From contig CM120643.1 of assembly GCA_051362555.1 (NCBI GenBank), forward strand, positions 6,820,001 to 6,884,000: a stretch of DNA of 64,000 nucleotides, written 5' to 3'. Origin of the DNA: Lingula anatina (lineage: Eukaryota; Animalia; Brachiopoda). The translations under genes were made by a program, and so were the position numbers. Positions 1 through 64,000 of the stretch are shown here, piece after piece; positions within the stretch are counted from its first letter, which is position 1; every line of letters begins with the position of its first letter. The notes under the pieces were generated by a model. That model was not told the origin of the DNA. It made no database searches and worked only from the letters and a program-made list of their open reading frames with translations.

Positions 1-153
1 TAAGATACTAAACGCTTTTTAACTTGTAAAAAAACTGAAGACGATGACATTTTACAGATATATGTTTTATAAATAATTGAATACAAAAAAGCAATCTGTA
101 TTGCTCTTAATAAAAAACTTATTGAATATACAAAACGTCTTAGCGTTTTTACT

Positions 154-545
154 GATGGCTAAATTGCTCAGTGGTAGCCTGGGGTTGGGGTTCGATTCCT
201 GGCTCGGGCACTTTGGAATTACAATGAGGTGCTATTAGAATTTTTCTTTGGTTACTATAAGAAGAAAGTCTACCAGGGGAGGGTGGGTGGGAACATTTAG
301 AGGAATAGGTAACGCGCTTGCCTCTGAGACAGAAGGTCCCCAGTTCGATTCCTGGCGCTTCTAGGTCCTAGCAAATTACCTTTTGCAAAAAATAAACCCA
401 AATGAACAATTTAAACTACTATAAGAGGATCATACGAATGAGGAAAAACGCGAACTGAGATAGTGGCTCAGTAGGTAAGGCGACAGACTAGGAAGTAGAA
501 AAGGGTGAGCTAGGAGTTGAAAACCTAAGGTTCAAGTCGAGCTGA
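154..545 (+). repeat. Three tandem tRNA-derived (A-box/B-box) sequences: pseudo-tRNA or SINE-head-like
   Basis: TTGCTCAGTGG...GTTCGATTCC (~164-200); GGTAACGCGCTTGCCTCTGAGACAGAAG...CCCAGTTCGATTCCTGG (~308-355); TGGCTCAGTAGG...GGTTCAAGTC (~463-538). None forms a complete cloverleaf. Confidence 0.6.
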
Positions 546-2329
546 AGAAAAGAAAGTTAAGAATAAACATGTGACATTTTGCACATCATCTATTACAACT
601 TTTATGTACATTTATTATAACAAATACAAACAACTACACCATACAGATGTATGCAAAATCCGAACATTACGTTTTGGCTCTACATAAAAAGTAATTTTCA
701 TAACGACTGCACAATTTGAGATATAACTCAATCTTAAATACAACTATCTACAACTAAATGTGTTGGAGATTCTACGCATTTTGAAAAGTGTCGCTCAAGA
801 TCAATCGTTTTGGTTTTAATAAAGAACATGAAATCTCCCTTTTTTATATTTTTGCCCAAAGTTAAATGAGAAAGTTGTAGATTCGCAGGGAAGTATTTTA
901 CAGCAATCGTTCAAAGTTGACATTGGAGTATTTGTCTTATGAGTGAGCCAAAATTTCACCAAGGGACATTTTTATCCAAAATTCAAGGGTGGTGGCAGTA
1001 TGGAAAATTCAAAATGCATATGATCTCATGTAATCGTTTCCCCCGCACACGGGTACACACTCATGACCCGTCAACTAACTGTATGTCACCATGCTGATGA
1101 TCGCGCACAACACCAAACAGCAGTCAAACATTATTCAATTCTGTTAATTTGATGAGTGCTTTTCTTATAGATAAATGGATATGTACCTTATATTTTGCGT
1201 CATTTTTCTTCTCTTAAAATCTTAAAATAGGATTTAGGTGGCACAATTTTGAGTGAACACTTAAATTTATGCGTCGTGCGAATCAAGACCAGCATGAAGA
1301 CATGGTCAGTTTACAACCTTATTCCAGTCATAGTCATTTTTAAGAACAATATGTACACCAAATTAGAAAAGGTTATGCAAAAACAAGTTTACTTGAAATA
1401 ATTAAGCACATTTACTCAGAAAATGCTAATAAACTCAACGGTCTCTGGTTTTCAGTGGTCAAGAAACACTCAACAAAAATAACCCAACAGCACGTGCAGG
1501 ACTGGCACCTAATCAGGCCTTTTGTTCTCAATCACTCCTTGATCCCGATCGAAATATAGAATTAAGAAAGTACCAAGTACAAGATCAACATTAAGTCAAA
1601 CACTGACCTTCCAATTTTGTGGAAATCTTTTACTCTAACCAATCAAAGTGTCATTTTTGAAATAAATTTTTTGTTTTTTCATGTTTGATTAGAAAAAAAA
1701 AAAAAAAAATTAGGCGATTAACTGACCAAGCTTTTTTAATTACTAGGAAATACCCATATCCCCCAAATCAGAACTTTGCGACAACTTTAGTTTCGGATTT
1801 TTCAAAATTTCAACTTGTAAAAGATTCGATAAATGCCAGTTCTACATGTACATTTTAATTGACGCAAAAGGAAACACTTTCTGCTGATCACAGTTTCTCT
1901 TTGTGAGTATTTCCGCTGTGTAATGAAGGTATAAAGTTAATTTCCCTTCTTTAATAAAAAACTTATTAATTGCGAAAAAAACTAACCCAACCCCTGACTT
2001 GATTTACTGAAAACGAACATTTCTACCCCCTCCCAGCAATAAAACTATGGGTCTGTCACTGATCAGACATAGTACTAGTATATCAAAATACCGGGAACCC
2101 AAGGAAGTTTATTCTTACCATGCGACATAACCGCATATTCACAATTTTAGAAAGTCCCGTTTTAATACGTGTGGGCAATTCTGTAATAGCTCTTAAAAGT
2201 GTCATAATTTGGATTACAGCGTTTACAGTTTATTGTAAATTTACGTTTCGCTCATTTCATCCAATGAACCCACAATAAAAGATTCCTGAATGCATTTTAC
2301 GTATTTTTCTATTCTAGATTTAACTTCAT

Positions 2330-3990
2330 AAAAATTAATATTTGTATTCAATTTTATATGAATAATCATGCATTTTTAAGTGCACAACAAAGCGTCTTAT
2401 TACATATTTGCCCATACATATAATTTTACAATCAAACATTGAACCGGTCGTACTAGCACTGTGCTCTGCCTGGACTTTACTTAATGATAATTTTACAATT
2501 ACTTTCATTTTCATAGATCACTTAAGCAAGACATTTTAGTATAACCTCAAAAGTGTCGTTTCAGATTCGAAAACTGGTCGGTATAAACAAAAATTTAAAT
2601 TACAATAAAAACATCGTGCGAGGATAGAGTGCTGTACTACAACTTTTTTTACACATGTATAATAATAAACCAGCGACGTGCAAGGTTGACGCTTGGATTT
2701 AGTCCATTTTATCGGAAGTTTCATGAAAAAACCACTCGTTACAAGCTGCACTTCATTTGATACACGTTTTGATGCAGAATATTACAACCCAAAGCACACA
2801 TTTCAAACCAAAGCAAATGTCAACCCTGCAAGTTGACTATACGACAAACTTAGGCACACAAGACAGCGTTGACATGGGTGCGGGCGCTGGCGAACACGAA
2901 TCTGATGTCTTTTCTGGGAGTGCGTCCATTCTCATCGTAGACGGTTGTTATGAGGCACTGAAATTAAATGAAAATGAAATGGATTAAACAAAATTCATAA
3001 CAATATCTTAAGATTTGACAAAGTGAAATACATAATGATAATAACAATGATCTTGTTTGGTTTTTGACTTTCTTAGTTATACATTATTTTGCGTATTTTG
3101 TGGGTAGTGTGATATAAATTCAGGATTTTATTGCTACATGTGCTTATTAAAACCTCTTCAGAATGATTCTACCAATTACTTTATTCCCTTGCATCCACAC
3201 TTAAATAAATTCGTAATCCGAATTCTGGCACTTTAGCTCAACTTTTTAAAAATCAAATACTTTATGCAAACAATTTATTTCAGATTATAATATCAAGGAC
3301 GGTATGTAATGGAAATTGCAATCAGAAAAAAAATGAAGTCAAGGGAGGTCGACAGTGTCCAGCAAATATACGTTTGCTTTCCTGGTCGCGGCTAGTTCTC
3401 TATAAAATAATTTGTTTATTGTCAGTTAACTTTAATAAACAGGATATATTTGTACAGGTCACTGTCAAAAAATAAAAAAGGCACCCATTGGGAGCTGAGA
3501 ATGTTACAGTAGTTACCTGCTTTGTCGTCTTGCTTTGTTTAAGACGGAATAACGCGTTCAGACCTTTGGACGGCTGGAATAATCTTCTCACTTCTTCATG
3601 AGTAAATACTTTCCTTCTGGAAAAAGCAATATAAAAAGTTATTAAACTTTCCAAGCTCATTTCAGCATTCATGTGAATGAAATATATCCAAGAGCCATTA
3701 CGCCTGAAGTGGGAAATGCATACTTTTGGATAAAATATCGTCAACATAAACCTATCAGTGTTGCCTTATATCATCTATACAGTACTTACAACAAACTACA
3801 GCAGTTCTCAGTGCCAAAATTTCAGTCTACGTGTGGAAATTGTGGCAATGTGGCACGTGAAGCTTCTTCCTCTTCCTTCTGACCTTGGTCCTATCTGAAT
3901 ACCTCTCACCAAAATGCTCACCTGGTTTACATAATAATAGCACTGACTGTGGGATTGTGTTAGAGAAGACACGATGCGGTTTAACGCAAT
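2330..3990 (-). pseudogene. Decayed spliced gene of unknown identity (paralog at ~46360-48140)
   Basis: Minus-strand exon-like segments with splice sites, e.g. tttccag|AAGGAAAGTATTT...ACAAAGCAG|gtaact (RKVFTHEEVRRLFQPSKGLNALFRLKQSKTTKQ), plus acceptors near 3399 and 2958. Stops and frameshifts are present and no family is recognised. Confidence 0.35.
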
Positions 3991-4280
3991 CCAAACGTTA
4001 TCATCAGGTTATTGCACAAACAAACTATTTTGTTTTGTCCATCTATAGACCTTCATCCCAAATAAATGAGGTTTTTATTATTAAAAAGTATCCCAATTAA
4101 AACATGCTATCGCCTATTGCTCTAGCACTGTAAATATTTAACACTAGAGTTGTGGCGACTTAGGTTTGTACATGTATATCTAACATTTTTATTTTTATGC
4201 AGCAGTACATATGAACCCAAATATGCTTCTTAGAAAAAATAAATCACATAAGAATCAGTTTACTGAGTTACGCATCATTC

Positions 4281-5730
4281 GTGAAAGTCTTGTTTCCTGA
4301 TTTCATTGTTTGTTCTCTGTTGTCGCGACTCTGTGGTTGCGTGCGACGTTGTATATGTGCGCACGCTTGTTTTTACGTCGCTTATTCTTCTTTGTTACGT
4401 TAAAATGATACATACGTTACCGATACATACGTTACCATGAAGCGTGTAAATATTTATTCTATTTTCATTGGTTTTTTTTCGCTTTGTGGGCCAACACTTA
4501 TGTCTTTTATTTGTGTTTCATTAAAATAGTGTTGGCGCACAAAAGGAGAGACAACCAATGAAAATAGAATAAAAAATATTTACATGCTTTATGGTAACGT
4601 ATGTATCATTTTAACGTAACAAAGAAGAATGAGCGACGTAATAACATGCGTGCACACATATACAATGTCGCACGCAACCACAGACTCACGACAACAGAGA
4701 ACAAATACAATAAACTCAGAAAACAGTACCTTCACATTATTTGGTACCGTATGTATCGGTGACGTATGTATCATATAAACAATTTCAACAAACGGTTTCA
4801 AGACAAGTAATCTTTACTTGCCCTGCTTTTCCTTCTTATTGTAATGTTGTATACCGTAAGAATAAGGCGTTTGCTCACAAAACGGACAACAAACAATTAA
4901 AAAATAAAAGTATTTACAAGCCACATGGTAACTATTTTCATTGGTTGTCTTTCGTTTTGTGCGCCAACACCTATGTCTTAATGTTACATAAAAATGAAAG
5001 AAAAAGAGACAAATAAGATTTCTTGCCTTCAACTATCTGTGAAAATTGTTCATATGATACATACGTTACCGATATATACATAGCCAAATAATATGAAGGT
5101 GTTGTTTTCTGATTCCATTGATTGTTTTCTTTTGTCACGGCTTTGTTAGTGCGTGCGACTTTGTACATGTATATGTGCGCACGTTTGTACGTCGTTCATT
5201 CTCTACGTTACCGATATATATGCACGTGACCAAATGTCACGACTTTGTGAGTGGGTGTGACTTTGTACATGTGCGCACTACGTTTTACGGCCTTCATTCT
5301 TATTTGTTACGTAAATATGATACATATACGTTACCAAATAACGTGAAGGTATTGTTTTCTGATTTCATTGTTTGTTCTCTGTTGTCGCGACTCTGTGGTT
5401 GCGTGCGACGTTGTATATGTGCGCACGCTTGTTTTTACGTGGCTTTTTCTTCTTTGTTATGTTAAAATGATACATACGTTACCGATACATACGTTACCAT
5501 GAAGCGTGTAAATATTTATTCTATTTTCATTGGTTTTCTTTCGCTTTGTGGGCCAACACTTATGTCTTTTATTTGTGTTTCATTAAAATAGTGTTGGCGC
5601 ACAAAAGGAGAGACAACCAATGAAAATAGAATAAAAAATATTTACACGCTTTATGGTAACGTATGTATCATTTTAACGTAACAAAGAATGAGCGACGTAA
5701 TAAAATGCGTGCGCACATATACAACGTCGC
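4281..5730. repeat. Fold-back array of nested inverted and direct copies of a ~220-bp unit
   Basis: 4281-4500 is the reverse complement of ~4527-4735, with a short loop. The unit recurs directly at ~5340-5560 with an inverted partner at 5590-5730. The motif GATACATACGTTACC is repeated internally. Confidence 0.9.
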
Positions 5731-5989
5731 TGACTTGATATCTGTAAGATTCTGCAGGGAGAAATGGGAGACATGGCCTACTTTTTTACCTCTCAAAAAG
5801 TTTGCAATATACTTTGTCTTTCAGTGGTCCCCGATTCTTTAATATTACCAATGTTATCACTTTGAACCGCATAAAACACTTTTGGAAGTAAAAGCATCAT
5901 ATTAGAAACTATCACTACGCTTTCTTTTTATCATTTTATTTTTATTCATCTTAGTATTGCCACTGACATATCTACTAGTGCCTTAATTT

Positions 5990-6240
5990 AGGACTCATTC
6001 CCAATGACACTATTGATCTATGTAAATCGATCCAACTCCACAGGGACTCTTGCTGAATGCAATTGGATTGGCTCGCCTCCTTTTGTTTATAACATGCTTG
6101 TTTTCCATTTTCTACTCAAAACTAGGGGGTGGTATGCTAATCTCTTAATCTGATTACATTCAGCAAGAGTCCCCCTGAATTGATCTACCTAGACAGATAA
6201 AGCACTGAATGCACTCTTATTTTTATTGGGAGTGAGTTCT
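5990..6240. mobile_element. MITE with imperfect terminal inverted repeats (Harbinger-type)
   Basis: GGACTCATTCCCAAT ... ATTGGGAGTGAGTTC, with internal inverted GGGACTCTTGCTGAATG / CATTCAGCAAGAGTCCC. A copy lies at ~50340-50590. Confidence 0.6.
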
Positions 6241-7530
6241 TAGACCTAAATATTCTTACACAGTCATATAAATAAAACAACAACAACAACACACAATAAT
6301 AATATCATTTAATATTTATTTAAAATAAAAAGTTGGTTGGTACATTTATTATGTTGAAATGATAATTCTAAGAAAAACAAAGGTCAAATAAATGTTCAAG
6401 AAGTGCATTAAAATTGAAAGTTATGAATACAGTTGATGAAATCATATAATTACCTAACATAATATGTAAGATTGAAAAATAATGACACAAACTGCATTGT
6501 AGACTTTCAATTTAATTTTCAGGCTTACAAAACTGTATTTGTACAACATCTGCACAGTACTTTTTAATTACATTTGTGCATTAAAAAGTAAAGGTATATG
6601 AGTCTGAAATTTTCTTAGTATTTAATTTCTCTTTCTCCCTTCTCTTTATCTATGCCTCTCTACAATTTCAACCCCACTTTCTCTTAAATAAAAATTCTGC
6701 ACTAATGAGCTTAATTAAATAAATAAACATTCTTTGATTACAAACAGCTCCAGAATTACCAGGTGAGAATTTACTAGGTACCAGTACTTATAACAGGCAT
6801 TAACAATGTGATGATTCAGTCATCATTCTGACTTGCTTAATCCAGTATTGGTTTATTAGCACTACATGTACTTTAGGCAAGCTCAATAAATAACTTTGGA
6901 TATTTAAGATAAGAAAAAAATTGTCTTTTCATTCAATTTTATTTTTAAAAATCAACATAAAATTACAAAGTAAGCAACAAAAGTAATAATAAGTGCTTAT
7001 CTTTTATTAAGACTACTATGACATCACAACAGTACTGTACATATTAGTATAAAAGCTTCAATATATTTATTGCCAAAATTTGCTAAATTCTTTATTTTAA
7101 AGAAATATTAATGAAATGATTTCCTCCATATTACTTACACAAAATTGCTGCAGGCATCTTTTATACTACTGGCAAACCATAAGATGAGCACTAACATAAG
7201 ACTAGACAGCAAAGCTGGCAAAATATACAGACACAAAACACAAAACAAGGTGCAACAATAGAGTTAAATATATTTTTTTCTGTGACAGCACCGAATATGG
7301 GCCAAGGCCTATGGGTTTGCAAATTCACCAGTTTTACCATTAGTTATATAATAGCTTGTTTCAATACTTATAAAACTGTGCACACGTATTGGTAAAAATA
7401 GTCAAATCCTGTTAGTTTTTAACTCAAACAGCTTTTTTTTACTAAACAAAACCTCTCTGCATATTTGATGTAAAACAAAAACATGGTTTGGTATCTATGG
7501 TAAGACAGTCACCAAAATACTTGCAAAAAA

Positions 7531-7571
<41 letters not shown>

Positions 7572-7829
7572 GATATTTTAAAATTTTTTTACTCAGTCAA
7601 AGTGGGGGGAGGGGGGGGGGGGGTGCACCATGTTCAGAATGAACACCAGTGGATGTCTGGGGATGGCTACAGGAACATGGACCCTATCTCCTGATGTCAG
7701 GGAGGGAAAAAAATGGTTGGAGCCTGGTACACAAATCTTGACTGCATTGAGACAAATCATCTCCAACAAAAGATTTCAGGACATTATGTCAGGAACCTTG
7801 GTTACAGGCACTGCAAAACTTCTAGAACA

Positions 7830-8493
7830 CAGGATTGGGATGAGAAGATCTCCTTATTCCTCATGTCCTACCGCAGCTCACAACACGACAGCACTGGCTA
7901 AACCCCAAATCTAATGGTATTAGTTAGAAAAATTGATTTACCGGCCTATATTGTTTCTGGATGGCCATGTTACATGAGGTAGATAATTTTAATTTGGTGA
8001 TGATTTTCCACTTTTCAGTATTTACAACTAATGGGTGTGAATGAAAATTTTATACCATGTGAGACTCATGAATGATTGAAAAACTTGAGTAAAAGCCTAA
8101 ATAGATCCTATGAAATGGCTCGAGAAAAACTGAAAAGTGTGCAGAAATGTCAAAAAACAGTTGTATGATGCAAAGTTGAGAGAGAGTGAATATACTTGTG
8201 GTCAGAAGGTATATTTGAGGGATGAAAGTCATAAAAATTGAGAAAGTAAGAAACTTAGACCCTTATATAGAGGACCATATGATGTTATCAAAGCATCCCC
8301 ACCTCTCTATACAATTAAAGATAAAAAAGGAAAAATCCAGGTGGTACATCATGATAGATTGAGAAAATTTGTTGAAAGAGAGAGTGATTTTCAGTTGAAT
8401 GAACCACAATTGGTGGAACCAATTGTAAAAAGATCAAGATTTGGTAGACAAATTAAGATGCCATCTCATTTAAGAGATTTCGCCTTAGAATGA
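7830..8493 (+). pseudogene. Gypsy integrase C-terminus with GPY/F module
   Basis: QDWDEKISLFLMSYRSSQHDSTG; ...YEMAREKLKSVQK..LYDAKLRESEYTCGQKVYL...KKLRPLYRGPYDVIKASPPLYTIKDKKGKIQVVHHDRL...RSRFGRQIKMPSHLRDF. Contains stops and a frameshift. Confidence 0.88.
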
Positions 8494-8621
8494 TTATATT
8501 GATATATGTTTTGTTTATTAGTTAAGATATAATTGTATATAGATACTTCCTTAATTTTCGGCAGTGCTGAAATAAAAGGAACTTAATTTATTTATTTGTA
8601 TTTTTTATTTTTTTTTAGACC

Positions 8622-8915
8622 ATGGATGAATCAAACATATACAATATTCTCGCAGAGAAAGAGTATAATTGGTGCAGAAATTGGATCGAACAACCAAACA
8701 CTCTGCTCAACATATCAATTAACAATATAATACCACAAAATTTACCACAGTCCAGAATGTCAATGTACATGGGAACTCTACTTAATGAAAGAGTGCTATT
8801 AGAGAAAGGAATGGATTGGATGATTGAAAATATCTATTCATATCAAAACAATATAACGAAAGAAGAATGTGTAGATATCATACTTTACTTGAGAGATAAA
8901 TTGTATGGCTATTAA
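8622..8915 (+). CDS. 97-aa accessory ORF in the Gypsy 3' region, function unknown
   Basis: Open frame preceded by a polypyrimidine/AG acceptor (ttttttag|accATG) and followed by AATAAA. Confidence 0.4.
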   Translation: MDESNIYNILAEKEYNWCRNWIEQPNTLLNISINNIIPQNLPQSRMSMYMGTLLNERVLLEKGMDWMIENIYSYQNNITKEECVDIILYLRDKLYGY

Positions 8916-9685
8916 AAAAAATCCATAATAAAGATATATTTAATAAAGTATATTATAGTTTGTACTTCCTATTATATTTCAGGTAATTTGATCAAAACAA
9001 CAGTCCAAGTTGGTATAGGTTTTTTAAATATTTGTTTGAATTTTGTTGTTGAGCATAATACATTGAGCACTGCATGAATAGGTTGATAGCTACTTTTGTC
9101 TTTTTTGGATTATGGTTATTAAAAAAAAACAAGGCAGCAAAGCTGTCAAATGTACAGACAAAAAACAGAAAATAAAGATGCAAAATAGGTCATTTTGTCA
9201 ATTTTGATGCAATAATAAATAATGCTTATAACAGCACTGTCAGTCAACACTGAATTCTAATCATGCACAACAGGTACCATGGTCAATAACAGGAGCGAAC
9301 CCAGAGATATTTTCTGACAGTATTCCAAAGTATCTATGTTGATCCATCCCCCATTTTTATGGTCTTCCAACAGAAAAAAAATAGATACCAGTCAATATAA
9401 ACTTAATAATCTGACCGTCTTCTGGAAGACCCAGAAGATGGTCTCAATCCACCCCTTCAATAAGATTACAGTTTCAGGACCATGAGAGTTCAAATTCACA
9501 TGATGAAAGTCTCAATTTTTGAAAAATGATGACAGTGCATAAAATAATATTACATAATGTTTGAAGACATAAAAAACAATACAACTGCTTATGTGGAAAT
9601 ATAGAAAATGTGCAGAGCCTCAGGCGGATGAGAGTTAAAAGTCACAAATGCCAGTGTTTGAAAATTAAAAAGGAAAACATAACAA

Positions 9686-9922
9686 AACAAGAAAAGCACT
9701 CTGAGAGCGCAGACCTCTGCCTAGACAGCAATTGTTGATTATTATTGCTTATTGATTGATTATTGATCTGGACCACCAACACCAATAACTAATCATTGTC
9801 CTCCTTGCCCACTTCCAACAGTTCCTGAATATTTCATCAAAATCGATCCATAACTTTTTGAGTTATGTTGATGACAGACAAGCAGGGGTGAAAACATAAC
9901 CTCCTTGGCAGAGGTAAATATA
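9686..9922 (-). mobile_element. Non-autonomous Helentron/DINE-like element (HINE)
   Basis: Minus strand reads TTACCTCTGCCAAGGAGGTTATGTTTTCACC...GTCTGTC...GGCAGAGGT with a 3' hairpin GCGCTCTCAGAGTGC. Confidence 0.7.
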
Positions 9923-9961
9923 ATTCCAATGAAGCTGCTATTCAAACCTTTAATCTTCAAG

Positions 9962-9962
<1 letters not shown>

Positions 9963-10009
<47 letters not shown>
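9963..10009. repeat. (TA)n microsatellite
   Basis: Pure TA run. Confidence 0.95.
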
Positions 10010-10014
<5 letters not shown>

Positions 10015-10508
10015 TATTTGCAATATTAAACAAAATTTACCTGCATAATTATCACTGCTTCCTTATTATTAATCTAGCGGAGAGCTTAACCTTTGGGAGT
10101 TTACAGGGAAATATCAACAAGTGTGCTTTATGTAATCTCATTTAAAGACCTATTAATTAGGCAAATGATTTTATAACTCTGAAATTAGCTAAGTGATACC
10201 CAAGGGAAATACACAATATTACATAATGTTTAACAACATAATGACCATCAATTATTAATACTAAAATAGTAGTATCATGGATATTCAGAAAATGTGACTA
10301 GCAAAGGTCTTCAGGACCATGGAACTTCAAAGTCACATCTTGAAAATGCCAAAATGTAAACAAGACAGCTCTTTTCTGAAATGGGTTTATTTCCATTTTT
10401 GTAAAATTATGTTTATAATGTAATATGTTAATATTCATTTGAAAGAAAAGATCATTATCATGTATGTTCATTCAAGAAAATAAACCATTGTATTAGTTTA
10501 TTTCAGAT

Positions 10509-11177
10509 ATGGATGATCTAGACATGCTAGATGAAGCCTGTTTTGTCCCGGATTATGATGACACTGATTTGGTGGAAGATCCTACTGTCCTAATTGGTGA
10601 AGAGGGGAAGGAAGTTATCCACTCAAATTGCAGAAGGAAGAAACAGAGGAAAGAAGTTCAGTGTGGTTTGTGTCTGGTGTCCAGTGCTGACCTGAGCAGA
10701 CATCTTGGACGTCATGTGAAATCTGTTCATTTGCCATGGTATATGACTCCAGGATTGGTGTGCTGGTATTGCAGATCGATGGAGAAGGACAATTCGCTTT
10801 TGCGTAAACGTCATGGTGATGATCATTCGTATGGAACTGGTGAATTCGAGGAAAAACTGTGGATCCAATTGGTGAATGGATTTATACATTTCCTGATATT
10901 AACATTAAATATGAGAAATATATGGGAACTGATGGACTATGTGAAAAGTGAAGGACTAGTAATGTTGCCAGATAACTGTTCCAAGGAGGACATTGACTTT
11001 GTAAAAATATACATTTATGGAAATGGTATGGAGCCTAAGACTGAGATTCTGAATTCTTTGTTGACTTTGTTTCACTGGAAAACTTTGTATCATCTGTTAC
11101 AAAAACTTTCATCAGAGGATCGTGAACTCAGTAGTCATTGGTATCGGCGGATGGAATTTACTTTGCTATATGGATAA
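10509..11177 (+). CDS. 222-aa Cys/His-rich ORF resembling the N-terminal region of retroelement-associated TatD proteins
   Basis: CGLC...RHLGRHVKSVHLPWYMTPGLVCWYC...H...H...LVNGFIHFL...LFHWKTL; acceptor tttcag| at 10506; located just upstream of the PPT/LTR. The TatD link is recalled, not searched. Confidence 0.55.
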   Translation: MDDLDMLDEACFVPDYDDTDLVEDPTVLIGEEGKEVIHSNCRRKKQRKEVQCGLCLVSSADLSRHLGRHVKSVHLPWYMTPGLVCWYCRSMEKDNSLLRKRHGDDHSYGTGEFEEKLWIQLVNGFIHFLILTLNMRNIWELMDYVKSEGLVMLPDNCSKEDIDFVKIYIYGNGMEPKTEILNSLLTLFHWKTLYHLLQKLSSEDRELSSHWYRRMEFTLLYG

Positions 11178-11555
11178 AAAATGAACTATATAATGATTTG
11201 ACATTTCACACTGACATTGTTATCATTACTTATGTTGTTTTGAGCAACTTTGAGTTAAAATCACTTTGTTTGCTTTTAGAGTTGATTTAAAGTGATAATG
11301 GATTTAAAACTTTGTTTTGCATTCCTAAGGATGAACATTTATGCTGAGAGATGGACTTGATTGACTTTACTTGTGTTAAAGTTAAATGTTGAATCTTGGC
11401 ATAACAAGAATGAACTTAATTGCATTACTTGCTCATTTTAAAGGTAAAGTACGATTACATTTGTTAAATTATAGTAATTGTTAGTTTAACAATTTAAAGT
11501 AATGGTTTATATTGTAATAATAGGGGGGAGTTTTGTTCGACAAAAGGGGGGAGAG

Positions 11556-11916
11556 TGTGACGATGTAGTGTGTTAGATGAGATTATTTTATATTGCTACC
11601 GGTAGATGTCTCTATAAGTAAAGTGTTACACAGTGCAAGTTTGAATCTCTCTTGTGATTAGTAACCTAAAGGTAAAACTGTTCACTGTATAGTTGGTTCT
11701 GATTGGTAAACGTGTACTATCTGAACTTGTATATAAGGTCCGACTTGAAATAAATCGGTCTCTTTGTTGGGACTTTTGGCTCTAGCCTCTGTGTTCTTGG
11801 CTCTTTTGGTCCTCTTTGCGGCTCTCTTTGGCTCTTTACTGCTCTTAACTCTGAGATACCAGTAAGTACATTGTTATTTGTACCTTCATAAGGCACTCGG
11901 CCGTGAAGGCGTAACA
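11556..11916 (+). mobile_element. 3' LTR (361 bp)
   Basis: Follows the PPT; TG...CA ends with a 6/7 terminal inverted match (TGTGACG/CGTAACA); TATATAAG at ~11730 and AATAAA at ~11748. Confidence 0.8.
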
Positions 11917-12467
11917 GCATGACTGACGTTGGAAGGCAGCTTGATGTCAATATGGAGAATATATAAGTACCTATGTTGATAACATCATATTATTGCTATC
12001 GTCTGTTATTTGGTACAATCATTTTTACAAGGCTTTTACTGGTTTCCTTCAAAGGGACAACAGTATTTAAATGAACAGTATAGGCCAATTCCGTTCATTA
12101 TTGGAAAGTCTCCGAGGTTGGTAAGACAAAATTGAATGATGAGCACAAGAAAATGATAAGAATAGGAGCCATTGGAAAACAAAAAAGCGTTCAAAAAAGC
12201 TGTTCACCAACAGACTAAGTCCACGTCGTAGAAGTGAAATAGATGGAAATGTGATGATTATTTTTGTAGCTGATTTGAAGTAGCAATCTGTCCCCCAACA
12301 AAATGATTTAGTTCATGTAGAAGTGAATAGACAGAAACACGCTGATCATTTTTTTAAAAATGTTTTTGCAGCAGATTTGCAGTAGTAACCTATTCCCCAA
12401 CAAAATAACTAAGTTCACGTAGTAGTATAGTGGTATTAATTAAGTTATTCATGAACATTTCTCTTGC

Positions 12468-12682
12468 ACCCCATTCTCATAGATTAGATCGACCTACATT
12501 GGATCGACCTAACTCCCTGGGGGTTCACGCTAAATAGCTGTCAGCCGGGCGGACACGAAAGTTAATTACCCCTTAAAGCTTGTAGTAGGCGGGGACGGAC
12601 ACTTAAGGGAGATTATCTGACAGTAATCTAGTGAGACTCCCCGCGGTGATAGATCGATCTAAAAGTTGTGAGAACAGAGCCT
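12468..12682. mobile_element. MITE, probably related to 5990-6240
   Basis: CCCCATTCTCATAGATTAGATCGA ... TAGATCGATCTAAAAGTTGTGAGAACAGAG imperfect inverted ends. Confidence 0.45.
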
Positions 12683-12887
12683 TGGATTACTGCTTATCAT
12701 TACGGCACAAATGTTACATACCACCTTGCATGATATTAGGTAGTTCTGCATAAAAAAAAGAATACAGAATATTTATATAGGCCAAATTATATTATGGTGA
12801 TGACATAGAAGTCACTTTTCTTACAGCTAAGGACAAATAATATTCATTTTGCATTACAAATCTAGCTCAACGTCATGCACTTGCAAG

Positions 12888-13079
12888 ATTCAAAGTACAG
12901 TTCCTGTATACATGTGACAGCACACTGTGTGTTATGAAGTATGTCATGTAATTCAAAGTACAGTTCCTGTATACATGTGGCAGCACACTGTGTGTTATGA
13001 AGTATGTCATGTAATTCAAAGTACAGCTCCTGTATACATGTGGCAGCATACTGTGTCATGAAGTATGTCATGTAATTCA
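12888..13079. repeat. Tandem repeat, 3 x 63 bp
   Basis: CAAAGTACAG recurs at 12891, 12954 and 13017 with no spacers. Confidence 0.92.
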
Positions 13080-13344
13080 GACAATTAAAATACTTCAATG
13101 AAAGGAATTACTGTTTTTACCTTTTAAAATATAGCTTATGTGTGTTGAAATCAGTCCTTATCTTTACAGCAGCAGGCAACGAGACCATAAAACCAAATAT
13201 TTGTGTTCAAGAAACAATGGAAATTACAGATAAAGTAACACCTGTTCAAATCATGGGCATTATGGAGTAACGACCAGTCATTAAAAACATTAACGCCGTC
13301 AGCAGAATCACGTCATTGCTATATTACACCATACACAATTCATA

Positions 13345-13510
13345 CTTTGGGACTTTAGAACCTTTGGACCATGAAACATCAAGCAAGTGAACCTATTGAC
13401 TAGCAAACCTTTGGAACAACGGTACATTTGCATTATCAAACTATCAGACCAATGAACCTTCTGACCATTGAACCTTTGGAATCATTGGATCTTGGCATCA
13501 TCAAACTATA
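13345..13510 (+). repeat. Degenerate ~16-bp-subunit tandem repeat (same family as 25630-25840)
   Basis: Shares ATCAAACTATCAGACCAATGAACCTTCTGAC with 25672-25835. Confidence 0.75.
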
Positions 13511-15499
13511 AGTAGGGGGGGCCAAAAATTCAAGTCATCGATTCAGTTATGTTTCGTAGATTCACTGCCTTCCCATCAATTCAGTTTTAAGTTTAAACGA
13601 GCCTATCATAAATTCAACATCTACTTTCGTCAATTCAATTGTCAAACATTTCTCATCTACGGTGTATTAAAACCAATGCTCTCACTATTTTCGTTAATTG
13701 TCTAACTATTCACGTCGATCCCGTAACGTCATTTCATCATTCATCAATCTATCACCGAGGGCGCTGCAGTAGTAACATGTGTTTCCGTCTGTCTGTCACG
13801 CGGTAATTTTTAAGTCGGCAGCCATAGCCATTGTCAGAGGTGAAAATTTTCACATACATTTCCATAATTATCGGACACTTCACTGCCCTTTGGCACATTG
13901 TATGGCAACCTCACTAGGCCTACTTGGATTTTAACATCTCAGATTACTCGAGTTTCACCTTTTTATTCAACTAGAATATATATATAATGTCCCGCAACCA
14001 AACAGAGTCAATAGATAGAACCTTTCTTCAATCTATTGGAGGACTCCTCAACCAAGCGGTGACACTTATTGATGGTGTTGTTGACAGGTCCAGATCCACA
14101 ACTTCTACTTCTCATGACCAGGAAAACGAGGGAGAGGAGATATGCTGGTTAAGATTTATGAAAATCTTTCTCCTTGTGTTTTGCAAGAAACTTTCAAAAA
14201 AATTGAGAGAGGCCTAATCAATGAAAAACCCTCTGCTCTGGCTCTGCTGCTACACTGTCTTCAGACTTATTCTAATTTAAAATTAATTAGCTACACCTAA
14301 AAAAATGTAATGAATAAAATAAATGAATGAGTAATATAAGACATTTAAGAAAAAGAATAGGCCTGTACAATAAATCTTTTCATGTTTTGTTGAAAAATTA
14401 GGCCAGGTCATTTTGAAAGAGGGGGAGATTATGAAGGTGGGGACAATGAAAGACGAGGGTGAAGAGGGCAATGACAGACAAGAGGGTGAAGAGGACAATG
14501 ACAGACAAGGGGGTGAAGAGGACAATGCCAGTATGTAGCATGCTGCCTATAGATAGGGCATACATATCCCTTTCAGCAAGAAGCAGACAGAAAGCAGTTA
14601 TCAAAAGCTTTTTTTTAAATTTTTTTTTTCTAAATCTGTACGGTTTTTGGATTGATCTTTTTTTCTAAATCTGTATTTTTTTATAAAAAGTTTTGAAATA
14701 TCATAGAGAAGACAGAGTATCGGTGAATGTGGTAACCAATTAGATGGAAGGTTTTTCAGAACATACTCATTCTTTAATTGAATTCTTTTTTTTTTTTCAG
14801 AAAGCCAAAAGAAGGCTGAAGGCGCTGCAGATCCTGTCAGCCCAAGGGTGGCAGACTAAGGTGATTCTGTCAGCCCAAGGGTGGCAGACTAAGGTGCGGC
14901 GTGCGCAAAGCAAGAGCGCCACTGATATCAAGTACACATCTAGAGATGAAGAGTGTGATGAAGGATTCATCACACGCACCCCTGGCAAAGTGACAAATTT
15001 GCCCAGGTTATACGTACCTTAGGTGTTTTATTGAAAACAGCTTGTACAAAAGCAGAAGGTTGCTGCAAAACAGGAAGACTGGAGCAACTCACATCAAATC
15101 TGTCCCTAATTGTCCAGAGGATATCTCATGGATTGTAAAAAGAAATTAAACATTTCAACTGTTTTCAGTTTACCTGACCAAATGCTGTGTAATTTCAAAT
15201 AGTATAGAATTTGGTTATTATTTTTTTGGTTTTATATGAAGTTTCATCACAGACTGGAGGGACGGCTATGTACGTCGAGTTTACACCCGAAATGAAGTTG
15301 CAGTTTCATAGCCAGCTGTTTTTTTTTATTGGCCATTTTTTGTGTCACATACGTATTGCCAGAAGTGATTTAATTTGAATATGTTCCAGGAAATGCATCT
15401 TATCTGAGAGTGAAACCTATTCATTTGACACAGAATAAATGATATAAGTTGATGTCATGTGTTTTTTGTCTTATCAAAATATGATTTTATGCCTGCAAC

Positions 15500-15986
15500 T
15501 AATATTACATTTAATAAGCTACAAAAAAAGCTATTGTTAAAAGACATAAAAAGCTGATCTTTCCTGTGTTAAAAAGGTGTAAAAAATGAAGCCATTTGCA
15601 TACCTTTTATATAGCGAAATATCACATGTTTGTAGTAAAAAAGATATCTAAAAGTTGATTTTGTGACACAAAATGGTAAGGGAAGTTGGCCGTTCATATG
15701 CCTTTCGACGTGCAAAAGTCTTAAGAATGTTGATCTTTATAATGCCTTTTTTGTCAAACAAAAGATCAATTTTGTTGCAAAAGAAAAGTTAACCTTTTGT
15801 GTATAAAAAAGGAGAAGAAAAGAGAGCCATTTGTACATCTTTTTCTCTCTATAAAAGCCATAAAAAAGATGCGCTTTAACACCTTTCCTAAAAATTCAAA
15901 AAGTCTAGGAAAGGTGTAGAAAGATGGATAAAAGAGGGCCTTTTAGGAACTTTCAGGAAATACAAAAGCCAAGTTTTCATGCAGTG
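15500..15986 (+). mobile_element. Probable right end of a CACTA/EnSpm-like element
   Basis: A/T-tract-rich subterminal region ending ...TTTTCATGCAGTG (CACTG terminus on the reverse strand). No matching left end confirmed. Confidence 0.35.
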
Positions 15987-16714
15987 TAAGATACACTCCT
16001 CTTGGCCTCTGGTTTGGGGCTGTGAAACAATCTCTTTGCGAGTACATGTCTTACAACATAAGATTTATTTGTTTTACTTAGTATTTTGGTACAAAAAATA
16101 CATAGCATTTTTATTTTCTTGATTTGTAGGCACACAGAAGTGCTTGGGATAATCTCTTAGCTTGTTTTGGACTGAGAAGAGGCTCTGGTAAGTTAATAGC
16201 TTTTCTAGTCTAACAAGCGCTTTGAAGGAGGTAATACTGTATGTTTTAACTAACAGTTGATACTCATCTTATTGTAAACGTTTTAAATGTTGTAACTGCA
16301 CCTTACCAAGCTGTATACTTTACCTGGGCAGGCCTGCAAGCTGTAGTTACAGCTGGAATTCACATTCATCATGTTGGATCACATTGGGTTGTATCTGCAA
16401 GTTTTAGAACTTGTGTATGGCTCTCTAACTCCAAGAATGACACAGGGATATGAACATAAAGAAATACCACAATTACAGGTCCTAGAACCAGATGGAACCC
16501 TCATGGACACAAAAAAATTTAAGAAGGACCTAGAAAAGTGTAAAATGGAACTGACCCAGGATAACACACAGATTTTTAGATGATGGGGTAATTTTTTTAA
16601 ATCAAGAGAAGACTACAAGTCTTCATTTCCTCTACCTCCCACTGTTGAATCTACATGTAAGTTATCATATACACCATTGAATTTCATAAATAAGCATTGG
16701 TCATTTAACAGATT

Positions 16715-17090
16715 TTTACCATCTTCATTTGCCAAAGGACCCACGTATATTAAAGAAAACAACTACCCAATATGACATTATAAGTAAATGTGGTGGAGAA
16801 TTCAGTGCATATCTGACAATTTTGTTCTTAGCCTCGAAATAAATGTAGATGGGCTACCTCTGTACTAGTCATAATTTCTGGCCTATAATGGGGAGAACTG
16901 TAAATATTCCTAACCAAAACAGTAAGCCTTTTATCATTGCATTATATTTAGGCACAGCAAAGCCCAATGATATCAATGAATATTTTCATAATTTTATTGA
17001 TGAATTTAAACAAATTCAGGGAGGTTTCCCCTGTCATGGGAAACGTTTATTTATTGCTATCCTTTCATTCATTTGTGATACACCTGGACT
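16715..17090 (+). pseudogene. EnSpm/CMC-type transposase fragment (N-terminal catalytic region)
   Basis: LPKDPR..; LEINVDGLPL / FWPIMGR...PFIIALYLGTAKPNDINEYFHNFIDEF...ILSFICDTP. Confidence 0.8.
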
Positions 17091-17119
17091 TGCCTCTTCC
17101 AAATTCCTGTCATGGGGCT

Positions 17120-17374
17120 GATGGTGCACTGTGTGAAGAGATGTATTCTCCACAGAGACAAGTTGGTGGTCAGGATTGTGGCCTATTTGCTACTGCAACA
17201 GCTGTGTGTTTAGCTAACAAGGTTGACCTGTATGACATTGTTTTCAGTCAAGAGCAGATGAGAATTCGAAGACACTTGTATGAGAGTTTTTGTAGGGGGA
17301 AAATGGTAATGTTTCCATGTGAGGTTAAGACCCAATCAGTAAAGGTGACATATATAACTATATCAAAAAAGTAG
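17120..17374 (+). pseudogene. Ulp1/C48 cysteine protease C-terminal fragment (transposon cargo)
   Basis: PQRQVGGQDCGLFATATAVCLA...FSQEQMR..HLYESF....MFP. Confidence 0.75.
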
Positions 17375-17714
17375 TTTTACAATCACTACATGGTTTTAAA
17401 ATAAAATAAAATAAATACAGGTAGACCTCTAAACAACTTATCTTAGGACCTAATATAATATTTTGGCATTTATTTTAAGACAAGTGTGACATTAATGTTG
17501 AAAAAGATGTCCTAACTGACCCTGCTGTTAAAATTGCCAATAGAAACCCATCACTGGCACTGGACATTGAGAAAATTCTAAATGACAATATCCCTGGGTC
17601 TAGTGGACAGCCAGTCTTCCTGACAAAGTGGCCAGAAGCAGAAGTAATTTCAAGCAAGAAAGCCTCAGTTATTGCTGTATCTATAATGAAAGTTGTGTGC
17701 TGTTATGCTAGTTT

Positions 17715-17850
17715 CAAGGTGCTAATTTCCGACCAAGGGCGCGAATTCCGTAACCAAGTATACGAGAGATTATGTCAGCAACTTGGCATTGATCATCATG
17801 GTACAACAGCCTGCCACCCCCAGGTGAATGGACAATGTGAAAGCTACAAC
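17715..17850 (+). pseudogene. Ginger/Gypsy-type integrase core fragment
   Basis: VLISDQGREFRNQVYERLCQQLGIDHHGTTACHPQVNGQCESYN. Confidence 0.85.
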
Positions 17851-18200
17851 AGCAAAAAACCAAACATGGAATCATGTCAGGAAGTATTTCTCTTGCAAGC
17901 ATCTCTTTGGAAAACCACAAGCAAAGGATTGGTGGCACACTATAACAAGGAAAAAGAGGAATGACCGAATTCCAAACAGAGTGAAAGAGCAGGTAAGGGA
18001 ATTCCTCTTCAGCCCTGATATCAGCCGAGAAGTTCCAGCTAAGAGTGAAGCCATGAAAATCAAAGAGAAGATGGTTCAGTTCAGTTACAAGCCAAACACA
18101 ACCTGGTTTTTACCACTGAAGAAGCTTTCTGGCAGTACAAAGAAACATTTTCTTATGATAAGATTGGCCTCACTTTGTTTCAAGCTTTAATTCCCCCTAA
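17851..18200 (+). pseudogene. DNA-transposase N-terminal fragment (Sola2-like, tentative)
   Basis: RKKRNDRIPNRVKEQVREFLFSPDISREVPAK...; after a frameshift, KHNLVFTTEEAFWQYKETFSYDKIGLTLFQALIP. Confidence 0.45.
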
Positions 18201-18589
18201 TCTTAAAAAAATCTCTGAAATAGGCCATCGCAAGTAAGGGAAGTTGTTCAAGATTATAATGGTTACTTGAATCCGAAAGATTGGTTAAAAGATATGCTTT
18301 TAAAAACATTACGGGGATAAAATTGTACTTAAAACAATCAAAGAAAATGCATTTTTGGGGACTTTGATAATAAACTCCAACTGGGATCCATCTAAAATTT
18401 TGGTAAAAATGATGAACGACAAGATAACATGCCAAAAGAACACTGAAGAGGATTCAACAGCTTTAAAACATCAACAAGATTTTTATTAAGGAAAAATAAC
18501 CTGCAAATGGGAAAATATGGTCATTCTGGGAGTAATGACAAAACTGATTCCAATACTTTACGTACTGTTTTACTTAAAGTTCAAACCAG

Positions 18590-19777
18590 GGCCAGCTTTC
18601 ACAAAACATTTCACAATCTGCGTATTCACTACAGTTTGCGCACTTGTACTAATTTTTTTGCCTAGCTTTCTCGAAACCATTCGCACTTTTCTTCGCTATA
18701 ACCGCACGGCGTTTTGCCCGGAAGTAAATATTGTAATCTCAAACCCCAACTCTTTTGGCTGCAGAGAAAAGAAACATAACAACAAATGCTCACGCTCTGT
18801 GGGCATTTGCACAGCTGTCACAATGGAGGACCCAATAGGGTTCCCGAAGAAGCGCAATAGATTTTCTGACGAGGAGATTGATATCATCGTGGAAGAAGTG
18901 TCTTCTAATCCAACTCTTTTTTACCAACTGTCAAACAATGTTACACAAAAATCGAAGGAGGAGATTTGGAAAAGGGTAACTCGAAAGTTAGTAGCCACTT
19001 TCATTTTCATACTTAATCGAAACCCCCTAATAGTACCCCCTGCCCCTTTTAGTGTGGAAAGAGGGGGTGGATGTCTAGCAAGCAAAGCATCCTGTGTTAC
19101 TTGTGTAATTTCGTCACAGCAAATCCTAACCTAGTAATATTATATATAATAATATCACTTTATAAGATGAAATTTTTATTTGTGATTTTTAATTCCTAAA
19201 AAACTGGGGAAAGTTTAAAGAAATAAATTAATTACTGTTATTTATACAGGTATACATTGTTATTTTTTTTAAAATCAGGATCAACAGTGTTTCCTTGAAT
19301 GTAAGGAAATTTACTGAAGTAAGAATGAAGTGGTACGACTACTCTAGTCGTACCAAAAGAAAAGAAGTGGAGAGAAGAAAGGAGATGAGGAGGACTGGGG
19401 GAGGGCCAGAACCTCCCCAGCTTACACTGAGGAAGCAAAAAGTATGTTTATAAAAATTAATTTCAAATTATTATTTTTTTTAAAAAGTGTGTCCTGTTTC
19501 TATTATTATAATTATTATATAATTTTTTTAATGTATTTTGTCTAGGTCATAGAGATCATTGGAGATGTGGCGGTGGAGGGTGTTTGGGGCTTTGCAAACG
19601 CCAAATTACGCATGCGCAAAGACTTAACGACTGGGTCGGAGCTGCACCAAATATCTTGCGCAAATAGCGCATGATTTTGCGCAAAATTACATTGCGAAAT
19701 GTTTGTGAAAGGGTCTGTTCGCAAAAAGGGACTTTGCGCAATTGCCCATATTGTGAAATGTTTTGTGATAGCCGGCC
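18590..19777 (+). mobile_element. Non-autonomous PIF/Harbinger element with CAG target-site duplication
   Basis: TIRs GGCCAGCTTTCACAAAACATTTCACAAT / ATTGTGAAATGTTTTGTGATAGCCGGCC, flanked by CAG on both sides. The empty site AAACCAG|ATTATT is at ~57538 in the paralog. Confidence 0.92.
18823..19592 (+). pseudogene. Harbinger Myb/SANT-like DNA-binding gene (NAIF1/MSANTD-like), three exons, truncated
   Basis: KKRNRFSDEEIDIIVEEV...KEEIWKRVTRK | INSVSLNVRKFTEVRMKWYDY...KEMRRTGGGP | VIEIIGDVAVEGV. Confidence 0.88.
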
Positions 19778-19947
19778 CAGATTCTTATTAATGGCTAAGG
19801 AAATTGAAAAAATTGATCTGTTTTCAACATAACATCTTTTGACCCTGTCAAATTTAATTTTGAGTTTACAGACCCTTTTGCTTGGAATGTAATAATTTTT
19901 AATGTGTTACTAATAATGAATTTTATGAGTTAAAGAAGGAAATGACA

Positions 19948-20035
19948 GATATGGCTTTGTGGTTAGAGTGTCTGCCTCCAGAGCGGGAGGGTTCAACCCT
20001 GTCCAGGCACATACCAGTCCTTTATAAATGGTAAT
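19948..20035 (+). mobile_element. tRNA-derived SINE 5' fragment
   Basis: TGGCTTTGTGGTTAGAGTGTCTGCCTCC...GGTTCAACCC...CATACCAG..TTTATAAATGGTA. Confidence 0.55.
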
Positions 20036-20465
20036 TTTTTGATGATATTTAAGAAACTCGAAGGGAATTCTCAGAGTTTACCAGAGAGTTATCCCACAAA
20101 ATAAAACCTGGTCTTTCTGGTTAAATTTTGTTCATAGAAATTGCTTTTTATACATTTCTCTATAAATTATCTAAGAAATTTTTGTTTGAAAAACCTATGA
20201 GGCAAAAATGAAGGCATGCAGGAAATTACTAGAAGGTTTGTGCCCAATTTTTTTAAATCAAAAGCACTACAATAGAGGACTTGACAAATGATATATTTTT
20301 ATCTTCTTATTCTGTCCTCCACTTAATTACTTCTTTTATAAACATAGGCAATTGCATCATTATGCACAACATATTGAAGAGAATTGGAAACATTAAATTA
20401 ATGTGAAGTTAAAGGGTTCTTGGTGAATAACGGAACATACATCGGTCTCTATCTTCCTGCTTGTA

Positions 20466-20850
20466 GCGTCAACAGTGTGTCCAAAGTTCCCCGAGACAAC
20501 GCAAGTGTACGTAGGAAATGAATAGATTTATGTTCCAAGACAAAACACACAGAAAAACAACGGAGAAAGTATGGGGAAGACAGGGGGCGGTCCCTGCCCA
20601 AAGAACTGTCCCCTTTAGAACAAAAGGTATGTTTTAAATATAATTGTAAAAAAATAAAATAAATAAATAAAAATAATGAAAAAGGCAAGGTGTTATAAAC
20701 AAAACTGATTACCTATTGCTGTATATTACTTAAAGTGAGGTGTATCTTTATTTTGTTTATTAAATTTCAGATAATTGAGATTATAGGGGAATTGGTCCTC
20801 GAAGGTGTTGTTGGGGGCCAAGAAACAGAAGAACCACCATCTACCTGTAT
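20466..20850 (+). pseudogene. Second, distinct Harbinger Myb/SANT fragment
   Basis: VNSVSKVPRDNASVRRK*IDLCSKTK...KTGGGPCPKELSPLEQK | IIEIIGELVLEGVVGG, with a GT-AG intron and a frameshift. Confidence 0.75.
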
Positions 20851-21565
20851 GTAATATTTCTTACTAATATATTTCCTACATCTAAAGAATCACCAAGAAA
20901 TAATAAGCATTTGTTTACTATACCACCTACATTTGTAGTTTGTTTGTGTTACATCTATTAGCACATTATTTATGAGAATTACCCTATTGTATGACATATT
21001 CCAGGTGTTAGATTTTAACATGACATTAACAATTTCCTGTAATCATTGTAGCTAATGAACCTCTAGTGGCTGCAGAGTACAGAAATAAATTGAATTTATT
21101 AATATATATCATTTACTCTTTAAAAATTATATATTTTGGTTACTCTTTCTTCTTATTTAGACTTATTTAAAAACCCTTTTAACACTTATACCATTACTAT
21201 GTATGAAGGCAGTGTTTCTAAAATAAGTAAGATGCTGAAGTTGAATAAAATTCAAATCTGAAGATAAACTAAATTTTTCAGCTTGGGGGAGTTGGGGGAA
21301 TACGATATAGTCGTGCCAGGAGAGGAAGAAACCAGTCATCTGAGAGAGGAACTGGAAGGTACTCTATTAATATCAGTAATCTTAAGGCCTATTTTTTACA
21401 GGCACAGATCATTTTTATTACTAATATTTTAACACATTTTTTTTTGTTAGCAAAATAAATGTTTTGTGTATCTGTTTTTTTTTATAAGAAGTCCTAGACA
21501 GGTACAACCAAGAAAGGCAACAAAGATACAAGTACAAATTTTTAAATATTATTTCATCTTGCATA

Positions 21566-21850
21566 ATGAAGAATGATTTGGAAAAAGCAAGGTACCATTT
21601 TATAAAATTTAATATAGGCCTATACAAACTATATGGGGAGAGGTATTTTACCTTTAATGCACATTGTTTATTGCATTTAGTCTCAAAAGTCAAAGATTTG
21701 GGGCCACTGTGGGCACACAGCTCTTTTTGTTTACGAAAACTTAAATGGTGACCTGAGAAAACAATTTCATGGAACCCAGCAGGTAGAATTGCAAATAGTC
21801 ACAGTGGTGTACATTCAACAAAAATTACCAGAGCTAATTGAACAAGTAAA
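21566..21850 (+). pseudogene. EnSpm/CMC-type transposase C-terminal fragment
   Basis: LYGERYFTFNAHCLLHLVSKVKDLGPLWAHSSF / YENLNGDLRKQFHGTQQVELQI. Confidence 0.82.
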
Positions 21851-21989
21851 GGATGGTACTGTGTAGGCCCTGGTGCAGCAGATGACTTAATGGCCAAGTT
21901 TGAAATTTTCAGGCAGGATAGGTAATTCCTCTCATATCCTGTTCCAACCACGCAAGGGTTGTTACAGTTAAAAGTGAAATCTAAGGGGC

Positions 21990-22250
21990 CCGAGTAATTT
22001 TTGCGTTCTGTTAATGGGCAGAATATATTCTAAAGAAGAACGCCTTGACCCAATGAGGAACATGGGGGGCTCAAGGACAGCGCAATATAACAAAAGACCA
22101 ATCTGCCCACAAGGACTAGACTATATAGCAAAAACCAGCGTTCAGAAATTGTATCCATCTGTAATGAACAAGGAGCTATGGAGACCATGTATCTCGGCGA
22201 TGAACACTGCCAATCGAAATTTGAGGTGTTCACATAAGATCAACGTATAA
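21990..22250 (+). pseudogene. BEN-domain fragment (typical transposon cargo)
   Basis: LMGRIYSKEERLDPMRNMGG......KRPICPQGLDYI...VQKLYP....ELWRPCISAMNTANRNLR. Confidence 0.6.
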
Positions 22251-22838
22251 GAAAGCTAACACGTGTTTCCCTACATTACGCCAAAGGCTTTGTTTGTCTG
22301 CAGATAAATGTGATCACATTCTTGGCTGATTGAGGCAACGTTTGAAAGAGCAACCAATTAACTTACAGACCATGGCGCACCGTGGTAGAAAATGAAGAAG
22401 AAAAGCAGACAATTATCAAACATATGCACAGTGACATTGAGTGAAATTTACAGATATTACTATTCTTTTACAACCTTTGGATTTATATTACTGTGAATGG
22501 AGTGTTAGTGATATGCATATACTGATATTACAATGTACTTCCAGGTGCTTTGTGCTTTCTTGTTGGGAAATGTTGTATGAAAATACAACATTTCCCAACA
22601 AGAAAGCACAAAGCACAGTCCTTATAATTACTATTTAATGTTTGGCACATAAGTAAATGATAAAGTAGACCCCATTTTAAAGTAACATCAAGTAAACTAT
22701 TGTCCTCACTCTCTGAAATACAAGTGGTGTTTAATTCTGAACACTAAGTCCCATATTATAATATTGCCCTATTGAAATGGTCCGTATGATAATCATGTTT
22801 TTGGTTGGTTTTAATGCCATTTCATTTTGAATTGTCAG

Positions 22839-24221
22839 GTGGGGAGCACCAAAAAGGCTCCTGTCAGACCAAGGAAGAGAGTTTGTGGCTGAAATAAATA
22901 CAGAGGTTTGCCGCTCCCTCAGCATAGAGAGGTCTGTGACAAGTGCCTATCATCCTCAGACCAATGGTCTGGATGAGAGAACAAACCAGACACTGAAGAC
23001 TCAAATGAGCAAGCTCATTAATGAACACCAGATCGACTGGGATACTTATTTGGAGGATGTGGTGTATTTGATCAGGACACAAAAGCAAACGTCCACAAAG
23101 TTCACCCCTTTTTTTCTTATGTTTGGGAGGCACCCTAGGTCTCTGAAGGAGGTAATTCTAGATTAAAATTTTTAATGATTTAGACAAGATAAAATTTGGA
23201 ACATTTTTATTATGATTTTCTGACATCTCAGTAATAGGTTTGTTACATCACTGAAATTGTGTTTGAAAAGCAGTCTATGTGCAGCCAAAATGTGTATTAA
23301 CTATGATATGCTTTGGTCTTGTCATTTATATCAAACCTATTTAATCTTTTATATCATGTAGACCTTTTTTTGATTATCAGTTATTTCTATACTGTATATG
23401 CTTAAATGGCTGCACTACAAATATTTTATTTACCTACCTATTTTTCATTCATCTGATTATTTTACTTAACAGGCTGTCTGCTAGTCATGCTACTGATCCT
23501 GTCTTTATCTTAAATGAAGTAGGAAGCATGAAACATTGCTCCTGTGTTAAAAAAAATAACATGATGAATTTTAAAGAGGTTTTCTAATTTCAATTGTGAT
23601 TTCCATTTTTAGATGATTGCCAAAGTACTGAAGTTCTGGAAGACATGGTCAACCATAGAGAGGCACTGTTAGATGTCACCAATAAAGTTGTAAGTACAAA
23701 GACACACATAATGTGCTTCATTAAAGGGTTCTAGCATGTTACAGTTGTATCAAAATTGTATTTGAATATGAAATACTCTTCTTGTTTTATGACTGCCTAT
23801 AGGTGTTATATTTGTGTCTCTAATAAGCAACTGTGCATTCATTACTAGGACATAGTACATGTATTTTAATGTACAGACACCGTGTACGTAGCCATCACCT
23901 GCCTCTGTCATGGTGCACTTTTTTTCATTGTTACTTCACTAACCTAAATACTGATATAGCTTTTTGCCTCAAAGTTATTAGTTAATTTGATGCCTGTATA
24001 TGTGCCATCTTCACTGTCTATATTTTTCTTATGTGTTTTTCTTAGGTACAAGAGAATGTGGAAAAGGCCCAAACAAAACAGAAGGAGAATTTTGCAAAGA
24101 GAAAGGCAAATGGCGTCAAATCCTTTGACCTTTCAGTTGGAGACATGGTCATGAAAAGGGCTATGAAAAACATTGGAAGGAAGGGAGGAAAAATGGAGCA
24201 TCTGTGGACTGGGCCTTATCG
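22839..24221 (+). pseudogene. Ginger1 (GIN1-like) intron-containing integrase/transposase fragment
   Basis: Exons 22839-23151 (WGAPKRLLSDQGREF...SAYHPQTNGLDERTNQTL...TPFFLMFGRHP), ~23613-23690 and 24046-24221 (NVEKAQTKQK...VGDMV...RKGGKMEHLWTGPY), joined by GT-AG introns. Confidence 0.88.
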
Positions 24222-25629
24222 GTATGTATTTCTGCCAGAACTTTTCTTTTAATGAGTTACTTGCTGCTCTTGATACTGTACACGTGATTTGTGATTTCTA
24301 ATACTTCCACCATAATACATGTACATCTTAACACAACAAAACAATAATTCAATATCTCAGAAGTAGAGGGGAAGATGTCTCTTGTCCAGAGCACAGTGGA
24401 GTCTGCACAGCCAATCTACGAGAAGACGACACCATTGGGGACAAGCTTAACCACTGATGGGGATCGACAGCCGAGCCCAGCTGCATGTGACAATGTTGAA
24501 ATTTTTTGGGACACATGACACTTTACCAAAGCTCTGAAAAAACAAATAGAAAAAGCACCATTTTCTGGTCAAGTGTTTCCAGGAAAAACAAAATACACTA
24601 GAGACAAAATGCAAAAACGTTTTGCTCAGTGCATAGCAATATGTGCTGCTATTCTGAATTTGATGCTTGCTTTAGAGCAAATCAAGGGAACATAGAGTTG
24701 ACTAAAAGAGCACTGAGTTATGTCATTTACTATATATAATTAGTTGTTACAGTGTTGATTGTCAAAATTGTTTAAAGTACTCAAAAAAATGTAAAACCTT
24801 AAGGTGGCTCAGAAACTATTTTCCCTGTTTTTCCATCTTTCTCCAGGAGGCTCTGGCCTGGGAAGCAAAGCAGAAGATTTTTTCAAGGCACATGGAACTT
24901 ACAATATTCGCTCTGGCACCCAACCAACACTTAGTGCCAATCCTGATATCCTAGAACAAGTCTGGGCTCTGCTCCTTTCTATGAAAGCAAAGACGAAGAT
25001 AGTCACCTCAATCAAGGTGAAATGCCCAACAGTAGCTATCCTAAAACGCCTTTAGTAAACCTGGACACTGTTCACAATGATGAAAGAAGAAAAAGCCTAA
25101 GTCCTTTGGTACCAGTGGGCATTACCTCCACATTGAAACAGGCAGATACACTAACACTCCTCAGCCCTACAGAATATCTTCTAAAGACAAAATTGAAGAT
25201 GAAAAACTTTCTCCCAACATGCCCTCTATACAACAAACCTGTAACCATATATTGTACCAGGTATTTACAGAACACTATACACACTTTGGCCTCAGAACAA
25301 TTGATGAAAAATTTATTATCATTATTGTAACATGTATATATATGAGGTTGCGTATGTATGATTGTGGTTGTGTTAGTGTAGAGTAGTGTGTTTGTGCCTT
25401 TTCGTTTGTGTTCGTGCGTCTCTGTTTCTTTATATAACATGCCCCTATTTCTTACATGGCACGTTCGTTTCTGGTTTCTGCCACGTCAACTTACAGGTGA
25501 GATAGACTTGATTGGTTTGCTTTTAATTTTCTTTGTGTTAAAATTTTATAATTCTTTAAGATATTTTGTTTGATATTTTCAGTGCTTGTAATTTCTTTTC
25601 ATCCTTATTTTGTTTAGAAGTTTAGTTTA

Positions 25630-25840
25630 ATCAACCTTCTGACTAGCAAACCTTTGGAACAGCTGGGACATCATCAAACTATCAGACCAATGAACCTTCT
25701 GACTATTGAACCTTTTGAACCATTGGATCTTGGCAACATCAAACTATCAGACCAATGAACCTTCTGACTATTGAACCTTTTGAATCATTGGATCTGGGTA
25801 TCATCAAACTATCAGACCAATGAACCTTCTGACTACTGTC
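25630..25840 (+). repeat. Tandem repeat with 65-bp period (about 3 copies, ~16-bp subunits)
   Basis: CATCAAACTATCAGACC at 25672, 25737 and 25802. Confidence 0.88.
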
Positions 25841-26649
25841 ATGCAATTGACAAATAATTTAACAATGAACTAATAATAATTTCATAAATTCACAAGATGA
25901 CAATATTTAGTAATTAAAATAAATATCAGAATCAGAAATTACTTGAATTTGATATACTCAGGAAATACTGCAGCATCATATCCAAACTGCTAACGATAAC
26001 AAAACAATATCATAAAATAATCAAATCATACAGAGTTTCTAGAGGAATTCAAAACAAAAATACAGTTTACCAGTTTTAGGGTAAACAACAGATGTGTCAC
26101 AAAGTGCTGACTATGGCAATGACACTGGGCAGACACAGTGATCAGAATATAGACAGACTGAATGTGTCTGTATATAATAAATATGTGATAAAATTTGCAA
26201 TTGCACCTTAATGACCTCACAATAACAGAGATCATCTATAACACATGATATCTGCATTGAAATATATATTCACTTTTAAACATTTTCACTGGTGCCCTTT
26301 TCTCTTCAGTGACAGCTTATTGTCTACCAAAATCTCACTGTATATGCTACCTCTACTAGTACTGTAACAGTTTCCATGCATATGGGGAAAATTAATATAA
26401 CACATCACAACTGAGCTGAAATATATCAATTTTAAACATTTCCAATGTGTCTATTCGTCTTCAGTGATAGAGTATTGTCCAAAACAATCTCCTTGCTTTA
26501 TATACCCTGCCTCTATAGTTTTCATGCATATGGGGGAAAATTGATTCTTTGTGTTACCTGGAACGCACAGTTGTTGTGTAATTGTACTGTTCCATATAAC
26601 TGGCTCCACAGGATCTGCCATGTTTGGAAGTCTTGTTCTGGGTGGTTCT

Positions 26650-26735
26650 GGCAGCACTCTCTCTCACTCAGTATAAAATTGACCTCTTGGTCTGCCAGCA
26701 GCTCTTTACACAATTCCAGAAGTGTATTTGCTAAA
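26650..26735 (-). pseudogene. P-element/THAP9-like transposase C-terminal sliver
   Basis: NTLLELCKELLADQEVNFILSER resembles the segment preceding the xQDxLExxF motif; an acceptor lies upstream. Confidence 0.45.
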
Positions 26736-27280
26736 AACATAAATAAAATGAGTGTAACTGTTTGCAATGCAATTGAATCATCTCTGTAATATAGTGCAAA
26801 CTATTATTAGGAACCATCTAATGATACATTATTCATATGTAGGATGCTTTTGTAGGATGCACAAGATCATTTTTGCATCACCATACTTAATATTTATATC
26901 TTGATAATGCTCACATGTAATGATGATCAAATTAAAATATAGGGATTCATTTATGTGTTTTGTGTGTACAAGATGAATTGGTTCAAATTCTTAACAAATG
27001 ACAAGAAATATTCATTTATATGTTTTGTGCATATAAGATTAATGGTTTAAACTAAACAAATGCATTAGTAACAAATGAGAGATGTGGGTTGAAAATGGCA
27101 TCAGTGACTATAAAGCTGGGGTGCACATTACAATTAAAAGTTTGTTTTAAATAAACATGTGTGGACGATTATAATAAATCATATTTTTCAAGTCATGTTG
27201 GTCACGAAATCCAAAAAATAAAAAACTGTGATAATTGGTGTTTGGATCTCTACAAAGATAAGAAAGAGGACCAATTATAC

Positions 27281-28221
27281 CAGGCCTTCCCAACTACCAG
27301 ACTCGGCACCTACGGGTCCAGAATAAACCGGTATATCTGACCACACTACCCGTTTTCAAGGTGTGTGTCAGATCGCATAAAAGAGTATCATACCCTTTCA
27401 CAAATTCTGTAAGCCTACCTGTCATCCGGGTATCGCGCCTCGTTTTCGTCAGGTAGGAGTCGTATGAATACAACAGACGACTCCCTCAATCAGGGGGTGG
27501 AAACGCGCTACTTATATGATTAAGACGAGCCTAGCCGTCAGTACCGGTTATTGTTTTGTGACCTTGAGGAGCAATTAGGTTTGGTCGTTGCGGCACGCAT
27601 GAACAGTTGTTGAACTACCACACCTGGGTCTTTTGTTTTTGACGACTGTTCACGACTACAGGCTGATATCTACTAGTACTACCAGTGGCTTCATTAGTAA
27701 CGTTCCCACGTCCAATACTTAAGTTTTCTGTCCGTGCATACAAACCCTGAAAAAGGACAGCCTCGCTGACGAGAACAATAGACGTTTCTCACCCCTCTCT
27801 AGGATTACCCCTGCCCTCAATCTCGTCCATCCCGGTAGTCATGAAAATAATTTAACACAGAATATGCTTCTGCTATCAAAATTAAGTCTACTTTTCTAAA
27901 TTAATATATAAGTTTGCAAGTTCTTATTTACAAAACATCATTGGCTATGTCCGAACCTAAATTTTATGTTAAAAATTGCGGTACTGTCAGATTTTAGTAT
28001 AAACAGAGAAAATTGCAGCAGCGCATGAATCTAGATGAGATGCACTACTTTCCAACCCCGCTTAGGATCATTGCTATCACATCGCGCACCAGGCAAAATC
28101 GGTGTGGTGGCTGATACCCTGTAATGCGATCTGACACACACCTTGAAAACGGGTAGTGTGGTCTGATAAACCGGTTTATACTGGACCCGTAGGTGCCGAG
28201 TCTGGTAGTTGGGAAGGCCTG
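27281..28221. mobile_element. Non-autonomous DNA transposon with ~110-bp TIRs, CAGG termini and an apparent 5-bp TSD (TATAC)
   Basis: CAGGCCTTCCCAACTACCAGACTCGGCACCTACGGGTCCAG... is the reverse complement of ...CTGGACCCGTAGGTGCCGAGTCTGGTAGTTGGGAAGGCCTG. TATAC lies at 27276-27280 and 28222-28226. Confidence 0.9.
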
Positions 28222-29324
28222 TATACCCACTGTTACTTGAAAAAGAAAAACCAACTGTTCATTTTGTGTACTACCTGCAAGAAGTCCAGTTACCCGTTTA
28301 CCATGGCTGTCCTGTCTCTGGCTCTTCACAACTCATTCATCCTTAAACTTTCTGTGTCTTCCACAACTGTGTGAGATGAAGGGATATTCCTGCAGCTGTT
28401 ATTTCCTGTCTATTTTCATATTAAAAATGCATGTCTCTCATGTCCAGCCAGGTAAAGTCTGTTCATCTAGAAGACACCATGCTGTATGGAGACTGGAGCT
28501 GGAAAAAGAGACAAAAGATTATATGAATGAAGTGACATAAATTATCTTAATAAAAAGACAAAACCCTGACAGTGCACAAGAAACAGCAGAATATTAAACC
28601 TACAATATACTGCCCAATGTCTACTAAATATGGCAGACATCACAGTTGTAGTGACTGAACAGAGAAAAGTTTAAATGTCTTTTGGAGGCTGCTGGGCGCA
28701 ATTGTGACTGGTGCAACTGTCACAATCGCAGATTGAACACAGTTAAATAAACAGAACTGCCAAATCTGTGGGAATTATTGTGATATCTGCACACAAATTG
28801 CCTATAAACAATGGCTGTAATAATCTGGGATAAGTATATCAGTTGACTGTGCCTTGTTAAAGTACATTTTGTAAAGAGTAACATAAGAAAAGTGAAAAAA
28901 ACTATTTAAATTTAAAGGAAACACAAAATATGATGACTGGTTTGTTGATCTACAATGGAAGGATAGAAGACCAATTATCTATTGTAACACAACTAGTAAA
29001 ACAAAACCAAGCAATAATGTGTTCTACAAGGAGGTGTTTTTGGCATGGTGATGGGTGACGGTGGGTAATGACCACTGCTCCGCCTTGGGTCCAATACATA
29101 TCATCCCAAACTGACCACATCAAGCAGGCCACTACAGAGAAACATGACCCTGTACAACAGCTGTCAAACTGTGTGTGAACTAGAAAAAAAGAAAAGCATT
29201 CATTATAAACATTCAACCACTAATGATCAGAAGCTAAAAAATATCAGAATACACAGATGGGGAAAGGTAGCAGACTTTCACTTTACTGTATCCGCCAGAA
29301 GATACTCTGTTATCAGACAAGGCC

Positions 29325-30481
29325 TTCCCAGGCCACGACCTAATCACCCAGTTTAATGCGAGCGTGCATTGCAATTTGGGTTATATTCAAATAGAAGGGC
29401 GCAACATACCAATGCAACAAATCGAGTTGCGTGCACAAGACATAAAGATAGCCCAGGTTAGCGTGTCAAGAAATGTGGTAGTACCCCTAAATTCAGCACT
29501 TAGGATAACGAGCGAGATCGACGAAAAGTTGGAAAAATACGTCGTTGAAGGTAAAGAAGAAGAGGGACTACTAATACCGAGAACTGTCTTGTCTGAAAAT
29601 TCAAAACCAGTCGTGTGCCTCGTAAACCCATCTGATCAATACAAAAAATTAAAAAATTTAAGAAGAGGGACTACTAATACCGAGAACTGTCTTGTCTGAA
29701 AATTCAAAACCAGTCGTGTGTCTCGTAAACCCATCTGATCAATACAAAAAATTAAAAAGGGGTCATGTAGTCGCTATGGCTTGCGAAGTTTTGGAAATTT
29801 GAGAAAACCCTGTTTTGCACTTTGGTTTACAACGAGTGGGAGGGGGGTCTACTATAATTGATCAATCCAGCGCTCGTGTTGTCAGTACTATTGATGAGAC
29901 AATGACTACCGATCTACTGGTGGGATTACCTGAAATTACGCATGTAAAATCAGCCGTCCCTAAAACCGGAAGGGATTCTACAACACACTTGTGGGATTCA
30001 ATTTACCAGTGGAGGATTCAATTTACCCTCCTATAACTGGTAAAATCCCTAGAACAAGTGTGCACCCAAACAGGACAAAACTTGTGGTATTAAATTCTAC
30101 AAGGGTTTGTGGTGTTAATTCCCCTAATTCGTAGAATATCCCTAAAACAAGTACCCGATTTAAAAATGACACAAAAAGTAAACAACCTCTGAAGGTGGGT
30201 GGAAGTACTCAGGGCCCTTTAAGTGCCCCATCTGCCGGAAAGGGGTTAGTTGAAGAAAAATTTAACACCGAAATTTTCAAGTCACTTGTAAAGGGGTCAC
30301 CTCAGGCGCGGAATTTTCAACAAATCGCTGGTGAAGTTCACGCCGGACTAGATTCTTCTGGATGCGTCGCTAGCAAAACATCAGAAATTCCTGATCATGT
30401 AAAAGTGGTTTGTGAAACATCTAAGGGGAATTTAAACAAAATTCAGAGGGAAAAATTAAAGAATATTCTATCTGAATTTCA
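29325..30481 (+). pseudogene. Gypsy pol fragment: end of protease and protease-RT spacer
   Basis: GHDLITQFNASVHCNLGYIQIEG...VSVSRNVVVPLNS...GLLIPRTV...VCLVNPSD...LKRGHVVA; EIPDHVKVVCETSKGNLNKIQREKLKNILSEF just before RT. Contains a 103-bp tandem duplication at ~29557-29758. Confidence 0.75.
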
Positions 30482-31262
30482 GATAGAACCCTGGCTGCCT
30501 TTGGTCTTCCATACTCTGGCAAGTTAGAGGGTCTTAAGGGTTTGCTTCCTGTTTGCTCTGTGAAAGAGGTAGAGTTGGTGGGGATTGTAGCTATTTACTG
30601 CGATCCCAAGACATATTCCACTAAGGGGTATCTTTCCACTTTGTCTGGGGACGAGTATGTAGCTATTGGTTTTCACCCTAGGCTGGCCAGCAAGCTTTCT
30701 CAGGGCAATCTGGACTTTCGCAGAGTTGGTTAAGATGCTGCTAGTAAAAGCTTTTGGTGAGGTAGGTTTCGACCACACTGAAGCCATGTCTAAATGGCAG
30801 GATCAGGTTGAGTTGCTTCACAGACTGCTGCCTTTTCTAGAGGCCAGGCATGTCCTGGTTGTGCACTGTAGGGGAGTGAGGGGAGATTCTGGAGTTCTCC
30901 ATAAGGTCACTTTTGTTTCACCTGAAACTGTGTGGCGTTCTGCAGTCCCAGAGGATTCATTTTCACTCCTTTACAGGCACATAGTAGCTTAATGAAATTT
31001 GGGGAAAGCAGCAACCAAACACCCTTTTTGGTTTTACTCGTGTTGCTGCCACCTTTAATAAAAACCAACTAGCAGCACTTAGGGCAGTACCTGACTCTAA
31101 ACATTTTTTGGAATCTGATGCTTCCTATTTTGCTTGAAAAAAAGGAACCCTTTCTACACCCTTTACAATCTATGAAACTGCAGAGGTTCTGGAGGGGCAC
31201 AGAGGGGTGGAAGCAGCTCACATTTTAAAAATCACAACTAAAAATGGTACTTCCTTATATAA
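30482..31262 (+). pseudogene. TatD-family DNase pseudogene fused to the Gypsy fragment
   Basis: VAIYCDP...VAIGFHP; AFGEVGFDHT; HVLVVHCRG; PNTLFGFT; FLESDASYF; GTSLY. The TatD motifs are in order, frameshifted and intronless. Confidence 0.85.
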
Positions 31263-31539
31263 AAGGGAGTAACCAGGGATCTGGAAATATATATATATAC
31301 ATGATGAAACTTCTTTAACTTTGGGCAATTCTAAAAAACTATGAAAACTTCTTGGCACTGAATTTAAAAAGAAAAATTCATATTTCCCTGAAGCCCCTCT
31401 CCTCCTCCTGATCTGGGAGTTCATCGGAAATATGAAAGTTACCATCAATATTTACAATATTCATTTATTTATTTGATTATCATTCATTATTTATTTGTAT
31501 ATATTATTTTATAGATACACTGATGCACCTGCAGCAGCA

Positions 31540-31665
31540 CGTATATGTATCACTTGTCATGCATTATACACATGTATATATATGTGTATATATATACATA
31601 TATATATATACACATATATATATACATGTGTATATGTATATGTATATATACATGTATATGTGTAT
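31540..31665. repeat. Degenerate (TA/CA/TG)n microsatellite
   Basis: Alternating purine-pyrimidine tract. Confidence 0.9.
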
Positions 31666-32650
31666 TTCAATATCAGTAGCACTTATTGCATCATTGTGCA
31701 TTCTATTGCAGGAAGCAATACAGCACCTTAGCACCAGTTTGTTACTAGGTACAGTGTACCAGCACAAGTATTTATTTCTATTTTAAATATTATTTATTTA
31801 GAATTTTGGTCTATCACCAAATCCTACATGAAGAAATGTCCCAAACTTTTAAAATTTCTTTTTTTTTTTTTTTTGGCTTTCCAGTATTTATATTTGTGGA
31901 TAGACTATCACTGTATCACTGTCAGTGATATGACTAACTGCTAAATCAACAGTTGTCAAAGTTAATCCTATATTTTTTTTCTCGACAGACTATCACATAT
32001 GTTAGAAATAAGGAACATTTTATTAAAGCTGCAATAAGCTCGTATCTGTTGTTTGATATTAAATATATTGTACACATTTCATGCAGTAAAGTTTGCATAT
32101 GGTCTTCTTATGCAGCTTGAAGAGGGTATTTTGTACTATCAAAGAGAAAGAACACCAACTAATGTAGAAGTTGGTAAAAAAAAAAAAAAACGGTGTGGGG
32201 AGAGTGGAGAAAGGTAGTAGAAGATGAGGAGGAAATGACCACCATACAGCAGCTGCACAATTGAAACTGTTAAAAATCGACTTACAATAAATAAATGTTA
32301 GTTTTTTACTTATGTCTGACAGAAGATCGTGTCAAACCCTAAAATGCCCCAACTTCAAAATGCAAATTTCTTAAAATAACATAAGCGCATATATAACAGT
32401 CTTTAACTCTTACTCCATTATGGTTTACACTTGTTGATAAATAGTGTTATAATATTGTATTATAATATGATCATTTTTCTATTAAACATATGCTTTAATA
32501 CAAAATTTCTATTTTACAGAACACTGCCAGAAGAGACGAAGATGAACCACAGCCATTTACTAGTGGAATAAATGAAAATTAACCCATTAAGTCAGATTGA
32601 ATAAAATTGATTGTCATACCGGTACCAGATCGCTACAAAAAAGTACTCAC

Positions 32651-32920
32651 CCTTCTGTCATCAAGAATGTCTTTGCATGCATTTAAAAGGATGCCAAAAC
32701 CGTGGAATGTCTTACTGCTTCAGATGAAACTTGAATGGTAGCTCATAAATATGTCTTGTCCTTGGTATAAAGCTATTTCATACAAACGTGTAAAAATGTT
32801 CCCGCTGCGCAGAACTAAGCCCGACTAAGTAGGTCAACGAAAACCCGCAGTGAATACTGGGTCACATCTCGGCACATCCGGTCACACGAAGCGCGCCGCA
32901 GTTTTACTCTGCGTCCAAGT
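32651..32920 (-). promoter_or_regulatory. Candidate CpG-rich promoter and non-coding first exon, oriented leftwards
   Basis: Abrupt CpG-rich patch at 32800-32915; ETS-like CCGGATGT on the minus strand; strong donor AGG|GTGAGTA at 32651/32650; no ORF. Confidence 0.4.
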
Positions 32921-33462
32921 TATTATATCTTTTGATTTTTTGTTTAGATATGATATTATTGATTATTGATTGAGAATAAATTATTACAAAAAGGTAATTA
33001 TAAATTCTTTTTTTATTTTTATTTTATATGTTTTCTTTTTGCTTCAACCTTTGCTGGTTCTCAGCACTGCTACATGTAACACAACGTTCAATTTGAGCAA
33101 ATGGAGCATTTAATATCACCTTATATAAAACCTTCGCATTTAGAGTAATTACCATTAAAAGTATAATAAACGTACTTGAAAGTATTCTAAAGTCAATTTT
33201 TGCCTGCACAGCAACTAGTAGGGCTACCTGTATTTTACTTTTATAGACTGCGCTAGAGACTAGTAAGCTCATAGGCCTATTAGATGCGAGTTAATTTATT
33301 TTTCAAAACGTCTAAATTTTTCACTCAGTTCCAAGAAGGCCTATATTTTCTCAATTCCTGGTAACGAAGCTTTTGCAAATGGTTTTTTAAGAGAATGCAA
33401 CTTTGTCGTGTTTCGTGTAAAACATATGACTGTGCCCTATTAACATATCGTCCAGCTAATCA

Positions 33463-33742
33463 TGAGGGCCCGCTGGAAGGGGGAGGGGGGGAGTGATTAC
33501 AGTTCACGGCCACAGGAAATAAAATCATCAAATCACATAAATTAATAAAAACTTTATTCGTATCTCGTTGAAAATGCTAGTCTGGCGAGCTGAAAATAAC
33601 TATCATCGAGTATAATGACTTCGTTCCACTAAGGACGAAGGATAGAAACCCGCAATTCACGATTCACAGGAATGGGGTGCTTCACATCTCGGGGAATGAT
33701 AAGTGGGTGTTACGGGTAAGGAAAATACCCAACGGGGCTTTC
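33463..33742. mobile_element. MITE-like element (GAG terminus, Sola-like, tentative)
   Basis: GAGGGCCCGCTGG ... CCAACGGGGCTTTC imperfect inverted ends; internal TTCACG repeats. Confidence 0.35.
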
Positions 33743-34445
33743 AGTCATTGTCTCAACTAAAATGAAAATTTAATTGATGTCTAAAATATTTCAAAACATT
33801 AAAGCAACTAAAATTAATGATCTGGAACAAAAATACGCCATCTTTTAAAAGTAGCTGCAGGCTATTTATTGCGTTATTAAAGATAAAATTTCTAAACATT
33901 TTCTGAGACTTTAGACATTATACTTGCTTCCAAACAAGTACCTTATTTTTCTACTTCATTGAAAATAAACTTAAAGGCAAATGTGAGATGGTGTTGCGAG
34001 CGTCAGTAACGAAGGTCTAAAAATGAGTCTGAATTTCGTGTTTGTTAAAAATATGATTAGCACAGGTGCTAAGCTAACTTATGCAGTGATTTTCGTGTGC
34101 ATCGAAAGACTCACCAAAGGAAGAGCGAGAGAGACAAAATGTTATTATTATTATTAATCTACACAACGTACCTCCGACGAACCAACTCCGACCGTGTTGG
34201 GAGTTCGACCCCTTTGAGGACTCAGATGGTAGCTGTCGTCAATAAGTTGCTTTTACATAACGTAATAAACGCGATCGTCCTTTACGCTCAAATCATAAAC
34301 AGGAATATTTCTTTAAAAATTATTAAAGACATCCTAACATTTTATACATATCTGTGAATATCTAGTGAAAACTGCATCTGTGACTCTGGCTCTCTCTCTC
34401 ACTCTCCGGCCATTCCTCTCTCTCTCTTCGGCTACCCCCCCCCCC

Positions 34446-34487
<42 letters not shown>

Positions 34488-34724
34488 GTTGTCTCTGGCC
34501 GAATTCGCAATCAATTTATCCTCGGACCAGAATCAGATTACAAACCTCTTTTATGTTAATTAATTGTTATGACTGATAAATAAAACTGCATATTTTCATT
34601 CGACCGCATTTTCCGTATCTTTACGGAAAAAGATATATAGGCCCTATATTGATAACGCATCCATAAAGGTTAACTCTGAACTAAGATCTAATAAAGTATA
34701 TTAGATCTTAGCTCTGAAAGATAA

Positions 34725-35020
34725 AAAAATGCCCGAGCTTTTGCTTGTGAACCTTCTTCAGGCACCAAAACAAGAATAAACAAGCAAACTACAGGGATGC
34801 GTGACGTATGATGCATGTAAAAGGGACATGAAGTGCGTGACAAAGGTTAACGTCTTGAAGATTACGTAATAATAAAACAAGAATAATATTCGTTGTGATA
34901 TTCATTGTCTCTATAAAGTCCCTTTTGAAGTGTCTAATATTTTTATAACTTCTTCTCGACAATCCGTCTTTGTCTTGTGTAGCGTATATGTCCTTTTAAA
35001 ATGGTGACTATTTGTACTGT
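34725..35020 (-). mobile_element. Penelope-like element 3' fragment (GIY-YIG end and degenerate hammerhead)
   Basis: Minus strand encodes TILKGHIRYTRQRRIVEKKL...; downstream CCTGAAGAAGGTTCACAAGCAAAAGCTCGGG is a hammerhead-like core with a mutated GAAA. Confidence 0.55.
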
Positions 35021-37546
35021 GGTGGTTCATGATGCGAGCTTTAAGGGCGTAAGACAGCTTTTTTCTATCGTTTTCATTTTTAATTACTGTTATTTCTATT
35101 ACAGTACATAGCTATGCAGTGCGCTTTAAGCTTGTACTTTTTATTACAGATACAAGCAAGGCAAGCAAAAAGTCTCTGGCAGTGAATTGTGAACTGTTGC
35201 TGCTACCACTCCTACATAAAGTAGATATTGCAAACATACATCGGCACGTGAATCAATAAGATATCAGACAACTTTCATGGAAAATAAACTGAAATTAAAG
35301 CTGGTTATTCTTTTATCTATTATCATTTCGAATTTACGTTAAATCTCGGCACGTTCGTCTTCATCACCATCATACTTCCGTCGCAGTCCGAATAAGTTCA
35401 AACAGTGCACATCAAAACCATAAATAGGAGTCCTTAGGTAGGAAACCACGCGCTAGAGAACGGGTTTAATTAAGGCATTCTTGTTGGCGGTATTGTCACT
35501 AATTTATAGAATCATGAACAAATTTGGATGACTCTATCTATAACAAAGTAATTATTACCTAAAAATAAAAAATTACTTTTCAGTATAATACAAGAAAAAT
35601 TAATGAAAAGAACAAAGGCAAAATAATTTTAAATTAAAAATGGAACCTGAACAACAAATACAGCTTCAAGCAAATGAAAATAAAAATAGAATATACACAC
35701 CCTTGACTTACGAGTTAAGCTACAATTAAATTTTAAAATAATGTAGGTACCTTGTCAATGTATGGCAGGACTACGTGACAACGACATACACCCTCCCCTA
35801 CACATACACCAAACACGCGCGCGCGCGCACACACACACGCACAGGCTCATCGTCGAAGAGAGGGAGAGCCAAATTCAATCATTGAAGTTGTACATCGGTT
35901 CACTATTTGTCCTAAGTAAATCATCATAAAATAAACGAATCAGATCAAAATTACAATAAAGCGCGGAATGTGCAGACCAGCATAATCAACAACTGTGGGT
36001 TTGGATACAAAACTGCTCTTCCCCGTTGCCAACGCTCTCAATTCAGTTCTATCTTTTAAAATAAAATGTTGTATTGTATATAAAAAAAAACATGTATAAA
36101 ACAACATACTTCGGTCAATAATCTAGCAGTGTGTAATACTGTGCATGAACCCAAATATGTTGTAGATGTAGCATTATCAAAATAGAAATACCATATCTTC
36201 TTGAACATGAAAAGTCACATTAGAATTCTCCCCCCCCCCCCATCCCACCAATACGCCTCATTTCTATTGATACTATACAAACTCACAAACTCAGCGTGTG
36301 TAGGGTTGTGAAAACTAAAGTAGATCAAAAGTTCACGGATAGGATATGCCATGTAAGAATTCATAGGGGAGATAGGTAATCTCCTTTTGTTCTTTTTTTT
36401 TTAACCTGTCAATTTTGAGAAGAAATACAGTGAATCGGTGTCTCTCATTGCACTTAGTCAATATAAATTCAAATATGTAAAAAACATCTTTCCTTTATCA
36501 CGTAATTCGTCAGATGTAATAAAATACAGCATTTCCCTAGAAAACCTTTACCCCCTCTTGAGAATGCAATGAGCCGTCTGCAGAGCTCAGCGTCTGCTAC
36601 CACGCTGGATGCTTCGCGGTTCCCGGGAGCTGAACAGTTAACGCGGTCTGAAAAATTTTAGGGAGAGTCAGATGAAAAAGAGATGGACCTTGGTATCTAT
36701 GAAATTCTACATGATGGAGCTGGAAATTTGGGTTAGTTTTACTATTTTCTGTAAAAGTTTGTAAAGTACTCTGTCTTTCGGTAACTTTATGCAACAAAAT
36801 ATTTGGCTGGCATCTTAATACATTTATCCTTCTGTCTCCCCCTAAAACGGTCCACGCTAAAAAAAAAAAAAAAATCAATAATCGTATGGCAATTTAATAC
36901 AGGCAATTGACCTACTTTTATACCCATGCAGCTATCAACGAGTTTTATGGCTGTGGAGTGAAATCGTGATACACGTCTGTGATATAAAAGTTATTTCAAA
37001 TTACATTATTTATAAACAGTGCGTGTGGATCAAAAGTGTCCCGATTTGTGACCAAAAGAGGACAGTACTTTTTGAAAAATAATGAAAAAATTGGAGACAA
37101 GCCAAAATCAGAAAAAATGCATTTTTTCTTTAATATGCAAATTAGGTCCCCTGAAGTAATATATGACTGGCCGGAAATGATGTTCATATCAGACATTTGT
37201 AATGATGATGATCTTGATGGCCTTGATGATTTTAATGGTGATTCAGAGTTGCGATGCATACGGATTTTGGGTGAAAACGAACGCCCTAGATATAAGTTAT
37301 TATTATGAAATATAGGTGAAAAAACTGCGTGTCTAAGGTTTCCAAGAGTGTAAACGGATATCGACAATCCATTAAAATTTTGACTGCATTTCTATTAAGG
37401 CCTATTTGTGTCTGACAATTGTCAATTTTATTGGGATATTTTCTCTCTTTTTTATCTCTCTTTCTCCCTCTTTCTCTTTTTTTACTTTTTTAGAAGCGAA
37501 AATTAAGGTGAAAACCGAGAGAAAACGTAATAACTGTAACGCCCCC

Positions 37547-37765
37547 TTCCACCCAACCACCCACTATCGCCACATTAGGTGAAATGAGCGCTGAAAAATA
37601 ACGTGGAAAACGCAGGAGGTGGGTTGCCAAAATACGAATTTCTACCCGTTGACGCCATGACGCACTTACTTGTGTGCGCTATTCAAAGTTTAAGTCCTTG
37701 AGAGAACGGCAGCCAAGATTAGTATTAGAATTCATTTTTATTTTACATGGATTTTATGCCTTTTA
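37547..37765 (+). repeat. ~220-bp direct repeat, copy 1 (copy 2 at 39389-39625)
   Basis: TTCCACCCAACCAC...GTTGCCAAAATACGAATTTCTACCC...AAGTCCTTGAGAGAACG occurs in both copies. Confidence 0.85.
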
Positions 37766-38680
37766 CGGGCATTTTCTAAACAGTCCGTCGTCTGCTGACA
37801 GTTTCCGCCTTCGAGCTTAGCTTTGATTTTTTTTTACAGGATGGTTGTCTGAAAAAGAAATGAAATATGCCCATATCACTTGTATGTGCACCTTTTTTTA
37901 CAAATCCATGTCCAGGGTGACAAATTGATTATTCATAAGATATTCACAGATATGTCTTTAGATAAATAGACAGTCATCTGATTCTCTGACTTTTTGAAAA
38001 TTTGCCTATAATATCTCCCACGCTGGCCTACATCAGTAACAAATATCCGTATTAGAGGGTGATCAAAGAAAAAAAAAACCGGACCCATAAAAATTTCATT
38101 TTAATTTTAAAATCCTACAAATATGTATCAAATCTCAAGAAATTTGCTTGACTTTAACTACAATATGTGCATGATCATCCCCCAAAGTTTCAGTTTTCTT
38201 GGTCACTTTGGATAAAAGTTATGTTTTTTTTTAAATATGCGCCAAATGGCTTCCGAGGCATTGGATGCTCATCATTTGCATGCGTCGTGAAAAAAATGTA
38301 AATTTCTCAAGCACATTCCTCCTTCGGCATTTCCCTGATTTTTTTTATTATTGAGTCTAAAATCCAACTTTGTTCAGTACACTTTATAATAAAGATAAGA
38401 CACTGTCACGCCTGGCCATGCGTATATGTTACAGCTCTACTCTGGTCCTTATACATCCCCAGTGTAGAAATGTTTATGTACGTTCGCATCCATGTACTCA
38501 GTGGGAGATCAAATGCACTGAACATGTTCAAAACAATGTCATGCGCTGCTTATATCTTCATTTTAATACGCTGGAATCGAGTGTTGGGAGATCGAATATA
38601 GCAATAATAACGTTGTAGGGATAGGAAAATATTGATAGACCTTTAACTAAGGAAGGGGGATCGTGATACAAGTTGCTGTT

Positions 38681-38822
38681 AGCCCCCGTAGAGGCGTTCA
38701 AAAATTGTGCTACCGTCGGTATTTCACGACGTCAGCACGGGGTATTGGGTATAGTTTTCAACTAGCAATAACCACGCCTCGGATAAACCTCATTGGCTAT
38801 GGTACCGCCACTGCGCAAAGCT
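38681..38822 (-). ncRNA. U4: U4 spliceosomal snRNA
   Basis: Minus strand reads AGCTTTGCGCAGTGGCGGTACCATAGCCAATGAGGTTTATCCGAGGCGTGGTTATTGCTAGTTGAAAACTATACCCAATACCCCG..., then Sm site AATTTTTG and 3' hairpin GCCTCTACGGGGGC. Confidence 0.96.
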
Positions 38823-38863
38823 GAATAAATTGGGCTTCATTTACCTATGTATAGAAAAGCAGG

Positions 38864-38883
38864 CTACCTTTCGCAATGGTGTT
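38864..38883 (-). promoter_or_regulatory. PSE-like snRNA promoter element
   Basis: ACACCATTGCGAAAGGTAG at about -60 to -42 from the U4 5' end, the expected position and form. Confidence 0.55.
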
Positions 38884-39388
38884 TCATGTCTACAAGGTAA
38901 CAGAAACAACGCGTATAATTTCACATTGTAATCAAACAAAGTAACGGTAATAAATATCTGACAGAAATCAATTTACTCTTAAAATTGATTTCAGACAAAA
39001 ATTCTTTTAAAACAAAAAATTAGGTAGCCTTCACCTCCATTAAGTGAATGTAATGTGACGTTTGCAGCACATCGCTCCCTGGCGCTCTTCTGACGCACTG
39101 CGTTGTATGGCGGTTGAAATCAACTACAGTGTGCTATAGAAAATGATCTGTATCTAATAATAGACTGTGTCAATAAATTTCTATTTTTTTAAATCAAGAG
39201 AATTCAATTGGAAATATAATTTTGCTTAACAGGATGTAGGTTAAATTTTTTGTCATTGTATAGGAAGTAAAATAGTATGAAAATTAACCTTATATGACGA
39301 AAAATGACTTCTGATCTCTAAGAAAAGCTAGAAATGAATGTGTGAAGACCGACTTGTGATCAGAACTCTTTTATAAGATTGTGCTCTT

Positions 39389-39625
39389 TTCCACCCAACC
39401 ACTTACTATTGCCACATTAGATGAAATGGCCACTGAAAAATAACCCGGAAAACGTAAGAGGTGAGTTGCCAAAATACGAATTTCTACCCCTTGACGCCAT
39501 AAAGCACTTACTTGTAAACGTTGTTTCAAATTAAAGTCCTTGAGAGAACGACAGCCAAGATATTTTAATTTTAAGGCAAAAATGAATTCATCTTTATTTT
39601 TATTTTACATGGCTTTTATGCATTT
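39389..39625 (+). repeat. ~220-bp direct repeat, copy 2
   Basis: Matches 37547-37765. Confidence 0.85.
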
Positions 39626-40056
39626 TAGCTAAATAGATTACGAGGAAAAAAGCTCCAGAACAGCATATTTGTATCTTATGATCTACTAGTGTATTCATTA
39701 TGGACAAAAACGATGCATAAATTCTCTTTTATTTTCTTATCTATGCTGAGTTTTAGTTTCTAATTTTTAAAAGCATTGCAATATGTGATACATGTATGCG
39801 GGTTCTCAGTTTACGAACTTTGATTGTGTCAGTTCCAAAAGACTGTTAACTAGAATGACAGGTGAGAGTTATCGTTTGAGTCTGGATTGAGGTCGTCTTC
39901 CGAAGAGCGGTACTTTTTACTGGACCAGTCCATTTCTTAAAAGAGACAATTCAATGGCTTGGAATGTACGCAAGAGAGTCACTTAAATTGTGAATAATGG
40001 CGTGCATCAGCCCAATGTTAAGTTTTGTTTCCATGTCTGTTTCAGATAACGTTTAG

Positions 40057-40324
40057 AAGTATATATATATTGATGCACCTTGAAAGATCTACATTATAGT
40101 TGTTAAATACAATCCGAGCTTTCGGCCCCTGGGCCTTCTTCGGGGATTATTGATATTTCGGCTCCTGGGCCTTCTTCGGGGATTATCGATAATCCCCGAA
40201 GAAGGCCTAGGGGCCGAAAGCTCGGATTGTATTTAACAACTATAATGTAGATCTTTCAAGGTGCATCAATATATATACTTCTATTTTTATCAAGATCTAT
40301 ACGGTGAATCAACATGAATCCTCA
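40057..40324. mobile_element. Penelope-like element remnant: inverted pseudo-LTR pieces with hammerhead-like motif and 13-bp TSD
   Basis: Near-perfect ~95-bp inverted arms; CCGAAGAAGGCCTAGGGGCCGAAAG; TSD AGATAACGTTTAG at 40044-40056 and 40325-40337. Confidence 0.82.
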
Positions 40325-43300
40325 AGATAACGTTTAGTTCACGATCCCAGCGACAGATAACCGCAGCTCTGGGATCATGCCCATGGATTCTGCCTTCAAC
40401 TTGTCCCAAACCACAGACTAATAGGACTCGGCAGCTCACCACGCTGTGTATCTACCAAGAAGATCACTGTCGAAACACACGGAATGCTTCATTTGCACGT
40501 ACGCTGTACTTTTCCTTGACATCTGACCAAAACGGACAGGATCTAAAGAGAAAATCTGGTTCCTGTGAAGGAGTACAGCATTGATGTGAGGGTGTCTGGA
40601 GACAGTGACATTCCATACTGACTGCAAAAACCTGTATGCATAAAGATTAAAATTTTGAATAAAATACGTGCTCTATCAGGAAGCTAGTGCAACTGTTTTA
40701 AAATAGGTGTGATATGAGTCTCACTGGGTTAAAATACGCGCTGAATTCTTTTGAAATTGCTGCAGTAATTTTTTTCTTTCTTAGAGTAAAGAGTTGCAGT
40801 AGTCTAACTATATTATTATCTTTTATTGCGCTAATATCATTATGCGTATTTCATATTAGAGATATTGGAAAAATGTTTTTTCAAACTTTGGCCTTAATAA
40901 CGTATCGAACCCCCCAAACAAGGGTGACAGCGGTACGTAAACAGCTCTCATAGTTTGAAGATAACCTATATCTTTACTGTTTTGTCTATTACTTTATTTT
41001 TGATAAATCGTTCATCGTAGAGAATCAAATCACCATTTGATTAGAGCATTTGCTAACAAAAGAGAACGCGCGCATGCGTGCGCGCACACATACGGATTCA
41101 TGAGAGAATAAAGATGAGGAAATCACATGCATCAAAATTAATTTTATTGTGCAGATAAAAATATTAAAGCATTGTACATTCACAAATAATTCACTGGTTA
41201 TTTTATGTCCGTAAAATTACAAATCCAAAACAAGGTGCCAATTTTCCGATTGCAGCATTTCTGTTTACCTCCAAACGGCTCAATCGCATGGTCTGCTGGT
41301 CACAACAAAAACTGCTCAGATATTAAAATCAGTTTGCAATATTATGTAATATCAAGAAAGCCGACGACCTACATAATGTCGCTTCAATTTGGGGTGGATA
41401 AGGATCTAAGGTTAATTTTCTTCTGGTGTGTTTTGAAATGTGCTGAACACAAATTCGTCCTGTGTATTTTTAATGTTGTAAATTACAAATGAAGTTCCTT
41501 CCGTAAAATATTGGTGAGAGTTGAAAAGGAAAGGCGGTCACTTCAGCCAGCCACTTCCCCCTACCATGAATGTAATGGGATGGACAGCCTGGAAGGAGAC
41601 GTCACTGCCTCAGTGCTGAGTGACCAGGAAGTGGAGCGAAGGCGGCTTAGATATTAAGTATACGAATATCGTAATTTCAGCCATATCAATATAACGTTTT
41701 AAGAAACCAATGTTAGGTATTTGGTGATAAGTTAATTGTGATTTATTTTTGAAAAGTATTTTGACGCTCGTTTGCTTAAAAGTGGTTTTGAACATTTCCC
41801 AACATTTTCCCCACGTACTATTTATTTCATCCTTCACGTCATCTCATCACGTCTCATAAAACAAAGGAAGATGCAGTTGCAATACATGTTCAGTATTTTG
41901 AACTTCGTCGGTAGAAATAGTAATGGCTGTGGAAGTTTACCGTGAGAAATGGCCAAGGAGGGGAAAATGCTGTGAAATGTCTTGTGAGAGTCTGGCTATT
42001 GGCATGTTTATATTTAGTGAGCGGTTGGTAGTGGAATTATAGATATATTACATAGGTATAGTAATAAACGTCCGTTTCGGAAGTAAAGAGCATAATTCAA
42101 GTATTAAGGGTGTATATTAATATACCTCTATTTCGAATATTTGCAAGATTTGACAAATTAATATTTAATATTTCATTTCATTTCATTAAAATGTGTGAGC
42201 TAAATTGAAGTTATATTGATTTCTGCGTGACATATTATAAGATCAACCTCTCAAGACATAGGGGGCGAACTGATAGCCCGAAATGCTGTTTGAAACGGAT
42301 TTGAAAAAGCTCTGTCCAAAGGTGTCTTTTACGTGTTTTTTTTTTTTTTTTTTCAATATAACATCAGGAATTTGAGGTTTTTGCAAATTAAATGTAACAT
42401 ATTTAAACGTAATGATATATCAGAATGCATGGCCATCAGTTAGAAAACTTGCTCTATTGTATTGAAGTATGTTCTATACTCCCGTAGTTTCAAGTTTGTC
42501 ACACGCAACATTTGTGAAATGGTACAATGTACTATATTTGTGGTATTCTTCAGCAAGACAGCAAGGGGTGACTTTCTAGTTCAGATGCGAATTAAGTACG
42601 CAAAAATATACAGATTTTATGTTGCTTTAAAGCCAAATATTTTTCTATAATATTCAACAATTTCACCTAAATCACCAAGGAACACATTATCAAAACCGTT
42701 GATAAATTCGTCAAAGCCCGCTGTCGAATTCTTAATTTAATTTCTGTTTTACTGGCGTGACTATATTCTTCAGCCTCATTCTCCAAATGGATTGAAATCT
42801 AGAATGACGCTCATTGTGTGTCTTTCTTTTAAAGTTCAGATGAGAAAAAAGGCATGTCGTCTCTTAAAATTTGAACATTTGCTGTCTTGTTGAGTAAGAG
42901 ATGTAATTTTACGAACCAAGATCGGTTATTTTGTTTTTCTTGTGAAGTATGTAGAATTTACAAATTTCAATTTCCATTTGCAAAAATTCCCTTCTTGAAA
43001 AGCTGATTTTGTTCATGTAAGTACCATTCATAGGAGCGAAATAAAACTTCTTTCGCTTTTTAGTATTTTTATCTGAATGTAGTTCTTACAATATAAGATA
43101 TGACATGATTTATTCTGAAATATAAAATTTTGCAATTAATCTGTTGAACAAATACAGGTCCTGGGTAAAGATGATGGGACCATTTATGTAAATGAAAATT
43201 GGTTTATTGTTTTAAATTTAACTGTTTTCGGCAATTCTCGCTTACCAGCATCTTTCATTCAATAGACCAGATGATGCAGAAATAAGGGATATTATATCGT

Positions 43301-43364
43301 ATTAAGAACATTTTATGTTCAGAAGGTTGCAAAACATTTATTACAAATCTTTTCAAATTGACAA

Positions 43365-43515
43365 TGGATGTAGGAAATATGAGAAATACCGTGATCTGCC
43401 CATTGGATTTTAACCCAGATTTCATGTAAATGTAGTTTATTTTCTAATTGAAAATGGGTGTAGGAATTATAAGAAATATCGTGACCTAATCCTTGGATTT
43501 TAACCCAGATTTCAT
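43365..43515 (+). repeat. Local ~90-bp tandem duplication
   Basis: TGTAGGAA..AT.AGAAATA.CGTGA...TTGGATTTTAACCCAGATTTCAT occurs twice. Confidence 0.75.
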
Positions 43516-43679
43516 AAGTGAACGTGTAGTTTGTTTTCTAAATAGTTTTTGTAAACTATTTTTTTCAATTTCATATTCTTTTTATAATCTAATGTTCATT
43601 ACTATTTCAATTTTGTCAAAAGCTGGGTAAACGCTGTATTTGTTTTTTTACGTATTTTGACACTTTTTTTTTGGCTTAA

Positions 43680-43884
43680 TCCCCCTCTACACTGGACGGC
43701 GTCCTTTCTGCGTCCTGTGGTACGGCCCCGTTCGAGAGTAAAAAAAAACAACTTTTAGTGCCGACATCTGGCCGATCATTGAGCATTCATTCTGCAACCA
43801 AAGCGATGCTTGTTCCTCCTTTCTATGTCAGTTTCATGGTCGCTCAAAGGTCGCAGAAAGGACGCCGTCCAATGTAAAGGGGTT
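43680..43884. mobile_element. piggyBac-like MITE
   Basis: TIR CCCCTCTACACTGGACGGCGTCCTTTCTGCG / CGCAGAAAGGACGCCGTCCAATGTAAAGGGG, with TTAA on both flanks. Confidence 0.72.
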
Positions 43885-43962
43885 TTAACAACGAAAGTGT
43901 GTCCGTTTTGTCTTTTGTCTTTAATAAAAATCTCATAATTGTCATTGTTATATAGAGAAAAA

Positions 43963-44097
43963 CAATGGCGGATCCAGGATATTTTAAAGGGGAAAGATGT
44001 TGACATATGAGCGAGATGGAGTATTTTGAGAACTTGATCATGTGAGTCCAGAATGGGTCTCTCTCCTCGGGGAGGACGGAGACTAGATCCACTATTG
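43963..44097. mobile_element. Small MITE with GGCGGATCCAG-type ends
   Basis: CAATGGCGGATCCAG ... CTAGATCCACTATTG. Confidence 0.45.
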
Positions 44098-44451
44098 TTT
44101 TTTTTTTTTTATTGAAGAAGTTGAAATATTTTGTTTTTGTCATTAAGAACAAACATAAGACCATTAGTGTGGTAAATAGTTTATTTGTCAAGTCGAATAT
44201 ATGAGAATGTTATATTTTTTACACCTGCAAGTGAATTTAAATGCAGGCATCATAATATTATACTATAATATCATAATATCATAATATTCTTTTAAATACT
44301 AGAACGCTTTTTAACTTGTAGTAATAAAAAGACTGAAGACGATGATATTTTACAGATATATGCTTTATAAATATTTGAATACATAAAAGCAATTTGTATT
44401 GCTCTTAATAAAACACTTATTGAATATACAAAATGTCTTAGTGTTTTTACT

Positions 44452-44830
44452 GATGGCTACATGGCTCAGTGAAAGCCTGGGGTTGGGGTTCGATTTCTGG
44501 CTCGGGCACAAAGGGGTGCTATTAGAAATTTTATTTGCTTACTATAAGAAGAAAGTCTACACAGGGAGGGTGGGTGGGAACACTTAGAGGAGTAGGTAAC
44601 GCGCTTGCCTCTGAGACGGAAGGTCCCCAGTTCGATTCCTGGCGCTTCTAGGTCCCAGCAAATTACCTTTTGCAAAAATAAACCCAAACAAACAATTCAA
44701 ACTACTATAAGAGGATCATACGAATGAGGAAAATCGCGAACTGAGACAGTGGCTCAGTAGGTAAGGCGACAGACTAAGAAGTAGAAAAGGGTGAGCAAGG
44801 AGTTGAAAACCTAAGGTTCAAGTCGAGCTG
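44452..44830 (+). repeat. tRNA-like trio, copy 2
   Basis: Paralog of 154-545. Confidence 0.6.
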
Positions 44831-47800
44831 AAGAAAAGAAAGTCAAGAATGAATATGTGACATTTTGCACATCATCTCTTATACTTTTATGTACATTTAT
44901 AATAACAAATACAAACAACTACACCATACAGATGTATACAAAATCCTAACAGTACGTTTTGGCTCTACATAAAAAGTAATTTTCATAACGACTGCGCAAT
45001 TTGAGATATAAATTAATCTTAAATACAACTATCTACAACTAAATGTGTGGGAGATTATATGCATTTTGAAAAGTGTCGCTCAAGATCAATCGTTTTGGTT
45101 TTAATAAAGAACATGAAATCTCCCTTTTTTATATTTTTGTCCAAAGTTAAAAGAGAAAGTTGAAGATTCGAAGTGAAGTATTTTACAGCAATCGTTCAAA
45201 GTTGACATTGAAGTATTTGTCTTATGAGTGAGCCAAAATTTCACCAAGGGACATTTTTATCCAAAATTTCAGCAAGGGGGTGGTAACAGTATGGAAAATT
45301 CAAAATGCATACTATTCATATAAGCGTTACCCTGCACGCGGGTACACACTCATGACCCCACAACTTACTCTATGTCACCATGCTGATGATAACACACAAC
45401 ACCAAACAGAAGTCAAACATTATTCAATTTTGTTCATATGATGATTGCTTTTCTTATAGTTAAATGAATCTGTACCTCATATTTTGTGTCATTTTTTCTT
45501 CTCTTTAAATCTTAAAATAGGATTTAGGTGGCACAATTTTGAGTGAACATAAATTTACGCGCCGTGCGAATCAAGAACAGCATGAAGACATGGTCAGTTT
45601 ACAACCTTATCCCAGTCATAGTCATTTTAAGAACAATATGTAAACAAATTTGAAAAGGTTACGCAAAAACAAGTTTACTTAAAATAACTCAGAAAATGCT
45701 AATAAACTCTACAGTCACTGGTGTTCAGTGGTCAAGAAACACTCGGTAAAATAACCCAACAGCACGTGCAGGACTGGCACCTAATCAGGCCTTTTGTTCT
45801 CATCACCCCTTGATCCCAGCCGAAAACTAAAATTAAAAAAGTACCAAGTACCGAGATAAACGAATTTGATAAGGATTTTTCAAAATTCCAAGGTGTAAAA
45901 GGATGCGATAAATGCCATTCCTACATATACATTTAAAATGACAAAAGATGCCATAAGTAAACACTTTTTGCAATTTACTGTTTCCCTTTGTGAACAATTA
46001 ACATTTTCGCTTTGTAAGGAAGGCAAAAAGTCAAATTTCCTTCTTTAATTAAAAAAAGCACATTATTTTCGAAAAAAATTACCCCAACCCCTGGTTTGAT
46101 TGTCTGAAAATAAAAACATTTCTACCCCCTCCCAACAATAAAACTATGAGTCTATCACTAATCAGACATACTACTAGTATATCAAAACACCGGGAACCAA
46201 AGGAAGTTTATTCTTACCATGTGTCATAACTGCATATTCACAATTTTAGAAACACCCGTTTTAATACATGTGGGCAATTCTGCAATAACTTGAGCACATT
46301 TTACAATTTTATACTGCCGTTAATTCTTAAGTGTCATAATTTGGATTACGTTTATTGTAGATTTATATCTCGGTCATTTCTTCCAATAAAAGATTCCCGT
46401 AAAAGATTCTTCCAATGAAATATTCCTGCATACATTTTACGCACGAGTCGCTACGTATTTTTTTTCTAAAGTTAACTTCATTAAAATCAATATTTGTATC
46501 CATATCCAATTTAATATGAATTTTCAAGCGCACAATAAAGCGTCTTATTACATATTTGCCCACACATACAATTTTACAATCAAACATTGAACCGGTCGTA
46601 CTAGCACAGCGCTCTACCTGCACATCACTTAATGATAAATTTAAAACCATTTATTTTATTGTCATAGATCACTTAAGCAAGACACTTTTTTGTTTTAGGA
46701 TAACTTAAAAAGTGTCGTTTCAGGTTCAAGAACTGGTGGGTATGAACAAAAAATTTAAATTGTGATAAAAACATCGTGTGCGGATAGAGTGCTGTACTAC
46801 AACTTATTTACATATGTATAATAATATACCAGCGACGTGCAGGGTTGACGCTTGGATTTGGTCCATTTTATCAGAAGTTCCATGAATAAAACAATCGTTA
46901 CAAGCTGCATTTCATTTGATACATGTTTTGATGTAGAATATTACAACCCAAAGCAAACATTACATTTCAAACCAAAGCAAATGTCAACCCTGCAAGTTGA
47001 CTATACGGCAGACTTCGACACGCAAGACAACGTTGACATGGGTGCGGGCGCTGGCGAACACGAATCTGATGTCTTTTCTGGGAGTGCGTCCAATCTCATC
47101 GCAGACGGTTGTTACGAGGCACTGAAATTAAATGAAAAATGAAATAAATTAAACTAAATTCATAATAATATCTAAGGAATTGACAAAGTGAAATACATAA
47201 TATTAATAATAATCTTGATTGGTTTTTTACTTTCTTAGTTATACGTTATTCTGCGTATTTTGTGGGTAGTATGATACAAATCAAGATTTCATTGTTACAT
47301 GTGCTTATTATAACTTCTTCGGATAAATTTTACCAATTACTTCATACCAATGCATCCATAATTATATAAATTCGTAATGCTGGCACTTAAGCTCAACTTT
47401 TAAAAATCAAATACTTTATTTTATTTCAGATAATAATATCAAGGACGGTATGTAATTGAAATTGAAATCGGGGAAAAAATTGAAGTCAAGGGAGGTCGAC
47501 AGTGCCTAGCAAATATACGTTTGCTTTCCTGGTCGCGGCTAGTTCTCTATAAAAAAATGTTTATTGACAGTTAACTTAAATAAACAGGATATATGTGTAC
47601 AAGCCGCTGTCATAAAAAAGGCACCCATTGGGAGCTGAGAATGTACCGGCAGCTACCTGCTTTGTCGTCTTGCTTTGTTTAAGACGGAATAACGCGTTCA
47701 GACCTTTGGACAGCTGGAATAATCTTCTCACTTCTTTATGAGTAAATACTTTCCTTCTGGAAAATGCAATATAAAAAGTTATTTAACTTTCCAAGCTCAT

Positions 47801-48430
47801 TTCAGCATTCATGCCAATGAATTTTATCCAAGAGCCATTACGTCTGAAGTGGGAAATGCATACTTTTGGATAAAATATCGTCAACATAAACCGATCAGTG
47901 TTGTCTTATATCATCTATACAGTACTTACAACAAACTACATCAGTTCTCAGTGCCAAAATTTCAGTCTACGTGTGGAAATTGTGGCAATGTGGCACGTGA
48001 AGCTTCTTCCTCTTCCTTCTGACCTTGGTCCTTTCTGAATACCTCTCACCAAAATGCTCACCTGGTTTACATAATAATAGCACTGACTGTGGGATTGTGT
48101 TAGAGAAGACACGATGCGGCTTAACGCAATCTAAACGTTATCATCAGGTTATTGCACAAACAAACCATTTTGTTTTGTCCATCTATAGACCTTCATCCCA
48201 AATAAATGATGTTATTATTATTAACGCATCCCAATTAAAACATGATGTCGCCTATTGTTCTAGCACTGTAAATATTTAACACTCGAGTTGTGGCGACTTA
48301 GGTTGGTACTAAAAATTGTACATGTATATCTAACATTTTAATCTTTATGGAGCAGTACATATGAACCCACATGTGCTTCTTAGAAAAAATAAATCACATA
48401 AGAATCAGTTTACTGAGTTACGCATCATTC

Positions 48431-50080
48431 GTGAAGGTATTGTTTTCTGATTTCATTGTTTGTTCTCTGTTGTCGCGACTCTGTGATTGCGTGCGACGTT
48501 GTATATGTGCGCACGCTTGTTTTTACGTCGCTTATTCTTCTTTGTTACGTTAAAATGATACATACGTTACCGGTACATACGTTACCATGAAGCGTGTAAA
48601 TATTTATTCTATTTTCATTGGTTTTCTTTCGCTCTGTGGGCCAACACTAATGTCTTTTATTTGTGTTTCATTAAAATAGTGTTGGCGCACAAAAGGAAAG
48701 ACAACCAATGAAAATAGAATAAAAATATTTACACGCTTTATGGTAACGTATGTATCATTTTAACGTAACAAAGAAGAATGAGCGACGTAATAACATGCGT
48801 GCGAACATATACAACGTCGCACGCAACCACAGACTCGCGACAACAGAGAACAAACAATGAAATCAGAAAACAATACCTTCACGTTATTTGGTAACGTATG
48901 TATCGGTGACGTATGTATCATATAAAGAATTTCAACAAACGATTTCAAGACAAGTAATCTTTACTTGCCCTGCTTTTCCTTCTTATTGTAATGCTGTATA
49001 CCGTAAGAATAAGGCGTTTGCTCACAAAACGGACAACAAACAATTAAAAAATAAAAGTATTTACAAGCCACATGGTAACTATTTTCATTGGTTGTCTTTC
49101 GTTTTGTGCGCCAACACTTATGTCTTAATGTTACATTAAAATGAAAGAAAACGAGACAAATAAGATTTCTTGCCTTCAACTATCTTTGAAAATTGTTCAT
49201 ATGATACATACGTTACTGATATATACATGGCCAAATAATATGAAGGTGTTGTTTTCTGATTCCATTGGTTGTTTTCTGTTGTCACGGCTTTGTTAGTGCG
49301 TGCGACTTAGTACATGTATATGTGCGCACGTTTGTACGTCGTTCATTCTTTTTGTTACGTCAATATGATACATACGCTACCGATACATACGTTACTATGA
49401 AGCGTACAAATATTTATTTATTCTATTTTCATTGGTTTTCTTTCGTTTTGTGGGCCAGCACTTATGTCTTAATGCTACATTAAAATGAAAGAAAACGAGA
49501 CAAATAAGATTTCTTGCCTTCAACTATCTGTGAAAATTGTCCATTTGATTCATACGTTACCGATATATATGTACGTGACCAAATGTCACGACTTTGTGAG
49601 TGGGTGTGACTTTGTATATGTGCGCACTACGTTTTACGGCCTTCATTCTTATTTGTTACGTAAATATGATACATATACGTTACCAAATAACGTGAAGGTA
49701 TTGTTTTCTGATTTCATTGTTTGTTCTCTGTTGTCGCGACTCTGTGGTTGCGTGCGACGTTGTATATGTGCGCATGCTTGTTTTTACGTCGCTTATTCTT
49801 CTTTGTTACGTTAAAATGATACATACGTTACCGATACATACGTTACCGTGAAGCGTGTAAATATTTATTCTATTTTCATTGGTTTTCTTTCGCTTTGTGG
49901 GCCAACTCTTATGTCTTATATTTGTGTTTCATTAAAATAGTGTTGGCGCACAAAAGGAAAGACAACCAATGAAAATAGAATAAAAAATATTTACACGCTT
50001 TATGGTAACGTATGTATCATTTTAACGTAACAAAGAATGAGCGACGTAATAACATGCGTGCGCACATATACAACGTCGCT
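48431..50080. repeat. Fold-back array, copy 2 (one extra internal sub-unit)
   Basis: Paralog of 4281-5730 with an additional segment at ~49350-49560. Confidence 0.9.
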
Positions 50081-51030
50081 GACTTGATATCTGTAAGATT
50101 CTGCAGGGAGAAATGGGAGACATGGCCTAGTTTTTTACCTCTCAAAAAGTTTGCAATATACTTTGTCTTTCAGTGGTCCCCGATTCTTTAATATTACCAA
50201 TGTTATCACTTTGAACCACATAAAATACTTTTGGAAGTAAAAGAATCATATTAGAAACTATCACTACACTTTCTTTTTATCATTTTATTTTTATTCATCT
50301 TAGTATTGCCACTGACATATATACTAGTGCCTCAATTTAGGACTCATTCCCAATGACACTATTGGTCTATGTAAATCGATCCAACTCCACAGGGACTCTT
50401 GCTGAATGCAATTGGATTGGCTCACCTCCTTTTGTTTATAACATGCTTGTTTTCCATTTTCTCTTCAAAGCTAGGGGGTGGTATGCTAATCTCTTAATCT
50501 GATTACATTCAGCAAGAGTCCCCCTGAATTGATCTACCTAGACAGATAAAGCACTGAATGCACTCTTATTTTTATTGGGACTGAGTTCTTAGACCTAAAT
50601 ATTCTTACACAGTCATATAAATAAAACAACAACAATAAATAATAATTTTTAATATTTATTTATAATTAAAAGTTGGTTGGTACATTTATAATGTTGAAAT
50701 GATAATTCTCAGAAAAACAAAGGTCAAATATATTTTCAAAAGTGCATTAAAATTGAAAGTTATGAATAAAGTTGATGAAATCATATAATTACCTAATATA
50801 ATATAAGTATGATAAATAGTGACAAAAACTGCACTGTAGACTTTCAATTTACTTTTCAAAGACATAAAAACTGTATTCACAAACATTTGCACAGTATTTT
50901 TACTTACATTTTTGCATTAAAAATTCCCCATGTAAATTTATATGTACTTTGTAATATTTCATAAGGAAACAAAAGTCTGAAATTCACTGCAAAGAGACTG
51001 TAGTTTACCACTTTTAAAATGTTCCCTCTC

Positions 51031-51185
51031 TCATCACTGTATATCATGTCCACAGTGTGTTCAGTGATTTCTATATGAGACTACAGACACATATATAAAT
51101 ATGATCATCACTGTATATCATGTCCACAGTGTGTTCAGTGATTTCCATATGAGACTACAGACACATATACAACTATGATCCCCAC
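51031..51185. repeat. Tandem repeat, 2 x 74 bp
   Basis: TCATCACTGTATATCATGTCCACAG at 51031 and 51105. Confidence 0.9.
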
Positions 51186-51270
51186 TGCACTGATGAATAA
51201 AAAAGTCACATCATATATATTATCTGGTTGGGGTTATGTGTGTAAATGAAATATCTTAAATATGACAGTT

Positions 51271-51473
51271 AGGCCCCATTCACAATAGATGATCTGAGTG
51301 CTAACTGATCTGCCAACAAAATATGGCAGATCACACTTCAAAAGAGATGACGCTGATTCCTGATGGTCTCCCTGCCTCCACACACGCCATATAACAGATT
51401 AATTCTTGGCTGCGAGTTTTAATTACTAGGCCCCTGCAGTTAGTACTCGGATCATCTATTCTGAATAGGGCCT
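51271..51473. mobile_element. Harbinger-type MITE
   Basis: AGGCCCCATTCACAATAGATGATCTGAGTGCTAACTG / CAGTTAGTACTCGGATCATCTATTCTGAATAGGGCCT. Confidence 0.8.
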
Positions 51474-51614
51474 TAGTGTTAAAGTAACTCTCAGGTGTTG
51501 AAAAACTGGATTTTTTTTATTTATCAAGTATGCTTCATCAGTTTTGTATACATACCCATTGTAAGCATAAGTTTTACCCCTACCCAGGTTCTGTATGATA
51601 TTATTTGTTAATCA

Positions 51615-51800
51615 GCACATTCAGAACAGAGAACTAACAGATCCGTGGATCAAATATGGCAACCCACTAAATGCTAATGCTTGTTGCTTAATCCCCATAG
51701 GGAATCTATTTAGTGTCTAATCAGGAATTAAGTGGCAAGCTTTTTGGTGGGTTGCCATATTTGATCCGCAAATATGTTAGTCCGCTGTTCTGAAGCAGCC
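51615..51800. mobile_element. Harbinger-type MITE
   Basis: TTCAGAACAG..GGATCAAATATGGCAACCCAC / GTGGGTTGCCATATTTGATCC..CTGTTCTGAA. Confidence 0.75.
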
Positions 51801-52910
51801 AATGAGGTATGAGAGAGAAAATATAACAACAGCTACAGGAGTCTGAAGTTTTCTTAATGCTTAATTTCTCTCTCCAACTTCTCTTTATCTATGCCTCTCT
51901 ACAACTTCAACCCAGTTTCTCTGAAATAAAATTCTGCACTAATGAGCTAAATTAAATAAATAAACATTCTTTGATTACAAACAGCTCCAGAATTACCAGG
52001 TGGGAATTTACTAGGTACCAGTACTTATAACAGACATTAACAATGTGATGATTCAGTCATCATTCTGACTTGCTTAATCCAGTATTGGTTTATTAGCACT
52101 ACATGTACTTTAGGCAAGCTAACTCAATAAATAACTTTGAACATTTAAGATAAGAAAATACCTTGTCTTTTGATTCAATTTTCATTAAAAAACTAACAAA
52201 AAATTACAAAGTAAGCAACAAAATTAATAATAAGTACTCATCTTTTACAAAGACTAGTACAATGAGATCACAACAGTAGTGTACATACTAGTATAAAAGT
52301 TTCAGTATACTTACTACAAAAAGTTGTTTAATTCTTTATTTAAAGAAATAATAATAAAATGATTTTCTGCATATTACTTATACAGAATTGCTGCAGACAT
52401 CTTTTACACCTAATTATCTTTGTGGAAACCTTAAGATGAGCACTAACATAAGACAAGACAGCAAAGCTGCCAAAATATACAGACACAAAACATAAAACAT
52501 GTTGCAACAATAGAGTTTAATAGATTTTTTCTGTGACAACACTGAATATATAAAAATATCATACATAATGTATATGAATATGTGGGTCAAGGCCTATGGG
52601 TTTATAACTTCGCCAGTTTTACCATTAGTTATATAATAGCTTCTTTCAATACTTATAAAACTACATGTGTATTTGTAAAAATAATCAAATCCTGCTTATT
52701 TTTAATTCAAGCAGCTTTATACTAAACAAAGCCTCTCTGCATATTTGATGTAAAACAAAAACATGGTTTGGTATCTATGGTAAGACAGACACCAAAATAC
52801 ATGCAAAAATAAAATAAATAAATAAATTATGATTTTTTAGAATTTTTTACTCAGTCAAAGTGGGGAGGGAGGGGGGGGGGGGGGGTGAACCATGTTCAGA
52901 ATGAACACCA

Positions 52911-53671
52911 ATTACACCAAAAATTAGTATGTATGGTGACTCAGCTTGGATACCACTAAAATTTAATAGGTGGTTGAACATACTTAGACTTTGGAATAAT
53001 TTAATACTCGCCCAAAATGAAAGACTTGTCACACAGATTTTTTTTAGGAGATTACAAATTGGGGGGGGGGGGGGGGGGGGGGGGGAACTGGTGCTTTGAG
53101 GTAAGAGAGACCAAATTCTGTAATATGGAAACCTATTTTTTTAACAAACAAATTGTAGATATAGAATACATTAAAAAAAACTATTTTATGAACATTCCAA
53201 ATTAAATGGAAAAAAGGCATTTTGAAATTTCCTAAACTTCGAACATATATGACATTTAAAAAAGAATTTAAAACTGAAAAATATTTACAAATAGATTTAA
53301 ATAGAAAAAAAATCAATTTTTACTCAATTTTGAATGGGCATTTTGCCTTTGCATGTAGAAACTGGACGGTATTCAAATACACCTTCAAATGAAAGAATAT
53401 GCCAAGTATACAAAAAAGAACAAGAAGATGAGAGTCATTTATTACTTTGGTGCACTGCTTACACAGAGGAAATTTTATAAAATGTTGGAGATTCAAAAAA
53501 ATGATACAAATGACATTTCTATAGAAGACTTAATGGAAAAAAATTTGAGGCAATTAGCAAAATTTCTAGTTAAGATTTTTGATTTAAGACGCAGAATTGT
53601 ATACAACAGGTGTCTTATAAGCCCCAAGGGCTGGGTGTTCTATACACATGACACGTTAATAAATGATGATG
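52911..53671 (+). mobile_element. 5'-truncated non-LTR retrotransposon (RTEX-like C-terminus)
   Basis: PKLRTYMTFKKEFKTEKYL...GILPLHVETGRY....ERIC...EDESHLLLWC..Y; AATAAA followed by a (TGA)n tail; TSD ATGAACACCA/ATGAATACCA; empty site at ~7639-7648 in copy 1. Confidence 0.88.
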
Positions 53672-54643
53672 ATGAATACCAGTGGATGTCTGGGGATGGC
53701 TACAGGAACATGGACCCTATCTCCTGATGTCAGGGAGGAAAAAGAAATGGTTGGAGATTGGTTCACAAACCTTGACTGCATTGGGATAAATTATCATCAA
53801 CAATAGATTTCAGAAGGACATTATGTCAGGAACAAGTATTTTCCCCAAATAAAGGTAGGGAGATGATATTGTAACAATACCCCCCTCCTATATGTTTGGT
53901 CTACAATACCACATTTCCACCTGTCTTTAGATGTGCTGGGAAGCAAATTAAATTGCTACTGCGGTTTAAAATTTGTAATAAACTGTGTGTTGGCAGAGCA
54001 TTATAAACTCAAGCATGCTCTGAGGAGGGATGAGAAGAAGAGCCCAGCAGTCCTAGACATCTTGTAGAAGCCCCCTCTGCTGGTGGACGTAACACCTGGG
54101 GAGGAGGTGACCCTCACCCCGTCCCCTTTCTCCAGCCCCAGGTCAACTGGAAGAAATTTGAAGTAGAACCAACCCCTGAACGAGACGAACACCTAAGTTC
54201 CTCGGAGGGAGAGGAAGAGCAACTAACCAGTAAAGTGAGCAGGAGAGAAGTAAAAGAGGAAGATGGGGAAATAGTGAATGTGGATTTTCTCTGTTCTTTT
54301 CAGTGGCTATAATTCCCAATGAGTGCCATTTACAAACAAGTGCCAACACAGATAACTTGGTTACTGTGGATCTTGAATCATTGCTATGTGTAGACGATTT
54401 AGATTGCCAAAGCATGTTTATGTATTTATTTTCAAAAAATAAAAAATAAAAATAATAAAAAAATAAATAATAATGTCATAAAAATATTCAAAAAGAAACT
54501 AGCTTCCTTGATGTTTTTATCAGATTATGGATAGCCATTAAAAATAAAAAAGAAAAAATTAAGTAAAATATACTAGTAGTGTTATACAATGTATGTATTC
54601 TTTTATTACAGGTAAATATTATATAATTTTACAACTATTTACA

Positions 54644-55114
54644 GATCCTTCACCATTCCCGTCCTCACCTCCTAGTACTAGTACATATACTAGCACAAAC
54701 CACACAAGTCAGATTAGAAGACAGGCAGAAGTTCCAGCAGATTAAGTCCAAGTCCCAAAGAGAAGGAGGAAGCATGCCATCTCAACAACAGGTAAGACAT
54801 ATTGAAGAGTCAATACAGGCTTCATTTATACACAATATGGTACTGTGCATGTACCCAAAGTACCTGTCTTCATCTGATATATTAAGTAAAAATAACTATT
54901 GTTTAATAAAATGCTTGAACTTTTGCATAAGTAACATTACAGCATATCATATGGTATATCTCTTTTCTTCATTGTAGAAAAAAAAACAGAATCAGAGGTG
55001 GAGAAACTCCAAAAGGAAGTCCTCAAGCAGGAGGCAATAAATGCCAAACTCAATGAAAAGAAACTGTTATTAGAGATCCAACTGTTAGAGAAGAAACTTT
55101 TAGCAACTGATTAA
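54644..55114 (+). pseudogene. Two terminal exons ending in a coiled-coil, like Harbinger Myb/MADF C-termini
   Basis: ag|ATCCTTC...CAG|gtaag; ag|...EVEKLQKEVLKQEAINAKLNEKKLLLEIQLLEKKL*. Confidence 0.45.
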
Positions 55115-55791
55115 TTCTTAGCTCGTGGGCTGACATTGTTTTTCTTTACAGGTAAAATTGTTTTCTTTTTATCTTTCATTTTGTATTAAGTTATATATTA
55201 TTTTATTAACCCTCATTATTTAATTATTATTATCAATTTAATGTTTAATTTAATGTCTTATTTAGTAAACTTATTTAACTCTGTAATTTATAAAAAATAA
55301 AATGACTTTCTCTCTTTACGTCTCGTGGGCTGACATTGTTTTTCTTTACAGAACTGGAATAAAATCTGTTACAATTTAGCGCCCAAACAGGGACCTACGA
55401 TAGTAAAAGAGAAGTCATATAACACGTAACTGCAGTTTTGTCGATCCCACCCATTGAGCTAATGGTAGCCAGAATGGTGATTTCTTGGTGTTGAAAAAAC
55501 TGGTCGAGTCGCCGTTTCATCTGGGGACGCCTAGTACGACCGCCGACAAAGCCTGTTGTGAAGAAAACAAAGACGTTTTCCTGATCTCTGTCTTGGTGTA
55601 TGTGTTGGTTGTGAATAATACAAAGTCTGTCATTTCTGGTGTATACATCTTCTCGTACTGGGTGTCACAGCTGCCGGCTGTGACACCCAGGAGCTGAAGC
55701 TAACTACGATCCACTGCTTGAAATCGTCAATGATGATCGGTTATTTATAAGACAGTAGGACCACAAGGAGGCCAGACACCAGGAGACCCTG

Positions 55792-56160
55792 GTGTTGGCT
55801 TTCAATACAGAAGAAGAGACATCTTTACTTGACTCAAGAAAATCACCCCAGTCTGAGCCCGTAGAGAAAAGAGAAGAGCCACCAACAAAAGTAATTGTAA
55901 GACCCATACAAGGGGGAAAAGGGATCAGGATGGGGTCATCCCCCATACCGCCAATTGAGGGCACGAGCTCAGAAGATGAGGAAGAACCCTGCATTGCCAT
56001 ACCATCCCTTCCCTCCCCCATATCAAGAGAGGAGGGAATTGCCAAATTGTATGCTCGGGTCAGGAAATCTTCGGAGAAAGAAGTAATTTACCCAGATGGC
56101 AAGAAGGAGATAACCAGAAATTTTTACTGTTTCATTAAATTAATTTTTAATATTTGCTAG
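55792..56160 (+). CDS. Remnant accessory ORF upstream of the PPT, function unknown
   Basis: Open acidic/Pro-rich frame ending EVIYPDGKKEITR..., inside the LTR element. Confidence 0.3.
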   Translation: MLAFNTEEETSLLDSRKSPQSEPVEKREEPPTKVIVRPIQGGKGIRMGSSPIPPIEGTSSEDEEEPCIAIPSLPSPISREEGIAKLYARVRKSSEKEVIYPDGKKEITRNFYCFIKLIFNIC

Positions 56161-57292
56161 TTGATTTTTTTTCATTCCACTTTAACTCCTAATTGCCTAT
56201 GGAGTTATGAACTATGAACTGTTACTGACATTGAATATGAAATTCAATATTAATTTGTCAAGAATTTTTTTAAATTGAATAAATGGGTGTTAAGATACTT
56301 CACCACTCGTTGTTGATTCAGGAGAACCAAGTTTTAAAGGATGGGGGCAGTGTAACAATTGGGGTCAGTGAGGCTACGAATCTGCTATAAGAAATCATTA
56401 ATAAGTGTTCAAATAAAATCTACTAGACATGACTATCCAAAACTGCACTTGGCTTCTTTTCTTAAAATCTATTAAATTGTCCATCTTTATTGAATCTAAT
56501 TTATATTATTTTTCAGGGAAAAGTGTGTTAATGATGCTTCTTATTACTCAATTTTTTATTCTATACACCTAAAAAAACATTTTATGTTTTATTGAAATTC
56601 ACTGATTAACAGGTATCTATTTCAATAATTTACTAAAAAATGTTTATTGTACAAACTGTGAAACGTTTAAAACTGGAATGAAATTATTTTGTTTGAGAGT
56701 TAAATGCATAATTTTTATTTTAACCATATACTGCATAATACATTCACTGATATTAACACTCTATGACATTTAACTATTTTATTGTTTCAAGTGAACCATG
56801 CAGTCATGTGATAAGACATCCCTTCAGTGTTTATATATGTCACAAAGTAGGGATTTCTGGGAAGTTAACATCTTTCATATCTGTAAGCTGGGGTACATTT
56901 AAATAAGCAGCTGATATTTGCAAAGATGCATGCTACAATGCAATCAAGAGTTACTGGCAAGATGGGCCAGTTGAAGCATATTACAGAGCTTGTTACCAAG
57001 ATTACACCAACACGGAACACCTTACAAGGCTGAAAAAAAGAAAAGGTCAAGAACTGATGCTGACAATTTTACATATTGCATGTTGGTTGCTTTCTTGCTT
57101 TCCATTTTTAAGCTACATCCTTTCTTTTCTTTGCTAGCTTTTGTCTTGAAAAAGGCTCCACCAAAGTTTGTGCTGTACAACAAACTTGCATTTGCATTCA
57201 TCTGATCTTTTTTGGGACTTATGTTTCTCAGCATGAGCTATGTTATTTGGCTCAATTGGAAGAAGGTACTGAAACAAAATTTTGTGTTGCAC

Positions 57293-58140
57293 TTGCATAT
57301 TTGGGCACTTTGATAATAAAATCCAACTGTGATCCATCTAAAATTTTGTTAAAAATGATGAACCACAAGAAAAAATTCCAAAAGAACACTAGAGAGGTTT
57401 CAGCAGCTTTAAAACATCAACAAGATTTTAAGTAAAGAAAAACAACCTGCAAATGGGGGAAAAATGGTTACTCTGGGAGTAATGACAAAATTGACAAAAC
57501 AATACTTTACTTACTGTTTCACTTGAAGTCCAAACCAGATTATTATCAATGGCAAAGGATATTGAAAAAATCAATCTGTTCTCAATATAGCATCTTTTGA
57601 CCCTGTCAAATTCAATTTTGAGTTTACAGACCCTTTTGCCTGGAATGTAATTAGTTTTCTATGTATTACTAATAATGAATTTTAGGAGTTAAAGAAGGAA
57701 ATCACAGGTAACTTTAATTGGTACCGTGAGAAAGGAATGGTGAGAAGAATGATTTTACCTGTACTTTTTTTGATGATATTTAAGAAACTCAAACAGAATT
57801 CTCAGTTTACCAGAGAGTTATCCCACAAAATAAAACATGGTCTTTTTGGTTAAATTTTGTTCACAGAGATTGCTTTTTATACATTTCTTTACATCTTTTT
57901 GTGAGAACAGGTGATTGGAATCTAAGAATTTTTTGTTTGCAACACCAGTGAGGCAAAAATGAAGGCGTGGCAGAAAATTACAAGAAGGTTAGTGCCGAAT
58001 TTTTTAAATCAAAAGCACTAGAATAGATGACTTGACTATTGATATATTTTAATCTTACAATTCCATCCTCCACTTAATTACTTCTTTTATAAACATAAGG
58101 AACTACATCATTATGCATAGTATATTGAATAGAATTGGAA
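57293..58140 (+). repeat. Segmental duplication block B, copy 2
   Basis: Paralog of 18347-20390 lacking the Harbinger insertion. Confidence 0.9.
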
Positions 58141-58243
58141 AGATTTTTCCAGCTACACCAAAATGAAGGAGGCGGAAAGGAGGGAGATTAAAAAGACTGG
58201 TGGTAGGGTCTCTCAAATAATGTTAACTCCAATCCAAGAAAAG
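58133..58243 (+). pseudogene. Third Harbinger Myb/SANT fragment
   Basis: WKDFSSYTKMKEAERREIKKTGGRVSQIMLTPIQEK|gttag. Confidence 0.6.
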
Positions 58244-58319
58244 GTTAGCATTTTATAAAAAAATTAAATGTACATAGTCAGAACATACCTTAAGTAGATG
58301 GCTTGTGTTTGAATATACA

Positions 58320-59801
<1,482 letters not shown>

Positions 59802-60811
59802 AATGATTACTATAGGAACTTTTGTTTCAGGTTGTGTCAATTATTGGTGAGACTGCCATTGCCACCCTGAGCTTCAGAGCTAACTTGACACTAACCTCTT
59901 CACTGTAGCCTATCTTCATCGTGTCAAGTAACCTCTGACGAAAATAGTTTGACCTAGTTTATATAAGCCAATCAAATCCATGTTTCAAAATTTTTCACCA
60001 AAGTTTGGTGAAAACGCTGATTGGTTGACCGTCAATCGGCAATCCTCGGCTGATTCCGCAAGCTCCATACTAACAACAAAGTTATTGTCGAGTGCGGAGA
60101 CATCCGAGTAGTTCCGAGTGTATTACCGTACACAAAGAAAGCAAGGCGAGTGACTACGAAAAAGAATGTGTTAAGTTATCTCTTGATTCTTTGCAAAATA
60201 TGAGTAAATCGGAATTGAAACCATAGGGTCTAGCAGTTTGAGGCCCTGCATCATTATCTACTGAGAGACGACGTTATTTGCGTGCTGCCCACAGATTACG
60301 GCAAGTCCCTGATATTCAGCCTTATCTTTGATTGGTCCGGATTTGAACAAAGCGCGCTTTGACTCGTTCGCGTTCATTGGCTAGATCGTTTAATGAGTCA
60401 TTGAGTGCGGGCTTTTAAATTTGATTGGCGGGCGGCGGAGGCAATCGAATCTGGTCAGAGGTTACTTGACACGATGAAGATAGGCTACAGTGAAGAGGTT
60501 AGTGTCAAGTTAGCTCTGAAGCTCAGGGTGGCCATTGCAGACTTTCAAGGAGAAATTGACACATTCCAACAACAAAGTCAAAATGGCAAGTATACCAAAA
60601 TTACAATTGATCTTCTGTTTGTAGTATTTCATTGTATTTAACTGTAATTATGAAACTATTCACTTGTAATACTTTGTGAAATGTTATAAGCATGTAAAAA
60701 CATTATCAATCTTATGTTTACAGCACAACCTTCAATCTGCAAAAATGATGATAATGAAGATGATGCTTTCAACTGCCGTTGATGTATGGAGTTTTTTAAT
60801 GAAAGTAAGCT

Positions 60812-63287
60812 TTATTAATATATATTATTTACTCTTTAAAATTATATTTTGGCTACTCTTTCTTCTTATATAGACTCATGTAAGTACCTATAACACTAAT
60901 ACCATCACTATGCATGAAGGCAGTATTTCTAAAATGCAAAGTAAGATGCATATGCTGAAGTTAAATAAAATTCAGATCTGAAGATAAACTACATTTTTCA
61001 GCTTGGGGGAATACAATACAGTTGTGCCAGGAGAAGAAGCCAGTCATGCGAGAGAGGAACTGGAAGGTACTTTATTAATATCAGTAATCTTAAGTCCTAT
61101 TTTTTAAAATTGGACTTTTTGCATAGAATTTTTAAAATATTACTTCTGTCTTGCATAATGAAGAATGATTTGGAAAAAGCAAGGTACCATTTTATAAAAA
61201 TTTTAAAAAGGCCTAGATAAACTATATGGGGAGAGATATTTTACTTTTAATGCACATTGTTTATTGCATTTAGTCTCGAAAGTTGAAGATTTGGAGTCAC
61301 TGTGGGCACACAGCTGCTTTTATTATTTTTTTTTTATTATTTTTTTTTTTTTACGAAAGCTTAAATGGCTACCTGAGAAAACAATTTCATAGAACCCAGC
61401 AGGTAGAATTGCAAATATTACCAGAGCTAATTGAAAAAAGATGGTCCTGTGTAGGCCCTGGTGCAGCAGACGACTAAACGGCCAAGTTTGACATTTTCAG
61501 ACAGGATAGGTAATTCCTCTCATATCCTGTTCCAACAACTCAAGAATTGTCACAGTTAAAAGTGAAATCTAAGGGGCCAAGTAATTTTTTGAGTTCTGTT
61601 AATGGGCAAGATATATTCTAAAGAAGAACGCCTTGACCCAACGCAGCACAGGGGGGCTCAAGGACAGCACAATATAACAAAAGACCAATCTGCTCACAAA
61701 CACTAGACTATATAATTATTATATGTCAAAAACCAGCGTTCAGAAATTGTATCCATCTGTAATGAACGAGGAGCTATGGTGACTATGTCTCTCGGCGATG
61801 AACACTGCCAATCGAAATTTAAGGTGTTCACAAAAGATCAACATATAGGAAAGCTAACACGTGTTTCCCTACAATACACATTCATGGCTGATTGAGGCAA
61901 CATTTGAAAGAGCAACCAATTAACTTACAGACCATGGCGCACCGTGGTAGAAAATGAAGAAGAAAAGCAGACAATTATCAAATATATGCACAGTGACAGT
62001 GAGTGAAATTTACAGATATTACTATTCTTTTACAACCTTTGGATTTATATTACTGTGAATGGAGTGTTAGTGATATGCATATACTGATATTACAATGTAC
62101 TACCAGGTGCTTTGTGCTTTCTTGTTGGGAAATGTTGTATGAAAATACAACATTTCCCAACAAGAAAGCACAAAGCACAGTCCTTACTATTTAATGTTTG
62201 GCACATAAGTAAATGATAAAGTAGACCCCATTTTAAAGTAACATCAAGTAAACTATTGTCCTCACTCTCTGAAATACAAGTGGTGTTTAATTCTGAATAC
62301 TAAGTCCCATATTATAATATTGCCCTATTGAAATGGTCCGTATGATAATCATGTTTTTGGTTGGTTTTGATGCGGATTTCATTTTGAATTGTCAGGTGGG
62401 GAGCACCAGAAAGGCTCCTTTCAGACCAAGGAAGAGAGTTTGTGGCTGAAATAAATACAGAGGTTTGCCGCTCCCTCAGCATAGAGAGGTCTGTGACAAG
62501 TGCTTATCATCCTCAGACCAATGGTCTGCATGAGAGGACAAACCAGACACTGAAGACTCCATTGAGCAAGCTCATTAATGAACACCAGAACGACTGGGAT
62601 TCTTATTTGGAGGATGTGGCGTATTCAATCAGGACACAAAAGCAAGCGTCCACAAAGATCACTCCTTTTTTTCTAATGTTTGGGAGGCACCCTAGGTCTC
62701 TGAGAGAGGTAATTCTAGATTTAAAATTTTAATGATTGAGTAGACAACATGAATTTTGGAACATTTTTATTATTATTTTCTGACATCTCAGTAATAGGTT
62801 TGTTACATCACTGAAACTGTGTTTGAAAAGCAGTCTATGTGTAACCAAAATGTGTATTAGATATGATATGCTTTGGTCTTGGCATTTATATCAAACATAT
62901 TTAATCTTTTAAATCATGCAGACCTCTTTTAGATTATCAGCTTTTTCTATATACGCTTAAATGGCCGCACTACAAATATTTTATTTACCTACCTATTTTT
63001 TCATTCTTCTGATTATTTTACTTAACAGGCTGGCTGCTAGTCATGCTACTGATCTTGTCTTTACCTTAAATGAAGTAGGAAGCATGAAACATCCCGTGTT
63101 CAAGCTCCCGTGTTAAAAAAAAATAACATGATGAATTTTAAAGAGGTTTTCTAATTTCAATTGTGATTTCCATTTTTAGATGAATGCCAAAGATGGTGGA
63201 AGTATTAAAGCCATTTCTGTAAAAGATGAAGTTCTAGACGACATGGTCAACCATAGAGAGGCACTGCTAGATGTCACCAAGAAAGTT
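60812..63287 (+). repeat. Segmental duplication block C, copy 2 (EnSpm, BEN and Ginger fragments)
   Basis: Paralog of 21097-23690; Ginger exon at 62396-62708. Confidence 0.95.
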
Positions 63288-63392
63288 TACAAAGTTCATC
63301 TAGTTAATTTACATTACAGCTACATGCAATCATTTAATTGAAATCATGTATGAGGGTAAGACATTTAATTATATTAAATTATGATATTTTAG

Positions 63393-63930
63393 GCACAAAG
63401 AAAAACTGCAGGACCTAACATGGAGAGAGGTGTTTGCCATGTGCAGGAAAGATTATAGTAAGGCTTTGGCAATTATTGAACTGGTCCTCAGTCTACCAGC
63501 CAGTAGTACAGAGAATGAGAGGGCATTCAACAGAATGAAGCTGATCAAAACAGCCCACAGGTCAAACTTATCCACCAGCTCGCTGGACAGTTTGATGACA
63601 GTACATCTGTTATCCAAACCTATAAGGCAGTTCAATCCTGATGCAGCAATTGATGATTGGTTTTCTGCAACCAGCAGGCATCCTACATTCAGGGATGGCT
63701 TAACTAAGAAAAGCAGAAAATTGCAGGCCATTGCTATCTCTAGTACCAGTCAGGAACATGAAATTGATGCAGTTATAGAGAATGATGAAGAAAATTTTAT
63801 TAATCCCAATGAATTGGATGATGAGGATGATGATGATGATGATGATGAAGGTTTTGTGGATGATGATGATGATGAAATGATGGATGAGGACAAAATTTAT
63901 GAAAAGCTAAAGGAACTAACTGGGGTTTAG
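63393..63930 (+). CDS. hAT transposase C-terminal dimerisation exon (ZNF862-like), orphan fragment
   Basis: IIELVLSLPASSTENERAFNRMKLIKTAHRSNLSTSSLDSLMTV...FNPDAAIDDW; acidic tail; acceptor tttttag| before it; no upstream exons seen. Confidence 0.82.
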
Positions 63931-64000
63931 TTTTTTTTTTTTTAATGTGAATAAACCTTGATGAATTTTAGAGAATTGGGTTGATTTCAATTCTTTTAAA

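Follow-up and report, generated by a model that had tools for sequence, protein, structure and literature searches.

A candidate uni-strand piRNA precursor in the brachiopod Lingula anatina, transcribed against transposon remnants of several superfamilies

Documented examples of uni-strand piRNA clusters that are driven by a promoter and hold their transposon remnants strictly antisense come mainly from flies, in which such clusters are specific to Gypsy. Drosophila flamenco has a constant first exon and introns of 0.7–158 kb (PMC4120762), and the antisense bias of flam-like clusters is driven by and specific to Gypsy, with flam-syntenic loci quoted at 227–1085 kb (PMC10643416). Other fly work finds that an antisense piece must lie within a cytoplasmic transcript (PMC13226689). 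Among other invertebrates, DNA transposons (Kolobok, hAT, Dada and Polinton) and Gypsy are over-represented in the clusters of two molluscs, Lymnaea and Crassostrea (PMC6128900, in whose main text the word 'strand' is absent), and 402 of 457 clusters of Nematostella are unistranded (PMC5731801). Antisense bias is also known from mammalian introns, where it is partial and concerns LTR and LINE elements, DNA transposons having been excluded from that analysis (PMC3088655). Our literature searches, which covered open-licence papers, found no brachiopod piRNA cluster.

Here we analyze a 64-kb stretch of the Lingula anatina genome (GCA_051362555.1, contig CM120643.1, 6,820,001–6,884,000; hereafter the window) that contains a ~27-kb mosaic of transposon pieces (5750..32920), with a spliced minus-strand RNA that begins at its right end and runs against the direction of the pieces. 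The original prediction had described a mosaic of plus-strand pieces, which a two-strand Pfam scan and homology searches recovered in place, and had inferred a transcript of the minus strand with its start near 32.85 kb, which RNA reads confirmed, their depth stopping at 32855. The features of this unit (unit A) and of a tandem paralogue (unit B) are collected in Table 1, including three that had been overlooked: the tandem unit, the LINE piece at 25084 and the exons beyond 5750.

Table 1. Features of the two units in the window (coordinates within the 64-kb stretch).
Feature	Position	Strand	Evidence and remarks
Unit A body	5750..32600	-	CpG-depleted; low-level minus-strand RNA over 14.3–24.9 kb
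CpG-rich promoter-like segment	32500..32950	-	edge of CpG-depleted body
First exon	32651..32855	-	GT donor 32650-32649; start probably near 32.8–32.85 kb
Alternative exon	29028..29179	-	canonical acceptor 29179; left end approximate
Alternative exon	28297..28499	-	acceptor near 28498
Main downstream exon	25000..26730	-	acceptor 26730; weaker extension to ~25.0 kb
Two distal spliced exons	2600..3616	-	3517-3616 and 2957 to ~2600; joint 2957-3517 CT..AC
Broken Gypsy-type LTR retrotransposon (one element)	7640..11917	+	tblastn E 2e-7; Integrase_p58_C E 3.6e-4
Its parts		+	integrase C-half 7734-8490; ORFs 8619 and 10509 (zinc-finger-like); LTR 11556-11917; polypurine tract, TG..CA ends, TATA and AATAAA-like signal by sequence reading
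Ulp1-type protease piece, two parts	16304..17371	+	16304 and 16979-17371; homology searches; best relatives MULE-SWIM-Ulp1-PHD proteins
Presumed EnSpm-like piece	~16830-17110	+	between Ulp1 parts; label from motif
Integrase core fragment	17479..17850	+	rve E 3.8e-5; tblastn E 5e-20
Transposase fragment, presumably Sola-like	17810..18234	+	phmmer best E 3.5e-12; label from motifs in full-length relatives, which match no Pfam family
Complete non-autonomous Harbinger-type element	18590..19777	+	intron-split Myb gene, TIRs, CAG target duplication
Second Myb/SANT fragment	20468..20850	+	tblastn E 0.005, weak
Presumed EnSpm-like C-terminal piece	21560..21863	+	label from motif; common to unit B; homology searches blank
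Intron-split integrase, Ginger/Gypsy type	22777..24234	+	rve E 8.3e-5; first part common to unit B; 63-65% identity to L001; exon 24046 matches L032, E 2e-9
LINE C-terminal fragment	25084..25260	+	55% identity over 29 aa to unit-B LINE
Young non-coding TIR element, 110-nt arms	27276..28225		inverted arms, reads; dispersed; reads on both strands, many skipping it
Stretch taken to be Gypsy protease-RT spacer-like	29289..30500	+	open frames 29271 and 30135; no Pfam family match
TatD nuclease fragment, inside first intron	30530..30989	+	TatD_DNase E 3.3e-4
Unit B, tandem paralogue	44296..64000	-	self-alignment 79-95%
5'-truncated LINE, unit B only	52911..53681	+	zf-RVT E 0.038; AATAAA, (ATG)n tail
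LTR end, then primer-binding-site-like motif; not counted	55350..55400	+	sequence reading; motif presumably tRNA-Lys
Third Myb exon, unit B only	58136..58252	+	tblastn E 4e-7
Full-length decayed Tc1-type element, unit B only	58319..59689	+	perfect 28-nt TIRs; HTH_28 E 3e-5, DDE_3 E 2.7e-4
TIR element (102-nt arms) with RecQ-helicase relic, unit B only	59850..60543	+	weak: tblastn E 8e-5; DEAD E 0.052; WRN E 0.022
hAT transposase C-terminus, unit B only	63385..63930	+	Dimer_Tnp_hAT E 2.9e-5; tblastn E 4e-6

A spliced minus-strand RNA with a constant first exon

In stranded RNA reads, first mates fell on the plus strand throughout the unit and introns read CT..AC on that strand, so that the RNA is minus-strand. 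Depth was 7–8 in the bin 32192–32855 and 0–0.01 in 32856–33500. A single first exon (donor 32651/32652) was joined to three alternative acceptors: 29179 (joint 29179-32651, CT..AC, with 8 reads in run X1 and 13 in X2), 28496/7 (joints 28496/28497-32651, with 21 and 25 reads, and onward joints 26729/26732-28296) and 26730. The main exon opens with a sliver near 26.7 kb, labelled P-like in the original prediction, that supplies its acceptor. Its depth was 141–144 in 26216–26879 and 15–23 in 24888–26215, and the 3′ ends of RNA piled up at 26294 (29 and 31 molecules), likely a polyA site, with AATAAG at 26321. The weaker extension ends near 25.0 kb at either a polyA site or a donor; at 25006, where abundant signal ends, there is a donor-like site and no polyA hexamer. 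The joint between the two distal exons was seen in X1, X2 and X3 and was absent from X5, and at depths of 53 (X1) and 37 (X2) these exons resembled the 25-kb exon (51 and 30).

Locus-specific signal came from three of six RNA runs, all from one study. Because few reads were 99% alike to the window (302 of 2225 in X1 and 336 of 2149 in X2) and many joints skipped inserts, the expressed allele or copy is not the window's own.

Over the DNA-transposon mosaic (14.3–24.9 kb), 96–98% of the signal was minus-strand (summed bin depth 9.28 vs 0.36 on the plus strand in X1, 10.36 vs 0.17 in X2), with 13 and 14 of 16 bins covered. Mean polyA depth there was 0.58 and 0.65 vs 15–140x near the 5′ end, which is the level expected of an intron, and because the abundant signal ends at the donor-like site and the distal exons are of similar depth, a single intron of 21 kb may contain most of the fragments. 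The claim of 'one long precursor' is weakly shown, since the mosaic has ~3% of the depth of the short 5′ product that makes up most of the steady-state polyA RNA. The LINE piece in unit A lies antisense inside an abundant polyA-covered exon (depth 30–51 at 25125), whereas the mosaic itself is at ~0.6x. The U content of the minus strand was only 0.334 vs 0.318 in spacer. ATG-initiated frames ran to at most 56 aa in the three short splice forms and 109 aa in the long form, and among these forms, a part of the isoform set, copy comparison and Pfam found no conserved open reading frame.

CpG depletion is expected of transcription units methylated in the germ line. The CpG observed/expected ratio was 0.38 in the body of unit A and 0.33 in that of unit B, compared with 0.91, and at the promoter-like edge it was 0.96–1.27 (400-base windows from 32500 and 32750) vs 0.13–0.48 (from 31500–32000). 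Between the copies, transitions had changed 24 of 39 CpG sites in the body but 30 of 102 in flanking DNA (p=8e-4), with a GpC control alike in both. This loss of CpG suggests germ-line methylation of the unit body.

Antisense insertions in two tandem copies

The predicted orientation bias held after annotation: all 14 elements that could be oriented by tools lay on the plus strand, nine in 5.75–32.9 kb and five found only in the paralogue (50.1–64 kb). We scanned stop-to-stop frames of both strands with Pfam, comprising 300 from 5.7–33 kb, 125 of the 131 in 50–64 kb (six TA-repeat frames were left out) and two more of unit A, with about half of the frames on each strand. Transposon-type families at E<1e-3 appeared on the plus strand only, namely Integrase_p58_C (8242), rve (17479 and 22831), Myb_DNA-bind_5 (18490) and TatD (30663) in unit A, and Tc1 HTH (58335) with DDE_3 (59299), rve (62388) and hAT dimerisation (63385) in the paralogue; Myb and hAT passed Pfam's own cut-off (the neighbours of a Tc1 PAX-like hit aside) and the others fell below it. 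The two minus-strand matches at this threshold were non-transposon families below cut-off (DUF2921 at 54146, Cyclin_N at 55520), and none of 139 local control frames (33–44.3 kb and 1–5.7 kb) matched a transposon family. Homology searches, some of which began from plus-strand frames, added the Ulp1 piece, the Sola-like transposase, the second Myb, the Gypsy-type integrase (7734-8382) and the Ginger-type exon at 24046, again on the plus strand; their minus-strand matches were a weak one at 7675 (E 0.009), one outside the units at 47951 (E 8e-4) and antisense shadows of integrase frames.

Most fragment labels lie below Pfam cut-offs. Among those originally proposed, tools lent no support to the two EnSpm pieces, the Gypsy protease spacer, the TatD-type label of ORF 10509, or the BEN and P-like labels, which we take to rest on motifs. 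The P-like sliver, which found no homologue in our searches, is the sole possible exception to the plus-strand polarity.

At a 50:50 expectation, 14 of 14 antisense gives p=1.2e-4. Counting the sliver as a fifteenth element that faces the other way (14 of 15) gives p=1e-3, and restricting the count to the two-strand Pfam matches (7 of 7) gives p=0.016. All 14 elements fell within the unit bodies (41 kb), and spacer and flank (17 kb) contained none (p=0.008).

Unit B consists of a flank (44.3–50.1 kb) and a CpG-depleted body that runs from 50.1 kb past the window edge. The repeat continues into non-mosaic flank for at least 5.7 kb, as expected of a segmental duplication in tandem, and the copies have diverged by ~7–8% substitutions plus many kilobases of inserts. 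Each copy gained one insertion after the duplication, both antisense. The Harbinger-type element of unit A (Myb_DNA-bind_5 E 2.7e-5, inverted arms) is missing from unit B, which has an empty site at 57535. A Myb/SANT gene, TIRs and a 3-bp target duplication define non-autonomous PIF/Harbinger elements, and 18590-19777 has all three. The LINE of unit B has a 10-bp target duplication (9/10 alike), and unit A is empty at the corresponding position, 7631-7640. Because each copy gained its own antisense insertion after duplication, the mosaic is better read as a trap than as the cargo of a giant transposon.

Competing explanations and a proposed mechanism

Three features of unistrand clusters were found at this locus, on reads from diverged alleles or copies and against a local control: one strand with a discrete start, a spliced constant first exon, and enriched antisense remnants. 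We consider it reasonably probable that the locus is a uni-strand piRNA precursor.

A rival reading that strikes us as unlikely takes the locus for a conventional long non-coding RNA gene, spliced and with a very large methylated intron, in which gene-body methylation makes insertions tolerable and which calls for no piRNAs. In such a gene sense insertions would be purged, their splice and polyA signals truncating the transcript, and because the sole candidate sense piece, the sliver, supplies the main exon's acceptor, sense pieces do seem to capture splicing here. The mosaic's polyA depth, which is low and even, the donor-like site at 25006 and the matching depth of the distal exons fit this account, as do the antisense bias of mammalian intronic LTR and LINE elements (PMC3088655) and the higher gene-body methylation that accompanies intronic transposons in Owenia (PMC11292947). 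However, the bias in Lingula is complete and spans several kinds of DNA transposon, giving p=0.004 (14/14) or p=0.02 (14/15) under a 2:1 antisense baseline; under an intronic baseline of 3:1 or 4:1, 14/15 is not significant (p=0.08 and 0.17). Moreover, purging of stop signals predicts depletion of AATAAA on the transcribed strand, whereas over 14.3–24.9 kb the count was 16 vs 16 between strands. The account also requires the distal exons to matter, and coding constraint is absent from them.

That last point bears on a very improbable alternative, in which the RNA encodes a small protein (a hand-derived frame of ~80 codons from exon 1 and the distal exons) with the mosaic as its intron. The distal exons do share one open frame across their observed junction, and exon 3517-3616 differs at 2 of 100 bases between copies, but all nine changed codons in the frame are non-synonymous, including a stop loss, the frame matches no Pfam family, and no read joined exon 1 to the distal 3.5- and 2.9-kb exons. 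Still less credible is a neutral transposon graveyard, or an assembly artefact in which haplotypes were joined in tandem, with polarity arising by chance or biased recognition: part of the annotation did begin from plus-strand frames, but two-strand scans yield the same polarity, its direction agrees with the independently measured RNA strand, and the substitutions and kilobases of inserts separate the copies, while a haplotype join would leave the unit A result intact. We give the least credence to a giant transposon of Helitron or Pack type that took up fragments one-way as cargo and of which unit B is another copy, a reading which the original prediction had named among its refutations and which is largely refuted itself: two related units do lie in 64 kb and several fragments adjoin without visible termini, but in self-alignment the repeat runs through the flank, the two ends of the unit are not connected by an inverted repeat, fragments retain introns, and two inserts are each bounded by a target duplication and matched by an empty site in the other copy.

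In the reading that we favor, a promoter near 32.85 kb drives the spliced minus-strand RNA, which lacks a long frame, across opposite-facing transposon pieces. If this RNA is a piRNA precursor, its antisense pieces would direct PIWI proteins to DNA transposons as well as to LINEs and LTR elements. Insertions would land either way, with selection keeping the antisense ones and deletions trimming them to fragments. Long or alternatively spliced isoforms bearing the mosaic might be exported and quickly cut into piRNAs, and we propose such rapid cutting as the cause of the low polyA depth over the mosaic. Duplication would then allow the two copies to store different memories. More tentatively, with confidence short of even, we suggest a superfamily-blind antisense trap, that is, a compact, spliced, gene-body-methylated putative piRNA gene, tandemly amplified, whose copies and alleles each keep gaining different antisense insertions.

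If such a trap exists, the immune memory of the genome diversifies like a multigene family, and the promoter-driven uni-strand design moves far outside flies, freed from Gypsy. The pairs of empty and filled sites between the copies provide a test: Harbinger piRNAs should come from unit A only, and LINE and Tc1 piRNAs from unit B only. The locus offers a mapped start, splice sites, a strand and two datable insertions. If piRNAs prove absent, it sets the degree of strand bias that a methylated intron of no special function can reach in an invertebrate, which bears on all sequence-only cluster predictions.

Relationship to known clusters

Flamenco and flam-like clusters share with the Lingula locus a discrete promoter, one strand, a constant first exon with alternative splicing, and nested antisense remnants; unlike them, the Lingula units are ~30 kb each, hold mostly DNA transposons with LINE and LTR pieces, are CpG-depleted and stand in tandem. 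The original term 'flamenco-like' therefore suits the layout and does not extend to membership, since a bias specific to Gypsy is what defines the flam-like group (PMC10643416). We reject flam-family membership for a locus that is far smaller and not Gypsy-specific: its bias spans Harbinger, Tc1, hAT, Sola-like, Ulp1-bearing, Ginger-type and LINE elements, with one clear Gypsy-type element in unit A.

The extended trap model (PMC13226689) likewise has a host-promoter transcript running through an antisense transposon, with a short major and a rarer long isoform, but the host there is a protein-coding gene with one insertion in its 3′ UTR, whereas Lingula has many insertions, many of them perhaps intronic, in an apparently non-coding gene. 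The mollusc and Nematostella clusters are also non-insect; they differ in having been defined from small-RNA reads, and the passages drawn on give no fragment orientation, promoter or splicing per locus (PMC6128900, PMC5731801). In mammalian introns and Owenia, too, antisense elements lie inside methylated units (PMC3088655, PMC11292947), with the methylation in Lingula deduced from CpG loss and its bias complete.

Composition and polarity of the mosaic

We scanned stop-free frames from both strands with Pfam (302 from 5.7–33 kb, 154 plus and 148 minus; 125 of 131 from 50–64 kb, six TA-repeat frames being omitted; and a control set of 139 from 33–44.3 kb and 1–5.7 kb) and found transposon-type families at E<1e-3 on the plus strand only, and only in unit A (the mosaic) and unit B (its tandem paralogue). 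Most of these matches scored below the curated cut-offs, as expected of short fragments. A single plus-strand frame of 16250–19450 recovered 100 proteins with phmmer (30 of which were included in a Pfam scan), falling into three groups: Ulp1-type proteases, several of them MULE-SWIM-PHD proteins; Myb/SANT proteins; and a transposase family for which Pfam has no model and whose motifs look Sola-like. These proteins, together with 366 long frames from 80 integrase loci, served as homology queries against both strands of the window.

The tools oriented nine elements in unit A (Gypsy-type, its pieces merged into one element, Ulp1, integrase core, Sola-like, Harbinger-Myb, a second Myb, Ginger-type, LINE and TatD) and five additional ones in unit B (LINE, Myb, Tc1, a RecQ-bearing element with terminal inverted repeats (TIRs), and hAT). 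In line with the original prediction of a one-way mosaic in unit A, all 14 lay on the plus strand (p=1.2e-4), a count that includes two weak matches, the second Myb and the RecQ relic; the Pfam-only subset gave 7 of 7 (p=0.016). Other pieces named in that prediction, namely two EnSpm fragments, a BEN piece, a Gypsy protease spacer and a minus-strand P-like sliver, found no tool support and were excluded, with homologue searches blank for the EnSpm, BEN and P-like pieces; entering the sliver as an exception would leave 14 of 15 on the plus strand (p=1e-3).

Gypsy frame 7695 returned a single unrelated match among solved structures (E 1) and the TatD fragment a single 23-residue match among viral contigs, and we found no literature report associating TatD with Gypsy LTR elements. 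Self-tblastx of the window yielded noise, and no tRNA genes were called in it. The homologues of ORF 10509, a zinc-finger-like frame within a broken Gypsy-type LTR element, comprised unnamed clusters, weak zinc-finger leads and one Lingula anatina gene model; its likeness to the gene model P0101 (see table) may reflect either use of a dispersed copy as a first exon or an error in the gene model. On L020, a contig with an integrase locus, a Ulp1-type frame (10675–11790) directly follows the integrase match, a Ginger-type layout, and matches the Ulp1 piece of the window, so that this piece could derive from a Ginger element instead of a MULE.

Features of the window
Feature	Position	Strand	Details
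Stretches resembling tRNA-derived SINE heads by eye	170–560; 44460–44830		short
CpG-rich foldback-like nests	4280–5730; 48430–50079		direct and inverted 390-base repeats; edge each CpG-depleted body
Short dispersed elements	8916–10519; 12467–12683		deeply covered by reads of all four runs mapped on 2.5–14.5 kb
First 51 codons of ORF 10509	10509–10661		86% alike the N-terminus of P0101 (VWD-type Pfam domain)
Myb-carrying element	18590–19777 (1.19 kb)	+	terminal inverted repeats, CAG duplication; empty site in unit B
Differing Myb/SANT exons	20395–21095; 58146–60811	+	equivalent position in the two copies
U4 spliceosomal RNA gene	38683–38822	−	121.5 bits, full model; spacer between units A and B
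Long palindrome	40084–40255		internal 36-base tandem repeat
LINE	52911–53681	+	AATAAA, (ATG)n tail, 10-bp duplication; empty site in unit A
TIR element	59850–60543	+	102-nt arms, RecQ-helicase relic

Tandem duplication and later insertions

Self-alignment revealed that 1–7.8 kb recurs at 44.3–53.8 kb and that parts of 18.3–23.7 kb recur at 57.3–63.3 kb, in both cases at 79–95% identity. Because the repeated segment extends over 5.7 kb of ordinary flank, and because the self-alignment contains no inverted repeat joining the two ends of the unit, the arrangement is that of a tandem duplication and not of a bounded element, which makes the giant cargo-carrying transposon that had been put forward as an alternative very unlikely.

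The empty-site test covered the Myb-carrying element and the LINE. Since filled and empty sites fall in opposite copies, the two elements inserted independently, one per copy, after the duplication, and both did so in the plus orientation, leaving the polarity unchanged. The Myb and integrase fragments have kept introns and thus arrived as DNA. The differing Myb/SANT exons may point either to a target hit more than once or to an exchange long ago, and the TIR element of unit B is presumably Academ-like. In the spacer, the U4 gene may be repeated along with the tandem unit, and the palindrome is possibly a hairpin RNA or a foldback remnant.

Minus-strand transcript and CpG depletion

Of nine raw-read RNA-seq runs carrying the species label, none of them a small-RNA library, six (X1–X5 and X7) were used and X6, X8 and X9 were left out. 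When X1 and X2 were mapped on 13.6–33.5 kb, sampling about 6% of each run, first mates fell on the plus strand nearly throughout, except at a dispersed TIR element (27.3–28.2 kb). The introns at 29179–32651 and 2957–3517 read CT..AC on the plus strand, which identifies the RNA as minus-strand with no assumption about library type. The predicted minus-strand transcript starting near 32.85 kb was thus observed, depth being 7–8 in the bin ending at 32855 and 0–0.01 beyond it. From a single donor (32651), splicing reached three acceptors (29179, ~28498 and 26730); depth peaked at 141–144 over 26.2–26.9 kb, with an end pile at 26294, stood at 15–23 from there down to 24.9 kb, and averaged 0.58 and 0.65 over 14.3–24.9 kb (13 and 14 of 16 bins covered in X1 and X2, respectively), where 96–98% of the signal was minus-strand. 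Two further spliced minus-strand exons, at 3517–3616 and below 2957, appeared in X1–X3. Signal at 8.9–10.5 and 12.1–12.9 kb came largely from reads continuing into other sequence, as for dispersed repeats, and the stretch from ORF 10509 to the LTR had low signal on both strands.

Most reads were 95–99% alike the window, with fixed differences and insert-skipping joints, and therefore come from other alleles or copies. X4, X5 and X7 belong to two further studies and had no locus-specific signal, which could be due to tissue or population. We discarded a donor-like site at 25125, since the majority of reads there carry another base, and counts of splice and polyA motifs showed no strand asymmetry. 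The tested spliced forms contained no ATG frame longer than 56 aa except one of 109 aa in the long exon, and in the sole frame open across the distal exons, 9 of 9 codons changed between copies were non-synonymous.

In this window of 35% GC, observed/expected CpG was 0.38 in 5750–32600 and 0.33 in 50.1–64 kb, lower than outside the bodies (0.91 in the spacer, 0.80 in 1–4280; 26 vs 15 bins, p=6e-7), and it climbed to 0.96–1.27 at 32.5–33.1 kb. CpG sites had more often changed by transition between copies in the body (24 of 39) than in the flank (30 of 102; p=8e-4), with body and flank alike in the GpC control (35/151 and 38/141). In annelids, methylation is reported to be concentrated in gene bodies, with promoters unmethylated (PMC11292947). 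We infer from the base composition that the unit body is probably a germ-line methylated transcription unit.

A putative piRNA precursor and its relation to known clusters

Layout, strand, start and splicing make a promoter-driven uni-strand piRNA precursor, still putative, the most likely explanation of the locus, and one that we favor with moderate confidence. Transposons would insert into the transcribed body, antisense insertions would yield guides and be retained, deletions would cut them down to fragments, and long isoforms would be rapidly consumed. In the main rival, which we consider less likely, the transcript is a non-coding RNA, insertions being tolerated in its large methylated intron and those in sense orientation being lost. 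This reading fits the low RNA depth over the mosaic, the donor-like site at 25006, which has no polyA hexamer close by, and the matching depth of the distal exons, and it gains from a report that, in flies, piRNAs arise from an antisense piece only if that piece enters the cytoplasm (PMC13226689). What speaks against this rival is that every kind of DNA transposon shows the full bias, with p=0.004 to 0.02 under an assumed 2:1 intronic baseline, but 0.018 to 0.08 at 3:1 and 0.044 to 0.17 at 4:1, and that the transcribed strand has no shortage of AATAAA, as there should be if stop signals were purged.

For flamenco, a constant first exon, introns of 0.7–158 kb and splicing that precedes processing have been described (PMC4120762), and the Lingula unit shares the layout, strand, start and splicing of such a promoter-driven uni-strand precursor. 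The label flamenco-like suits its layout but not its membership: flam-like loci are quoted as far larger (227–1085 kb) with a Gypsy-driven bias (PMC10643416), whereas the Lingula bias spans DNA-transposon kinds. DNA-transposon-rich piRNA clusters are reported in molluscs (PMC6128900) and unistrand clusters in Nematostella (PMC5731801), Capitella is described as being without large ones (PMC8915122), and the pathway is reported to be conserved in almost all lophotrochozoans (PMC11114477). Our search of the open-licence literature found no brachiopod piRNA cluster. The mosaic is a real feature, its piRNA output is putative, and what is new here beside these systems is a measured antisense spliced transcript together with paired filled and empty sites.
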